In this document: positions 1 through 64,000 of the stretch, one piece after another
Numbering within the stretch: the stretch's first letter is position 1
How the letters are laid out: every line of letters starts with the position of its first letter
Position numbers and translations under genes: made by a program
Origin: Chiloscyllium plagiosum
Taxonomy: Eukaryota
NCBI RefSeq assembly: GCF_004010195.1
Contig: NC_057718.1
Location: forward strand, 77,749,571 to 77,813,570
Direction of reading: 5' to 3'
DNA length: 64,000 bases
The notes under the pieces: model-generated
What the model was told of the DNA's origin: nothing
The model's input: only the letters and a program-made list of their open reading frames with translations
Databases searched by the model: none

Positions 1-215
1 TCCTGCTTGCTGAGAGCTGCGGGCTCCCTTCCCTTTAGTCATTTTAACTTAGGATTAAATTGTTTAAATGTAATATTACACAACTAATTAAATTACACAA
101 CTATTATAAATGATTTGGTGAGCGTGGTAGGGGGTGGGTGACCCACTGTACCCAAGTCTTGGGAGGAGCACTATAGACTCAGTCTTGCTGGGTTGCCGCC
201 ATCTTGGATCCCCCC

Positions 216-345
216 AATGGAAACTTAAAAACAACTTCTTCACACAAATAATGGAATACATGTGGTGGAACTCTCTGCCACAAGGAGTTGTTGAAGTGAA
301 CATAACAGATGTATTCAAAAGGAAATGGGAAAGCATATGAAGAAA
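216..345 (+). mobile_element. CR1 LINE 3' fragment
   Basis: Translates as NNFFTQIMEYMWWNSLPQGVVEV, resembling the CR1 ORF2 C-terminus (FFTQRVV..WNSLP..VVE). Confidence 0.6.
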
Positions 346-402
346 AATGGAGTAAATAATTAGTTACAGTGGTGTATTTAGATAAGAAAGATGAAAGGTA
401 TG

Positions 403-600
403 AAAACAAAATACCACAGTTGCTGAAGGTCTGAAACAAAAACAAGAAGTACTGATGAAACTCAGCAGGTTTGGCAGCATCTGTAGAGAAAGCGAGGAAC
501 AGAATTAATATTTCAAGTACAATATGACTCTCCTTTGGACTGAAGAAGAGTCATAAGACGCGAAAAGCTAACTCTGTTTCTCTCACTGCAAATGCTGCTA
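403..600. mobile_element. Degenerate PLE terminal-repeat hairpin element (family C-like) with decayed hammerhead motif
   Basis: Inverted arms gcagcatctgtagagaaa / tttctctcactgcaaatgctgc; CTGAAGAAGAGTCATAAGACGCGAAA at 540-565. Confidence 0.65.
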
Positions 601-1087
601 TTGATGAGATGATTTGAGTGGGACGTAAACACTAATGTGAGCTGGTCATACCCAATATTTTAATGGTCCATTTATCATGTAATTCAATGTAAAGCAATCT
701 GGTAATGAGCAGGTCATTGTTTTGGGATATCGTAATCAATAACATTGTCACCTTTGGGCTTTCCTTCCCTGTCTAAATACCTTTTGAGCATATTCACATG
801 ATACACTCTGTGGGATTTCTTTCTGTCTGGAGTTCTTATTAAATAGTTCACCTCACTCAATTTATTTTTGACTTAATAAGGCCGACTAAACCTTGCTTTT
901 AAAGGTTCACCTATCACTGGAAGCAATACCTTATCCCCGATAGCAAAATTGAGAGTTTTTGATTTCTTGTCTGCTTCCCATTTCATTGTATGCTGTGATT
1001 CTATTAAATGCTGTCTAGGCAGCTCCCCCGCTCTATTTAATCATTCCATAAAATTTGACACATATCAATTTGACTTAATAATTTCTC

Positions 1088-1832
1088 CTAAATCAATTTC
1101 AATGGTCCTCTCACTTCATGTCCAAAAACGAATTTAAATGGACTGAATTTAGTTGATTCATTTGGTGCAACTCTGATGGCAAAAAGTACAAATGGAATTC
1201 CCTTATCCCAATCACTCGGATAGTCTTGACTATAAGCCCTCAACATGATCTTTAATGTCTGATGCCACATTCCTAGCACTTCCTGCGACTCTGGATAGTA
1301 CCCAGTAGATTTGAATTGTTTTATTCCTAAGCTATCCAAACTTCCTTGAATAATTTTGATGTGAAGTTTGACCATTGATCTGATTGTATCTCTGTGGGTA
1401 GTCTGTATCTAGTGAAACATTTGAATAATTCCTCTAGAATCCTTTTAGCTGTGATATTGCATAATGGAATGGCCTCTGAAAATCTAGTGGACATACCCAT
1501 ATTGTAAACAAATACTGATTCCTACTTTTTGTTTTAGGCAGGGGTCCTACACAATCAATTAAGACTCTTGTAAAGGGTTCCTGAAATGCAGGAATAGGTA
1601 TTAAAGGTGTGAGTTTTATTACTGCCTGTAGTTTTCCAATTACCTGACATGTATGGCATGTTTGGCAAAACTCACCTGCATCCCTGCGCAGTCCAGTCCA
1701 GTAAAAATGTTTTTGTATTTTAGCTTGAGTTTTTCTCTCTCCTAACTGACCCCCTCGTGGTAGCTCGTATGCCATTCGCAACATCTCCTTTCTATAACCC
1801 ATTGGCAATGCAACTTGAGGCCCATTTCTCAT
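1088..1832 (-). pseudogene. Retrotransposon integrase (disrupted)
   Basis: FYWTGLRRDAGEFCQTCHTCQ, PFTRVLIDCVGPLP, YYPESQ, WDKGIPFVLFAIR..NESTKFSPF..FGHEVRGP. Confidence 0.9.
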
Positions 1833-3490
1833 CTGCCTGATTATATGATGATCTCCATTTCCTCACTAAGTCATAATTTTTAAGATAACATTCAGGGATA
1901 AAATTGGGATCTTTTTCTGTGTATGTCTTCTGATATAGTTGCTTTAAATTTTCATCTTTCTGCTATAACTCAGTTAATTTCTCTGAGCTAAAGATGTCTG
2001 CTGTATCAGCTATCTGCTCCTGGCTTGTGTCAATTATTTGATCTGCTAATAATCTGCTTATCTGTTCTCTTTGATCTCTCCCATTTCAACTGGTGACTTT
2101 GTGACCTCGTTACCACACAGTCAGGATGCATCCTGCAATAGTTCAGTTGCCTAAGTTTCCATTGGCTTTTCAACCACAGTAGGCACCACTCCTACCTGTG
2201 AACTAGCTATATCATTAGCAAGGACAAATTATATTCCTGGAGCTGAGAATTTGTCAAGTCCTCCTACCATGACTTTTCCACTCTTCACTGAACACTCTAA
2301 CCTCACTTTACATAATTGAGCACTTCTTGTCTGACCACGAATTCCCATTACTAGCACCTTTTCTGGCTATAGTCCTTTAGAGGTACATATCTCCTCATCT
2401 TTCAGCAGCTAGGGTTGGGAGGATCCTGTCTCTCTTAATACTCTAACCTTTTTGCCTGCTGCTCATGGCCTATGCAAGTAAACTTCACAGGTATATGGTT
2501 GAAGAAGATCTGGCACTTTCTCCTTAACCAATCTCCGATCAGCTTGTACATTTTGGTGCAGCTTTCTAGCCCCCACTGTGCTTTCCATTACCACTCCAAC
2601 AAAATTCACCGGATTATCCTGTTTTCCTACATCTGGCTTCCTGGTGCTTTTGCTAACCCACCAACACTGTGATTTCATGTCACCTACTTTACTGCAATGA
2701 AAACACCAGAGTTTTTTTTAACTTCTCTTTCCTGTTCAAGGCTTTCCTCTTTACCCTGTGGTCAGTTATCCTTATGATCTTCACCAAGATCTACCTTTCT
2801 CTTTCTATGCGAGGATTTCTCTTTTCCCCAATTTCTATCCCTCACAGATTGAAATTGATTTTGGAAGCCAAACTTTGATTTATGGACCATCTCATAATCA
2901 CCAGCCATTTTAGCTGCTAATCTTGCCATTCCAACTCCTCCACATGAGTTCTCACTACTTCAGAAAGTGAATCTTTGAACTACTGTCTAAGTGTTAAACG
3001 CTGAAGTCTTTCTCCTTTTCCTATCTCTGCTTTTCTTTTTCTCTCTCTCGCTTTCTTTTTGTTCTGCTGAAGTGATTTGTTCTTTTTCTCTTTCCTCTGC
3101 TTTTAATCATAATTTCTTGTCTTTTGCCTCTATCTCAAGCTGCTTCATTTTCAATTGAATTTTAGCCATCTCTAAAGATTCTGATGGTATTACCAGCAAA
3201 TTTAAATGCTGAGCTATTGCTGTAATTATCTCTCCTTTCCTCCTGGAGGGAGGCAGCTCCAACTCCAGTTTGTCTGCTAATTCCAGCAGCTTGGCCTTAA
3301 TCACCTTTCAGTAAACCCCCAAAACCACCTCTCAACCCCCAGAAAACTCTGGGCGCCTGAAAGAGCCATTGCTATCCCAAGCACTGTTTAAACCAACTGA
3401 ATTCAATACCCTGAACAAAAGACCCTAACACCTACCACTTGCTGCCTTCCAGTCCAACAAAACTAATCTCAAATTGGAACTATAGAACAA

Positions 3491-3509
3491 ATCCTGCAAA
3501 GCGCCCCCA
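3491..3509 (-). promoter_or_regulatory. Primer binding site, degenerate tRNA-Pro type
   Basis: Minus strand TGGGGGCGCTTTGCAGGAT just after the LTR, compared with the tRNA-Pro complement TGGGGGCTCGTCCGGGAT. Confidence 0.65.
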
Positions 3510-3512
3510 ATT

Positions 3513-4170
3513 TGTTATGGACCAAGCCAGACCCTCTCAAAGCATTTCAAGAATTTGGCCCAGACTCTAACTTTGCTTGTTACTCTGAGCAGATGTGAAG
3601 TGGTTATTTCAAGAGAGATGCTACTGGGCAAACAATTTAGTTTTAAACAAAACAGAATTTATTTACCAGATTACCAAATGAAACACAAACAAAAGAAAAC
3701 AGAATACCGAATAACTTAACCTAACCAAAAACCCAACAGATCATCCCAACTTAATCATCTGTTCCCAATACTTGCAACAATCCCCATAAACACCCCTTGG
3801 CACAAAAGGTAAAATCAAATACAGGGTCTGACAGGGGAGATGTCAGAGAGAGAGGAGGATCAGCATGGACCTGCTTCTCTGGGTCCAGTAGCTTTTACAA
3901 CTACCTGACTGCTGTCAGTGAATAGCCAGACTGTGAAAAAACCAAATCAAACTAAAGGAAAGCTGAGCTGGGAGAACTGGCCACTCCCCTTTTAATGTAC
4001 AAGTGTTTTTTTAAAGCTAAAAACCTTTTGCCTGAGGCAATATCTGTTAGTTGTAATCAAATTGGCCCCAACACCCATCCAAGCCCAGATATTTTTGAAC
4101 TGTGTTTTTACAACCTCCTGAAAAAGAACCAAAGAAAATGTAACTTTGTTAAAGGAGCAGCATTGTCACA
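3513..4170 (-). repeat. 5' LTR of the Gypsy element
   Basis: Minus strand begins TGTGACA at 4170 and ends ATAACA at 3513, directly followed by a PBS-like sequence. Confidence 0.8.
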
Positions 4171-5144
4171 CCATGTTCTTCTAGATAAAAGTAGTTGTGG
4201 ATTTGGAAAATGCTGCCTGAGGATCTTTGGTAAATTTGTACAGTGCATCTTGTAGATAGTATATATTGCTGTTACTGAAAGTAAGTGGTGAGGGAAGGGA
4301 TGCTTGCGAAGGTAGTACCAATTAAGCGGGCAACTTTGTCTTTGATGATTTCAAACTTCTTGAATGTTGGAACTTCACCCATCCAGGGAAGTGAGGAGAA
4401 TTCCATCACACTGCTAACTTGTGCCTTTTAGATGGCGGATGGTTTTGGGGAGTCAGGACTTGAATTACCCACTGCAGCATTCTGAACATTTGATTGACTC
4501 TTGTACCCACTATGTTTATGTGGTAAGTCCACTTGAGTTTTTGGTCAATGGTAATCTAAAGGCTTGCTAAAATGCGAGAATTCAGTGATCGTAATACCAT
4601 TGAATGCTAAGGGGCAGTGATTAGATTGTCTGTTATTGGAGATGGTCGTAGCTTGGCATTTGTGTGGCATAATTGTTACTTGCCATTTGTCAGCCCAAGC
4701 CTGGATATTGTCCAGATCTTGTTACATTTGACCATGAATTCCCTCAGTATCTGAGCAGTCATGATGGGGTGCTGAATATTGTACAATCATCTTCTGACAT
4801 ATGAAAGAAAGGTCATTGATGAAGCAATTAAAGATGGTTGCGTCTAAGACACTATCCTGAGAACTCCTGCAGAGATGTCCTGGAGCTGAAATGTCTGATG
4901 TCCAATAAGCACAACCATCTTCCTATGTGCCAGGTATGACTCTAACCAGTGGATAGTATAATCCATAATGCCTTTCAATTCCAGTTTTGCTAGGGCTCCT
5001 TGGTGCTACACTCAGTTGAATGCAACCTCAATGTCAAGGGTTGTCACTCTTACCCCACCTCTGGAATTCAGCTCTTTTGTCCATGTTTGAACCAAGACTA
5101 TAATGAGGATGGGAGCAGAGTGGCCCTGGCAGAACCCAAACTGG

Positions 5145-5365
5145 TTGAAACTTTATTGCGGGAACAGCACAGCAGGTCAGGCAGCATCCAGGGAACAGGA
5201 GATTTGACGTTTCGGGCACAGGCCCTTCTTCAGGAAAAAATCTTCGGCCTGTGCCCGAAACATCGAATCTCCTGTTCCCTGGATGCTGCCTGACCTGCTG
5301 TGCTGTTCCAGCAATAAAGTTTCAACTTTGATCTCCAGCATCTGCAGACCTCACTTTCTCCTCGA
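5145..5365 (+). mobile_element. Hairpin PLE mini-element (family A) with 14-bp TSD
   Basis: TSD agaacccaaactgg at 5131-5144 and 5366-5379; arms about 5145-5224 and 5246-5326. Confidence 0.9.
5206..5233 (-). ncRNA. Minimal hammerhead ribozyme motif (family A), intact core
   Basis: Minus strand CTGAAGA-A-GGGC-CTGT-GCCC-GAAA-CG-TC. Confidence 0.7.
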
Positions 5366-6988
5366 AGAACCCAAACTGGGCATCACTGAGCAGGTTATTG
5401 CTGACCAAGCAATAGCACTATTGATGACACCTTCCATCACTGATCGAGAGTAGATTGATGAGACATAATTAATTAGGTTGGATTTATCCTGCTTTTTGTT
5501 TACAGGATACACTTGGACAATTTTCCACATTGTCGGGTAGGTGCCAATGTTGTATCTGTACTGGAAGAGCTTGGCTACTGGTGTGTGGAGTTCTGGAGCA
5601 CAAGTTCTATTGTTGGAATGTTGTTAGGGCCCATTGCCTTTGCAGAATCCAATGCCCCCAACTATTTCTTGATATCATGTGGAGTGAATAAACTTAGTTG
5701 AAGACTGGTATCTATAATGTTGAGGACCAAGATGGATTCCCCACTTGGCATTTCTGGATGAAGATTGGTGCGAATGCTTCAGTCTTATTTTTTTCTCTTG
5801 TGGGTTGGGCTCTTCCATCATTGACGATGGGAATATTTGTGAAGCCTCCTCTCCAGTGAATTGTTCAATTGCCCATCACCATTTATGACTGAACATGGCA
5901 GGACTGCAGAGCTTAAATCTGATCCATTGGTTGTGGGATTGGTTAGCTCTGTCCCTCACTTGCTGCTTATGCTGCTTGGCATGCAGATAGTCCTGCTTGG
6001 TTGCCTCACCTGGTTTTCTGCTCATTTTTAAATATGCCTGGGGCAGCTCCCAGCATTCCCTCCTGCACTCGCTATTGAACCATGGTTGATTGCCTGGTTT
6101 GATGATAATGGTTGAGTGGGGGATATGCTGGGCCATGAGTTTGCAGATTGTGCTGGATGACAATTCTGCTATTGTTGATGGCCCACAGCACCTCATGGAT
6201 GCCCAGTCTTGAGTTGCTAGATGTGTTCAAATTCTGCCCCAATTAGCACAGGGATAGTGCCACACAACATGATGATTTCACTTTCTTGAACCACCATAGT
6301 CCATGGGATGTAAAGATACCCACAGTGCTGTGAGAAAGGGCATTCCAAATTTGAAACCAATGGATGTGATTTTATGGGTCCGAGGAGAGTAGGAATCATG
6401 GTAGATAGCGGACATAATAAGCAAGTGCTGAAATTTCACTTTCTTCATAGCTGGTTCAAATTTAGAGATGAATTCATGTTTATGTCAAGTCCATCCTCAC
6501 ATTAACCCATGGCAGGTACTTGTAATACATTTGTAATGCATTTGTAATTTATGATCATGAAAATCTATTTTTTTGTTGCATCTAATGTTCATGATAAAAC
6601 CAGCATTGCAAGTAAATCTTGAAACACCTGATTCATGTTTACTTAAAGATGGTGTGCAACAATTGGCTCTCTATACAAGGGAGGAGAGAGGAGAAGGGCT
6701 GAAAATGTGTTGCTGAAAAAGCGCAGCAGGTCAGGCAGCATCCAAGGAGCAGGTGAATCGACGTTTCGGGTATGAGCCCTTCTTCATGAATGAGGAAAGT
6801 GTGTCCAGCAGGCTAAGATAAAAGGTAGGGAGGAGGGACTTGGGGGAGGGACGTTGGAAATGCAATAGGTGGAAGGAGGTCAAGGTGAGGGTGATAGGCC
6901 GGAGTGGGGTGGGGGCGGAGAGGTCAGGAAGAAGATTGCAGGTTAGGAAGGCGGTGCTGAGTTCGAGGGATTTGACTGAGACAAGGTG

Positions 6989-7590
6989 NNNNNNNNNNNN
7001 NNNNNNNNNNNNNNNNNNNNNNNNNNNNNNNNNNNNNNNNNNNNNNNNNNNNNNNNNNNNNNNNNNNNNNNNNNNNNNNNNNNNNNNNNNNNNNNNNNNN
7101 NNNNNNNNNNNNNNNNNNNNNNNNNNNNNNNNNNNNNNNNNNNNNNNNNNNNNNNNNNNNNNNNNNNNNNNNNNNNNNNNNNNNNNNNNNNNNNNNNNNN
7201 NNNNNNNNNNNNNNNNNNNNNNNNNNNNNNNNNNNNNNNNNNNNNNNNNNNNNNNNNNNNNNNNNNNNNNNNNNNNNNNNNNNNNNNNNNNNNNNNNNNN
7301 NNNNNNNNNNNNNNNNNNNNNNNNNNNNNNNNNNNNNNNNNNNNNNNNNNNNNNNNNNNNNNNNNNNNNNNNNNNNNNNNNNNNNNNNNNNNNNNNNNNN
7401 NNNNNNNNNNNNNNNNNNNNNNNNNNNNNNNNNNNNNNNNNNNNNNNNNNNNNNNNNNNNNNNNNNNNNNNNNNNNNNNNNNNNNNNNNNNNNNNNNNNN
7501 NNNNNNNNNNNNNNNNNNNNNNNNNNNNNNNNNNNNNNNNNNNNNNNNNNNNNNNNNNNNNNNNNNNNNNNNNNNNNNNNNNNNNNNNNT
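6989..7590. other. Assembly gap
   Basis: Run of N. Confidence 1.
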
Positions 7591-9146
7591 TGGAACTGGT
7601 CCTCCTGGGAGCAGATGCGGCGGAGACAAAGGAATTGGGAATATGGGATGGCATTTTTACAGGGGGCAGGGTGGGAGGAGGTGTAGTCTAGGTAGCTGTG
7701 GGAGTCGGTCGGTTTATAGTAAATGTCTGTGTTGATTCGGTCACCCAAGATAGAAATGGAAAGGTCTAGGAAGGGGAGGGAGGAGTCTGAGACAGTCCAG
7801 GTGAATTTGAGGTTGGGGTGGAAGGTGTTGGTAAAGTGAATGAACTGTTCAATCTCCTCGTGGGAGCATGAGGCAGCGCCGATACAGTCATCGATGTAGC
7901 AGAGGAAAAGGTGGTGGGTGGTGCCAGTGTAGCTGCGGAAGATGGACTGTTCCACATATCCTACGATGAGGCAGGCATAGCTCGGGCCCATGCAGGTGCC
8001 CATGGCTACTCCTTTGGTTTGGAGGAAGTGGGAGGATTGGAAAGAGAAGTTGTCAGAGTGAGGACCAGTTCAGTCAGTCGAAGAAGGGTGTCAGTGGAAG
8101 GGTACTGGTTAGTACGGCGGGAAAGGAAGAAGCGGAGGGCTTTGAGTCCTTTCGTGATGGGGGATGGAGGTGAACAGGGACTGGATGTCCATGGTGAAGA
8201 TAAGGCGTTGGGGACCGGGGAAGCAAAAATCATGGAGGAGGTGGAAGACGTGGGTGGTGTTCCGAACATAGGTGGGGAGTTCTTGGACTAAGGGGGACAG
8301 GACCGTGTCGAGGTATGCAGAGATGAGTTCGGTGGGGCAGGAGCAGGCTGAGACAATGGGTCAGCCAGGGCAGTCAGGTTTGTGGATTTTGGGCAGGAGG
8401 TAGAAATGGGCGGTGCGGGGTTGTGGGACTATGAGGTTGGAGGCGGTGGATGGGAGATCTCCTGAGGTGATGAGGTTCTGGATGGTCTGGGAGATGATGG
8501 TTTGGTGGTGGGAGGTGGGGTCATGATCAAGGGGGCAGTAGGAGGAGGTGTCCGCGAGCTGGTGTTTAGCCTCAGTGGTGTCAAGGTCGGTGCGCCAAAC
8601 TACTACTGCGCCTCCCTTGTCTGCCGGTTTGATAGTGAGGTTAGGGTTGGAACGGAGGGAGTGGAGGGCTGCACGTTCTGAGGGTGAGAGGTTGAAGTGG
8701 TTGAGAGAGGTGGAGAGGTTGAGGTGGTTAATGTCGCGGCGGCAGTTGGCTATGAAGAGATTGAGGGCAGGTAAGAGGCCAGCACGGGGTGTCCAGGTGG
8801 ATGGGGTGTGTTGGAGGCGGGAGAAGGGGTCGTCAGAGGGTGGGCGGGAGTCTTGGTTAAAGAAGTAGGCACGGAGGCGAAGGCGGCGGAAGAATTGTTC
8901 GATGTCACGCCGCGTGTTAAATTCATTAATCCGGGAGCGTAGGGGAATGAAGGTGAGGCCTCTGCTGAGGACTGATCTTTCATCCTCAGAGAGGGGTTGT
9001 TCTGGAGGGATGGTGAAAACACGGCAGGGCTGGGAGCTCGGATCTGGTGTGTGGCTGGAGCTGGGAGTGGGGACGGGGTTGGGCATGGGTGCGGGGACGG
9101 AGTTTGACGTGGGGGCGGGATTAGGCATGGTGACGGAGATCAGCAT
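7591..9146 (-). pseudogene. PLE reverse transcriptase, frameshifted
   Basis: ORFs 8361-9146, 8006-8269 and 8003-7591 join into a Penelope RT (ADKG, LPKIHK, YIDD, FLDL, YYKPTD). Confidence 0.9.
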
Positions 9147-9220
9147 GGGGCGGAGTTAGGCGTGGTGACGGAGATCGGCATGGGGCGGAGTTAGGCGTGG
9201 TGACGGAGATCGGCGTGGGG
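9110..9220. repeat. ~35-bp tandem repeat x3 inside the PLE 5' region
   Basis: Unit ggggcggagttaggcgtggtgacggagatcggcat. Confidence 0.85.
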
Positions 9221-9992
9221 GTGGAGACACATGCGGCGTGGTGCTTGTGCAGGTTAGTGATGTCACTGGGGGCAGAATTGGCTGCGACGACGGCAACCCA
9301 GGGGGCGGAAGTGGCTGTGGCGACGACAGAAACGGTGTTATTCCCGACCCCGCGGAGGCCGCGAATCTGTCGGCGATGGTCTTCCTGGCGATTGTGGAGG
9401 CGGTTGTCTGGGCGGCGATCGCGGAGGCTGCGAGGTCGGTGGGGGCGGAAGTGACGTCATGGTTCGCGGCGGCGGTTGCTGCCACGGGTGCTGCAGCGGC
9501 CGCGTGGTTAATGGCGCTCGTGTGATTTCGGAGGCCGGTGGAATAATCTGGAACAGTCCTCAGCAGAGGCCTCTGACGACCCCTTCTCCCGCCTCCAACA
9601 TACCCCATCCACCTGGACACCCCGTGCTGGCCTCTTACCTGCCCTCGATCTCTTCATAGCCAACTGCCGCCGCGACATTAACCGCCTCAACCTCTCCACC
9701 CCTCTCACCCACTCCAACCTCTCACCCTCGGAATGTGCAGCCCTCCACTCCCTCCGCTCCAACCCAAACCTCACTATCAAACTGGCAGACAAGGGAAGCG
9801 CGATAGTAGTTTGGCGCACCGATCTTTACACCACTGAGGCTAAACGCCAGCTCGCGGACACCTCCTCCTACTGCCCCCTTGACCATGACCCCACCTCCCA
9901 CCACCAAACCATCATCTCCCAGACCATCCAGAACCTCATCACCTCAGGGGATCTCCCATCCACCGCCTTCAAAAAAAAATTTTTTTAAATTC

Positions 9993-10020
9993 CTGAAGAA
10001 GGGCTTATGCCCGAAACGTC
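9993..10020 (+). ncRNA. Minimal hammerhead ribozyme motif (family A), intact core
   Basis: CTGAAGA-A-GGGC-TTAT-GCCC-GAAA-CG-TC. Confidence 0.75.
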
Positions 10021-10088
10021 GATTCTCCTGTTCCTTGGATGCTGCCGGACCTGCTGCGCTTTTCCAGCAACACATTTTCAGCTTATGT

Positions 10089-10785
10089 NNNNNNNNNNNN
10101 NNNNNNNNNNNNNNNNNNNNNNNNNNNNNNNNNNNNNNNNNNNNNNNNNNNNNNNNNNNNNNNNNNNNNNNNNNNNNNNNNNNNNNNNNNNNNNNNNNNN
10201 NNNNNNNNNNNNNNNNNNNNNNNNNNNNNNNNNNNNNNNNNNNNNNNNNNNNNNNNNNNNNNNNNNNNNNNNNNNNNNNNNNNNNNNNNNNNNNNNNNNN
10301 NNNNNNNNNNNNNNNNNNNNNNNNNNNNNNNNNNNNNNNNNNNNNNNNNNNNNNNNNNNNNNNNNNNNNNNNNNNNNNNNNNNNNNNNNNNNNNNNNNNN
10401 NNNNNNNNNNNNNNNNNNNNNNNNNNNNNNNNNNNNNNNNNNNNNNNNNNNNNNNNNNNNNNNNNNNNNNNNNNNNNNNNNNNNNNNNNNNNNNNNNNNN
10501 NNNNNNNNNNNNNNNNNNNNNNNNNNNNNNNNNNNNNNNNNNNNNNNNNNNNNNNNNNNNNNNNNNNNNNNNNNNNNNNNNNNNNNNNNNNNNNNNNNNN
10601 NNNNNNNNNNNNNNNNNNNNNNNNNNNNNNNNNNNNNNNNNNNNNNNNNNNNNNNNNNNNNNNNNNNNNNNNNNNNNNNNNNNNNNNNNNNNNNNNNNNN
10701 NNNNNNNNNNNNNNNNNNNNNNNNNNNNNNNNNNNNNNNNNNNNNNNNNNNNNNNNNNNNNNNNNNNNNNNNNNNNNNNNNNNNA
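10089..10785. other. Assembly gap
   Basis: Run of N. Confidence 1.
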
Positions 10786-10789
10786 GGTC

Positions 10790-11480
10790 CACACCCCCCA
10801 CCAACCCAACCTCCACTCCCGGCACCTCCCCCCGAAACCGCAAGAAATGCAAAACTTGCGCCCACACCACCCCCCTTACTTCCCTTCCCTTTCCTGAAGA
10901 AAGGCTTATGCCCCAAACATCGATTCTCCTGTTCCCTGGATGCTGCCTGACCTGCTGCACTTTTCCAGCAACACATTTTCAGCTCTTCCCTTCAAGTACC
11001 CAAGGGATCCTTCCATATCTGCCACAAATTCACCTGCACCTCCACACATATCATTTACTGCATCCGCTGCACCCGATGTGGCCTCCTCTATATTGGGGAG
11101 ACAGTGCGCCCACACCGTCCCCCTCACTTCCCTCCAAAGCCCTAAGGGTTCCTTCCATATCCGCCACAAATTCACCTGCACCTCCACACACATCATTTAC
11201 TACATCCGCTGCACCCGATATGACCTCCTCTATATTGGGGAGACAGGCGGCCTTCTTGCGGAACGTTTCAGAGAACACCTCTGGGACACCCGGACCAACC
11301 AACCCAACCACCAGTGGCTCAACACTTCAACTCCCCTCCCTACTCCACCAAGGACATGCAGGTCCTTGGACCCCTCCATCGCCAGACCATAGCAACACGA
11401 CAGCTGGAGAAAGAGCGCCTCATCTTCTGCCTAGGAACCCTCCAACCACAAGGGATGAACTCAGATTTCTCCAGTTTCCT
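10790..11480 (+). pseudogene. PLE Cys-rich linker and GIY-YIG endonuclease (disrupted, partly duplicated)
   Basis: RKKCKTCAH; FTCTSTHIIYYIRCTRYDLLYIGETG..LAERFREHL; AQHFNSP; LGTLQPQGMN. Confidence 0.85.
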
Positions 11481-11698
11481 CATTTCCCCTCCCCCCACCT
11501 TGACTCAGTCCCAACCCTCGAACTCAGCACCGCCTTCCTAACCTGCAATCTTCTTCCTGACCTCTCCGCCCCCATCCCCCACTCCGGCCTATCACCCTCA
11601 CCTTGACCTCCTTCCACCTATTGCATTTCCAACGCCCATCTCCCTAGTCCCTCCTCCCTACCTTTTATCTTAGCCTGCTGGACACACTTTCCTCATTC

Positions 11699-11726
11699 CT
11701 GAAGAAGGGCTCATGTCCGAAACGTC
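11699..11726 (+). ncRNA. Minimal hammerhead ribozyme motif in the PLE 3' terminal repeat
   Basis: CTGAAGA-A-GGGC-TCAT-GTCC-GAAA-CG-TC, about 100 nt before the element end. Confidence 0.75.
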
Positions 11727-14700
11727 GATTCACCTGCTCCTTGGATGTTGCCTGACCTGCTGCGCTTTTCCAGCAACACATTTTCAGCTCTGATCTCCAG
11801 CATCTGCAGTCCTGACTTTCTCCTAGGAGAGAGGAGAATAGCAGCTTATGAGAGGCTTGGGTACAGAAATGGTAAATCACTGGTGAGGGATGGTGGTGTA
11901 GTTGGGAGGGGTGAGGACACGAGGGATTGGAAAAAGTTTGGAGAAGTGAAATAGGAAAAGTCTGGCCTCTGGGATGTAGTGAGAGCAGAAAGTGAAGCTA
12001 AGGAATTGAGGAATCCAAAGATGTGTCAGGACTGTCTATCTCAAAGTGATGGCTGGCAGAGTCCTCGCAGGGCACAACATTTCAATCATCCCAGGTGAGA
12101 GTGCTCTCAAACAAGATCTTTTATATTACATAGAAGGGAGTGTCGGTAGCTAAACTGATGAGTACAACACTGAACATTAATACAAACATTCAATAAAGAT
12201 TGATCTCAAAAACAAACACTTCTTCCACATTAAATGAATGACCTAAACTCCCTTGTAACTATTTTTACCTGCCAGTTGTGAGGTGTGGCAGTGCATTTAG
12301 CCCTCTGACTAAGCTATATCAACAAATAACAATGATGCACCCATGAATAAAGTGAGACCAGTGTAAGTGAAACTTAAATCAGAAAACACCAGTGCCACCT
12401 TTGTGCTCTCACTACGCCTTATGTTAATGGAAATGAAGTTGGGCAAGTGATGGTCCTGATGAAGAGCTTGTTTGTCCAGGAGTTTCTTTTGTAGCCTGCC
12501 CCCTAATTGCTGCAGTGTCAGCTAACGGTGGGTTTCACCCGTGGAAGGTTTTTCCTGCCACAGGAACACATGTGATTCCAGTCCACCAACACTTTAGATC
12601 TTAATTGTAAATGCATGGCAACCAGCAAAAACCAAGAGAATGGAAGTGGTGCCTGTGTTCTCTCCGATTGTTGGGAGCAAAACAACACGGTTAATATTCC
12701 ACCCATTATTTCTGGTAGTTCTTTAAATTCATCCAATAGTGCTATTGGACGATGGATGCTTGTCATCTTATTTGGAGACTGTTTCCTTCATTCTTCCTAT
12801 TGTCATTTAGCAAAAGGCTCAAAAATGTAACTTCACACATTAACTTTACAGTCAATGCTTTATTGTAGACTATTTTAAAAATGCACAAGATATATTTTGG
12901 TCACAAGCAACACATTGCTCTCTACTCAGCCTGTAAGATGTTTGAAGAGGCTTGCAGACAGGGTGCGACAGGGAATGACAAATCCTGTGCAACATTGTGA
13001 AGTAAGCTAACAACCTTTCTATACCCAGAATTTATGGTATTACAAAAGTGAGACCCAAGAACAACATCAGTGAATGCCTTTAGTAAAACAACATACTGTG
13101 GAAGGGAAATGCATGTTGATTTTGCCTGAGTCACTGCTTCAAGTTACAAATCAAAAGGTAGCAATTCCTTACATTCCAATCTTAGCAGGCTAGCCAAATG
13201 GAATTTAAAGCACACCTCATTATATTGGAATAATAGGAAGCACTGTTCATTTGCACGCCCAGACTGGTTTGAAGGTTTTTTTGTTATTCATATTTCACCA
13301 CAATATTTCATTACTTATAATAGAAATTCATATCCAGTCACTTCAGTACATTGTTAAATTATTTTAATTAGGTTGTTTGGAGTGAAAACATTTCAAGGTG
13401 TCTGAGCACTGTTTATAACAGTGATATAACTGATTTATAACACAAGCCATTAAAAAAAAACAGAATCTTGTTTTTCACACTTTGTATCTTGGTTTGCTTA
13501 TTGCATACTTTATTACCTCTCCATTTAGATTTGCTTTCCCTCATTGCCTTACTTCATTTGAATTGAGTGTTTACAGTGTTCTCACAGAACTTGTGACCAG
13601 TCATTAGCTGATGGCCAAGAAAGGTCCTAAATGGCTCAGTCTCTATTACTCAAACCATTCATTGTTAAGCAGTTGGCAATTAGCCAGACATTCTCCTTCA
13701 TATGACAGCAGAGATTAGAACTGCATTATATTTCACTGCCTATTGTCAGTTTTTTTAAATTTCAAAACTAGATTAGCTAATGTAATTAACATTCAATCAA
13801 TATTTGCTTAATATAAATATTGTAGCTCAAACGTTTTTTAAAAAGTTCATGATTAACATTCACTTCGTAAATAAACAGAGGAGTTATTAAAAGGACACTG
13901 TTTCAGGATAAAGAATTTGACAGATGTTGTTGGTAGTTATATGAACAGCCAAAACAGAACTGGGGGATAGTTTTTGTTACAGCTATGTACTTATAAATTA
14001 CACAATAATGCACAAAAGCACAGTAATATCACTGCATTATATATTAAGGAGCAATGTAACAAAAGGGACTTACAAATTCTTTTGTCATGGAAGCTGTTGT
14101 TAGTTCTGACCACCTTAAAACACCAATGGCATATTCTTGTTGTCCTAAATATAAAACAATTATTGTTAATGGCATCTTGACAACTGATTTGTGATTTCCT
14201 GTGCCATTCACCATGATGTCAGATGATCTTTTAATCTTTTAACAAGTCGTATTCCTTTCAACAAGCTAATGAATACAAAATCCACCAAAACTGTTTACAG
14301 TGTGAGAGACTCAATCGGCAATGGGGTAGAATGTAAAACAAATTTGTTAATGACAACAATAAAATTGCTGAAGTGTCAAGTCATCCACAACTGATGTTTC
14401 AATTTTGTGACTCCCTTGTAATGCACAAAGTATAACAGTTTAGCATGGTATTATCAATGCTAACAGAAGGAGAATTGAGAAGAAAAAGATTGAATGTTTT
14501 CCTTTGATGAAGAATAAAATTGTTCTTTATTAGTTGTTTGTTCAAATTGATTAAGTCTTCAAAATATGTTAAGATCCTACCATTGATTAAAATCAGTGAG
14601 GTAGAGGAGTATCAATCTCATAGAGCCCAATGTGACACTAAATCAGGTACAAAGGATTCATGTCAAGCTACATGGCACAAAGTTCTGTATGCTGTTCTCA

Positions 14701-14878
14701 AATTACAAAAGAAACCTGAAGTTGGTTAAAAGCAGGTTAAAGACAAATGCCATATGCCGTAGTTTAATTTAAAAATATTATCCACCCAGGTTTTGTAACG
14801 AAGGAACTGCAGCTGCACATCAACCAATCATCCAGCTTTGTATAATATAGCTATTTTCCCGACAGCATATTGGAACCA

Positions 14879-16120
14879 CAGTCTGTTCTGCTATGAGCCA
14901 GTAGTTGTATTCTCATCCGACCTCATGTTATAGAAAATTGTGCAATAGAAATGACAGGGTCTATGGGAGAAACAAGGTTGGGGCAAACCACCAAAAACAT
15001 CAGTTAAAAAGTTTGCTGAGTTACAGTACTGTAGTAAAACTGGGGCTGAGGGTCATCATCAGCATCATCATTACTTTCAGGCACAGTTCTGGATGCAGGA
15101 TTATGATGAAAGAAAATATTTAATCCAGAAGTGGATGGCTGTGGCTCATTGTCCTCAGATTGTTTCTTGGGGGTTGGCTTAAAAAAGGCATCTAGTTTTT
15201 GCTACTTTGCCATCTTTCTTCTTTCATCAAGAAGCTGTTCAAAGGGTGCCAGATAAGACTTTATGCCATGAACTGCTCTCCTACTGCCGTCTGCAATGTA
15301 ATCGTTGTCTTCAAGGAGCTGCGACTGTTTCTCAGCTTCCCTCAGAACAGAAGACAAAAGAAATGGAGTGTTCTCATGGTGCTGCATTCTGGACTTCATT
15401 GTCTTCACCTCGGGCTTCAATTGCCCCCATAGAAACAAGTTACTGTAGATCAGTCTCCACTTCAAATCCAACTTGCTTTGCAAGAGTGACACAATGTTCT
15501 CTGATTGCTGGGAGCTCCTCTGACAGTTCAACACCTTTAAAGTCATGAAGAAAATCTGGGAACAGCTTCCACTAAACTGCATGCAAGCAGTCCTTACTGA
15601 TATCATCCCAGGCCTCCACAATGATGTCAATAGCATTATTAATGTTAAAGCTCTTCCAAAATTGAAGCACACTGTCCTCATTATTCCTCTCAGTAGCTGC
15701 AATCAGCCTCCTGAATGTGCACTTTAAATAATAAGCTTTAAAAGCTGCCATTGCACCCTGGTTCGTGGATTGAATGAGAGAGATTGTGTTCAGAGGGAGA
15801 AATAGCACTTCGATGTTTTCAGAAAGCTTATCAATGGTGGAAGGATGGCTTGGTGCATTATCTAGAATGAGGAGAATCTTGAAATCCAGATCTTTACTCC
15901 TGCAAAAATTTCTAAAAGACATCCTCAAAAACATCAATAATAAGGTCAAAAAAAAAATGGCCCCATTATCCAACACCTTGAATAGACTTAAGGTTACTAG
16001 GGATGGAAACACGTAATAACCAATGGGAGTTTGTGTTTAAACAAAATCATTCCCCAATTCATCAATTCATGTTACAGTCAAATTGTGTTGATGAAATGCG
16101 CGTTATAGGAGAAAGGGTTT
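14879..16120 (-). mobile_element. pogo/Tigger-like DNA transposon remnant
   Basis: ORF 15572-16012 ILLILDNAPSHP...FLPLNTISLIQSTNQGAMAAFKAYY (DDE_1 motifs); weak terminal inverted match cagtctgttctgctat / ataggagaaagggttt. Confidence 0.85.
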
Positions 16121-16211
16121 ACATCATGAATCATGCTTTTGTTTAAAATATTCAGTTAAAAATACTTTTCAATATCTACTGATCATTATGCAAATCATTG
16201 TCATTTACACA

Positions 16212-17010
16212 TGTAAGGATCATGTCTTTTTATTTTAGTTGTCGACAGAAATAAGAAAGAACTATTTTAAACCAATGTTTTAAAAGGACGTCTACATGGT
16301 TTGAAAACAAGTAACTTGGCATCTATAACAAACATTTCATTTGTACAACGAGTAGTAATTGAAATGGTTGTAACCAAATTAAAACCGAAGAGTTCTGTAC
16401 AGTTACAGCTGGGAGGTAACATGAAGTGGATTGACCTTGGACTAGTGACCATTTATTGAAGATTAGGACCTTTTGCTTGCCAAGAATTGGGTGATTAGGT
16501 CTCAGGTAACTGAACAGCTGGGAGGTGGGGTAAGTTACAGAGAAGAATTTTGATCTCTACCCATTCAGAAGTAGTCTCTCTGTTCTCTGCAGTCAAAGCT
16601 CATTTTATGCCTGAAGGAAACCAGTTAATCTGTCCCACAGCAACTCCTGTGAGCTTCTACTCTTTACCTCCTGCAAACAAGTAGAAGTATTTGGAAAAGG
16701 GAAACCAGGAAGAACTAACTCAACAGAATTTATGACAAAGACTACTGTCTTTTCCATTTTTCTCCTCCATACATGTATTTTAGTTATGGGGTTATATGCT
16801 GAAAGTTTATACTTGTTTACCTGCAACTAGTGTTAATAAATGTCAATTCTTATTTGGTACAGAAATCTAGCCCATACTTCCTATTAACCAGGATCTGAAA
16901 ATCAGGTAAATTAGAGAATTTTGAGTATGTTTTTAAAATCTTCAAATTTTGTGATGACTCCAGGAACGATAGGTCTTATTTTCTAGCATTTTACCCCTAA
17001 TAGGTTGTGA
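16212..17010 (+). mobile_element. Possible solo LTR
   Basis: Starts TGTAAG, contains AATAAA at about 16835, LTR-like composition; right end and TSD not clear. Confidence 0.3.
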
Positions 17011-17059
17011 GTCTAAGCTGAAACAAAGATCAATGTAACAAGTGTGTCGTGAACTTTTA

Positions 17060-17240
17060 TAGAAGCCTGCAAATCTACACCACAGGAAATGACATCACCA
17101 ACCCAAAGAAACCCAAACATTTAATAGAGAGCAGGAATTTTCAGCATTGCTTTGCATGAGATCTACTGAAGATGTTACCTAGTAAGGTAACGAAATGTCT
17201 GGAAATGAACCTTTCAGCTCAGCGAGCAAACCTACATCCA
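17060..17240 (+). mobile_element. Probable PLE terminal-repeat fragment (family D)
   Basis: Carries a hammerhead motif with flanks unrelated to families A-C. Confidence 0.6.
17163..17202 (+). ncRNA. Minimal hammerhead ribozyme motif (family D)
   Basis: cta-CTGAAGA-T-GTTACCT-AGTA-AGGTAAC-GAAA-TG-TC-tgg; 7-bp stem II; ACGT to ATGT CpG decay. Confidence 0.65.
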
Positions 17241-19261
17241 AAATCTATTGTGCATCACCAGACAGGATGCAACGTATACCCACATGTAACGATTGAGCAG
17301 ATGAAAGGAGTAGTGCATTATTTAATCTGCCAGATACTGTTGTACACAATTTCAGTTCTTCTAGCGAAAAGTAGAAATCAACAACCAGCAAGGGTTGATT
17401 CATTTTGTTTGTGAGTCCGATCTGTGACCATAGTTGTGTAAAATCTCTGTTGTTGTTTAGATGTGCTGAGTTGATGGTTAGTCAGAGCAACTTTCACATT
17501 TCCAAACAATTGAAATGAATTTGTAATGTGTCCTAGTCACCATTTTGTTCAAGGAGTAATTCCTTCACACAGGAAATGCACAAAATACAGGGCTGAAGTT
17601 GGTCAAAAATCAGTTCCATGTTAATTTCAAGGGGTTTTAAAAAGGATTTCTAACAGCTCTAACTGGTTTTCTCTAACTGGTAATGCTCACCTCATTAACT
17701 AAATGCTGTACCCCTATGGTGCGGCGCTCACACTGTCATGCACTCGACAGTGCCAGAAGTGCTCGTAGCTGCTGGCACCTTCCGGGATTTGCTCCATTGA
17801 TGCCATGTTGAAATCCTAACTCTGCCCCAGTGCAGATGCATCAAGCTGTAAAAAGCCCTTCACAGTTGCAATGGGAAGAGGAACTGCATTGGGAACAGCT
17901 GATAGAAGAAATTTGGCACACCAATTTTCTCAGAAAGAGCGATAGTTTCTGGTGGATAGGATGTTGTGAAGAAGGGTCATCTGCTTTCCACAGGACCAGC
18001 AAAAACAGTCTCACAACCAGACTCAAGATTAAGCCCCAGGTTTTAAAACATATGTAGAAGTATGGGTCACTGAGGCGAATCCACGAGGTTGAGAGCTTCA
18101 TGGAAAATACGTTCATAGATGTAGTCACTGATGAAATGGAAAAGGGTGATCATCAGCCAGCCAAGTAGAAATTAGTAGAAAGTGTTGTCATCCCTTCAGT
18201 GCATCTCACTTTCTAGCCAATGTTCAGATCTGAATATTATTGAAAGTGGCATTTCATCTGGGGAGCACAGAGTCAAGTCCTAGGCACCATGGATAGGTAA
18301 TCTGTAAAGAGGGACTCAAGGAACACTGGAAGAGCAATAGTAACAGCTGATTCAACTGTTAGTTTCTGCAGCCACAGATGTGAGTCCTGGTTGGTGCGTT
18401 GTCCACTGAGAGCCGAGGTCAAAGGTTTCACTGAACAGCTACAGAGTACACTGATTGGAGAGAGTGGACAGCCAGAAATTGTAATATACATTGGTAAGAA
18501 CAGGAAAGGCAGAAAGAGGGATGTGGTCTTGCAGTCAAAATTTAGAGAGTTAGGTCAGAAATGAGCAAGCAGGACCTCAAAAAATAGTAATCTCCAGTTT
18601 ACTCTCGGTGCCACATGCAAATTAGTGAATAAAAGGAGAATAAAGCAAATAAATGTTTGACTTAAGGTGTTTCAGGAAAGAGAGTTTTGGATTCTTGGGG
18701 ACAGTTTTGGGAGAGATACGGTTTATGAAGGTTACACCCAAATAGAGCTGGGACTGAGTTGCTTGCAAGGTAATTTGTTGGTGTTTGATGGTTTAAGTTA
18801 ACCTGGGAGGGTAGAAGAAACAATAGAAAATATTGGAGAGAAATACCAAGATGCAAGGAGTCTTGGAGGAGAAAATAACACCAGAGAAGGATATAGAAAG
18901 TTATTAACTGTGGTCAGAGTAAGGGAGAAAATAGCAGACTAAATCGGATTAATAAGTATTAATGTGAACTCATGGTATATGGTTAATAGGTTTGGTGAGC
19001 TACGGGACAGATTGACATGTGGAAATAATATATGGTTAAAATAAGGATTTGGTTCAAAGAAGGACAGATCTTTGTGTTAAATACCTTGTATTCGGGAAAG
19101 ATGGGAAAGGAAGAAAGGGGATTGGAGAGGTGGTATTAACGAAGGAGAGCATTGCAGGGTTGGAGGGAGATGATATTCCAAAAGGGTCAGAAAATCTATT
19201 TAGCTAGAGCTAAGGAACAAAGCAAGGCGCATTTACATTGCTCAGTTTATTCTATAGGTCA

Positions 19262-19425
19262 AAGTAGGAGAAAGTGAGGACTGCAGATGCTGGAGATCGG
19301 AGCTGAAAATGTGTTGCTGGAAAAGCGCAGCAGGTCAGGCAGCAACCAAGGAGCAGAAGAATCGACGTTTCGGGCATGAGCCCTTCTTCAGGAATCCTGC
19401 GCCTTTCCAGCAATACATTTTCAGC
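19262..19425 (-). mobile_element. PLE mini-element (family A) with short inverted arm, intact hammerhead at 19364-19391, 15-bp TSD
   Basis: TSD ttattctataggtca at 19247-19261 and 19426-19440. Confidence 0.9.
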
Positions 19426-19821
19426 TTATTCTATAGGTCACCAACTAATGAAAGAGGTGCTAACTGTTACGGACATATTACAAGTTTTAAAACAAGTTTC
19501 TCTCCTTATTCTCACTTCTTGTCCATTAGCAGATTGTGATTTAAGTTTTCCCATTTTTTAAACAGTGGAGTTGCATTTGTCTGATTTCGTCTGTTTGTGA
19601 ACTCTAACTCTGTACAGACCACAACAATATTGTGGTAAAGTTAGAAAAGAAGTAGAGTTTATATCACACAATCTCAGAGGCAGGGGAATGTTTTACAATA
19701 CTGTAAGATAGAATCAAAAAGAATGAAGGCAATATTCAATTAATACCAACTTATATACAAAATAACAAGAGTTACTAGTTGAACAATGTCCTTGCATGTA
19801 AAAATAGAATCCAAAAGTCAG

Positions 19822-19950
19822 GATTGATGAAGAGCTTATGCTTGAAACGTTGACTATCCTGCTCCTCAGGTGCTGTCTGACCGGCTGTGGTTTTCCAGCA
19901 CCACACTTTTTGACTCTGATCTCCAGCATCTGCAGTGCTCACTTTCTCTC
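19822..19950 (+). mobile_element. PLE mini-element (family A variant)
   Basis: TTGATGAAGAGCTTATGCTTGAAACGTT followed by the family tail ctccagcatctgcagtgctcactttctc. Confidence 0.8.
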
Positions 19951-22248
19951 TGTCTATGGCCCATTCTGGAGATTAAGTGGAAAGTCATTAACACTCTTCT
20001 TGCAACATGACTGAACATATTCTATAAAGCTTTCTTTTCTTGGAGATGATCATTTCTGCAACATGTTACAAAACGACAGTTAGTATTCTAGACCCATCAG
20101 GAGGTACCTGGAGTATTGATTGTCTGGCTGCTATTGACTTCTGACAGGTTTCTGAAAGTTATTCTTAAACTCAGTGACATTATAACAGCCGAGCTATTTA
20201 ATGGGAATTTATAGTCACTTTCTACACTATATGTATAGACATTTATTAAAATAGGTTTGGAACAAAGTTGTAAAGAAATTATAGAAAGTTACAAAAAGTA
20301 GAAAGTATAATGGGGAACGTTAATTATCTGGGTATAACCTAGATAGTGTAAAGGACATAAAGGGGAAAAGATTCCTAGTGTGTTTTCAGGAAAACATTCC
20401 AGAGCAGTACGTTTCCAGCCCAGCAAGTGGGGAGACACTGCCAGACCTGGTGTTTAGGAGTGATGTGGAGAGAATATTTAGCTGACAGTGATTGTTTCAT
20501 CTTAATATTTAGGTTGTCTATGAAAAGGACAAATAGCAATCCAGAACAAGAATTATTAACAGAAGGGAGGCAAACTTCAATGGGTTATGAAGTTGGGATC
20601 TACATTGAATAAGTTGGAATCAAAGTTTGGCAGAGCAATGGGCAACTGAACAATGGGTTTCATTGAAAGCACAGTATTCAGGTCCAGATAAGATATATTA
20701 CCATGAAGAGGAAAGGTGGAAGAAATAAATCCAGAGTTCCTTGGATTGCAAAAGAGATAGAGATGAAGATGAAGGAGATACTTGTGCTTAAGACAAGTGT
20801 GACTTGGATACTACAATGGAGAACCAGGCTGAATTTAGATGGTTCAGAGTGAACATGAGAAAATGCAAATAAGAGAACCAAATTTTAAAAAATTAAGAGA
20901 TTGTCAGCTAACGTAAAAGAGAATCCCAAATTTGTCTATAAGCATATAAATAGTAAAGGGTGGTAATCAAGGAGTAAATGAGGAAATGAAAAATGGACTA
21001 GGAAATGAGAAAAGGACTTTATGCATGAAGGCAAAGGGAAAAGCTGAAGTATTAAATTAATACTTTGCATCTGTCTTTACCAAGAAAGAAGATAGCACCC
21101 AGGCTACAGTCAAAGAGGTGGTAATTAATACATTAGTCGGGTTTAAAATTGAGAAGGAGCAAGTATTGGATGGGCTGTCTAAAATTAAAGCTGTATAGCA
21201 CCAAAGCTAGATGAGAAGCTGATGATACTGATAGCATTGAAAGTGACAGTTGGGGCAGTACAGCTATAAATTTCCAGTTCAAGATGTGGCGATAGTGCTA
21301 GAGAATTGCAAATTGGAAAAGGATGTCAATACAATTTTGTTGGTTGGGAAACGTACAGAAAAAATAATTCTGGATAGAAGTAATAGTCACATCTACAAAC
21401 ACTGGTTAATTAAAGAGCACAATTTGTTAAAAAAAAAGGTTATGTTTATTCAACTTATCTAACTGATGAGGTAAGAGTGTGTGGATAAGGGAAATGCTTT
21501 TAATATGGTGCATGTAGACTTCAAAAGCTATTTGATACCGTTCCACATAACACAATTTGGAGCCAGGTTATAGCTTTTGGAATAAAGGGGACAGTAGCAA
21601 CATAGAAATGAAATTGGCTGGGTGAAAGGAAACAAAGAGCAATGGTTAATGGATATTGTTTGTGCAGGAGGAAGGTGTGTAGTGACCTAAACCTTAGTGT
21701 ACAGAGCTTGATTTCAAAACTTACAGAGGATATGAAACTTGGAAACATTGTGAACTGTGAGAAAGATAGTGGCAAACCTCAAAACCTCAGAGACAGGGTG
21801 AACATGTGACAGATGAAGTTCAAAGCAGAGAAATGTGAAGTGATTAATTTTAATATGATGAATATGGAGAGGCAAAATAAACGGGTATAATTTTAAAGGA
21901 GGGGTAAAGGGGCAGAAGGATCTAGTTGTGCGTCTGCATAAATCATAGAAGATGGCAAGACAGGTTGAGAATGCAGTTAATAACTCATACAGTTTCATAG
22001 ACACCATTAATTTTGCAATGGAGTACAAGAGCCAGGGGGTTTAGTGAACTTTTGGAAGACACCAGTTAAGCCTCACCCGGAGTACTGCATCCAGTTCTGG
22101 GCACAACATTTTACGAAAAATATGAATGCATTAGAAAAAGTCAGAAAAAATTCACAACAGTGGTTCCAGAGGTGACTTCGGTTATAACGATTGATTAAGA
22201 ACTTGGGACTGTTTTCCTTGGTGAAGAGAATTTTGGTGAGAGTAGATT

Positions 22249-22600
22249 TAGAATACCCTACAGTTTGGAAGCAAGCCATTTGGCCCATCGAGTCCATGAT
22301 ACCCCTCCAAAGAGTGCCCCACCCAGAACAATCCCCCTCCCCTATCGCTGTAACTCTGCATTTCCCATGGTTAATCTACCTAGCCTGCATATCCCTGGAC
22401 AGTGTGGGCAACTTAGCATGGCTAATCCACCAAACCTGCACATCTTTCAATTGTGGGAGCAAACTGCAGCATCTGGAAGAAGCCTACACAGACATGGAGA
22501 ATGCACAAACTTCACACAGACCATTGCATGAGGCTAAAATCGAACCTGGGTCCCTGGTGCTGTGAGGCAGCAGTGCTAACCACTGAGCCAATATGCTGCA
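22249..22600 (-). mobile_element. HE1-like tRNA-derived V-SINE
   Basis: Reverse complement of the 50591 copy; A and B boxes, CR1-like tail. Confidence 0.8.
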
Positions 22601-22965
22601 GACAAAATTTGCATAATTGGCAGCCCTAGCAGACAAGTTTCTAGTGACCTAATCTAAGGATTTCTGGACTCCCCAATTAGTAAAGGCCGAGATGGATTCA
22701 GAAGGAAAAACATTGAGGCAAATGCTTGACAGTCACTGGTAATACGTAGTTGTCAGGTCCAGCAGACAGCAGGATCTTCTTCCAGGAAACTGTAGATGAC
22801 ACAACAAGGGAACCTGAGCCTGCTTAACAACTATTGTTCTATATATCAAGGAAACTCGGATTCTCTCCAAACCTCCCATCTTGTGGGCAATGTCTCCAAT
22901 GAGCAGCACTTGTCTGCCACTCCTCTCTCTGCTCCTTGTCGCAAATAGGTTTCTGCTACTGCTGG

Positions 22966-23120
22966 GCAAAAGTGAGGACTGCAGATGCTGGAAACCAGAG
23001 TTTAGATCAGAGTGGTGCTACTCTATTCCTGATGAAGGGCTTTTGCCTGAAACATCGGTTTTCCTGCTCCTTGGATGCTGCCTGACCTGCTGTGCTTTTC
23101 CAGCACCACTCTGATCTAAA
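22966..23120. mobile_element. Hairpin PLE mini-element (family A) with 15-bp TSD
   Basis: TSD ttctgctactgctgg at 22951-22965 and 23121-23135; CTGATGAAGGGCTTTTGCCTGAAACATC. Confidence 0.9.
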
Positions 23121-23179
23121 TTCTGCTACTGCTGGTACAGCTGCTGGTTCTGCTGATGTTGGCACTAGTGCCAGGATCT

Positions 23180-23612
23180 TTGTTTTATTCACTTATGGGA
23201 TGTGGGCATCACTGGCCGGCCGGCCTTTATTGCCCGTTGCCAGTTGCCCTTGAGAAGGAGTTAATGAGATGCCTTTTTGAATTGCTGTAGTTTATCTACT
23301 GAGGGTTAACCCACAATGACATGAGGGAGGGAATTCCAGGATTTTCAATGGATGGTGAGCGGGTTGGAGGGAAACTTTAAGGTGATGGTGTTCCCATGTA
23401 CGTGTTGTTGGGAATTCATTGCCACAGAAGGCTGTGGAGGTCAGGTCATTTAGTATATTTAAAACAGAGATTCTTGATTGCCAAGGGAATCAAAGGTTAC
23501 AGGGAGAAAGCGGGAGAATGGGGATGAGAAATCTATCAGCCATGGTTGACTGGTGGGGCAGACTCAATGGGCCGAATGGCCTAATTTCTGCTCATTTGTC
23601 TTATTGTCTTAC
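23180..23612. mobile_element. LINE 3' ends (CR1-group family on minus, CR1 on plus)
   Basis: 23180-23400 matches the LINE end at about 32340; 23405-23612 reads GNSLPQKAVEVRSFSIFKTEI plus a CR1 tail. Confidence 0.7.
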
Positions 23613-26600
23613 AGGATCTCTTCTGCTCTTGTTGATGCTGCTTGTGTTCGGTGGTTGCCTAAAACTATCCATTTCCATAATGACCTTTAGGGAAAAAAAA
23701 ATCAAAGGCCTATTCTAACTCCAGACACATAGCAATGAAGTTGACTCTTAACAGCCCTAGGAAGTATTTAGCTCAAGGCTAATTAAGGATAAGCAACAAA
23801 AGGCCAGGCCAGCAATATCTATATTCCATTAAAAAATAAAGTACGACAAATACACTCCATTGTGTAATCAAACATTTCCTATTTCGCTTTCCTGGTTTTT
23901 ATTACTTTAGATAGTTTAGTTTTCCCTTTACCTAGATTGTCAAAAGCACTACTTTTTCATCTTTCCTCCCTTTGGTTGGTTTCAAATTGTTTTTTATAAT
24001 TACTTTTTCGTTGTGACCACCCTATTTGTCTTTTTCATCGTGAACTGGTTTAAATTGAACCCATCCCATGGTTCCTTTCTGTCCCAGTATTCGTGCCAAT
24101 AACCCATGAAATGAAACTCCTCTTTAACAGATCATTCCTTCAGTCATGAGTTCAACTCTCTCTATTCCAGTTCTCTCTATACCGATTTGAATAAGACTTA
24201 GGTAATAAAGATTAGAATCTTTAAATTGTTGAGATTCATTGAGATTCAAGTTCCTTCTCTGACCACGTTAACTCCTGATCATCCAACTACCTTTCAACCA
24301 GACTTGATTACCTCCCACCACAAGGGAGGCCAACCCCAAGCTCTACCTGATGACCTCTACCGAGCCTTCATGTCGAGCCTTTAACTTACCTGCCTACCTG
24401 CTACTCCAACAACCTCTTCTCCCCGATAATGCTATAAAAGAGATATCTGGCTTGTCTTCTGTGCTCTGTGCTCTGTACGATTCTGTGCTCTGCATTTCTG
24501 TAAACTCCAGATTCAAAAATATGTCGAAAATATGGAGCAGTTTTAACATTCAGAAATATATCAATTATAGATATTAACCCAAAATTTGCTGAGTTTGCTG
24601 AAATTAAGTTAAATAAAATTGAATAAAATGAAGCAGAAATCATTTGAAGCCTGGAGATTATCTAATGATTAAAAAGGTCACTGGTTTTAAAGTGTTTCTG
24701 TGTTCTGCTGAAGTAATGTATGTGTTTTGATTGAGTATTAGCATATTCAGCAGCAATGAACTGACATCACAGTAACTCTGGAAAAGCTGAAGTCTTGTTT
24801 AAAACACACAGAATCAGATGTGATAACATGGACTATTTAACAGCTGAATTCATGATAGCGATGGAATTGTGATGTGTAAATATAGGTTGGCGAGATGACA
24901 TAAAGCATAAGCAAACAAAGCTGAGGTCAAATTTTGTTAAAAGCAAGAGACAAGCCTCTTTCCATGTAGATACAAGCAAGTCTTAATGAATTAATTGATC
25001 AAACCCACGTGAAAAATATGACACACTTGTAATGTTTGCCAGTGGTCAAACTAATCATTTGCTGGAGACTGGATAATGTTAATGTTTGAATACACAGTGT
25101 TTTCGTATGGAAGGAATATTTTAAAAAGCTTACCTCACAACACAATTAGCTAGCTCAGGCAACAGATCAATGGCTGGTCATTGGCATAGAGTGGGCTGCT
25201 CACCTGTTCTGATCACATCTTTGGCAAGTCCACCATAAAAGGGCTCACTTGTGACTTTGCTTTAATAAAGAACACTGGGTATATTCCATTGTTAGAACTC
25301 TCTTGGGTTATTGTTATCCAGAATGAATCCGAAGGAACAGGGAGGTTAAATAAAAGCCTTCAGCGTGGGGTGGAAAGCTGAAGCTGATTACTACGTTGTG
25401 GAAAATTCAGGCTGTTAATAATTGTGTTGTTTGACAAAATATCCAGATGTCAAATCTGGTCAATGTACAGCAGAAGATGCAAAGTGAAAACTGACATGGC
25501 TTTAAGTAAAGCTCACAATCTTCATCAACGAGCTGCTGTACCAGCCAAAAGAATGTCATGCTGCTTCTTTAATGAGCATGAGAAACCAAAATAATTACTC
25601 CTCAAAGTCTTAATCATCCTCATAGCAAATGGCCTTAATGCATGTTTGAACCTGTTTAGAAAGAAGGCATATTGCACTAAAAGCAGAACAGACTTAATTT
25701 TGGCCACCCCAGAGATACTTCAGCATTGAATATACCCGGGGAGAGTCATCCTCCAAAGGCTTGGATACCCCAAAACTGCAGCACAATTAAAACAGCTTGA
25801 GAGGAAGTCAATCACCAAGGAACATGTTTAAATGGAGACTAATGGCAACTTTTAAAGTATCCAATCATATCAGAGGCTGATGCTCATGGCAATAACAACT
25901 AAACATATATTATGTTTATTAAAGTTCAAATCCCAGGATGTATCTTAGTAAATTAATTTTAATTAGATCCAAGTAATCATAAGAACAACAAGCATCATGC
26001 CCACCTATGTTGGGCATTTTACAGATGTTTAGAATGCCTGGGTTGTAATTCATCAAAATAAACACAATGTCAGCACTACACAGGGACCTGAATAATCTGG
26101 ACAGCCTGGATGAAGGATGGCAAGGGCACAGAGGGGCAACTATCTGCAAAACAAAGAGGTCAACTGTAATCTAGAATAGGTTTTGCTCGGGTGAGGATGG
26201 GTGAAACGTGGACCTGCTGGTTTCTGTTCGGAGTCCACATTTGCCTTAACTCCTGTGAACTCTATTAAATACCAGCAGTTACCGTTCTTTTCAGAACAAG
26301 CAAGAAGATGGCATGGGGTGGATGCCAGTAGGGAAAGGCTGTGTTGTCACTGAGAAGCTGGCGAAGGCAAGGCTGTGAGTTTGATTGCAAGGCTCAGAGA
26401 GGCATTTCTGATCCTCCTGGCTGAACAGAGAAAAGTTTTGCATGTATGTTGTGCTTCCTATCCTATGTGAAGATCAGATTCAGCCCAACTGAAAAACAGT
26501 CCCTTGGAGTGTGGATCCTTGCTCTCATAAATTTACTAGGTCCTGACCTTGTTTAGGCCTGCATGATAAATTCTGAAATCCAGCAAGGGTCAAGTTCTGA

Positions 26601-26989
26601 GCAGGTAACATAAGCATTTTTAGCTTCCCATCTGCCCATTTCTCACCAGTTGGTGGAACTAAGACTGATACAAAAGTCGTTTCAAGTGGAATAAGCTAAT
26701 AAAAATATTGTGCTTTCTATGCAAGGAAATAACTGTTTCCACACAATTTATGATAAAATTTCACAGTTTTGGCATTTTACTATGTTCTCAGATAAAGAAA
26801 CTTAATTTCTTCTGAACTAAATGTTTCATATCAAGAACTATTGTTCCATGCACTGTTTTGGCTTGGTCTTTGCTTCAGGATTGATGACCTAATCTGTGGA
26901 GAAAGGAAACAATGTTTAAGATTGTGGCTGGGAACACACAGTCTTCTAGGACCACCGTGCAAGGACTAGTCACAGCCTGGAGGAAGACT

Positions 26990-27155
26990 GAAAATATTGA
27001 CATTTAAAAGGCATCTGGATGGGTACATGAATAGGAAGGGTTTAAAGGCATGTGGGTTAAATACTGACAAATAGGACTAGACCAGTTTAGGTCAGCTTAG
27101 ATGAGTTGGACTGAAGAGTCTGTTTCCGTACTGTATGACTCTGTGACTCTATGTC
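26990..27155 (+). mobile_element. CR1 3' tail
   Basis: FKRHLDGYMNRKG and terminal (atgactct)n repeats. Confidence 0.75.
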
Positions 27156-27287
27156 TACTTCTTGGACAGGTCTCTTGTTTTGTTTTGTGATTGTAAAGCA
27201 TAAGGAAGATATACACTATTGGCTGGAGTTGTCCTTTCAATGCCCTTACCCAATACATGAACTTGGGAATGTGCCAAGACCTGATGT

Positions 27288-27759
27288 GGAAGAGCCGCTG
27301 TTGGACTGGAGTGGGCAAAGTTAAAAACCACACAACGCCATGTTATAGTCCAACAGATTTATTTGGAATTACAGCTTTTGGAGCGCTGCTCCTTTGTCAA
27401 GTAGCTAGTGGGGCAGGATCATAGGACACAGAATTTATAGTAAAAGATCAAAGTGTCATGCAACTGATGCGATGTATTGAACAAACACAGACTGATACAA
27501 GTCTTTAATCACTTAGAATGGGTTGCAAGTTTCAATTCATAAATATGTAAATCTCAGAACTTCTCTCAAGTCAAATTCCTGAGATAACTTAAGGTTTTAT
27601 AAAAATGGTGACATTTCAGCTCAGACAATGCATTAAAGGTGTAAGGTTAGAGTTTGTCTATATTCCAAGCTTGAGTGCATGAAGGAGCAGCGCTCCAAAA
27701 GCTTGTGTTTTCAAATAAACCTGTTGGACTATAACCTGGCATTGTGTGATTTTTAACTT
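27288..27759. mobile_element. Fold-back PLE terminal-repeat element (family B)
   Basis: Inverted ends aagttaaaaaccacac / gtgtgatttttaactt; TSD-like agacctga(t/a)gt at 27277-27287 and 27760-27770. Confidence 0.85.
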
Positions 27760-27869
27760 AGACCTGAAGTTACAGCTAATAATCTTGGCCACTGTAGCAC
27801 CTAAAATAAACAAAGTGAATTGAATTCAAGGCATCGCATTATACTAACAAAAGGGGTATAGTTAATTGC

Positions 27870-30300
27870 AGGTCTTGTTTCATTTGAACATGGACTGCTT
27901 CAGTATCTGAGGAATTCTCAACATTGTACAATCATCAGACACTATCCCCACTTCTGATCTTATGATGGAGGGAAGGTCACTGATAAAGCAACTGAAGGTG
28001 GTGGAGAAACCCTGAGAAACTCCTGAAGAAATGTCCTGGAGCTGAGATGATAACCTCCAACAATCACAACCATCTTCCTGTGACTCCTACCAGTGGAGGG
28101 TTTGCTCCCGATTCCCATTGACTCTTTCCTTAGGCTCCTTGATGTCACACGCACTCTTGAGGTTTTCATGGCCTGTCACTCTCACCTCACTGTTGGAATT
28201 CAGCTCTTTTGTCTATGTTTGAACCATGGCTGTAATGAGCCCAGGAGCTGGGTGGCCCTGTCAAACCAAAATTGGGCATCGCTAAGGTGGTGCTGCTTGT
28301 TAGCACTGTTACTGACAGGAGTTATCAAAAGTGCTCCATCACTTTACTGTTGGTCAAGGGCAAACTGATGGGATGTTAATTGGCCAGGTTGAGTTGCTTT
28401 TTATGTACAGGTCATACCTGGGCAATGCAGGGTAGATGCCAGTGTTGGAGCTGTGCTAGAATGGCTTGGCTTGGAAAGTGCCATGTTTTTACCACGAGTC
28501 TTCACTACTTTTGCTGGATTGTTGCCAGGATGCATAGGCTTTGCAGTATTCAGCATCTCATCCAACCATTTTGTGATATAGCTTGGAATGAATCGAATTG
28601 GCTGAGGTGGATCATTCACTTGGCACTTCTGACTGAAGATCATTATGAATGCTTCATCCTTACCTTTGCACTAATGTGCTGGGTTCTTCCATCATTGAGG
28701 ATGGGGGTATTTGTGGACCATCCTCCTCTAGTGAGTTGCTTAATTGTCCAGCACTATGCATGACTGGATGTGGCAGGACTTCAGAGCTTAAATCTGATCC
28801 AAAGGTTGTGGGATCATTTAGCTCTGTTGATCAGTCGCTGCTTATGCTGTTTGGCTTACAAGTAGTGCTGTTTGGTTGCTTCACCAGGTTGACACCTCAC
28901 TTTCAGGTATTCCTGCTACGGTTCCTGGTATGCTCTTGTGGCCAGACGAGTAGCTCCAAATGATGGATTTATGAAAAATGGATAATAAAGAGGCATGCTG
29001 GGAAATTGGCATAAGCTTTGACCAAAAGTGGCTGTGCTCAAAGACTCTGGAATAAATATGCTGCAGAACCCAGACAGGCTGCAGCTTCAGACAAGATTAG
29101 AGTGATTCTGGAAAAGTACAGCAGGTCAGGCAGCAGAAAAATCGACATTTCAGTCAGGAACCCATGCAACTGACCCTGCAGCTGCAGACAATACAATATA
29201 CACCTGAATTGGAATTGAATAGAATCGATCTGAACATCATCCCCAGGACAATCGAAAATATTGAGTTGCTTACCAGACACAGGGGCACCTCACCACCCTT
29301 ATTTGGAAGGGCTACCTGACTTATGTGCACCTAATGCCTCCAGGAATGGATGCTCAAGGACTACCATCGACATTTCAATGCCTGGTTGAATCCGATCGAT
29401 CAGGATGATCAAGCCCTGACCGATCTATTGGTGGGGGCATTAAAGACCCTCCCAAAAGGGCTCGAAGACTTCTAAGTATAAGAATCACTGCAACACAACC
29501 CTTAGCTGCAATAACTCGAGCCCAACCACCAAGAAGTTAAGACATCTCTGGGACCACTGGGTGAAGACCAGGCGTTCATCGCCATGTGGATCAAGGCCAA
29601 GAGCTAGTGTGGTGGCATAGGGTCATTCCAGAGTTAAGTTAAAGCACAACCTATTTGATTAGATTTATAATGTAAATTGTTAGTTTGTAGAATATTTTAT
29701 TATTATTATATTATTTGTGTTAAATAAATAAATATTATCGCTTATGATTATTAAGAGTCAGCTCGCAGTTTTTCCTAGATGTAGGAGTTAAACAGGAGGA
29801 AAGTGAGGAATGCAGAGAGTGTGGTGCTGGAAAAGCACAGCAGGTCAGGCAGCATCTGAGGAGCTGGAGAATCAACATTTCAGGCAAAAGCCCTCCACCA
29901 GGAATGAGAACGTCAAATCTCCAATTCAGGTGTATATTGTATTATTTGCAGCTGCTGGGTCAGTTGCATGGGTTTCTGCCCGAAATGTTGAGTTTCCTGC
30001 TCCTCGGATGCTGCCTGACCTGCTGGGCTTTTCTAGCACCACACCCTTGACATAAGAATTAAACACACTGTGTGGCAGGTGCAACACCCTCCTGCACTCT
30101 CTGTTGAACCAAGGTTGATCCCCTGGTTTGATGGTCATGGTTGAGTGGGGGATTTGCCAGGCCATGAGATTACAGATTATGATGGAGTACAATTCTGCTG
30201 CTATTGATGGCCCATAGCACCTCATGGATGCCCAGTCTTGAGTTGCTAGATTTGTTTGATGTCTGTCCCATTTAGCACAGTGATAGTGCCACACAATCTA
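27870..30300 (-). mobile_element. CR1-group LINE fragment split by a solo LTR
   Basis: Homologous to 4700-6270; resumes at 30087 with IKPGDQPWFNRECRR. Confidence 0.8.
28937..30086 (+). mobile_element. Solo LTR with nested PLE mini-elements
   Basis: TGTGGC...GCAACA termini, 4-bp TSD ctct/ccct, AATAAA at about 29723; family A pieces at about 29095-29165 and 29796-30048. Confidence 0.7.
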
Positions 30301-31029
30301 ATGGAGGGTATTCTCAATGAGAAGGACTCCCTCCTGATGGTATACCACTGTGCCAGAAACTCTGCTAAGTCTGTCCTGCTGGTGGGACAGTACATATGCA
30401 GAGATGGTGATGTTGATAGATGAGTCTGGGACATTTTGTTCCATGTGAGACTCCAAGAGATTACTTATGTCCCAAATAACCATAATGCACACAATGTAGC
30501 CAGCTGCAGCTGCTAAAGCCTGGGTTTCAATGTGGTCAGTTGCTATTTAAGGGTATGCCAGGATAGAGAAAATAAGTGACCCCTAGATGTCAAGAAGGAC
30601 TAGACAGGTAGTGCAAGTGTTTCATGAATACATCACACCGTCCAAACAGTATTCAGCTCAGAATCCTGGGTTTTGTTGGGGGACCGTAGCCAGAGCCAGA
30701 CCTGTGGCGTCAAGACTGGCTCAGCTATGTGGAAAAGCACAAGGAAGATTGGGAAAGTGATAGGGATGGGGGATGCAACATTTGTTACTTTATTCCAGTT
30801 GAAATGAGTTTCAGTATCAGCCCATGGTTCCACCAACTGGTGAAAACAGGCAAGCTAAAAATGATTAAGTTACTTACCTGCTCAGAACTCAATCCCTTGC
30901 TCCAATTAACATGTGGGTGACTGCAGGCCTAAAACAGACCGGGACTTAATAAATTTACGTGAACAGAGATCTACTGTACAAGTACAGCTTTCCATTTGAT
31001 AGGGAACAGGAAGGCATTTCTGTGTCCAC

Positions 31030-31680
31030 AGACTAGAATCTTGGATTGTATTTTGCATCCCTGTTGCTAGGGTGAAAGATATCACAGAATGGCTGCAGAG
31101 CACTCTGAGGTGGGAAGGTGAACAGCCATCAGTCCTGCCTCACACCAACACCATTGGCATAGCTAGAACAAGGGATGGGATCCTGCAGTTCAAGTTTAGG
31201 GAACAAGGAAGGAAACAAGCAAGCAAAACCTCAAAGGTAGTGGTCTTCAGATTATCAGGTGCAAGTGAATATAAATGTCAGAAGGAAAGAGAAGAATACA
31301 TGTCTGGAGGGATGGTGCATGAAGGAGGTTTGTAGATCCTTGGGACATTGAAATGAAGGGGATGAGATCTGTACAGACCAAGTATCTGAATAATGTTGGG
31401 AGCAGTGATGTGCTGTGGTATCAGTGAGGGTTTAAGCTGACTTGGTGGTTCTGGAAACCAGGGAATAATATGAGAGGAGCACAAAAGTGCACAGAGAACT
31501 GGGAGAGCCAGAGAAAACCAGCATAAGAAGTAGTATAGTGTCAGGTGGGGTCAAAATAAAACATCACTTCTGGATAAAGTCACACAGGACTGAGAGAAGG
31601 AAAGAAAGGAGGAGGAATGGCTGTACTGATTAAGGATAACATTATCGTTCAAAAGAGTGAAAACGTCACAGTACGGACAG
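31030..31680 (+). mobile_element. CR1 ORF1 (esterase) fragment
   Basis: PVARVKDITEWLQSTLRWEGEQPSV, homologous to 18400-18600. Confidence 0.7.
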
Positions 31681-32339
31681 TGTGACAAGATGATCAACCC
31701 ACTGAGGGTAGAAAAATTCAACGATTCATTGTCAACTGATTGAAGAAATTTCTACCCATCTAAATCCTAAACCACTTAATTTTTATTTTGAGATTGCATC
31801 GCCAGGTTCTAAACCACCAACCAGGACACACATCCTGTCTGCTTTCAAAAGATAACTGGATCTTTAACTGAAAGTGGAAGAATTTTCAGGACTGCAGGGA
31901 AAAGGCAGGGAAGTGGATCTAGGTGAATTGGTTTTGAAGTGATTCACCATAGACACAATGAGTTGAATGCCTTCCTTCTATGCTGTAACACTTCTTTGGT
32001 TTCAGTCATTTTAGTGTTACATAACAAAAAAGCTACTCTTAAATCAACTGTTTCATTTTATTGCCAGCAAAGTAAATACATTTAATTATTCTATGATTTT
32101 CCATTACAGCTGCATTGAATAATTTTCCCTGAATGCAAGTAATCTTTTAGCATTTTCATGTTTCAAACAGGAAAATATCTTCAGCTTGTAAATGGCCTTT
32201 TGCCCAGCAATTTCCCTTTCTGTTCTGGCATACGTGATAGACTTTTATCTTCAGAGTCCTGGTTTCCTTTTTTTGGTTAAGCTATTTACCTTCCATTTAT
32301 TGCACACAGCCACCCATTTTCTCTAATTTCTCCTGTTGC

Positions 32340-33850
32340 CATTTACTTTATTTGTTTATATGATGTGGGCATTGTTGGCTAGGCCAGCTTTTCCCATCTC
32401 TAATTGGCCTGGAGAACCTGGTAGTAAGCTGCCTTCTTGAACCACTACAGTCTTTAGAGTGTAGAAACACCCAAAGTGCTGTTAGGAAGGGAGTTCCAGG
32501 ATTTGTCCCAGTGATAAAGCAGGAATAGCAATATTGTTCTAGTTAAGGATGGTGTGTGACTTGATGGGGAACTTGCAGCTGCTAATATTCCCATGCGTCT
32601 GCAGCCCTTGTCCTTCTAGCTGTTAGTGGTCATGAGTTTGGCTGCTAGAGGAGTCTTGATGAGTTACTGCAGTGCATCTAGAATTACAGTTTATCAACGA
32701 TGAAGAGAGTGAATATTGAAAGTGGTAAATCGGGTGCCAATTAATAAGCTGATTTGTTTTGGATGGTGTTGAACTTCTGAAATGCTTTTGTTACCCATCC
32801 AAGAAAGCGGAGAGTATTCCATCATACTTCTGACTTGTGGCTCGCAGATTTCAGACAGGCTTTGGGGAGTGAGAAGGTGAGTTATTCGCTGCAGAGTATC
32901 TCACCTCTGCCCTTCTCATGTTGCCATGACATTTATATGGCTAATTCAATTCAGTTTCTGGTCAATAACAAACCCCAGGATTTTGATACTGGGGGAATTC
33001 AATTATAATAATGTTATTAAATTATCAAGTGGTAATGGTTAGGTTCTTTCTTGTTGAGGATAGACATTGTCTGTCAGTTGTGTGGCACAAATATTACCCA
33101 GCACTTCTCAATCCAAGCCTGGATATTGTCCAAGTCTTGCTGCATTTTGAGCCTGGAATGTTTCAATGTCTGAGGAGTAATGAATACGGCTGAACATTGT
33201 GCAGTCATCGATGAACATCCCCACTTCTGACCTTACGATGAGAGGAAGGCCGTTGATGAAGCAGCTTCATGAAGATGGTTGGGCCGAGGACAATATCCTG
33301 AGGGACTCCTGCAGAGTTGATTTGGAACTGAAATTACTAACCTCCAACACCCATAACCATCTTCTTTCATTCTAGGTATGACTACAAACAAATCAGAAAT
33401 TTCTTCCTGATTCCCATTGATTCCAGTTCCACTTGGGCTTCTTGAAGTCATACTCAGTCAAATGCTGCTTTGAAGTCAAGTGCAGTTACTCTCACATCAC
33501 CTGTCCTGAAGCTGGGATTATTTACCTAAAGCACAACCACCTTCCTTGAACTAAGTATGACGCCAGCCAGTGGACAATTGATTCATTTTGCTAGGGCTTT
33601 GATATCAAGGGCAGTCACTCACCTTACCTGCCATGTTTGGACAAAGGCTGTAGTGAAGTCAGGAATGGTGTGGCTCTGGTAGAAACCAGAGAATTCCCTT
33701 GAAAGCAGTGTCAATGATCTCTTCCATCACTTTGCTGATGACGGAGAGTGGACTGATGGGGCAATCACTAGCCAGGTTGAAATTATCCTGCATACCCGGA
33801 CAACTTTCCACTTTGTTGTGTAAATGCCACTGTTGTAGCTGTACTAGAAC
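32340..33850 (-). mobile_element. CR1-group LINE 3' portion
   Basis: Homologous to 4171-5560. Confidence 0.8.
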
Positions 33851-35499
33851 TTCCTCAGTGACTGTGTTTCCTCTACTTTAGGTGAAAAATATTAACAAAA
33901 ACTTCCCTCCCACCACAAGGGGAATGAAGTCCCTCATGTCTCAGAAATGCATTGCCTTTCTTGTATTCTGCGAATGTTTTGCACTGTTATGGTGGCCTAA
34001 GGCAGGGGAAAGATCTTTCCTTTCTGCACCATGTAGTGTACAGCAACATTTCTACATTACTTACATGGATTGCTGATACCACAGAGGTAGAGACAATGTT
34101 GTGATTGCAATCCTAATGTCCCTGAACAATGATGTTAGGAACATTGACAATTTGTGAGCCTTGACTAAACTCTTCAAATTCTAACTTTATACTTCACTGG
34201 CCATGATAATAATTTTAGGCTGACACAATGATGTTGTGAGACAAATAAAGGTGTCCCACTGGGACTGCAGCATCTCCTTGCAACAGGGTAAGAGGTTCTA
34301 CTTTTCTCACCTCAGTCAACCATGTCAGCATCTACTGGAGATTGGAAACTGCAGAAAATGTTACAACAGTGCAAGTGATTACATATTTACAGAATTGCAG
34401 ACTAGATATATGTAATGAATACCCAATGTGCTCTCAAAACATCTATGTTATTTGCCAACCACGGTACAAATGCTGCCCCAACATCCACAGTTAAGGTGGA
34501 TACAACCTACTGTCTGCTATACCCTAGTGACTATAATGACTTTGGTAGGTGTCCCCTGAGGGATCAGTGCCTAGAAGGTCCCAGGCTGCTGACAGTCTCC
34601 AGCACACGATCAGCTACACGGTCCTCATTTTGATCTGTTGCAGGTAATGGGGTCACTAGCAGAGTGTAAATGAAGACGCCCTCTGGAGTGCCCTGTAAAT
34701 CACAGGGAGGAGGTTGCCATACCTCCTCCCTGTGATTTACTTTTAGCACCTCCTTGTCATCTTAAGGCATCTGAAGGTTGGTGTGCTTTGTGCCTCCCTC
34801 AACCTGCCATTGATTCGGTGTACCTATAGCTAAAATGATGGATTTCTCTATCTGGTATCCACTGTGTTCTGTTGGATCTGGACCACAAAGACTGCCTACA
34901 CCTTATTTTTATGGAGGCAGCCAAGTGTTCACATGCTGGAGCCGTAACACTAGATAGAGCTTGTACAGCTTTCATCTTTCACTCCAGTCCAATGTGAGTC
35001 TCGATATCACCAGCTGCTATCTGTCCTTCTGTCTCTGCATGTTCAACTTGTCATTTATGTAGAAAGCCTTGTCACCTGTATAGGGCTCGGCATATACCTA
35101 GTGTCCAGTAGCCTTCGCTGTCTGAGACCTCAGGCAATGCTTCCTCCACTGGCTGTAGACACATGTAGACACATGTCAGTGATATGCCCACCAGACTGTG
35201 ACACAAAATCTACCAAACCCATAGGACCATGTGGTGATGGAGGTTGCAGGTGAACAACAGTGCTTTTTCTGTGATTTCAGAGACAACACCCCCAGAGGTG
35301 ATGGTGGTTGTCATAGTGATGCTAATGCAAAGTTTTTTTTGGTCCTTCTTCTTCGGGTGGATGCTAAGAGTAGTAGAGAAAATAAATAATTATTTGGTGA
35401 AGGTACACTCTCCTTTACTTAAATTGCCTGCACATCCAACAACAGTTCCTTCAATGCCTTCTTGTGACATCCCTGTCTACTCATGAGTGCTGGAGCAGC

Positions 35500-36090
35500 C
35501 GTCGCCCCCCCCTATGGTGTGGTCCTCAAAAGGGATGACAATTTGAATATCTGGCTGCTCTAAACTTGTTCCCTTCTGTTATGTCTGACCTTGTCCTGCA
35601 AGTAGAGCAAGAAAAAGATGGAATGTGATCACAACTGGTACATGAGTAGTTAATGAACATTCATTGCCATACCAGGATCTGAACCCCTCTCAGTAAGTGA
35701 GCAGGAAGCAGAGTGCCCAGGAACTGGTACAGCATTGATATCGTGAGGTAGCAATCAGCCTTTTACTGTGTTTCATGCACGTTATGTTGAGGTTAGCAGG
35801 AGATCACCCTATGCAATATACCTGTGCAGTGACAGAGCCATACCGAATGATGCCCCATTGAGTATAAGTTTGTAGTGCCTTTTACCCTTGCAGAGAGCAG
35901 GTGATCATCCATCCTCTTCCTGCACTGGTTCCAGGTTCTTGTATTTGGGACACTAATGCTGACCTATGCTCCAGGTTGCCCTGATCTAATGGGAAGGCTT
36001 CCTGCTGCTATCCATGGGGAGCAGGACTTCCCTCCTTTAATGGATGGCCTGGATCTGAAACTCCAGTGAGACACTGCGGAACCACATGGT
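35500..36090 (-). pseudogene. Myb/SANT-like DNA-binding protein gene of a Harbinger transposon (decayed, intron retained)
   Basis: RREVLLPMDSSRKPS...RTWNQCRKRMDDHLLSAR, then GT intron 35885-35596 AG, then DKVRHNRREQ..PDIQIVIPFE. Confidence 0.7.
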
Positions 36091-36134
36091 CAGCTTCTGT
36101 TTGTATGGAGATATCTCCAGGCATGAGTGGGGAG

Positions 36135-36465
36135 GGGGCTCAGTGGTTAGCACTGCTGCTTCACAGTGTAAGGGCCCTGGGTTAGATTCCAGCCCCAGCT
36201 GACTGTCTGTGTGGAGTTGCACATTCTCCCCGTGTCTGCATGGGTTTTCTTCGGGTGCTCTGGTTTCCTCCCACAATCTAAAGATGCGCAGATTAGGTGA
36301 ATTGGCTTTGCTAAATTGTCCATAGTATTCAGGAATGTGTAGGTTAGGTGCATTAGTCAGAGTTCAATATAGGATGAAAGGGAAATAGGTCTGGGTTGGT
36401 TGCTCTTCGGAGGATTGGTGTGGCTTGAAGAGCCTGTTTCTACACTTTAGGGATTCTATGATTCT
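36135..36465 (+). mobile_element. HE1-like V-SINE
   Basis: ggctcagtggttagcactgctgcttcacag..., core gtgtggagttgcacattctcccc, tail (attctatg). Confidence 0.85.
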
Positions 36466-37554
36466 CTGATTAGCTCAGGCTCCAGCAATGCTGCAGGTTT
36501 GCAATGACTGAAAGCTGTCTGATAGCCTTTAAATATGTTGCTTGGACATTCAATACCTGGTGGAAATGAAAGCTTCCTGCCTGCTCAACTCAAAAGATCC
36601 ACCATTCAACTTACAGAACAACACTGATGCATAAGCAATGAACTGAATTCTGCAGGATTGTGTGAGAAAAGCCTGAGCCGAGGTGATGACCATTATTATG
36701 CCATATTACATTCCATTACGAACTCTATGTAACTCTATAAAATGCATAATCAGATGCAGGTATCAGCTCTCTCTTCTATACGTGGTTTTTATTGTTGCTA
36801 TCTGCTTACTGTTGTCTGGATATTCCTCACCTCCGAGCGACAGGACCCTTTGCTTCATTATTTTCTTTAGTTGTTTGTTTCAGATGTCTTATGCTCCAAC
36901 CACACTCCACTCCTAGTTTTCAGACACGTTGGTGCTTGTCTAGCAATTAAAATTCTATACTTCATCTAATCACTGTCTATCTCAGTGTCCAGAGACTGAT
37001 TTCATTCCATTTATCCCTGACCAGTGCTAAAATTTAATTCACTCTATAATTCCAATATTCCTCTTGGTTTATGAACATTTACTCCAGATTGTCCACTCTG
37101 TGGCCCATAGGCTGAATGTAGCCTATCAATGATTCCTATCCAGCTTGTGACCAGTCTTCCAAATATAAGCAAGTGTATTTGGGGAGAATCTGTGAGGAGA
37201 TGCTCCTCCAATGTTGGCTGCGGATGGACCCACTAATGAGCTGATAAACAGCCAAAGTGGAAGTGGAATAGCCTCTGACTGAAGAACAGTGAACAGCATG
37301 AAGGTACTACCTTTATTCAATCTGAACACTGGGTGTGATGGAGAGACTGCTAATGGGGGAGAAGACTGCAAGGAACATGACAACTGTTGGCCATCTGAGG
37401 GAACGAGACAGAGAGCATGTTGGGAGTCTAGGCTCCAAGTCAGTCAGGAGGTAGATTCGGTTGAAGATGTAACAATGCATTTAACACACAGGCCATACCG
37501 CTGTGGAAGAATACAGTCAAGTGGTGGATCAAGCTGCTCAAGCCCATGCATCGA

Positions 37555-38145
37555 TTGTGTGTGCTTGAGAGAGGGAGCATGTGGGAGTAGGAAGGAAAGG
37601 AGAATGGGTGTGGAAGGCAGGGTCGACTGTGTCTGGGGGAAAGGGTTGAATGTGTGTGAAGGAGGGAAGGAGGACGGGGTTAGAGTGAGGGAGGGAAGGA
37701 GAGTGAGTGTGAGGGAGGGAGAAGTGGGTGAGAGTGAGGGAGGGAAAGGATAAGAGAGCATGAGGGAAGGAGACAAAGGGTAATAGTGTGTGATGAAGGG
37801 TAGGTAAGAGTGTGTGTAGAAGGGAGGAAGTGAAACAATTTGTCTGAGGGAAGACAAGGGGTGAAAATGTTTGTGTGAGAAGGAAGGGGAGTGATAATGT
37901 TTGAAGGATGGAAAGAAGGGAGTTGAGAATGTAAGGGAGGGAGATAGGGGGATAAGAGTGTGCGTGTGGGAGAGAAGGAAGAGTTGAATGTATGTGCCTG
38001 TATGGGAGAGAGGGAGTAGATGAGTGAGTGTGGGAGGGAGGAGGTGAGAAGATGCAAGGCAGAAAAGGAGAAGAGGAGTGAGAATATATGTGGGAGGGGG
38101 TAAATTTGTGAGGGAGAGAGGGGTGAGATGGTGTGTGTGTATAAG
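37555..38145. repeat. GA/GT-rich low-complexity tract
   Basis: Strong purine skew; produces spurious Ser/Leu/His/Pro ORFs. Confidence 0.85.
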
Positions 38146-39329
38146 GCAACTGTGAGCCCTAAGACTGTGAGACAGGCACAAACCACCTCCTTCCTCCTAT
38201 CCTTGAAATCCCAGTCCACAGCCCAAACTGGAAAAGGAGGAAAACCCAGATGAAAGCCAACTTACCTCCAAATTCCATAATAACATGAATTCCACAACAC
38301 CATCTCAACTCAGAGCGTGCACTATCAAAGGTGAGAACATAGTTAAACTTAGCTAAACTGAGTTAACCAAACTTGGTTCGGCCATAATTTCTGCACACCG
38401 ACACCTATCTTTCTAGTGATAATGCATTGGGCTCCAGTCTGAGTGTCTTTAGTTCTGATTCTTAACCAAAAGGGCAAAACAAAACGTTTTATTAGTCAGC
38501 TCTGCAGCTTGATAAGTTTTGTTAATTACTCATTTATTTTAAATATCACTTTATTGCTTTGAATTTGTTTTTTAAATTAATGTCTACTGTTTTGCCATAC
38601 CTTATTTTTCTGAGATTTGCACATCAGGCCCTCCTGAGTGAGGAAAAATTGAAAGATAACAACCCCACATGAAAAGTTTGGGCAACTTTGATTTACACCA
38701 ACTACCTAAAGATCCACACAAAATGAGATTGACAGGTCAGAAATCACGGTCAATGTCTCTTTTGTATAACTGCCAAAAGCAGGTCACACAATCTACTTGC
38801 ACGTAGCAAAATTCAAAGACTTAGCCATTTATCCTGTTGAAAATAATGACTGGTGAGCTCTAGAGACGCATAATTTAGCGTGTCCCAGTTTTTGCATTCA
38901 CACTCCTTTCTTGAATATTCAAATAGGCAAGAAAAAAATTAAGATAAAGAAAGTAGAAAGAAGGAAACAAAACAATGCATTTCTCTGGTGCACCTCATGC
39001 ATCAATATGCCTCAGAATACTTTACGCTTTGTGGGAAACGAAAAGACATCACACAGGATAGAAAAAGCAAAATGTTGAGTTAAATGCATGCAGGATTATA
39101 GCAATAATTCCTAAGAAGGCCTTTCAATGCTGACAGGAAGTGGTAAGACTCTTTCAACTGTACCAAACTAGTACCTTCACCTTGTCCTCTGGATCAAAAA
39201 ACAAAAGCAAAATATATTTGCTACTCTAGAGTTCATCTGTTTAATTTCTTCAAATGCATTTAAGTCTCATATCATCACATATTTTGCTAGCATGAGCCAA
39301 TTTTATAAGTATACTGGAAGCATGTGCTC

Positions 39330-40620
39330 CATAATCTTCATTAGAAACAGCAAGTGACCCAAAACAGACACTGAGGAAACACACTAATGACTGCTGCCCT
39401 GACAGAGCTATTTCCACCATCTGCTTCCGATTTCTACATTAATTTTCAGGCCAAGCAGCAATTAGCTCTTCAATGTCTTTTTATAAGCTTCATATAAACA
39501 GCTCCCCAAATGCTTCCCTGTATTCATCTAGTTGTGCTCAGGATGTGGACAGAGCTGCCAAGATTACATTCATGAGAAGATGGTTCTCCTTCAACCATAC
39601 AGTCCTTTCAGTGGCACTGTTCATTATTGTTCTGCAAGGGCTGCTTTACAACTGAGGAGCTTGCAAAGTCTGCTTACAAGGGAGCTAGGCCACGAAAACG
39701 GATGTTGCAGGACCCCTCAGGAAGGTGCTAGAAAGTTCGTAAATGGTGTGCTCCATGTTTTCACCCACTTTCAAGCTTAAAAAGGCAAGAATGCAAGTGT
39801 GGCAAAAGTAAGGACTGCAGATACTGGAAACTAGAGTTTAGATCAGAGTGGTGCTGGAAAAGCACAGCAGGTCAGGCAGCATCCGAGGAGCAGGAAAATC
39901 GACGTTTCGGGCAAAAGCCCCTCATGAGGAATAGAGACAGGAATGCAGGTGTGCCGTGTGCATGCTCAAAACATCGAATGCAGATGATTCTGATGTCAAA
40001 CAGCTTTTCTGGCTGATTTGAGGCACCTTTTCAACCATACTCAGATTCATGGAATGCCTGTGATAATCACTCTCGCATTTAGATTCACAAGTACACCCAG
40101 GCTGTGAGATTTAATACCTCCCTGTGCGGCATTCACCATTATGTCTGGGAGGTGACTGAGGTTCTATTCACAAGAGGTATTTTCATTGCATTCTTTTTAG
40201 CAGAAGTTGCAGCATGAGAGGGCATGCTTGTCTGCCAAGTTAGCAGGATTTCCAATGATGCAGAGATTCATCAATTGTTGGCCCGACATGTCAATGGAAA
40301 CAAGTGCTGAATTGCAAAGGCTACAATGCCATCAATACACGGTTTGCTGTATGACGTCTGCTGTTGTTGAGTTGATGAATGCCTAGTATGTTAACACAAA
40401 CTAGGACATCTACAGTTGATGTCGATTGCTGTTCCCTTCATCTTCCAGCCTCCAAGACAAAGAAATAGGATAGCTGCCCAGACAAAAGGGATACACCCTC
40501 TGCCCTAACTGATGAAAATTCCACCTCACCAGCACCTAGGCAAAAACCACAGGCCTACAATGAAGGCCTACAATGAACATTCTTAAGTAACAGCTCCATT
40601 GCCTGGATCAGTTGGTTTCA
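39330..40620 (+). pseudogene. Highly decayed Harbinger (HARBI1-like) transposase fragments
   Basis: AGFPMMQRFINC at about 40242 (cf. AGFP.VQGAIDC); G*LPRQKGYTL at about 40468 (cf. GWLLGDKGYPL); YSP..ALFIIV..LYN at about 39600. Confidence 0.5.
39802..39940 (-). mobile_element. PLE mini-element (family A), single arm, 13-bp TSD
   Basis: gaatgca(a/g)gtgtg at 39789-39801 and 39941-39953. Confidence 0.85.
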
Positions 40621-42098
40621 GCCCTACAGTACTCACTGGAGTGTTTTATAGCATCTGTTGCATCCTTCACAATTTCTCAACCATCTGGTGAAAGCCATTG
40701 CTACTAGGCATCTGAAGGCCATCTTGGCAGTGAGAAGGTTGGGAGGCATGTCAAATGCAATTGGGACTCTTACTCTGCAAGAGTTCTCTGAAAGTGCCTC
40801 TTAAGGCTCCACTTTGGTTTAAAGTTCACACAGTGCCACTATCTGAACTCATGGTTGTGAGTGTCAGATAAACTGATTGTGTTTCTTCATCAATGGTGTA
40901 TTACTGCTCTTTTTTTCTCCAGTATTCCCCATTAGAGGAATTTCCCCAGGATTAAAAACTAGAAATGCTATACGTCATTGACCTCTGATTCCACAGGTAA
41001 TTAACTACATGGCATGGTAATGCTCTCTATATGCCCTTATATAAAGAGAGGACCCAGTTTTATGTCTTCCAAGTGGCTGAACTATTAAGTTAAGTGAATT
41101 CCTAGAAAGGAGCATAAGTGCTATGGTTGAATATTGAATGCTTGATATTGGAATTGAAACTGATAAATAAATCTTATCACACTGTGTAGTCTCTAAGGAA
41201 ATGGATGAATCCAAAATGAAAAGCAGATGTATTTCTATAGGCAAGAGTAGAGAGTGGACGAATTTCTTTTCAGTTAGTGCAGACATGATGAACTGAATGG
41301 CCTCCTTCTGTGCTATAAGTTTAGTTTCTATGTTTACAAAGGGCAGTTTTATGGTTATTATAAAAATGACCATTTTTTTGTTGATCTGTTTCTCAGAGAG
41401 AATTTATTCTTTGTTATTTACATTGGTGTTTGAGGATATCAAGATAGTAAAATATCGATCTAAATCTAGAACTGAAGTGCTGTTTAATGCCACTAAATCA
41501 AGATGAGCAATTAATTACGATGTATTTTCAGTCCATTTTACACCAACATAAAATATTATCAGGCCATCCATCAGGAAGTGGCTGAAGGCAATGTATTGAT
41601 GTTGTAGGGTTGCAAAATCAACTAATAGCTGGGCTGGAGTGCTCCATCAATCTTCTTTTCTACTATTTCTAAAACAAAAATAAACTAGGTTAGACAGCCC
41701 CTCGTGGAGCACAGTAACACAAAAATATCAAAAGTTCAAAAGCTACTTACAATGGGAACCTATCACAATTCAATCTAAATACCAGTTTGTGGTGTGACAA
41801 TACAGCCTCGACCACGTGGGGCCCACTGGTCCCTAAAGATCAGAACCAAACCTCCTTCGTAGTTATTTTAATAACCTGTTCAGACATGTTTTAGCGCATA
41901 CTTGATACTTGAAGAAAGGAGCACTACCACTGTGCCACAAGACCTGCCTAAACAAATATTTTCAATCAAGCTGTACAGACATGCTATTACACACCTCTAG
42001 AGCCGGTGGGACTTGAAGCCAGACCTCCAGCCAAGATGTATGGACAATACCACTGTGCCACAGAGCTCCAAATCCTCCTTTTAAATTAATTTTAGCCA

Positions 42099-42138
42099 CC
42101 CCCAATGGATTCAAATCCATCACCTCAACCACTAGACC
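42099..42138 (-). pseudogene. tRNA-Ser 5'/anticodon fragment
   Basis: ggtctagtggttgaggtgatggatttgaatccattgggg vs vertebrate tRNA-Ser GGCCGAGTGGTTAAGGCGATGGACTnGAAATCCATTGGGG. Confidence 0.7.
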
Positions 42139-42329
42139 AAGAGTATGCCTTATTCTCCGTTATGGATATTTTTAATCAAGTTGTTCAGACCTGTTAGGAC
42201 ACATCTCCAGTGAAGATGGGACTTGAACTCAGACCTTCTGGCCCGGAAGTAGGTACAATGCCACTGTGTCACAAAGACCCTTAATTAACTTGGCAGGCAA
42301 TTGTTTAGAAACAACATTGATATGAAACC

Positions 42330-42373
42330 CAGACAGTAGGATTCAAACCTGTACGGGGATATCCCAATGGACT
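42330..42373 (-). pseudogene. tRNA-Ser 3' fragment
   Basis: tccattgggatatccccgtacaggtttgaatcctactg vs TCCATTGGGGTCTCCCCGCGCAGGTTCGAATCCTGCCG. Confidence 0.7.
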
Positions 42374-42899
42374 ATACATTATTCTCCTTTACAGATGTTT
42401 TTAATAAAATTAGTAAACCTATTCAGATACATTATGACATACCTCTGGAGCAGGTGGAACTTGAACCAAAGTCACCTGGCTTAGGGGTAGGGACATTACT
42501 GCTGTATCACAAAAGCCCTTTATCCTCAGTTATAGGTATTTTTAATCAAAATGCTCAGGTGTGTCCTTCCACACCCCTGTTGCAGGTAGGACTTGAACTC
42601 AGGTTTTCAGGCTCAGAGGTAGGAACACCTTTCTATGCCAAGTACATACCACAGAGCCCCAAAACCTATTTTCAATCAACCTATTAAGTCATGTTGTTAC
42701 ACACTTCCAACACAGTGGACAAGAAGGCTCAAAGGCAGGAATATTACTCTGTGCCACAAGAACCCTTTATTCTCCCTTCCATCTCCCTTCAGTTGCAAAG
42801 AAGCTTAATACTGGACTTATAACATTAAATCTCTTACTCTTTCCATTGTGCTACTCGACTTGCTGAGTTTCTCGAGCAATCATAAGATGACACCAGGAA

Positions 42900-43595
42900 T
42901 GCAAAATGTAGTTCTAGTCTCCATATTTTAAGGAAGAATATTTTTAAGTTGGAGTCAGTGTAGCAAAGGTTCACTGAGTTGGGCCCTGGGATGGGAGATT
43001 GACCTATGATGAGAGCCTGAGTAAATTGGGCCTATATTTTCTGGAGTTTAGAGGAATGAGAAGTGATCTCATTGAAACATACAATATTCTGAAGACACTG
43101 AGGGTTGATTCTGCTGAACTATGGAATCTAGAATATTGGAATCATGTTTCAGGAGAAAAGGGAGATCATTTAGGTCTGAGGCAAAAGCATTTCACTCAAG
43201 GCTTGTGAATCTTTGGAATTCTCCATCTCACAAGATTGTGACTGTTCTATCAATGACAAAGACTGAAATAGACAAATGGGATGGTCTCTCAGGGTATCAA
43301 TAGATATGAGAAGTGGATGAATAAATGGAATTCAAGAGTATGGTGCTGGAAAAGCATAACAGGTCAGGCAGCATCTGAGGAGCAGGAGAATAGACATTTC
43401 GGGCATAAGCCCTATTCTCCTGCTCCTCAGATGCTGTCTGACCTGCTGTGTTTTTTCAGCACCCCACTCTCGATTCTGATCTCCAGCACCTCACTTTCTC
43501 TGGATAAGTGAAATTGAATGCCATGATCCGCCCATGATTGTAATAAATGAAAGAGCATACATAATAGATCATGTGGTGTACTTCAACTCCTATCA
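42900..43595 (+). mobile_element. CR1 3' fragment with nested family A hairpin (about 43333-43500)
   Basis: YDESLSKLGLYFLEFRGMRSDLIETYNIL; degenerate TSD tgaataaatggaatt / tggataagtgaaatt. Confidence 0.8.
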
Positions 43596-44094
43596 CAAAC
43601 TTTCTTGCACAAGTAATAAACTGATCATGATAATTTGCTCCTTGAATGGGAGGAAAGATGTTGAGGATGAGGGAAAATGATGGTGTGATGTTGTGGAATC
43701 ATGTAACGCAAAATATTTTTTGTGCACTCACTCTATTAACAGTGCATAATATTTATTTAAAGAACAGTCAACTGTCACTTTTGCTTCACTCCAGACAAAA
43801 CATTGTGCTTGATGGTATTTTCAATCATGGAGCTTCTTAAAAATTACATAATTTCTTACTAAGCCATATTCTGTTCTGACATAGATAATCATTACCATTC
43901 CTCATGGACACAGGGTCAAACTCTAGGAACTCCATTTCTAAGAAACTTTGGATCACCTTCATTACTTAGAATGCAATGCCTCAAGAAGAAGATCCACCAC
44001 AATTTTCTAAAGGTATCTGGGGATGGACAATAATTATCGGCATTACCAGAAATCTCCTCATCATTATAAATGAATAAAAAAATTCAGAGCATGC

Positions 44095-44655
44095 ATGTCT
44101 CTTGGAGTATTGTGCACAGTTTTGGTCACCCTATTATGGGAAAGACATAGTTAAACTGGAAAGAGTGCAAAGAAGATTTATGAGGATGTTGCCAGGACTA
44201 GTAGACCTGAGTTACAGGGAGAGGTTGACCAGGATAGAACTTTATACCTTGAGAATGTAGGAGAATGAGGGTGTGACCTTATTGAGGTATATAGAATCAT
44301 GAGGGACATAGATAGGATGAATGCATATAGTCTTTTTTCCAGAGATGGGGAATTGAAAACTAGACAGCATAGGTATAAGGTCAGAGGGGAAAGATTTAAG
44401 AAGGACCTGAGGGGCAACTTCTTCGTGCAGAGAGTGATGTTTGTACAGAATGGGCTGCCAGAGAAAGTGGGAGAGGCAGGTACAATAGCAACATTTAAAA
44501 AAAACATCTGGATAGGTACATGTATGGGAAGGGTTTAGAGGGATATGGACCAAATGTGGGCAATTGGAATTAGCCAAATGGGCACCATGGACAGCATGGA
44601 CCAGTTTGGGCTGAAGGGCCTGTTTCCATGCTATTTTACTCTATGACTCTATGTC
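44095..44655 (+). mobile_element. CR1 3' fragment (younger)
   Basis: LEYCAQFWSP, RFKKDLRGNFFVQRV, tail (actctatg)n. Confidence 0.9.
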
Positions 44656-47600
44656 ACTTAATACATTTATGATACCTTGTATTACAAATTTCTTGTCCTG
44701 AAATAAATGGAGGACGGGATTTTGGGTCACATTATGGATTTGATGGATGTTTGCAATGTTTATGCTTCATCTGTTAAATTAATATTGTGAGAGACTAGTT
44801 CATGCTCATTAGTTAGTGTGCATGCTTTTCACTTTGTCATGATAATGGATCATAAACCTTATTACTAATGGATATATGTCCTTAAAAGAAAGACATAGAA
44901 ACCAAAAGATAGCTAAAGAATGTAAATTCAGTAGCTGTTGGAAAAATGCCTATGTGAATTAAACAGAGTTCTGACAGGAAACATGAAATGTCACACTTGG
45001 ACAATGTCATGGGAACTTCATCATACAACTACATGGAATGTATGGATGTGACAGAAACTCTTCAAAGTGAGAGATGGCATTTAAAAAGAACAAGCAGTGA
45101 TATCCTGTGACTACAGGGACCGTGAGAGGCTAATAACCCTATCATCTCCTGTGGGATTCCAGACTGTAGACATGGTATGTGTTAAAAGAAAGGCATTGCG
45201 GGCAAAAGACATATTTATGTTTTAACTTTCCAAGACAACATTAAAACATTCGAAAGAAAGTTAAAATACATTTCAGTCTCCAGTTTCTGAGTGCTTTAGG
45301 GCTGCTCTGCTAGTGTGATAACTTGACACTCAAGTTCCACTGTGCTGAATTGTACTGTGAAGGGACACATCTGAGAATCTTCCCAAAATTCCCCTGCATT
45401 TGCAGGTTAAAAAAAGTCTCAAACTATGAATGCTGAAAGAAGTCAAGTTGGTAAAGTCACTGTTCGAGGAAACTGGACAAACTCCTTTTAGCTAACCTCA
45501 GAACCAAGATACCCCAAACAACTACTGTCGGCTTTTATTCCCACTTTCCCTGGTCCATCAGGTTTATTATGAATATCAACAGCCCAAGGCAGTTCTAACA
45601 ATGGAAAATACCCTATGTCCTTCATTAAGATAAAGTACACTGTGAAAACTACTGAAAAAATCGTACCCACATAAAGCTTACAATGACAAGTCAACCATTT
45701 AGGTGGAATTGGCTGAACAGATGATCAGCATGCTCTGTCTCAACTTCTCCATCACTGATCAGTTGACCACCCCCTGCAAGTTGCTTTATACACTTTCCAC
45801 ACAAACAAGCTATGCATTTTACACTTGAAACTATCCAATCTCCAGAAAGTGATCAGTTTCATAACTGGCAAACATCACAGATGTGTCATGAGTTTACCAA
45901 TTAATCCATTAAAACATGCTTGTGTCGCCTAGAAAAAAACCACTAATCTCCTGCCCTTAATGAATTTTGACATAAAACAATAGCTTGCACTTGCTGTTCA
46001 CCATTTTAATGTCATCCAATCAGTTGTATGATGTATACACAGCACAATTCCATGACAATCGCGATTCAGCTGATAAGTAGCCCACATTATTAAATCTGAT
46101 TAATTGTGTATGTTTTAAACAAAACTTAAACCTTTCCAGAGTTTCTGTAACATTTCAGCCCATTGCTGCTTGAGTTCACTGCTAGATAAAAACAAGCATT
46201 CACATTCCTTTAGCCTAAATGCAAACACTTTGAAAACCCGTGACCTCTCCCTAATCATTAGGCCTTCACTAAGCTTCATATGTTTTCTACTTCTCATTTC
46301 ATTCTAATTTATTTCCATTTAACTTCATTTTGGCTAACCCAGAAAATTTTAGGTTAATATCTACACTGTTAAAGTCAGCACTACTGGAAGTATTCACCTT
46401 CTAGGTCTACCACAGCAGCAGTAGCAAACCACTCTATGAGGACGTAGGAGCAAATTACTGTAAATACTGGAATCTGTACTGAAAACAAGAAATCCTGCAG
46501 CTCAAACAGCATCTGTGGAGAGAAAGCACGATCATGTTTTGAGTCTAGGTGACTCTTCATCAGAGCTGAAGTGCAGTGTGGAGGGGGCAGCATTTATGCT
46601 ATGATCGGAACATGAGAAGGGCACAACAATGGTGTGGCTAACTGGAAAGAACAGAAAGTTCCAATCGGGTGGGGGAGGGGGAGAGAGAGGAGATGGTAAC
46701 AGTGAATGTAACAAGCAAAGCTAAAAGAAATGGAAGGGATAGGTTCACAATTAAAAGGTGTGGAACTCAATATTATGCCCAGATGGTTGTAAAGTGCCAA
46801 GTTTGATGATGAGTTGTTGCTCCTTCAGTTTTTGCTGATTTGTTGGAGCACTCAGTATACCCAGGACAGACAAGTTGGCATGTGAGCAGGATGCAGTGTT
46901 AAAATAACCAGCAACGGGAAGTTCGCGGTCATGCTTGCATGCAGACCAGAGGTATTCTGCAAAACAGTCACCCAGTCTGCATTTGGTTTCTTCAATATAC
47001 AGTAGGCCACGTTAGGTGAAGCAAATACAATACTCAAAATTGGAGAGGTACAGGTGAAATGCTGCTTCACCTGGAAAGACTGTTTAGGTCCTTGGATGGC
47101 GAGCTGGGAGAATATGAAGGGGCTGGTGTTGCACCTTCTATGGTTACATGGGAAGGTGGTGTGAGAGGATGTGGGTGGATTTGGTGGTCAAGGAATGAAC
47201 TACAGCTCTCAGAGGGAATGATCCCTACAAAATGCAGACAGCGGGAGTGAGGGGAGGATGTATTTGGTGGTGGTGTTCTGGTGAAGTTGTCTGATATGAT
47301 GGAGAATGATCTTTTGAATGAAAAGTGAGATAAAGGGGAATCCAATTACACTGTTGTGAGTGATGGGAAGGGGCAAGGGTTGAAGGACAGGTGATAGATC
47401 AGATGCAGTTGAGGGCCCTGGCCATCACAGTTGGCCGTGGTTTCCCACCATTGTGAGAGCCAGGGCTTTAACCTCTTCTCGTGGCACCTCCCCATGTAAC
47501 TGCAGACGATGCATTACTGCCCCTTCACCTCATCCCTGTTCACTATCCAAGGGCCTAAACAGTCTTTCCAGGTGAAGCAGCATTTCACCTGTACTTTCTC

Positions 47601-47974
47601 CAATCTTGTGGATTGTATTTGCTGCATCCAATGTGGCCTACTCGATATTGGAGAAACCAAAAGCAGACTGGGTGACCACTTTGTGGAACACCTTTGGTCT
47701 GTATGCAAACATGACCTCAGCCATTCGATAGCCAGTCATTTTAACACAGCATCCTGCTTGCATGCTCACTTGTCTGGCCTCAGCATGCTACAATGCTCCA
47801 GCAAAAACTGAAGGAGCAACATCTCACCATCAAACTAGGTACTTTACAACATTCTAAGCTTAATATTGAGGTCAACACCTTCAAATTGTGAACCCATTCC
47901 TTCCCTTTCTTTTAGCTTTGCCTATTACATTCACCGTTGCCATGTACTTTCTCCTCTACTCCCCACCCCACCCT

Positions 47975-49555
47975 TCCTTTGGACTCATGGCGAGAAATCA
48001 TTGAACCTCTATGTGACGATATCAAGAAGTTTCATCCCACTAACAGACTTATCATGGACTACTCTTCAGAATCATTCTCATTCTTGGACACGTGCATCTC
48101 CATTAAGGATGTACACCTCAGTATTTCACTCTACTACAAGGCCATGGATAACCTCACAATGCTTCACTTCTCAAGCTTCCACCCTAAACACGTTAAAGAA
48201 GTCATCCCCTACAGACATACACTGCGCACACAAAGGATCTGCCTAGACGAGGAGGAATGCGACAGACTCCTGCAAACTCTGAAAGATACCCTCTTACGAA
48301 TGGGATACGATGCTCAGCTCATCAATTGCCAGTTCCGACATGCCACAGCAAAAACTGCAACAATCTCCTCAGAAGACAGATAAGGGACATGACCAATAGA
48401 GTATCCTTCATCGATCAGTCCTTCCCTGTAACGGAGAAACTATGCCATGTTCTTCATAGTCTTCAACATGACATCAGTGACAATGAACATCTTGACAATG
48501 CCATGCCTCCACTTCTTGCCTTCAAACAACCACTGAACCTCAAACAGACCATCGTTTGCAGTAATCTACCCAGCCTTCAGGAGAACAGCAACCACAACAC
48601 CACGTAACCCTGCCATGGCAACCGCTGCAAGACATGTCAGATCATCGACATGGATACTACCATCACACGTGGGAACACCACCCACCACGTGCATGCAGAT
48701 ACCCATGTGACTCAGCCAATGTTGTCTACCTCACAAGCTGCAGGAAAGAATGCCCCGAGGCATGTATATCAGCGAGAACATGCAGACGCTACGACAACAA
48801 GCACAACAATCATCAGACAGGGATGCTCCCTCCCAGTCAGGGAACATTTCAGCGGTCAAGGACATTCAGCCCATCTTTGGGTAAGTACCCTCCAAGGCAG
48901 CCTTTGAGATACACAACAATTCAGAATTGTCAAGCAGAAATTGATAGCTAAGTTCCATTTGCAGGAGGACGGTCTCAGCCATGATCTTGGATTCATGTTG
49001 TGCTCTATGTAACCTCACCTCACTGATCTGCGTAAAATCTTCCTTACTGTTCTGTTTTGATGCCATCACCTTGATAACTTGTTATTGTCTCTCCAACTTA
49101 ATTAGCTTGTACAATCTGGGATTAATTGTTACTTTGGTTAGACCTTCATCATGAGATTCTCATAACTATCATGTTATTCCAGCCATTTGGTTTGTCACTA
49201 GCACCATCTTAATTTTGATTTTTTGTAATTATCTTTCTGCCTTAATTAATGGGATTATAGGTCATCTCTTCACTTGTTATTCAGCTGTTGACACTTTACT
49301 CACAGTGTTTGACATTTCTGACCACCTGCAAAGACTTGTTATTTCAGTTTGGCAACACTCCACTCACACTATATGTATGATTTTTTTTGACACTCTCATT
49401 ACCTGCCGTTATCTCTCTACAAATAGGTTCTGTGCCTGTGCGCTTCCCTCCACTTCACCTGATGAAGAAGCAGCGCTCCAAAAGCTTGTGCTTTCTAATA
49501 AATATGTTGGACTATAACCTAGTATTGTGTGACTTCTGGCTTTGTCCCCCCATCC
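47975..49555 (+). mobile_element. 5'-truncated PLE (family B): RT C-terminus, GIY-YIG and terminal repeat
   Basis: SFLDTCISI..YYKAMD..SSFHPKHVKEVIPY; CDSANVVYLTSC; hammerhead-like CTGATGAAGAAGCAGCGCTCCAAAAGCTT at about 49459. Confidence 0.85.
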
Positions 49556-49728
49556 CAGTGGAATTGTCTATTCTTTCCAATCTGGCAGGTTAGACACACC
49601 ATTGTTGTGCCATTATGACGTTCCGATCACTTAATCTGAATTATCAACATCCTTTCTTCCCCAGCACTCCAACGCACACCCTCCCACCCACTATTACATA
49701 AATGCTGCCCCCTCCACATTTCATTTTA

Positions 49729-49765
49729 GCTCTGATGAAGAGTCATCTAGACTCGAAATGTTAGT
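49729..49765 (+). ncRNA. Minimal hammerhead ribozyme motif (family C)
   Basis: gct-CTGATGA-A-GAGTC-ATCTA-GACTC-GAAA-TG-TT-agt. Confidence 0.65.
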
Positions 49766-49996
49766 TTGCTTTCTCTCCATGGATGCTGCCTGACCCGCAA
49801 CGATCTCCAGCATTTCTTGTTTTCCTCCTGTGAGGATGTTGGTTGAATTCTCTTCGGATGTAATCTGTTTCATCTAGACTCGAAATGTTAGTTTGCTTTC
49901 TCTCCATGGATGCTGCCTGACCCACAACGATCTCCAGCATTTCTTGTTTTCCTCCTGTGAGGATGTTGGTTGCATTCTCTTCGGATGTAATCTGTT
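49743..49996. repeat. 127-bp tandem duplication
   Basis: 49743-49869 repeated at 49870-49996 with 2 substitutions seen. Confidence 0.95.
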
Positions 49997-50019
49997 CAAC
50001 TTGTTCAGCTCCTACCTTG

Positions 50020-50585
50020 CCAGAATGTGGTCCAATGTCTCAGGAATCTAAAGCTCTCCCTCCTCTACTATTTCTCTAGCCATGCTTTTATCCCATTGAT
50101 CTTTCTATATTCTTATTATCACTACTGAATCTGGAGATTACTACCTTGGATGTCCTGCTTTTCAATTTCTGATCTAACTCACTAAGTTCTGCTTTCAGGA
50201 CCTAATTTCTCATCCTTCTTACTTCATTGATTTCAGCATGGACCACAATTTCACCTTGTTCAACCTCCCCTTTCAGACTGCCCGACAGCAATTCTGTGAT
50301 ATTCTTGACACTGGCACATGAGAGGCCACATACCATCTTGGATTCATATGTACGTCCACAAAAACTCCTGTCTACTCCTTTCATTAATGAGTACCCTGCC
50401 AGTCCTGTGCTTCCATTCTTCTTACTTTGCAAACCACAAGTACCTCTCTGCATCCAATTCTGCAATCTGTGGGATGACTACAACCTGAAATGTCTGAGCC
50501 TCTCAACCTAATGAGTGCCCCAGCTCCAAAACCCACAGTACGAGTTGCTCCAGCAGGAGGCTCCTCCTGCACTCATGGTCATCCA
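50020..50585 (-). mobile_element. CR1 ORF1 fragment
   Basis: FCGRTYESKMVCGLSCASVKNITELLSGSLKGEVEQGEIVVH. Confidence 0.75.
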
Positions 50586-50590
50586 TGAGT

Positions 50591-50927
50591 GGGCGGCACG
50601 GTGGCACAATGGTTAGCATTGCTGCCTCACAGCGCCAGAGACCCGGGTTCAATTCCCGCCGCAGACGACTGACTGTGTGGAGTTTGCACATTCTCGCCGT
50701 GTCTGCGTGGGTTTCCTCCGGGTGCTCCGGTTTCCTCCCACAGTCACAAAGATGTGCAGGTTAGATGAATTGGCCATGCTAAATTGCCCGTAGTGTTAGG
50801 TAAGGGGTAGATGTAGGGGTATGGGTGGGTTGCGCTTCGGCGGGGCGGTGTGGACTTGTTGGGCCGAAGGGCCTGTTTCCACACTGTAAGTAATCTAGTA
50901 ATCTAATCTAATCTAATCTAGTAATCC
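50591..50927 (+). mobile_element. HE1-like V-SINE, young full-length copy
   Basis: A box tggcacaatgg, B box ggttcaattcc, CpGs retained, (taatc)n tail. Confidence 0.9.
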
Positions 50928-52139
50928 AGATTGTCAAGAGCATCTAGGATTTCTCACACAATGCAGGATTAGCCTGAGCTCCTCAGACATATCTTAACTA
51001 AATAAAATATGGGTTTTTTTCTTCAGCTTTACCCTTATTCTTACCTAAGTATAGATTAGTAGAATTTTATTCTTGTTTCGGTCACACTCAGGTCTGCTGC
51101 TGGTCTTTCTATTTCTCTGTGAACATTCTAATCTTGTCTGCTCCCCTCATTGATGCTGATTGGCTATCACAGGATCCTCATCTCATCTGCTTCTAACAAC
51201 TTCTAAAACCTAGCTTGAATTCAGCCAAGACTGAAATTTTGCTTCAATTTTTGCATTAAAGGCTCCAAATGAAATGAATAAGTCTCAACCCATTGATCAA
51301 TGAACCCATAACACTAATCCATCCAACATTAGTACTTTCTCATTGATGCCACTGACTGATGTTGCAAATGAAAAATAAAATACAATATAGCAGAAAATAC
51401 TCTTGCTTTTGGGAAACGCAACAGAGAAATCATGACTTCACACTTGCCATGCTGTGCCTGACCTGGGTGTGACAGACACTGAGAAAAAAAACTAAAATGG
51501 GAAAATATTGCCCTGCAGCTACATTTACAAAAACACAAAAATAGCAAAGATTTGGTGGTGGGAGGAAAGTGAAGACCATGTGCTTACACAACATTTCTTG
51601 CTTCCATTACACCAGTTATATTGCTCACCGGAAATTTAGCTGGTGAATCAGATACAAGTAGCTCTAGGACAAATCATGCAGGTTAAAAAACTTCAAACTT
51701 AGACAGAATACTTAAAAATATTCCTACATTGCTGGAAATACAAGCAATATAAGGTTCAAAAAAGTCTGGAAAACCATATTAAGGGATACTGAAATGCAAT
51801 TTAATTGTTGACATGGATTACAAATACCAAGAGGCCAATTTGGGGTGTGAGCCAAACCACCAAGCCCTTGCATTGGAAAGGCTACCTACAACAAATTGCC
51901 AATTTACTTTGGTTACTTACGCAGATTTAAAAGAAACTGGATGACGACAGGAGCTAAAACAGGCAACCCTAAACCATAAGATGTTTTAAGCATATATTTG
52001 TTGACTGCAATGTATTCTGGTCCTCATGGTGCCAATTCTCCTTGATTTTGCAGAGTTCGCCTCAAAGCTTGGTCATAACTCTTTGCTGTTTGGAAATCTT
52101 GCTTTGTATATCTAGTCAAAAATTAAATGTAACTACTGA

Positions 52140-52740
52140 TAGACCATCCTGATCGCATAGCTATGATAAGATTCCCTACCTTTATATGACAAACCACTTG
52201 CAATAAAGGGCAACATTTCATTTACTTTCCTCATTAGATCCTGTACCTACAAGCAGACATTTTGTGATTCACACACAGATCCCATTCTATTTATATAACA
52301 TTCTGCTTTTGTAGTCTTTCTGCCAAAGTGAACAACCTCATATTTTACCTGCTCACTGAACCCATCTCTATACCTTTGCAAACTATTTATGTCATAGAAT
52401 CATAGAATCCCCATAATGTGGAAGCAGGCCATTTGACCCTCTAAACAACATACCGATGAAACCCACCCTCCCTACTCTATCCCTGTAGCCCTGTGTTCCT
52501 CATGGCTAATCCACCTAGCCTGCACATCCCAGGACACTATGGGCAAATTAGCATGGGCAATCCATTTGACCTAATACATGCATCCTCCCTAAAACTTACT
52601 TTGCTGCCAATATTTGGATTATCAGCAAATTTTGCTACAATGCAGTAAGTTCATTCATCCAAGTCATTGATAGGTATTGTAAATAATTTAAGTTCCAGAA
52701 CTGATCCCTGCAGCACTCCACTAGTTAGTGTGCCAATCTA
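52140..52740 (-). mobile_element. CR1 RT fragments with nested partial HE1-like SINE (about 52393-52580)
   Basis: SGVLQGSVL..FTIPINDLD, KFADN; SINE tail catagaat repeats. Confidence 0.7.
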
Positions 52741-53239
52741 GTTCATATAGTGCAGAGAAAAGTATTTATTTTGTGGAGCTAGCCATTTTTTTTATCATTA
52801 TTGAGAATTCCAACCTTTAGAACATCTATGTAATAACAACGAATTGCAAGTCTGATTCCCACTTGAACTATGAGAACTCAACTTATGTAAACCGATATAT
52901 TCCCTCCTCTCATGGCATGTGAAGGCCTTGGCATTTGGAAGTCTTGATGTCACTGCCACAATAAAAAGACTGCAGCCATGAGTATTACATTTTGGATCTA
53001 TATTGTTCCTCTGATATATTGCTATTTTAATTACAAAAAGTGAGAAACCAATTATTATGGGAATGCATATTAAGTCTGCCACACTCTCGTGCTGCATAGC
53101 AGTCATGTGTGAGGTACTAAAGTATCAGTATATCCAATCTAGCAGCTACATGGAAAGCAGAAAGCAGTACACTTAAATGAAACATTCCCGCATTCAGTGT
53201 TTAAAGTGAGGCTATTTATAATTTATTGGAACTGAAAGA

Positions 53240-55476
53240 CATAGGATGATGGCAATGGTTGTGAGTAAAAACCCAAACATTGTGAATGAACTTAGTGGTG
53301 AAAAACCAAACCTTTGAAAAATCAATTCAATTAGACTATTACTCTATGGGTTGGTTATTGTTTAATAGCTGGGAGGTGAGCGAAGACAACAACAGCAACC
53401 CAGACAAAAGTTATGAAAAATCAGAACAGCTCCAGTCAAAGTCAAATCATTAAATCTACTAATATAAGTTTCAAGCATGAGGCAGGAGTCAGGTGAATCT
53501 GTTGACAATTTCATAACAAAATTGAAAATATAGCCAGAAAAATGTGAGTACCCAAATGAAAGCCTGTTAGATCAGCTCATATATGACTTTGTATATGAAG
53601 CTCAAAGAGACTAATTGGAAGCTCACAATATCACAAGCTATAGGCATTAATAGAGTACATGATGAAGATGAAGCTGTTGACTACCCAAAGAGCTAGCTTT
53701 TAGTTAGATCTAAAAAATGACAGCAGGGCAGGAGATTTGAAGCAATGAATAACTACAGAAGAATTCACATCAGATGTGCCAAAGATGTGGATAACCACAG
53801 GAGTTCACATATAGATTGCCAACAATATATTGCCTCTGAATCAAACAGCAAAGGTTCTGGGAAGCCAAATCACTGGGAAAAGGATGTACCAAGGAAAGAA
53901 CAAAGATGGTAAGTGATTTATCAGTGTCATAGCAAAAGGGCAAATGAGAGGCATGGTGGCTCAGTGGTTAGCACTGCTGCTTCACAGCACCAGGGACCCA
54001 GGTTCGAGTCCGGCTTCAGGCATCTGCCTGTGTGGAGTTTGCACATTCTCCCTGTGTCTGCATGGGTTTCCTCTGGGTGTTCCAGTTTCCTCCCACAGTC
54101 CGAAGATGTGCAGGTCAGGTGAAATGGGATGCTGGGTGCTTTTGTCAGAGGGAAATGGGTCTGAATGGGTCACTCTTTGGAGGGTTGGGGTGGACTTGTT
54201 GGGCTGAAGGGCCTGTTTCCACACTGTAGGGTATCTAATCTAAAACATCCCTGAAAGCTGACAATACATTTGATGATACAATAGATATAGGAACTTTACA
54301 ACCACATGAAATGTCTGGGTGTGACAGCAACACCACAGAGATTATATATCCCATCTCAGTTGTCACCACAAGAGAAACATGAGATAAACGTTCTAGCTTT
54401 AAAAAAGCTATCGCTGAATAAATGTAGCATCACTGAAAATGAGCCAAATTAGAGATCAATCCAGCAACAATGAAAAGTTCGGAATGCCTGGATCACTTGC
54501 TTCTGTTAACAAGTGATCCAAAGACGGCTTGATTATATAGCCAGTATAGCCAGCAGTATGGTAGGTACTGGTCTATCTGAGATGATAACTCACTAAAAGC
54601 TGATGTTATGTCAACAAGACCCAGGTTAATCATATGCAAAACAATTCAATAAGAAATTTTTCAAAAGGTACATTAAAGCTACTTGGGAATAAGCTCAGTG
54701 CCATCTACAAAAGTATTGAAAAAATGATACCCACATGCTGTGGATGCCAGAAATACATACCAATAAGAGGTCTCACTGCTGGAGTATCACCCAGATTTTG
54801 ACATACTATAGGAGCCAATTTATTCAGATGAAATCATGAATGGTACCTCATAGTTGTGGATTATTAAATTTTCTTTGTATCCAAACGGCGAAAGATTTCA
54901 GAGCTACATCTAAGTAGTACGAGTTCCATTCATTGAGCAAGCTAGGGATCGTGAAAGGAAAATGCGTGACCAGGATCCCAATTCACTCCAGAAAATTTCA
55001 GGAACAGTGAAAATCAGCAGCTCATCCCCACATTACACCAGGTGACACTACAGATAGAGACCTCCAAATGTTCACAAGGAGCCTCATGAAATGCAAAGAG
55101 ACAAAGGAAGGCTTAATTAATCCAACCTACATTTCTCAAGGCTGACATAATCTGCCTGCTGCAGAACTGTTGAATGTAAAAATGTATGTGACAAATCTGC
55201 AAAGCAAGATACTCCCTCTATGTTTTGCTGCTTTTGGAACTGTGAATGCTAACTAGCCAAGGTCCAGGATGGCACCATATTACCAGTAGCCATAAGGAGT
55301 CCAAGCAGCAGCATGCTGCATTAAAGATATGTACAGAAGTTGCTCTGCAAATGCAAGTTACCACAATGCAAGTTAAATAAATCTGTTTTGAGATTTCAAA
55401 GTAAACTGAACTTAAACTACTTACCAATTGGGTGTGAGAATGGTATTACTGTGTTGAAGAAAACAACCTAAGATTA
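53240..55476 (+). mobile_element. Heavily decayed Gypsy internal region (gag, zinc knuckle, integrase)
   Basis: ESGESVDNFITKLKI*PEKCEY..LLDQLIY; GKPNHW; CCGCQK; YLIVVDY; DQDPQF; SSPHY. Confidence 0.7.
53948..54243 (+). mobile_element. HE1-like V-SINE
   Basis: Homologous to 50591-50927. Confidence 0.85.
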
Positions 55477-57549
55477 AGTTTAAAATCACACAATGCCAGG
55501 TTATAGTCCAATAGCTGCTCCTTCATCAGGTGGTTGTGCAGAATAAGATCATGATCACAGATTTTATAGCCAAAGGAATCCAGTATCATGGAGATGTGAT
55601 ACATTAAACAATTTTAGATTACATCTTTCATCTTTTAGAATGGGTTATGATGGTTCTTTGATATGTAAATCACAGAACTTCTTTCAAATTACATTCTCAA
55701 GATAACTCAGCTTTTCTCACAATCGGTGTGAAGTCTGTCTGTGTCCTAATGTTGAGTCAGACTGACAAGCCCGCTACATAGTTTTGCAGAGTTTTATATG
55801 GATTTGTGCATTTTTGAGCAAAATAAAATGTAATTCTGCAAAAACAAATTCCCCCCATAAACTTATATATGGGCGCGGGTTGGAGTGGCATAGTGAGTGT
55901 GTACGTGAGTGTGTTGTGTATGGGTGTGAGTGTATATGTGTGTGTGCAAGCTTGGTTAAGTGTATGTGTGAGTGTGATGGGTTATGTGTGAGAGGGTGCA
56001 TGTGTTGGTGTGAGTGTGGGGGTGTTGGTGTGTGCATATGAGAGAGAGCTTGTATATGAGAGAGGGCCTGCGTGGGGTGTGTGAGTATGTAGGAGTGCAT
56101 GTATGTGTGTGAGAGAGAAAGTGTATGGTGCTGTGGGGTCACCAGTAGTGTGACATGAACCCAAGGTCCAGGTTGAAGCCAATCTCATGGATACCGAGCT
56201 TTGCTATCAGCTTCTGTTGAGCCACTCTGTGCTATTGCTTCTCCCGAATTCCACTTTAGGGTATGGTCACCTGAAGTTCCGAGGCTGTATGTCCTGGACC
56301 TTTGAAGTGAACACTTCAGTGGTCCAGAACATTTGGCCTCAGACCTTTGGGTGACCATCCTCCAAGGCAGACTTCAGGACAAGCAATCATGCAGAGTGGC
56401 TCAGCAGAAGCTGATAGCAAAGCTCGGTATCCATGGGAATGGCCTCAACCTGGACCTTGGGTTCATGTCACACTACTGGTGACCCCACTGCACCATACAC
56501 TTTCTCTCTCACACACATACACGCACTCCTACATACTCACACACCCCACGCAGGCCCTCCCTCTTATACAAGCTCTCTCTCATATGCACACATCAACATC
56601 CCCACACTCACACCAACACATGCACCCTCTCACACATACCTCATCACACTCACACATACACTTAACCAAGCTTACATACACGCATATATATATATATACA
56701 TACACATACTCTATCAGGCGCACTCACACCCACACACATATACTCACATGCACACTCACTCTGCCGCTCCTACGTGCGCACACATATAGGTTTATGGGAT
56801 GAATTTGTTTTTGCAGAATTACATTTTATTTTGCTCAAAAACTGCATGAATCCATGTAAAACTCTGTAAAACTATGCAGAGGGTTTGTCAGTCTGTCTCA
56901 ACATAAGGACACAGATAGACTTCACACCTATTGTTAGAAAAGCTGAGCTGCCTTGAGAATGATTTGGGAGGTGCCCTTGTTGGACTGGGGTGTACAAAGT
57001 TAAAACTCATACCATACCAGGTTATAGTCCAACAGGTTTAATTGGAAGCACTAGCTTTTAGAGCGCAGCTCCTTCATCAGGTGGTTGTGGGGAATAAGAT
57101 CATGCTCACAGATTTTATAGCCAAAGGATTCCAGTGTCATGGAGAGGTGATGTCACAACCACCTGATGAAGGAGCGTCGCTCCGAAAGCTAGTGCTTCCT
57201 ATTAAACCTATTGGACTATAACCTGGTGATGTGTGATTTTTAACTTTGTCCTGAAAATGTAATTTAAAAGAAATTTTGGGGTTCACATATCAAAGAACAG
57301 AAACCAGCATATCCCATTCTAAAAGATGAAAGATCTAATCTAAAATTGTTTAATGCATCACATCTCCATGACACTGGACTCCTTTGGCTATAAAATCTGC
57401 GATCATGATCTTATTCCCCACAACTACCTGATGAAGGAGCAGCACTCCAAAAGCTAGTGCTTCCAAATAAACCTGTTGGACTATAACCTAATGTTTTGTG
57501 ATTTTTAACTTTGTCCACCCCAGTCCAACACTGGCACCTCTATAAATCA
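55477..57549. mobile_element. Fold-back PLE derivative (family B), about 2.1 kb, 12-bp TSD, nested hairpin at about 56962-57250
   Basis: Centre tgaagtg-aa-cacttca at 56303-56318; TSD aacctaagatta at 55465-55476 and 57550-57561. Confidence 0.92.
57160..57194 (+). ncRNA. Minimal hammerhead ribozyme motif (family B), fully intact
   Basis: CAC-CTGATGA-A-GGAGC-GTC-GCTCC-GAAA-GC-TA-GTG: stem I CAC/GTG, 5-bp stem II, palindromic AGCT. Confidence 0.8.
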
Positions 57550-57629
57550 AACCTAAGATTATTATAACCTCCAAGTGATCAGGTAGAAGTAAGACAACTG
57601 ATCTCTAGGTAGAAGGAGGTCATCACCTC

Positions 57630-58130
57630 AGTAAGCATAGGAATACAGAATGTAAGAGCCCAGGATTTAGGTCTTCGGAGCAGCAGTGGACCAGTTGGCC
57701 CTTTGAGTCTGCTGCATTATTCAACATGATCATGGCTGATCTTATTCCCTGCATCTTGACTCTTTGTCTTTCAGAAATCTAATTTAGCCTTGATTACATT
57801 AAAAGACTTAGGCTCAATATTATTTTGGAGAAGAGAACTCTATACTTTAATGACCCTATGATAGAAAAACATTCTCCTGAACACTGCCTTAAAAAGAAGA
57901 CCTCTTATTCTTAAACCATGTCCCCTAGTTTTAGTCTACCCCAAGGGACACATCCTCCAAGTATCCACACTCTCTAGACCACTCAAGTTCTTCTATGCCT
58001 CAACAAGGTCATCTTCCATCTTTTGAAACTCCAATGGATACAGACTTAGCTTGCCAAAGCATTCTTCTTAAGATAGGTCCTTTCAGCCCAGGAATCAGCA
58101 AAGTTATAGGAGGGTTCACTGACTGCTCTT
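57630..58130 (-). mobile_element. CR1 3' fragment
   Basis: GHGLRIRGL..AVFRRMFFY; LKGPILRRML. Confidence 0.7.
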
Positions 58131-58619
58131 CAGTCACTCCAAACTGTTTTAGTGATCTACTGAAAACCTTGTGATATGACCCACCTTTGTATCTCAGCAA
58201 AACTGCATGTACATAATCACCTGGAACAGTCAAATGAGTAATCAGTCAAATGGAACCTTGTACTGTCTCCTGAATATTACAATATCCTCCAAGTGTTGGC
58301 GGTGAAAGTGCAAAAATGCATAAATTCATCAAACTGTTGTTCTGTGCTACACTGTAAATACTGTTAAGGACACATAAACTACTCCCATGAGTTACCTTTT
58401 ACCTCTGCTAATATTTATCTCCACCGAAACATACTCTATACTTTGATCTTTCAAGTTAAGATTATTTCTCAGTACTGATCTAATACCATCCAACAGAGCT
58501 ATCCTGTCAGCTTTTCCTAACTTCCTGATATTCCAATAAATCAAATATCCTTCAGCATTCAACATTCAACATTTAATTTTGTTAAAACCCTGCCTGAGTT
58601 ATTGAAAGGGCAAACTATA

Positions 58620-58712
58620 CGGGGTCAGTTAGACTCGAAACGTCAGCTCTTTTCTCTCCTTACAGATGCTACCTGCTGAGATTTTCCAGCATTTTCTCTT
58701 TTGGTTTCAGGA
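58620..58712 (+). mobile_element. PLE terminal-repeat fragment (family C variant)
   Basis: GGGTC-AGTTA-GACTC-GAAACGTC then family tail; the CUGAnGA half is missing. Confidence 0.7.
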
Positions 58713-60154
58713 TCCCAACATGCAAACCAGGACACCAGCAAATATTATTGGTGAAGTTGAGACTCCAGAAGCAAGCAAATCAGAATGGGCAGAGTTCAGG
58801 TCTGACCTATACCTCAGAAAAGATCATTAACAGCACAGCAACATCATTATTCAGCGAGTCAACATTACCAGTAGTACAAAATGTGAACACAACCAGCAAG
58901 TGCCATAAACAATAGCAATATTAAACATAACCTTCAACACAAAAATTAATCACCTGTGCATTGTGTGCCAACTCACCAGTGAGTACCAAATCCAGAAGAT
59001 GGAGGCACATCCTATCACCTAAGAGATACTGTGAATAATATTTTTCGAAAAGAAAACAAGCTATGAAACACTCGACATGTTCCACTTGATTATAAAAGTT
59101 ATTTATTCATTTTCATCAGTGTGATATCACATATATAAAAACATTAATGATTGGAATAGTTATTTGATTTTTTTAAGGAAAGAGATGTAATATTGTTATA
59201 CTAAGGACACTTAGGAACTAATTCTGATGAAAATGCAGATACAGGGTGCTAAATTTTACAATTGCATAGCAGTTCTGTGTCAAGTAACATGAATCAGTCT
59301 ATTCATTCTACCAATCCCTTGGTGAGCAGAAAGCAATATACATGGTGAAGTTCCAGGATTTTGAATCTAAAAGGTGATTATTTCTAAATTATATGCGCCA
59401 GGGGACAAAACACTTTGAACTGGAATTTTTTGAAAATGGAAGAGCCCCAAGCCTGAGCAAAAATGGCACCAGACATCTAACTCCAAACGTTCCACTTCCC
59501 CTCCCACTATCCAGCAACTATTATTTCCTCTGGGGTAGAGAGAGCAGAATGAAGTTTACAGATGCATTATTCGTTATCAAAGGAAATTGTCTGCTTTCTT
59601 CACTATGTTGAGAGAGAAAGGCAAAGAAGATTAATTTTAAAAATTGAGAAAAAGAGATAAATGAAGGATAAGAAAAGCGGAATATATTCTTGCTGGCAAA
59701 AGCACCTTATTGTTTTTAAGCAGGTTTATTTTTGTTATGAATGAGCATTTGAGACATGCAATGACATGCATACTGAAACTGTCCAATTTCTGGCCACTTG
59801 CTTCCTTGCAGAAGAAAGGAAAAAAAAATCCTAAATCCATAGCTTGAAAAATGCCAGTATCTTTTATGGAGAAATCGGCACCAGGAGCCTTTACTGACAA
59901 ATGTAAATGTTGCTTTACCCACGAGACAGAAGTGGAGACACAGACGCACCACTGCTTATTAGTCTGAAATTCCCCTGCATAATTATTTAAGCTGTAGGAG
60001 ACAGACAAGTGTTGCTACTTCACAATTACTACATAATGTTGCAAACTGCAATAGCAAGGCATCAACCAACACAGTCAGGCTACATGCCACATTGCAATCT
60101 GATTAGTCAAAACCTAATTCAAACTAGCATGTCTAAGATAACGAGTCATATACC

Positions 60155-60305
60155 TGATAAAAGCAAAATACTGTGGATGGGGAAATCTGAACTAAAATTG
60201 TGCTGAAGTGCAATGAAAATGATAAAGAAACCCAGTAGATATGGAAGCATTTCTGGAGAGAGGAACAGAGTTAATATTTCTAGTCCGAAATCACTCATCT
60301 TCAGA
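60155..60305 (-). mobile_element. Old PLE terminal-repeat fragment (family C-like)
   Basis: Similar to 403-540; minus strand CTGAAGATGAGTGATTTCGGACTAGAAA. Confidence 0.55.
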
Positions 60306-60744
60306 ATAGTACCTAGTTTGGCACAAATTAATTCCAGAATATTACCCAAAGTGGCACCACCCTGATGAATAGCAGTCAGCAGTAATGACTCACATTTTAC
60401 AAATTGGCTTGGGACAAATTGCTAAACAGGCTAACTCAGTACTCAGCCTGCTCATTTAGTATGTTTCAGAACAGCAAGCTCTATTCATAATATAATACAA
60501 GACATCAATGACAAACTCCTTTCTCCTTTTTACTTACTTCACTCTGGATATCCATTTTCCTAGCCCAATTTTCCAATTTAGCTCTCTTGAGAAACGCAGA
60601 CAATATTTGATTTGGGAGCTGTTCATCATAATGCAGCAACAGAATTGGAGGCCACTCCTTATGTAGCTTTTCATAACTGAGGTTTTCTGGCATTTAAAGG
60701 TTCAAAGCAACCTTGACAAGGCACAGAGAGAAATTGTGTCGAAG

Positions 60745-61250
60745 GAAAGTAGGTGAGACAGTAGGTTGGGCAGGTAGGCAGATGAGGGGGCTTGGTGATG
60801 AGTGGGTGAGGCAGGTATGTTAGTGTGTGGATAGGAGGAATGTAGGCAGGCAATGGGAACATGGTAGATTGAGTCAAAGAGTGTTGAGAATCAGATTAGG
60901 TGTTTGGATTGGGTCAAACGAGTGTCAGGTCTAGGGCTAATCAGGTCAGGGAAGGGTATTGGATTAGGATAGGAGAATATTGGGTCAAGGCTTCATTTTG
61001 AGAAGTTGGTCATAGGGGTGCTAAGTTGGGGGTTTGTGTTGTGGGAATTAGGTTGGGGGGCTTAGGTGAGAGAGGGTCATGTTGAGGGGTGCTGAGTTGG
61101 GGAATAATGGAATATGAGGTCACGGGCAGTGTTTTTAGTTAAGGGATTGCGCTGGATCAGGGAGTTTATCAGGTTGGGATAATGTCATGTTGTCTTAGAT
61201 TGGGTAGGGCTCTCAAGGTGGGAGAGAAGTTGAGGGGTCTGTGATGAGTT
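60745..61250. repeat. G/T-rich degenerate simple repeat
   Basis: Recurrent gggt/aggt/ttggg words. Confidence 0.65.
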
Positions 61251-62563
61251 AGAAGGTTCAGTTTTACAGTTACCTAAGAATTAGAGCTGATTTTAATTCC
61301 TCTAACTTTCCCGCATAACTATTCAGGTAAAACAAGTCAGAATCCTCTAAAGTCTTCAACTGTAACTCAGCTTTGAGACCTTTTGGAGCATTCCAGATGT
61401 TAGGTAATTGCCAATGGAAATTCCCAGATAATTCTGAAGTAGACAGTGCATTGGAATATCCAAATGAACCTGTAGTATATTTTTCAAACGATGTCAATGC
61501 AATCGCTATCTTCCAATCAACCCCACTGATTTTATTTTAAGAAGAGCAGTGAAGAGATGAAGGACCTACACAACGTAATAGCCTTAAATATTACAGTTTG
61601 GTCTTAATCATGAGATATCATGGGTCCTGAAACAGCAAACGTGGAAAGATCATTTCTTTTGATGAAGGAGTGTATGATGAAAATCCACCAGTTTAAAATC
61701 AGTGCTGAGAGGAGTATAGTGGGACACCTATATGCACACAGAGAGTTGTTAGAGAATTGGAAGCTTTGTGACTGAGATGTCTGACACTGATAATTGTGTT
61801 GCTTAAAGGATAAGCAGATAAATATCAGAAGCAAAGTAACATATGGGAAAAGGAGCAATGTATTTTATTGTTGGTATATGCATGTGATAAAAGTAAATAT
61901 AGACATAATGAATCCTACTAAGTCTCAGAAATTCTATATGTCATGTAACATTTCATTTTCACTCCACAATCACTATACTTTGTTTCACACCACTTTACTC
62001 TTTCACCTCTTGGCCATCAATTTAAACCTAGGATGAGCTGCAAGGAGAAGGGTGGAGATCGGAAAATTTGAGAATAGGAAATCTAACCACAGCCACCTCC
62101 AGTTTTAGCAGAGACAGATTGACTAAATACTGTCTGTGTCTGGGTGCCTCATTTCAATAGTACCATGAGATTGCTGACTAAGACATTGTCTGTCTTTTGG
62201 GTTGAACATTGGCCAGGTGAGTTTCCTATACTCAGAAACCCAACAAATGAAGGGAGCTGAAAATGGCTGGTTTGAACTGCATTGTTTGCAGGACAGGAAT
62301 ATCAGGATTGTTTCAAACCATTAAATCTGAAAATATTGAAGAAGGTTATGTTTAATCCCCCATGCTGGATGAGCAGAAGAGTGATTGTTGGGAGTTGGAG
62401 AAGGGGGAGCAGTTAAAAGCTTTAAAATGAGATGTAATTCACTTCTATTTCTTTCCCACTGAAGATTCTTTAGCCTGGTGACAGATTTTGATCTAAATGT
62501 CCAAAACAAAAAATCCTTAAAACAAATCTTCCAACAAACATGATAAGATTGCATTAAAGTCAG

Positions 62564-62784
62564 GGAGGAGAAAGTGGGGACTGCAGATGCTGGAGATCAG
62601 AGCTGAAAAATGTGTTGCTGGAAAAGCGCAGCAGGTCAGGCAGCATCCAAGGAGCAGGAGAATCGACGTTTCGGGCATAAGCCCTTCTTCAGGAATCATC
62701 CTGAAGAAGGGCTTATGCCCAAAACGTCAATTCTTCGGCTCCTTGGATGCTGCCTGACCTGCTGCGCTTTTCCAGCAACACATT
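62564..62784. mobile_element. Hairpin PLE mini-element (family A) with back-to-back hammerhead motifs
   Basis: Minus core 62665-62692 intact; plus core from 62701 has GAAA changed to AAAA; TSD ttaaagtcag at 62554-62563 and 62785-62794. Confidence 0.92.
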
Positions 62785-62794
62785 TTAAAGTCAG

Positions 62795-63410
62795 AGACTC
62801 TTAGATCCCTCTGTTCCTCTGAACTTTCTAGTGTTCTGCCTTTTATTGAGTACGCCCTTGGCTTGATACTTCTTCTGAAGTGTGTTATCTCACACCTTTC
62901 AGGGTTAAATTCTATCTGCCACTGATCTGCCTATATGACCAATTCATTTATATTGCCCTGTAACCAAGAACGCCTTCTTTACTATCGATTCCCAACCAAT
63001 CTCCATGTCATCCACAAACTTACTTATCACCATCCCATCCCCCACTGTTCTCGTCAACAGTGTTTATATATAAAACAAATAATAAGGGACCCAACACCAA
63101 TCACTGTGATACACCACTGGACACAGGACTCCAGTTACACAAACAGCTTTTTATCACCGCCTTCTTAGTCCTCCCACCAAACCAATTTTGGATCCAATTT
63201 GCAAAGTTACACTGGATCCCATGGGCTTTTGCCTTCTTTATCTGTCTGCCATGTGGGACTTTGTCAAAGGCTATGCTGAAATTCATATAAACTGCAACAA
63301 CTGCCCTACCTTCATATACGTATATGGTCACCTCCACAAAAAAATTCAGCTAGATTCGTTGTGCATGACTTGCCTCTGAAAAAGCCATGCTGACTATCTC
63401 ATAATAAATT
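62795..63410 (-). mobile_element. CR1 RT fragment
   Basis: AVYMNFSIAFDKVPHGR...NWIQNWFGGR...WSPVSSGVSQ. Confidence 0.85.
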
Positions 63411-64000
63411 ATCCAAAAAAATTATGTTAATTTTAATGTCCCAGACATTTCTTCAGCACTCAGGCTAGCTTCCAAACCCTTATATGGTTCCATATGGACT
63501 GAGAGAAAAGAGAAATGACCATGTGATCTCAACTTCATTTTGTTTCAAAAGCAGAATCCTGTCTATTGTTTAAAGGCAAATTCTCTCATTTAAATAAGTC
63601 CATGAGTCTATATTGTATAAGCATGCTAAGATTAATTGGAAAGCCAAGTTAAACGTCCTTGCTGCCGAGTACATTTTCCAGCGACATAATGTTAGTGCTT
63701 ATTCAGTACTTCTTGAAGGCCAGGAGGAACAAAAGCCCTTCCCCCATCAGTGTTTCCAGCACCCCTACTCCATTCCAGACCTTCAACTGCTGGTCTCTCC
63801 GTCTCCTCAAGATTGTGGCCTTGAGGCCAAGCTTCTAATTGTGTGCTCCATCATCCCCTTCTCAATTGCAACCTCTCTTCTCCAGAGTCTTGATCACAGC
63901 CTCATACCCCCAGCCCCTCAATACAAGGCAGCATCCCCAATAATTCCTAGCTGAAGCTTTCTTCTGTTGGTTTTGTCACCCAGCTGTCATCCAAACTCTC

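Follow-up and report, generated by a model that had tools for sequence, protein, structure and literature searches.

Short repeat units headed by minimal type I hammerhead motifs, probable 3'-terminal pieces of Penelope-like retrotransposons, in the genome of Chiloscyllium plagiosum

The window (the whole stretch of 64,000 nt of contig NC_057718.1 of Chiloscyllium plagiosum that was analysed, with position 1 as its first letter) harbors copies of short repeat units from several families. A unit has a length of about 95-135 bases and is headed by a minimal type I hammerhead motif. By homology (BLAST and inspection) 28 copies were recognizable, 15 of family A, 7 of family B, 3 of family C, 2 of a C-like family, and 1 of family D. 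Relics included, this corresponds to a mean spacing of about 2.2 kb in the non-N sequence. The family A copies and the sequences joined to them are:

5146-5236, minus strand, family A unit with intact hammerhead at 5206-5233
5252-5368, plus strand, inverted partner of 5146-5236, broken within the hammerhead and without the CUGANGA box
6690-6988, minus strand, 3' untranslated body of a Penelope-like element (PLE) with family A unit, core C3 altered, entering an N stretch
9989-10083, plus strand, family A unit with an A/T run ahead and an N stretch behind, intact hammerhead at 9993-10020
10891-10986, plus strand, short-ended family A unit opening a partial tandem, G10.1 and G12 altered, 9-bp flanking repeat
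10987-11694, plus strand, 5'-truncated PLE body in the middle of the partial tandem, GIY-YIG-like frame followed by the 3' untranslated region
11695-11824, plus strand, family A unit with tail at the end of the partial tandem, hammerhead at 11699-11726 with G.U at 10.3-11.3
19265-19426, minus strand, family A unit with tail and a 30-base inverted fragment (19397-19426), intact hammerhead at 19364-19391
19825-19948, plus strand, decayed unit of the GAGC/GCTC type, C3 altered
23025-23109, plus strand, family A unit with TTTT loop, borderline hammerhead at 23029-23056 (G.U at 10.1-11.1, C.A at 15.2-16.2)
29812-29908 (minus strand) and 29977-30043 (plus strand), two decayed family A copies inverted relative to each other
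39805-39932, minus strand, decayed family A unit with tail, G5 altered
43341-43491, both strands, inverted family A pair, both copies without the CUGANGA box, folding into a long hairpin and giving a weak Rfam MIR528 look-alike
62566-62696, minus strand, family A unit with tail, intact hammerhead at 62665-62692
62699-62786, plus strand, inverted head-to-head partner of 62566-62696, G12 changed to A

The copies of the other families are:

540-600, plus strand, decayed motif of the C-like family
17166-17199, plus strand, intact family D hammerhead with 7-bp stem II, the sole family D copy in the window
27300-27415 (minus strand) and 27666-27775 (plus strand), two decayed family B copies
46496-46598, minus strand, decayed family C copy, G12 changed to A
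49456-49551, plus strand, decayed family B copy about 500 bases past the PLE frames at 47916-48951
49728-49996, plus strand, family C unit with intact hammerhead at 49732-49762, followed by a second copy of 127 bases that begins within loop II
55476-55538, minus strand, family B copy with internal deletion
56975-57096, minus strand, family B copy inverted relative to 57155-57251, G12 changed to A, poly(A) tails of RNA reads at 57022
57155-57251, plus strand, family B unit with intact hammerhead at 57163-57191
57409-57520, plus strand, family B copy, G12 changed to A, AATAAA, poly(A) tails of RNA reads at 57486
60240-60304, minus strand, second decayed motif of the C-like family

The following PLE frames are also present:

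8361-9155, minus strand, PLE N-terminal frame of 264 aa with KPADKG and LPKIHKP stretches
9512-9988, plus strand, inverted and 5'-truncated copy of the 8361-9155 frame
47500-48951, plus strand, broken PLE frames, endonuclease-like at 47500-47811, later-RT and endonuclease-like at 47916-48951

The hammerhead motif consists of a stem I of 3-5 bp, the CUGANGA box, one unpaired base, a stem II of 4-7 bp with the pair G10.1-C11.1, GAAA, stem III, and H17. Stem III is made of two bases without a loop (ACGU or AGCU) and is directly followed by the predicted cut site H17. We searched with a strict descriptor (core, optional bulge, stem II of at least 4 bp, GAAA, 0-6 inner bases, and TH), which gave 9 matches in the window and none in the reversed window. 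A loose pattern (CTGAWGA-N6-30-GAAA) matched 18 times, compared to a mean of 4.6 and a maximum of 9 in 100 dinucleotide shuffles, none of which reached 18. Twenty 10-kb stretches at fixed coordinates of four contigs besides the window's own (194,042 bases) contained 16 strict matches and the reversed control 1. The type I core order CUGANGA...GAAA...UH was found at 9 sites in the window and 16 sites in 194 kb of other contigs. The motif is genuine and well beyond chance expectation, and its density in the window is ordinary for the C. plagiosum genome. All eight positions listed by the sequence-only reading carry an intact motif. Its number of about 25 copies holds if decayed relics are counted, but not for the literal pattern, which occurs at the 9 sites. 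In 19 of the 28 copies a core base is lost, frequently by a change of G12 to A at CpG, or the motif is interrupted, and 9 copies have intact motifs.

Three features not required by the strict descriptor also recurred. A single unpaired base between A9 and G10.1 was present in 9/9 window motifs and 15/16 motifs of the other contigs. The closing pair G10.1-C11.1 was found in 8/9 window motifs and in 20 of the 23 motifs of a pooled set (9 from the window and 14 from the other-contig sample), the remaining 3 having G.U. The inner stem III (15.2-16.2) was CG or GC in 6/9 window motifs (UG in 2, CA in 1) and in 17/23 pooled motifs (UG in 2, CA in 4); among the genome matches listed for families C and D it was CG in many and otherwise TG or CA. 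In the 23 motifs, stem I positions 1.1-1.4 were paired in 68 of 92 cells and positions 1.5-1.6 in 13 of 46. Stem I of family A is weak, with two pairs, a U.U mismatch at 1.3, and then one pair.

An abundant repeat that merely happens to contain CTGANGA and GAAA would have its counts swollen by copy number alone, and Rfam indeed gave no hammerhead match. The check proposed earlier, a search with the Hammerhead_1 model, yielded no match in the window, neither at the gathering score nor with E relaxed to 10, and the same was true for Hammerhead_3. A genome search with RF00163 was also without match, but control genomes were equally silent, so that this search was uninformative. The motifs share the catalytic core of Hammerhead_1 (RF00163), and we suppose that the model does not match because stem III is missing. 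A whole class of minimal hammerheads is missed by standard Rfam annotation. A chance likeness is nevertheless extremely improbable: at least four unrelated unit sequences share the core, the bulge, the G-C closing pair, and the palindromic stem III while their paired stems differ, and the reversed-sequence controls were almost empty. Minimum-energy folds recovered stem II alone for monomers and mostly swapping of stem II for dimers, which has no bearing on the tertiary fold.

Exact genome-wide counts were 127,400 for family A, 16,625 for family B, 3,277 for family D, and 291 for family C, with zero matches for each reversed-pattern control. These counts bear out the dense, multi-family hammerhead load proposed from the letters of the window. 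Since the MAFFT alignment set family B out of register, pairs were counted with our own structure-anchored script and not with a covariance model. Between the families, three standard pair types occur at 10.2, four each at 10.3 and 10.4, and four each at 1.1 and 1.2. Within family A, copies with A at 10.2 have T at 11.2 in 1,785 of 4,544 cases (the GAGC/GCTC subfamily) and 2,759 are uncompensated; among the copies listed with G at 10.2, T at 11.2 was seen in 2/100. For the single further pair of family A that was examined, 10.3-11.3, 99 of the 100 variants listed were uncompensated, therefore most copies evolve unconstrained, and the variation at this pair looks like plain decay. In family D, C at 10.3 was accompanied by G at 11.3 in 6 of the 6 copies listed, which may be due to chance. 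The claim that stems change in a pairing-preserving way thus stands between families and in the GAGC/GCTC subfamily, but fails at 10.3-11.3 of family A. Nor do the family A loops vary freely, as had been suggested: among the genome matches listed they mark subfamilies, TTAT, TCAT, and CTGT occurring with A at N7 and TTTT with T at N7.

The units are very probably 3'-terminal pieces of several PLE families. The frame at 10898-11392, which lies about 300 bases ahead of the unit 11695-11824, matched Pfam GIY-YIG with E 5.8e-4 and 20.5 bits, under the cut-off of 22.6. No Pfam match was obtained for the frames at 47500-48951, which were interpreted by visual comparison with the frame at 10898-11392. 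The N-terminal frame at 8361-9155 contains the DKG motif, which is diagnostic for PLEs (PMC8557442). It has 147 scored relatives among 30,444 candidates in the genome, and its atlas neighbours are clusters of eukaryotic RT-domain proteins. One relative in the genome (L014) matched RVT_1 with 33 bits (cut-off 29.6) and has a family A hammerhead downstream; the RVT_1 match comes from this relative, none being seen in the window itself. RT core and endonuclease were not seen in one continuous copy among three long genome copies, because about 2 kb inside these copies reads N. A 5' hammerhead beside the N-terminal frame was not found within 0.9-2.5 kb upstream, where the alignment was mostly uninformative. 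Together with the published traits of minimal hammerheads, the GIY-YIG-like frame, the RVT_1 relative, and the N-terminal frames support the PLE origin that the sequence-only reading had put forward.

The arrangement of the copies is also informative. The two PLE copies 6690-6988 and 11400-11824 have tails identical to the family A unit. Head-to-head inverted pairs are present at 5146-5368, 43341-43491, and 62566-62786, and a partial tandem at 10891-11824. A 35-base tail is optional, so that a unit has one of two 3' ends, which differ by 35 bases, and single units lie between target-site duplications of 9-14 bp. These features fit PLEs, for which partial tandems, inverted 5'-truncated copies, and an optional tail of 30-40 bp are described (PMC8557442). 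Most copies are dead end-pieces.

Both the kind of element and the minimal hammerhead are already described, and no new mechanism is involved. Minimal hammerheads (min-HHR) in terminal repeats of metazoan PLEs were reported by Cervera and de la Pena 2014 (PMC4209133). According to the available parts of that paper, the motifs have in common with ours the type I order, the short stem I, the one unpaired base, G10.1-C11.1, and the loop-less palindromic stem III, as well as the occurrence of several families in a genome, numerous solitary copies, and opposite-strand pairs 100-700 bp apart. The same parts list a stem I of 4-5 bp and compensatory changes between consensus families, and name fishes, coelacanth, and frogs among the hosts. 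Stem II has typically 7-8 bp in the trematode families given there, but 4 bp in our main family. Copy numbers of about 4,000 in coelacanth and 9,000 in Xenopus are given there, compared to 127,400 exact family A matches in C. plagiosum. This adds a vertebrate genome with six-figure exact counts of PLE min-HHR, more than 10 times the largest number in those parts of the founding paper.

The Poseidon element PAc of Anolis carolinensis, as far as the accessible text describes it (PMC11167929), also has a hammerhead near the unit junction and AT-rich insertion sites, and its RT starts at two sites separated by 30-40 bases, which leads to an optional tail, as seen here. Its inverted copies are explained there by cutting and extension of both DNA strands. 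The PAc frame begins at stem II, whereas here the motif follows the frame, 95-130 bases from the end of the element. Animal non-LTR retrozymes (PMC7229834; preprint 10.64898/2026.07.22.740005; both as excerpted) are likewise type I, non-autonomous, and probably PLE-dependent, but form head-to-tail arrays of units, whereas here units are dispersed singly or in inverted pairs.

The units are present in poly(A) RNA. In RNA run X5, 2,983 reads were confined to repeat units and 206 reads crossed from a unit into the PLE 3' body. Contigs of runs X7 and X1 reflected repeat abundance only. Judging from the literature, a lone motif would be unable to form stem III. Two copies on a tandem or read-through transcript could join by base pairing of the palindrome and cleave behind H17, which would trim the PLE RNA. 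The RT of the element might then start at either internal site, about 95 or about 130 bases past the motif.

The PLE-derived motif may instead be kept for a role other than cutting, as a recognition or folding element for RT or endonuclease or as part of a promoter or leader, with cleavage in vivo marginal or absent. We consider this possible, though not probable. A lizard PLE with a dead hammerhead inserts in vitro, and no reads end at the cut site, in the passages available of PMC11167929; minimal hammerheads, dimers included, cut poorly in vitro according to the available parts of PMC4209133; and PLE clades lacking hammerheads still proliferate (PMC8557442). Of the family A matches, about half (27/53) start within a few bases of the first base of stem I. 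No pile-up of molecule starts or ends, including at H17, was seen in run X5, a poly(A) single-cell library poorly suited for this purpose. On the other hand, at least four families, with stems that have little sequence in common, retain the complete set of 11 core bases together with the cut-site triplet. Such retention would be difficult to account for unless the catalytic fold were under selection, and the palindromic stem III is what the dimer model requires. The copies constitute a clean natural data set, in which a compensated subfamily, two 3' ends, and sharp 5' edges are found alongside several families; it bears on whether the motifs serve RNA cutting in vivo or another step of PLE retrotransposition, a question live in the PLE literature.

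The sharp 5' edge also raises the question whether the short units are mere truncations. Of 53 family A matches, 27 begin 1-7 bases ahead of CUGA and only 9 extend into the PLE body; single units have their own target duplications, and retrozymes were proposed as non-autonomous derivatives of PLEs in the available part of the preprint (10.64898/2026.07.22.740005). The units could accordingly represent an element in its own right, non-autonomous and similar to a SINE or a retrozyme, that uses the PLE machinery. We regard this as rather unlikely, since the unit is identical to the two PLE tails, the window is free of head-to-tail arrays of units apart from the two copies at 49743-49996, of which the second is coreless, and a separate promoter was not found. 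A specific form, still more doubtful in our view, is that units of 100-135 bases each represent a complete reverse-transcribed copy of a short transcript, the start of which would be the first base of stem I, with RT from the two internal sites. The units would then be a self-contained, hammerhead-headed mini-element parasitic on its own PLE. Extrapolation of 35 matches in 194 kb leads to roughly 0.6 million copies genome-wide, with which C. plagiosum would have more hammerhead motifs than any other genome of the compared literature, as far as its available parts go. The sequence TCATTCC at the 5' edge of the unit resembles an initiator element, and TTTTATC is found about 35 bases upstream of this edge in the PLE body.

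The loose pattern CTGAWGA-N6-30-GAAA matched the 64,000-base window 18 times, compared to a mean of 4.6 in 100 dinucleotide-preserving shuffles, none of which attained 18. A strict descriptor (core, optional bulge, a stem II no shorter than 4 bp that may include G.U pairs, loop of 3-8 bases, then GAAA, 0-6 inner bases and TH) returned nine sites in the window and none in the reversed window. All positions named in the sequence-only reading were among these sites:

Strict-descriptor sites in the window
5233(-), 9993(+), 11699(+), 19391(-), 23029(+), 62692(-): family A
57163(+): family B
49732(+): family C
17166(+): family D

By homology, 28 copies were recognisable in the window (15 A, 7 B, 3 C, 2 of a C-like family, 1 D). 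A core base was lost or the motif truncated in 19 of the 28, and G12 to A at CpG was a frequent defect among degraded copies. The earlier figure of about 25 copies therefore fits the relics but overstates the literal pattern.

In all nine intact window sites a single unpaired base separated A9 from stem II, and only two bases lay between A15.1 and U16.1 (CG in five, UG in two, GC and CA in one each); stem II was closed by G10.1-C11.1 in eight. The strict descriptor permitted these features but never demanded them. PMC4209133 gives the same traits (unpaired base, loop-less stem III, G10.1-C11.1) as emerging from the searches of Cervera and de la Pena, which targeted minimal hammerheads in terminal repeats of metazoan Penelope-like elements (PLEs). 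Among the matches listed, many family C and D genome copies had CG at 15.2-16.2, from which the UG in the window is a CpG-type transition. Neither the gathering score nor a threshold as loose as E 10 gave a match to any Rfam family, which we presumptively attribute to the absent stem III.

The proposed Penelope origin was supported by neighbouring frames. The family A unit 11695-11824 comes after the frame 10898-11392, whose match to GIY-YIG is weak (E 5.8e-4, under the Pfam cut-off). Two inverted copies of a frame with KPADKG and LPKIHKP were present at 8361-9155(-) and 9512-9988(+); the DKG motif is called PLE-diagnostic in PMC8557442. This frame had 147 scored relatives, of 30,444 candidates in the genome, and its atlas neighbours were eukaryotic RT-domain clusters. 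One relative, the long PLE copy L014 from elsewhere in the genome, extends into an RVT_1 domain over the Pfam cut-off, and a family A hammerhead lies downstream. RT and endonuclease were not seen on one continuous copy because the interiors of long copies read N. About 2 kb of N lies inside each long copy examined (L013-L015), and the window N stretches (6989-7589, 10089-10784) adjoin PLE pieces; these N runs represent either gaps or sequence that was withheld. The assembly comprises 3.56 Gb in 101,977 contigs. GC-rich tandem repeats (9093-9227; periods 18, 35, 53) sit between the two inverted N-terminal frames; relatives carry this repeat in variable number, encoding proline-/threonine-rich stretches. 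The units are very probably PLE tails with predicted dimer-type hammerheads. Elements of this kind have been described before; as far as the literature covered extends, the present families, and the copy number they reach, are apparently a new member.

The dense multi-family load claimed earlier held genome-wide. Counts are exact pattern matches, with a reversed-pattern control of 0 unless stated:

Genome-wide matches
Family A (core, stem II, GAAA): 127,400
Family A plus CGTC: 86,254
Family B: 16,625
Family D: 3,277
Family C: 291
Generic pattern, A and B excluded: 19,072 (control 242)

A random sample, drawn from four other contigs as 20 stretches of 10 kb each, contained 16 strict matches in 194,042 bases versus 1 in the control; the window is therefore typical of the genome.

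Pairing-preserving change of the stems, also claimed earlier, was found only in part. Across 23 motifs, stems varied between families yet still paired, with 3, 4 and 4 standard pair types at 10.2, 10.3 and 10.4 and 4 each at pairs 1.1 and 1.2. Stem II pairing was 100% by construction because the descriptor demanded it; stem I, no descriptor requirement, was paired in 68 of 92 cells (1.1-1.4). Within family A, C at 11.3 was retained in 99 of 100 listed copies with non-G at 10.3, and variation at this pair is apparently plain decay. At 10.2-11.2 a compensated A-U was present in 1,785 copies versus an A.C mismatch in 2,759 (39% compensated), and of 100 listed copies carrying G at 10.2, just 2 had T at 11.2. 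Among the matches listed, compensated copies were uniform in N7 and loop, and matching rows of the generic-pattern listing mostly had a common downstream flank. The compensated copies therefore form a single successful subfamily, descended from a founder that retained the pair; compensation happened once, not repeatedly.

BLAST with query 11400-11860 gave 53 matches (18 in the window, 35 in the random sample). Their 5' ends lay 1-7 bases before CUGA in 27, reached into the PLE 3' body, the untranslated region preceding the family A unit, in 9 and began further inside the unit in 17. The 3' ends stopped near 80-105 (23/53) or 117-136 (25/53) bases from the unit start, and in the unit alignment the two alternative ends were separated by 35 bases. 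This gap agrees with the optional 30-40 bp tail and two RT start sites of PLEs in PMC8557442 and PMC11167929. The window has inverted pairs in head-to-head orientation at three places (5146-5368, 43341-43491, 62566-62786) and a single partial tandem (10891-11824), all consistent with published PLE insertion patterns; on contig 1, five close divergent pairs were read among the first 100 exact matches listed for family A. Direct repeats of 9-14 bp flank several single units, which were therefore inserted independently. The window held no head-to-tail arrays of multiple units, and in this the units differ from retrozymes.

The commonest 5' edge of solitary family A units was the A of ATTC within TCATTCC, which we take to resemble an initiator element; this edge may be a transcription start. 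In the PLE body, TTTTATC precedes this edge by ~35 bases (region 11660-11700). By eye, a frame from the loop II ATG is open across the entire 130-base unit at 62566-62680(-) and in other family A units, reminiscent of the lizard PLE, whose frame begins at stem II.

Among indexed RNA runs, none contained the stretch. Raw reads of the poly(A) single-cell RNA run X5 were mapped onto 56950-62850. They were confined to repeat units, on both strands, and the intervening unique DNA had zero depth. Given how abundant the units are, the reads derive from copies located throughout the genome. In 206 reads, sequence ran from the family A unit into the PLE 3' body. No position in this region stood out as a shared molecule start or end in this library, which is ill-suited to ribozyme ends. 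Poly(A) followed 57486 in 165 reads (family B unit 57409-57520(+)) and poly(T) preceded 57022 in 207 (56975-57096(-)); thus family B transcripts terminate inside the unit, upstream of the DNA-copy ends. Family B units have AATAAA or ATTAAA ~35 bases behind the hammerhead.

In the literature model, the palindromic stem III would allow two motifs on one transcript to pair, and cleavage would follow H17, the predicted cut site, trimming tandem or read-through PLE RNA. PMC4209133 and PMC6765202 give low in vitro rates, and PMC11167929 describes a lizard PLE that inserts in vitro without needing the ribozyme. Whether the predicted cutting matters in vivo is, in our judgement, about evenly balanced.

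The window also contained a pyrimidine-rich low-complexity stretch (37126-38261) with 25/49-base tandem repeats and long open frames on both strands, for which Pfam gave no match. A near-perfect 72-base hairpin at 56275-56346(+) is probably an inverted repeat of repeat origin; its match to Rfam mir-5595 was weak (32.5 bits against a gathering score of 100; E 0.016). An Integrase_H2C2 (integrase zinc-binding) frame at 1434-1862(-) (E 1.6e-14) is an LTR-type retroelement fragment, and a DDE_1 transposase frame at 15572-16036(-) (E 7.1e-21) a DNA transposon fragment.

Follow-up and report, generated by a model that had tools for sequence, protein, structure and literature searches.

Short fold-back hammerhead inserts match the pseudo-LTR end of a Penelope-like element, and many share a sharp 5′ edge

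EN+ Penelope-like elements (PLEs), as described in the accessible portions of Arkhipova 2013 (PMC3846280) and Craig 2021 (PMC8557442), combine an RT with a C-terminal GIY-YIG domain, carry a hammerhead in their pseudo-LTR (pLTR), and insert with an inverted 5′-truncated copy, a one-sided tail and a target-site duplication (TSD) of about 9–15 bp; solo pLTRs also occur. The tail at one end of such an inverted arrangement measures 30–40 bp (PMC8557442, in part). The same portions describe frequent 5′ truncation and contain no single-base peak of 5′ ends, and the available parts of PMC2377424 and PMC8557442 place the transcription start of known PLEs inside the pLTR. For Poseidon of the green anole, the accessible text of Frangieh 2024 (PMC11167929) reports that the PLE protein cuts and extends both target strands in vitro, that two internal RNA start sites delimit the tail and downstream RNA is needed, and that the protein works with a dead hammerhead; that text does not treat inverted or pLTR-only inserts or the RNA start. 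Metazoan PLE hammerheads of the minimal type I have an extra base before stem II, a palindromic stub for helix III and a short helix I; they are mostly single, with some opposite-strand pairs 100–700 bp apart that are ascribed to truncated PLEs (Cervera and De la Pena 2014, PMC4209133, in the portion available). Non-LTR retrozymes (Cervera 2020, PMC7229834; Li 2026, bioRxiv 10.64898/2026.07.22.740005; both as excerpts) are likewise short and non-coding, with a type I hammerhead, kinship to pLTRs and TSDs longer than 4 bp, and they are characterized by head-to-tail tandems, classically canonical hammerheads and circular RNAs.

Against this background we examined a 64-kb stretch of Chiloscyllium plagiosum DNA (the window), in which an earlier note had described short fold-back hammerhead inserts. 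Positions in the family concerned, family A, are counted from C3 of the hammerhead core, which is +1 and lies at 11699 in the ORF-linked copy, the preceding base being 0. Family A is represented in the window by 19 arms, of which 17 are short and 2 are long (Table 1). The earlier note had overlooked the ORF-bearing unit at 6698–11825, which has the same ends as the short inserts and its own TSD, and did not include the copies at 9989, 10891, 19825, 29094, 29794–30051 and 43332–43500. The unit ends tail-less (+90) at 6698 on the minus strand and tailed (+127) at 11825 on the plus strand. Upstream, the copy that ends at 11825 runs into the GIY-YIG fragment; the RT fragment lies upstream of the copy that ends at 6698 and is separated from it by an N gap. 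Four of the six coding fragments in the unit gave no match in a Pfam search, and a PDB sequence search returned nothing at E up to 1; the Atlas neighbours of the coding fragments are eukaryotic RT-like clusters. A CxxC-x-H piece, interrupted by a gap and an insertion, precedes the endonuclease fragment; the Neptune-clade linker between RT and endonuclease is Zn-finger-like. No 5′ pLTR–ORF junction is visible within the 64-kb window. Traits of EN+ PLEs found here are the RT and GIY-YIG fragments, a pLTR with a minimal hammerhead, a one-sided tail, an inverted 5′-truncated copy and a TSD. The stub at 10879–10993 adjoins a 120-bp direct duplication (10985–11104 and 11127–11246). Elsewhere in the window, the reading frames at 1434–1862 and 15572–16036, both on the minus strand, may be pieces of an LTR-element integrase and of a DDE transposase, respectively.

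Table 1. Family-A inserts, arms and coding fragments in the window. Arm limits are on the C3 = +1 scale.
Feature	Position	Strand	Arms and remarks	TSD
ORF-bearing PLE insert, 5.1 kb	6682..11838		unit 6698–11825; two N gaps inside	14 bp
RT fragment	7590–8069	-	RVT_1, E 0.0066, under the Pfam cut-off
GIY-YIG fragment	11087–11392	+	E 0.00024, under the Pfam cut-off
Focal insert, left TSD	62554..62563	+		10 bp exact
Focal insert, tailed arm	62566..62696	-	-3 to +126 of the PLE end; minimal hammerhead core intact, C3 at 62692
Focal insert, inter-arm junction	62697..62698		2 nt
Focal insert, tail-less inverted arm	62699..62786	+	-1 to +86 of the PLE end; C3 at 62701
Focal insert, right TSD	62785..62794	+
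Inverted insert	5131..5379		-2..+88 (minus), about +10..+126 (plus)	14 bp exact (5131/5366)
Internal arm in ORF-bearing unit	9989..10083	+	-3..+91; core intact
Single tail-less arm	10879..10993	+	-2..+91; within the family's own ORF	9 bp
Inverted insert	19247..19440		-3..+127 (minus), +62..+91 (plus)	15 bp exact (19247/19426)
Older single arm	19825..19948	+	+2..+124	looked for, none found
Inverted insert, second subfamily	22951..23135		tailed minus arm cut at +74; tail-less plus arm from -7	15 bp exact (22951/23121)
Decayed arm	29094..29230	-		looked for, none found
Older inverted insert	29785..30065		tailed minus arm from -6; foreign spacer; tail-less plus arm from about +10	10-bp TSD-like repeat, one mismatch, within chance
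Single tailed arm, second subfamily	39789..39953	-	at most -11 to +127	13 bp with one mismatch (39789/39941)
Older inverted insert	43332..43500		tail-less minus arm from +8; tailed plus arm from +29/+30	not above chance

Every short arm aligns over its full length to the end of the ORF-linked copy or to a sister subfamily. Given this identity with the end of the long element, the same two ends and the comparable TSD length, the short fold-back inserts are, as judged from sequence, the last 90–130 bases of an ORF-bearing Penelope-like element, that is, its 3′ end or pLTR. This agrees with the proposal of the earlier note that PLE machinery mobilised them, in that ends and TSD length match the ORF-bearing copy. 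The five copies named there do have TSDs of their own (10, 14, 15, 15 and 13 bp, with one mismatch in the 13-bp repeat), which are above chance, and four of the five are folded back, 39802–39940 being a single arm. In the focal insert, whose element spans 62564–62784, the TSD can be read as 10 bp exact or as 13 bp if one mismatch is allowed. Altogether, a TSD score of at least 10 was found at 6 of the 11 boundary pairs tested, a level reached by 5 of 400 random position pairs; a score of at least 12 was reached by none of the 400, and a score of 9, which is that of the arm at 10.9 kb, by 12 of them. TSDs at 29.8, 43.3, 29.1–30.0 and 19.8 kb were no better than chance.

At 62665–62728 two cores had been described as sitting back to back. 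The spacing holds, since the C3 positions of the focal insert lie on opposite strands (62692 minus, 62701 plus) 8 nt apart, with a gap at 62693–62700; only the minus core is whole, and the plus arm, whose final 2 nt overlap the right TSD, has lost the G of GAAA. Because the cores are on opposite strands, a single transcript carries only one of them in sense, and a dimeric ribozyme built from the pair is ruled out by the strands together with the broken core. The focal spacing is far below that of the opposite-strand pairs in the accessible part of PMC4209133. Among the family-A arms of the window, the pattern of the minimal core, which has the same extra base, palindromic helix III stub and short helix I as the metazoan PLE hammerheads, is intact in 6 of the 12 arms that span it and broken in the other 6. 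Helix I comprises four positions including a mismatch, and an Rfam search gave no match at the gathering score. Folding of the 131–133-nt RNAs was no better than that of shuffled sequences (z −0.2 to 0.65), and the stem II hairpin was present in the centroid fold of three of the four full arms folded. The predicted cleavage site, after +28, coincides with the start of only one of the 17 short arms, the plus arm at 43413–43414; this arm begins at +29/+30 and is possibly a cDNA from cleaved RNA.

Two further hammerhead-bearing families occur in the window. Family B has a 127-bp tandem pair at 49743–49996, consisting of end plus flank and 98% alike, which is either local amplification as proposed for the birth of retrozymes or an assembly artefact. 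Family C has inverted arms at 27288–27760 and 55475–57545, with a 1.3-kb palindrome at 55685–56966. A 20-base motif of family A was also searched for in sequence collections; it turned up in no viral, 9 genome and 17 metagenome stretches, and all 26 were rejected as chance matches, the matching span being at most 34 bases in each.

All seven inverted inserts, six short ones and the 5.1-kb unit, pair one tailed with one tail-less end. The tail-less 3′ ends fall at +86 to +92 (about +90) and the tailed ones at +124 to +127 (about +127), and the 36-nt gap between the two matches the PLE tail in length. The tailed end is also fixed in contigs of three organisms: loose ends at 11823–11825 (+125 to +127) were found in at least 1189, at least 1200 and at least 937 contigs, with mixed flanks (agreement 0.32–0.35). 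The consensus of the loose ends behind 11823 opens with an identical five-letter stretch in each of the three DNA runs, which hints weakly at a common continuation past +127. We note that CCAA stands about 13–18 nt past the tailed end in 7 of the 9 DNA consensus rows listed, within AT-rich mixed flanks (agreement 0.32–0.35); it occurs in all three organisms, its position moves in step with that of the end, and it may reflect a target preference at the far edge of the TSD. A joint between 11784 and 11823, where +86 and +125 ends meet tail to tail on opposite strands, was seen in 8, 7 and 1 contigs of the three DNA runs and perhaps reflects tandem or circular forms of the inverted unit.

The six fold-back junction pairs, (−2, +10), (−3, +62), (+74, −7), (−6, +10), (+8, +29) and (−3, −1), all differ, which argues that the palindrome was not copied from a master. 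Sister arms are mutually closest in only one of five comparable inserts, that at 5131..5379, where private variants in common make them 96% alike against 86–89% to the best other arm; derivation of both arms from one template was likewise clear in one of the five. One pair of separate arms does have its junction in common: those at 29094–29230 and 29920–30051 (the 29977 arm), 700 bp apart and inverted, break at the same place (+10 to +13) next to about 65 nt of the same non-family upstream sequence, which could result from remobilisation or from a local template switch. Shared junctions, which the earlier note had taken as a mark of a distinct unit, are thus absent from the fold-backs but present in one arm pair.

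The earlier note had further placed arm breakpoints close to the 5′ edge of the ribozyme, and the 5′ ends in the window confirm this, with a non-uniform distribution that peaks at −3. Nine of the 17 short arms start in −7 to +2, 7 start at +8 to +74, and none starts in −200 to −12. The P value of the cluster was 5e-5 under a uniform null from −200, 1e-3 under a uniform null from −11 and 2.5e-4 under a fitted geometric null (at most 0.001 in all three), from 20,000 draws per null with both long arms left out; for older arms some of the ends were assigned manually, the arms at 29.1 kb and 29977 are not independent of each other, and the left arm at 23.0 kb was entered as +72, a later reading being +74. 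The edge recurs in the raw reads of the best-matching organism (2265 aligned reads). Across the 20 bins that end at 11647 depth stays at 26–88; it then rises to 133 and 169 in two successive bins, to 527 in the bin starting at −2, a threefold step, and to 815–1116 further on. Exactly at 11695 (−3), 84 raw reads depart from the reference into mixed flanks (agreement 0.38), and besides a subfamily difference at +90, −3 is the sole 5′ loose end among the rows listed for this run. In contigs of the three organisms the end region is covered 4.4, 7.3 and 4.0 times as deeply as the upstream sequence is on average, contig depth being distinct from copy number. The step may be due in part to subfamilies that differ upstream, to the additional pLTR copies that long elements carry and to a small number of loci with very many reads. 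Family C in the window has scattered 5′ ends (+4, −8, −71, −175, −198 or further, −370 or further), so the −3 peak is specific to family A and not general.

The peak lies beyond the entire ribozyme motif, at the 5′ edge of helix I. YYANWYY is the initiator consensus; both subfamilies match it with the A at −3, a post hoc match in a setting where 12 of 699 positions on that strand fit. At the expected spacing from −3 no counterpart of the downstream promoter element known from Drosophila Penelope was found. Of the sequencing runs listed as containing the family, none is recorded as RNA, which counts neither for nor against expression. RNA data came from one raw poly(A) single-cell run, ill-suited to start-site mapping, of which about 2 in 100 reads were sampled, and no RNA start or end site was seen in the family; 92 in 100 aligned RNA reads continue into unlike sequence and so resemble read-through of genomic copies. 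A G precedes −3 in two of the three window arms that end exactly there, and both can also be read as sister-arm sequence; two contig joints into 11695 end in G, and the read consensus there ends in T. A splice acceptor at −4/−3 was rejected, no AG being present. In the open-access texts searched we found no precedent for a fixed 5′ start of pLTR-only inserts or for a run-off explanation; the fold-back architecture itself is known. Family A differs from the EN+ PLEs described above in that most of its inserts in the window are pLTR-only and their 5′ ends peak at one base.

On balance we lean slightly towards the view that the stubs are made anew at each site, by priming on two strands at +127 and about +90 with a likely run-off at the RNA 5′ end (−3). 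The enzyme of the element would use both cut target strands as primers for reverse transcription, beginning at two internal points of the RNA, and a staggered cut would give the 9–15-bp TSD. The cDNA begun at +127 and that begun at about +90 would then be joined head to head as the tailed and the tail-less arm. On this account −3 would be the start of a pLTR-promoted RNA, and initiation in the 5′ pLTR copy, the one that would hold the downstream binding sequence, would leave only 90–130 nt to copy. Ribozyme cleavage would be unnecessary, and the stubs would mostly be dead ends, since downstream RNA was required in the one PLE tested in vitro. The same two tail-bounding RT starts, the use of both strands and the dispensable cleavage would liken family A to Poseidon, probably of another clade, by analogy with the accessible account in PMC11167929. 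The initiator-like A at −3 and the known PLE starts within the pLTR would be in keeping with run-off from a pLTR-initiated RNA in particular.

Among the alternatives, the one that survives best, and that we still consider unlikely, is that the stubs are solo pLTRs, left when a full insert lost its ORF by crossover between direct pLTRs and kept the inverted pair and the TSD. An inverted pLTR followed by pLTR, ORF and pLTR plus tail, with a 9-bp TSD, is the typical structure in the accessible part of PMC3846280, where solo pLTRs are ascribed partly to recombination or deletion; pLTR recombination would yield exactly the focal structure, and −3 would remain the boundary of the pLTR. However, each stub would need a full-length precursor, yet PLE copies are mostly 5′-truncated (PMC8557442, in the portion available), and the crossover targets would be short: the tailed arm is about 55 nt at 22966–23120, where the two arms have only about 19 nt in common, and it starts at +10 in the insert at 5.1 kb of the window and at +29 in that at 43.3 kb. 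Somewhat harder to believe is that the GIY-YIG endonuclease trims its own intermediate at the ATT of −3 to −1 and thereby fixes the 5′ edge whatever the RNA start. The base of the −3 peak does begin an ATT, and the anole PLE protein favours 5′-ATT-3′ near its ORF–pLTR junction (PMC11167929, in part), but a second ATT at +30 to +32 attracts only one of 17 arms, and in the read flanks there is a hint of another motif at the far edge of the TSD.

We regard fold-back self-priming, in which one cDNA or antisense template snaps back and copies itself with no second target-primed start, as improbable. It has been proposed for PLE inverted junctions with palindromes (PMC3846280, accessible portion), and it would suit the private variants common to both arms at 5.1 kb; left unexplained by self-priming alone are the second-arm end at +86 to +92 beside the TSD in all seven inverted inserts and a tail-less arm longer than its tailed partner (22966–23120). 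Equally improbable is a self-propagating non-autonomous family, SINE- or retrozyme-like, with masters and small or circular RNA of its own. Short copies make up 17 of the 19 arms, contigs cover the end region 4.0–7.3 times more deeply (again distinct from copy number), the 29.1 kb and 29977 arms have a junction and foreign upstream sequence in common, and in a rotifer the pLTR sequence alone was enough for mobilisation in trans (PMC3846280, in part). Against this, the inserts have no sequence of their own and no Rfam family at the gathering score, the six fold-back junctions differ, the ends lie off the cleavage site in 16 of 17 arms, and half of the spanning cores are broken. The arms lack a tRNA, 5S or 7SL head of their own and consist of PLE-end sequence only, and a master copy would be at odds with the differing junctions, yet single arms have the −3 start, and one pair a junction, in common. 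None of the 14 tandem-repeat rows of the window is a head-to-tail family-A array; family A has single or head-to-head copies with minimal, not canonical type I, hammerheads, in contrast to the retrozymes. The distinct SINE- or retrozyme-like unit of the earlier note is thus unsupported; of its other suggestion, a stereotyped truncation at the ribozyme, the non-uniform ends are supported, and a stall as their cause is so weakly at best. Least probable of all is that RT stalls at the ribozyme fold. Four arms do begin at +8 to +20, within the stem II hairpin or at its edge, but RT would meet the 3′ side of the fold first, the main peak lies where synthesis has already passed the complete motif, and the stability of the RNAs does not exceed that of shuffles. 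With the peak past the whole ribozyme and folding like that of shuffles, run-off from an RNA 5′ end is a likely explanation and fits better than a stall.

In LTR elements, minus-strand strong-stop DNA is a short cDNA run off the RNA 5′ end, and in L1 twin priming two target-primed cDNAs are joined head to head. For family A both are analogies only: here the short product itself would integrate, and the two arms overlap in sequence. Tentatively, and with clearly less confidence than in site-by-site synthesis of the stubs, we consider it possible that such stubs are the default PLE product, a strong-stop-like cDNA of the 5′ pLTR integrated without strand transfer, and that long copies need a jump from the 5′ end of the RNA to the 3′ pLTR. 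In PLEs generally, the inverted pLTR would then come from a second target strand primed at the second internal start, −3 would preserve in the genome the point where transcription starts, and some stubs that keep the promoter might seed new pLTRs or remobilise.

These findings bear on how the inverted ends of PLEs form, where their RNA starts and what role the hammerhead has. Inserts of the pLTR only, whose 3′ ends are fixed at two positions and whose 5′ edge is sharp, would be a natural read-out of the steps of PLE retrotransposition, and they predict an RNA start at −3, two target-joined cDNAs and a dispensable cleavage. For annotation, they caution against listing hairpins of this kind, which are PLE ends, as a new SINE, MITE or retrozyme family.
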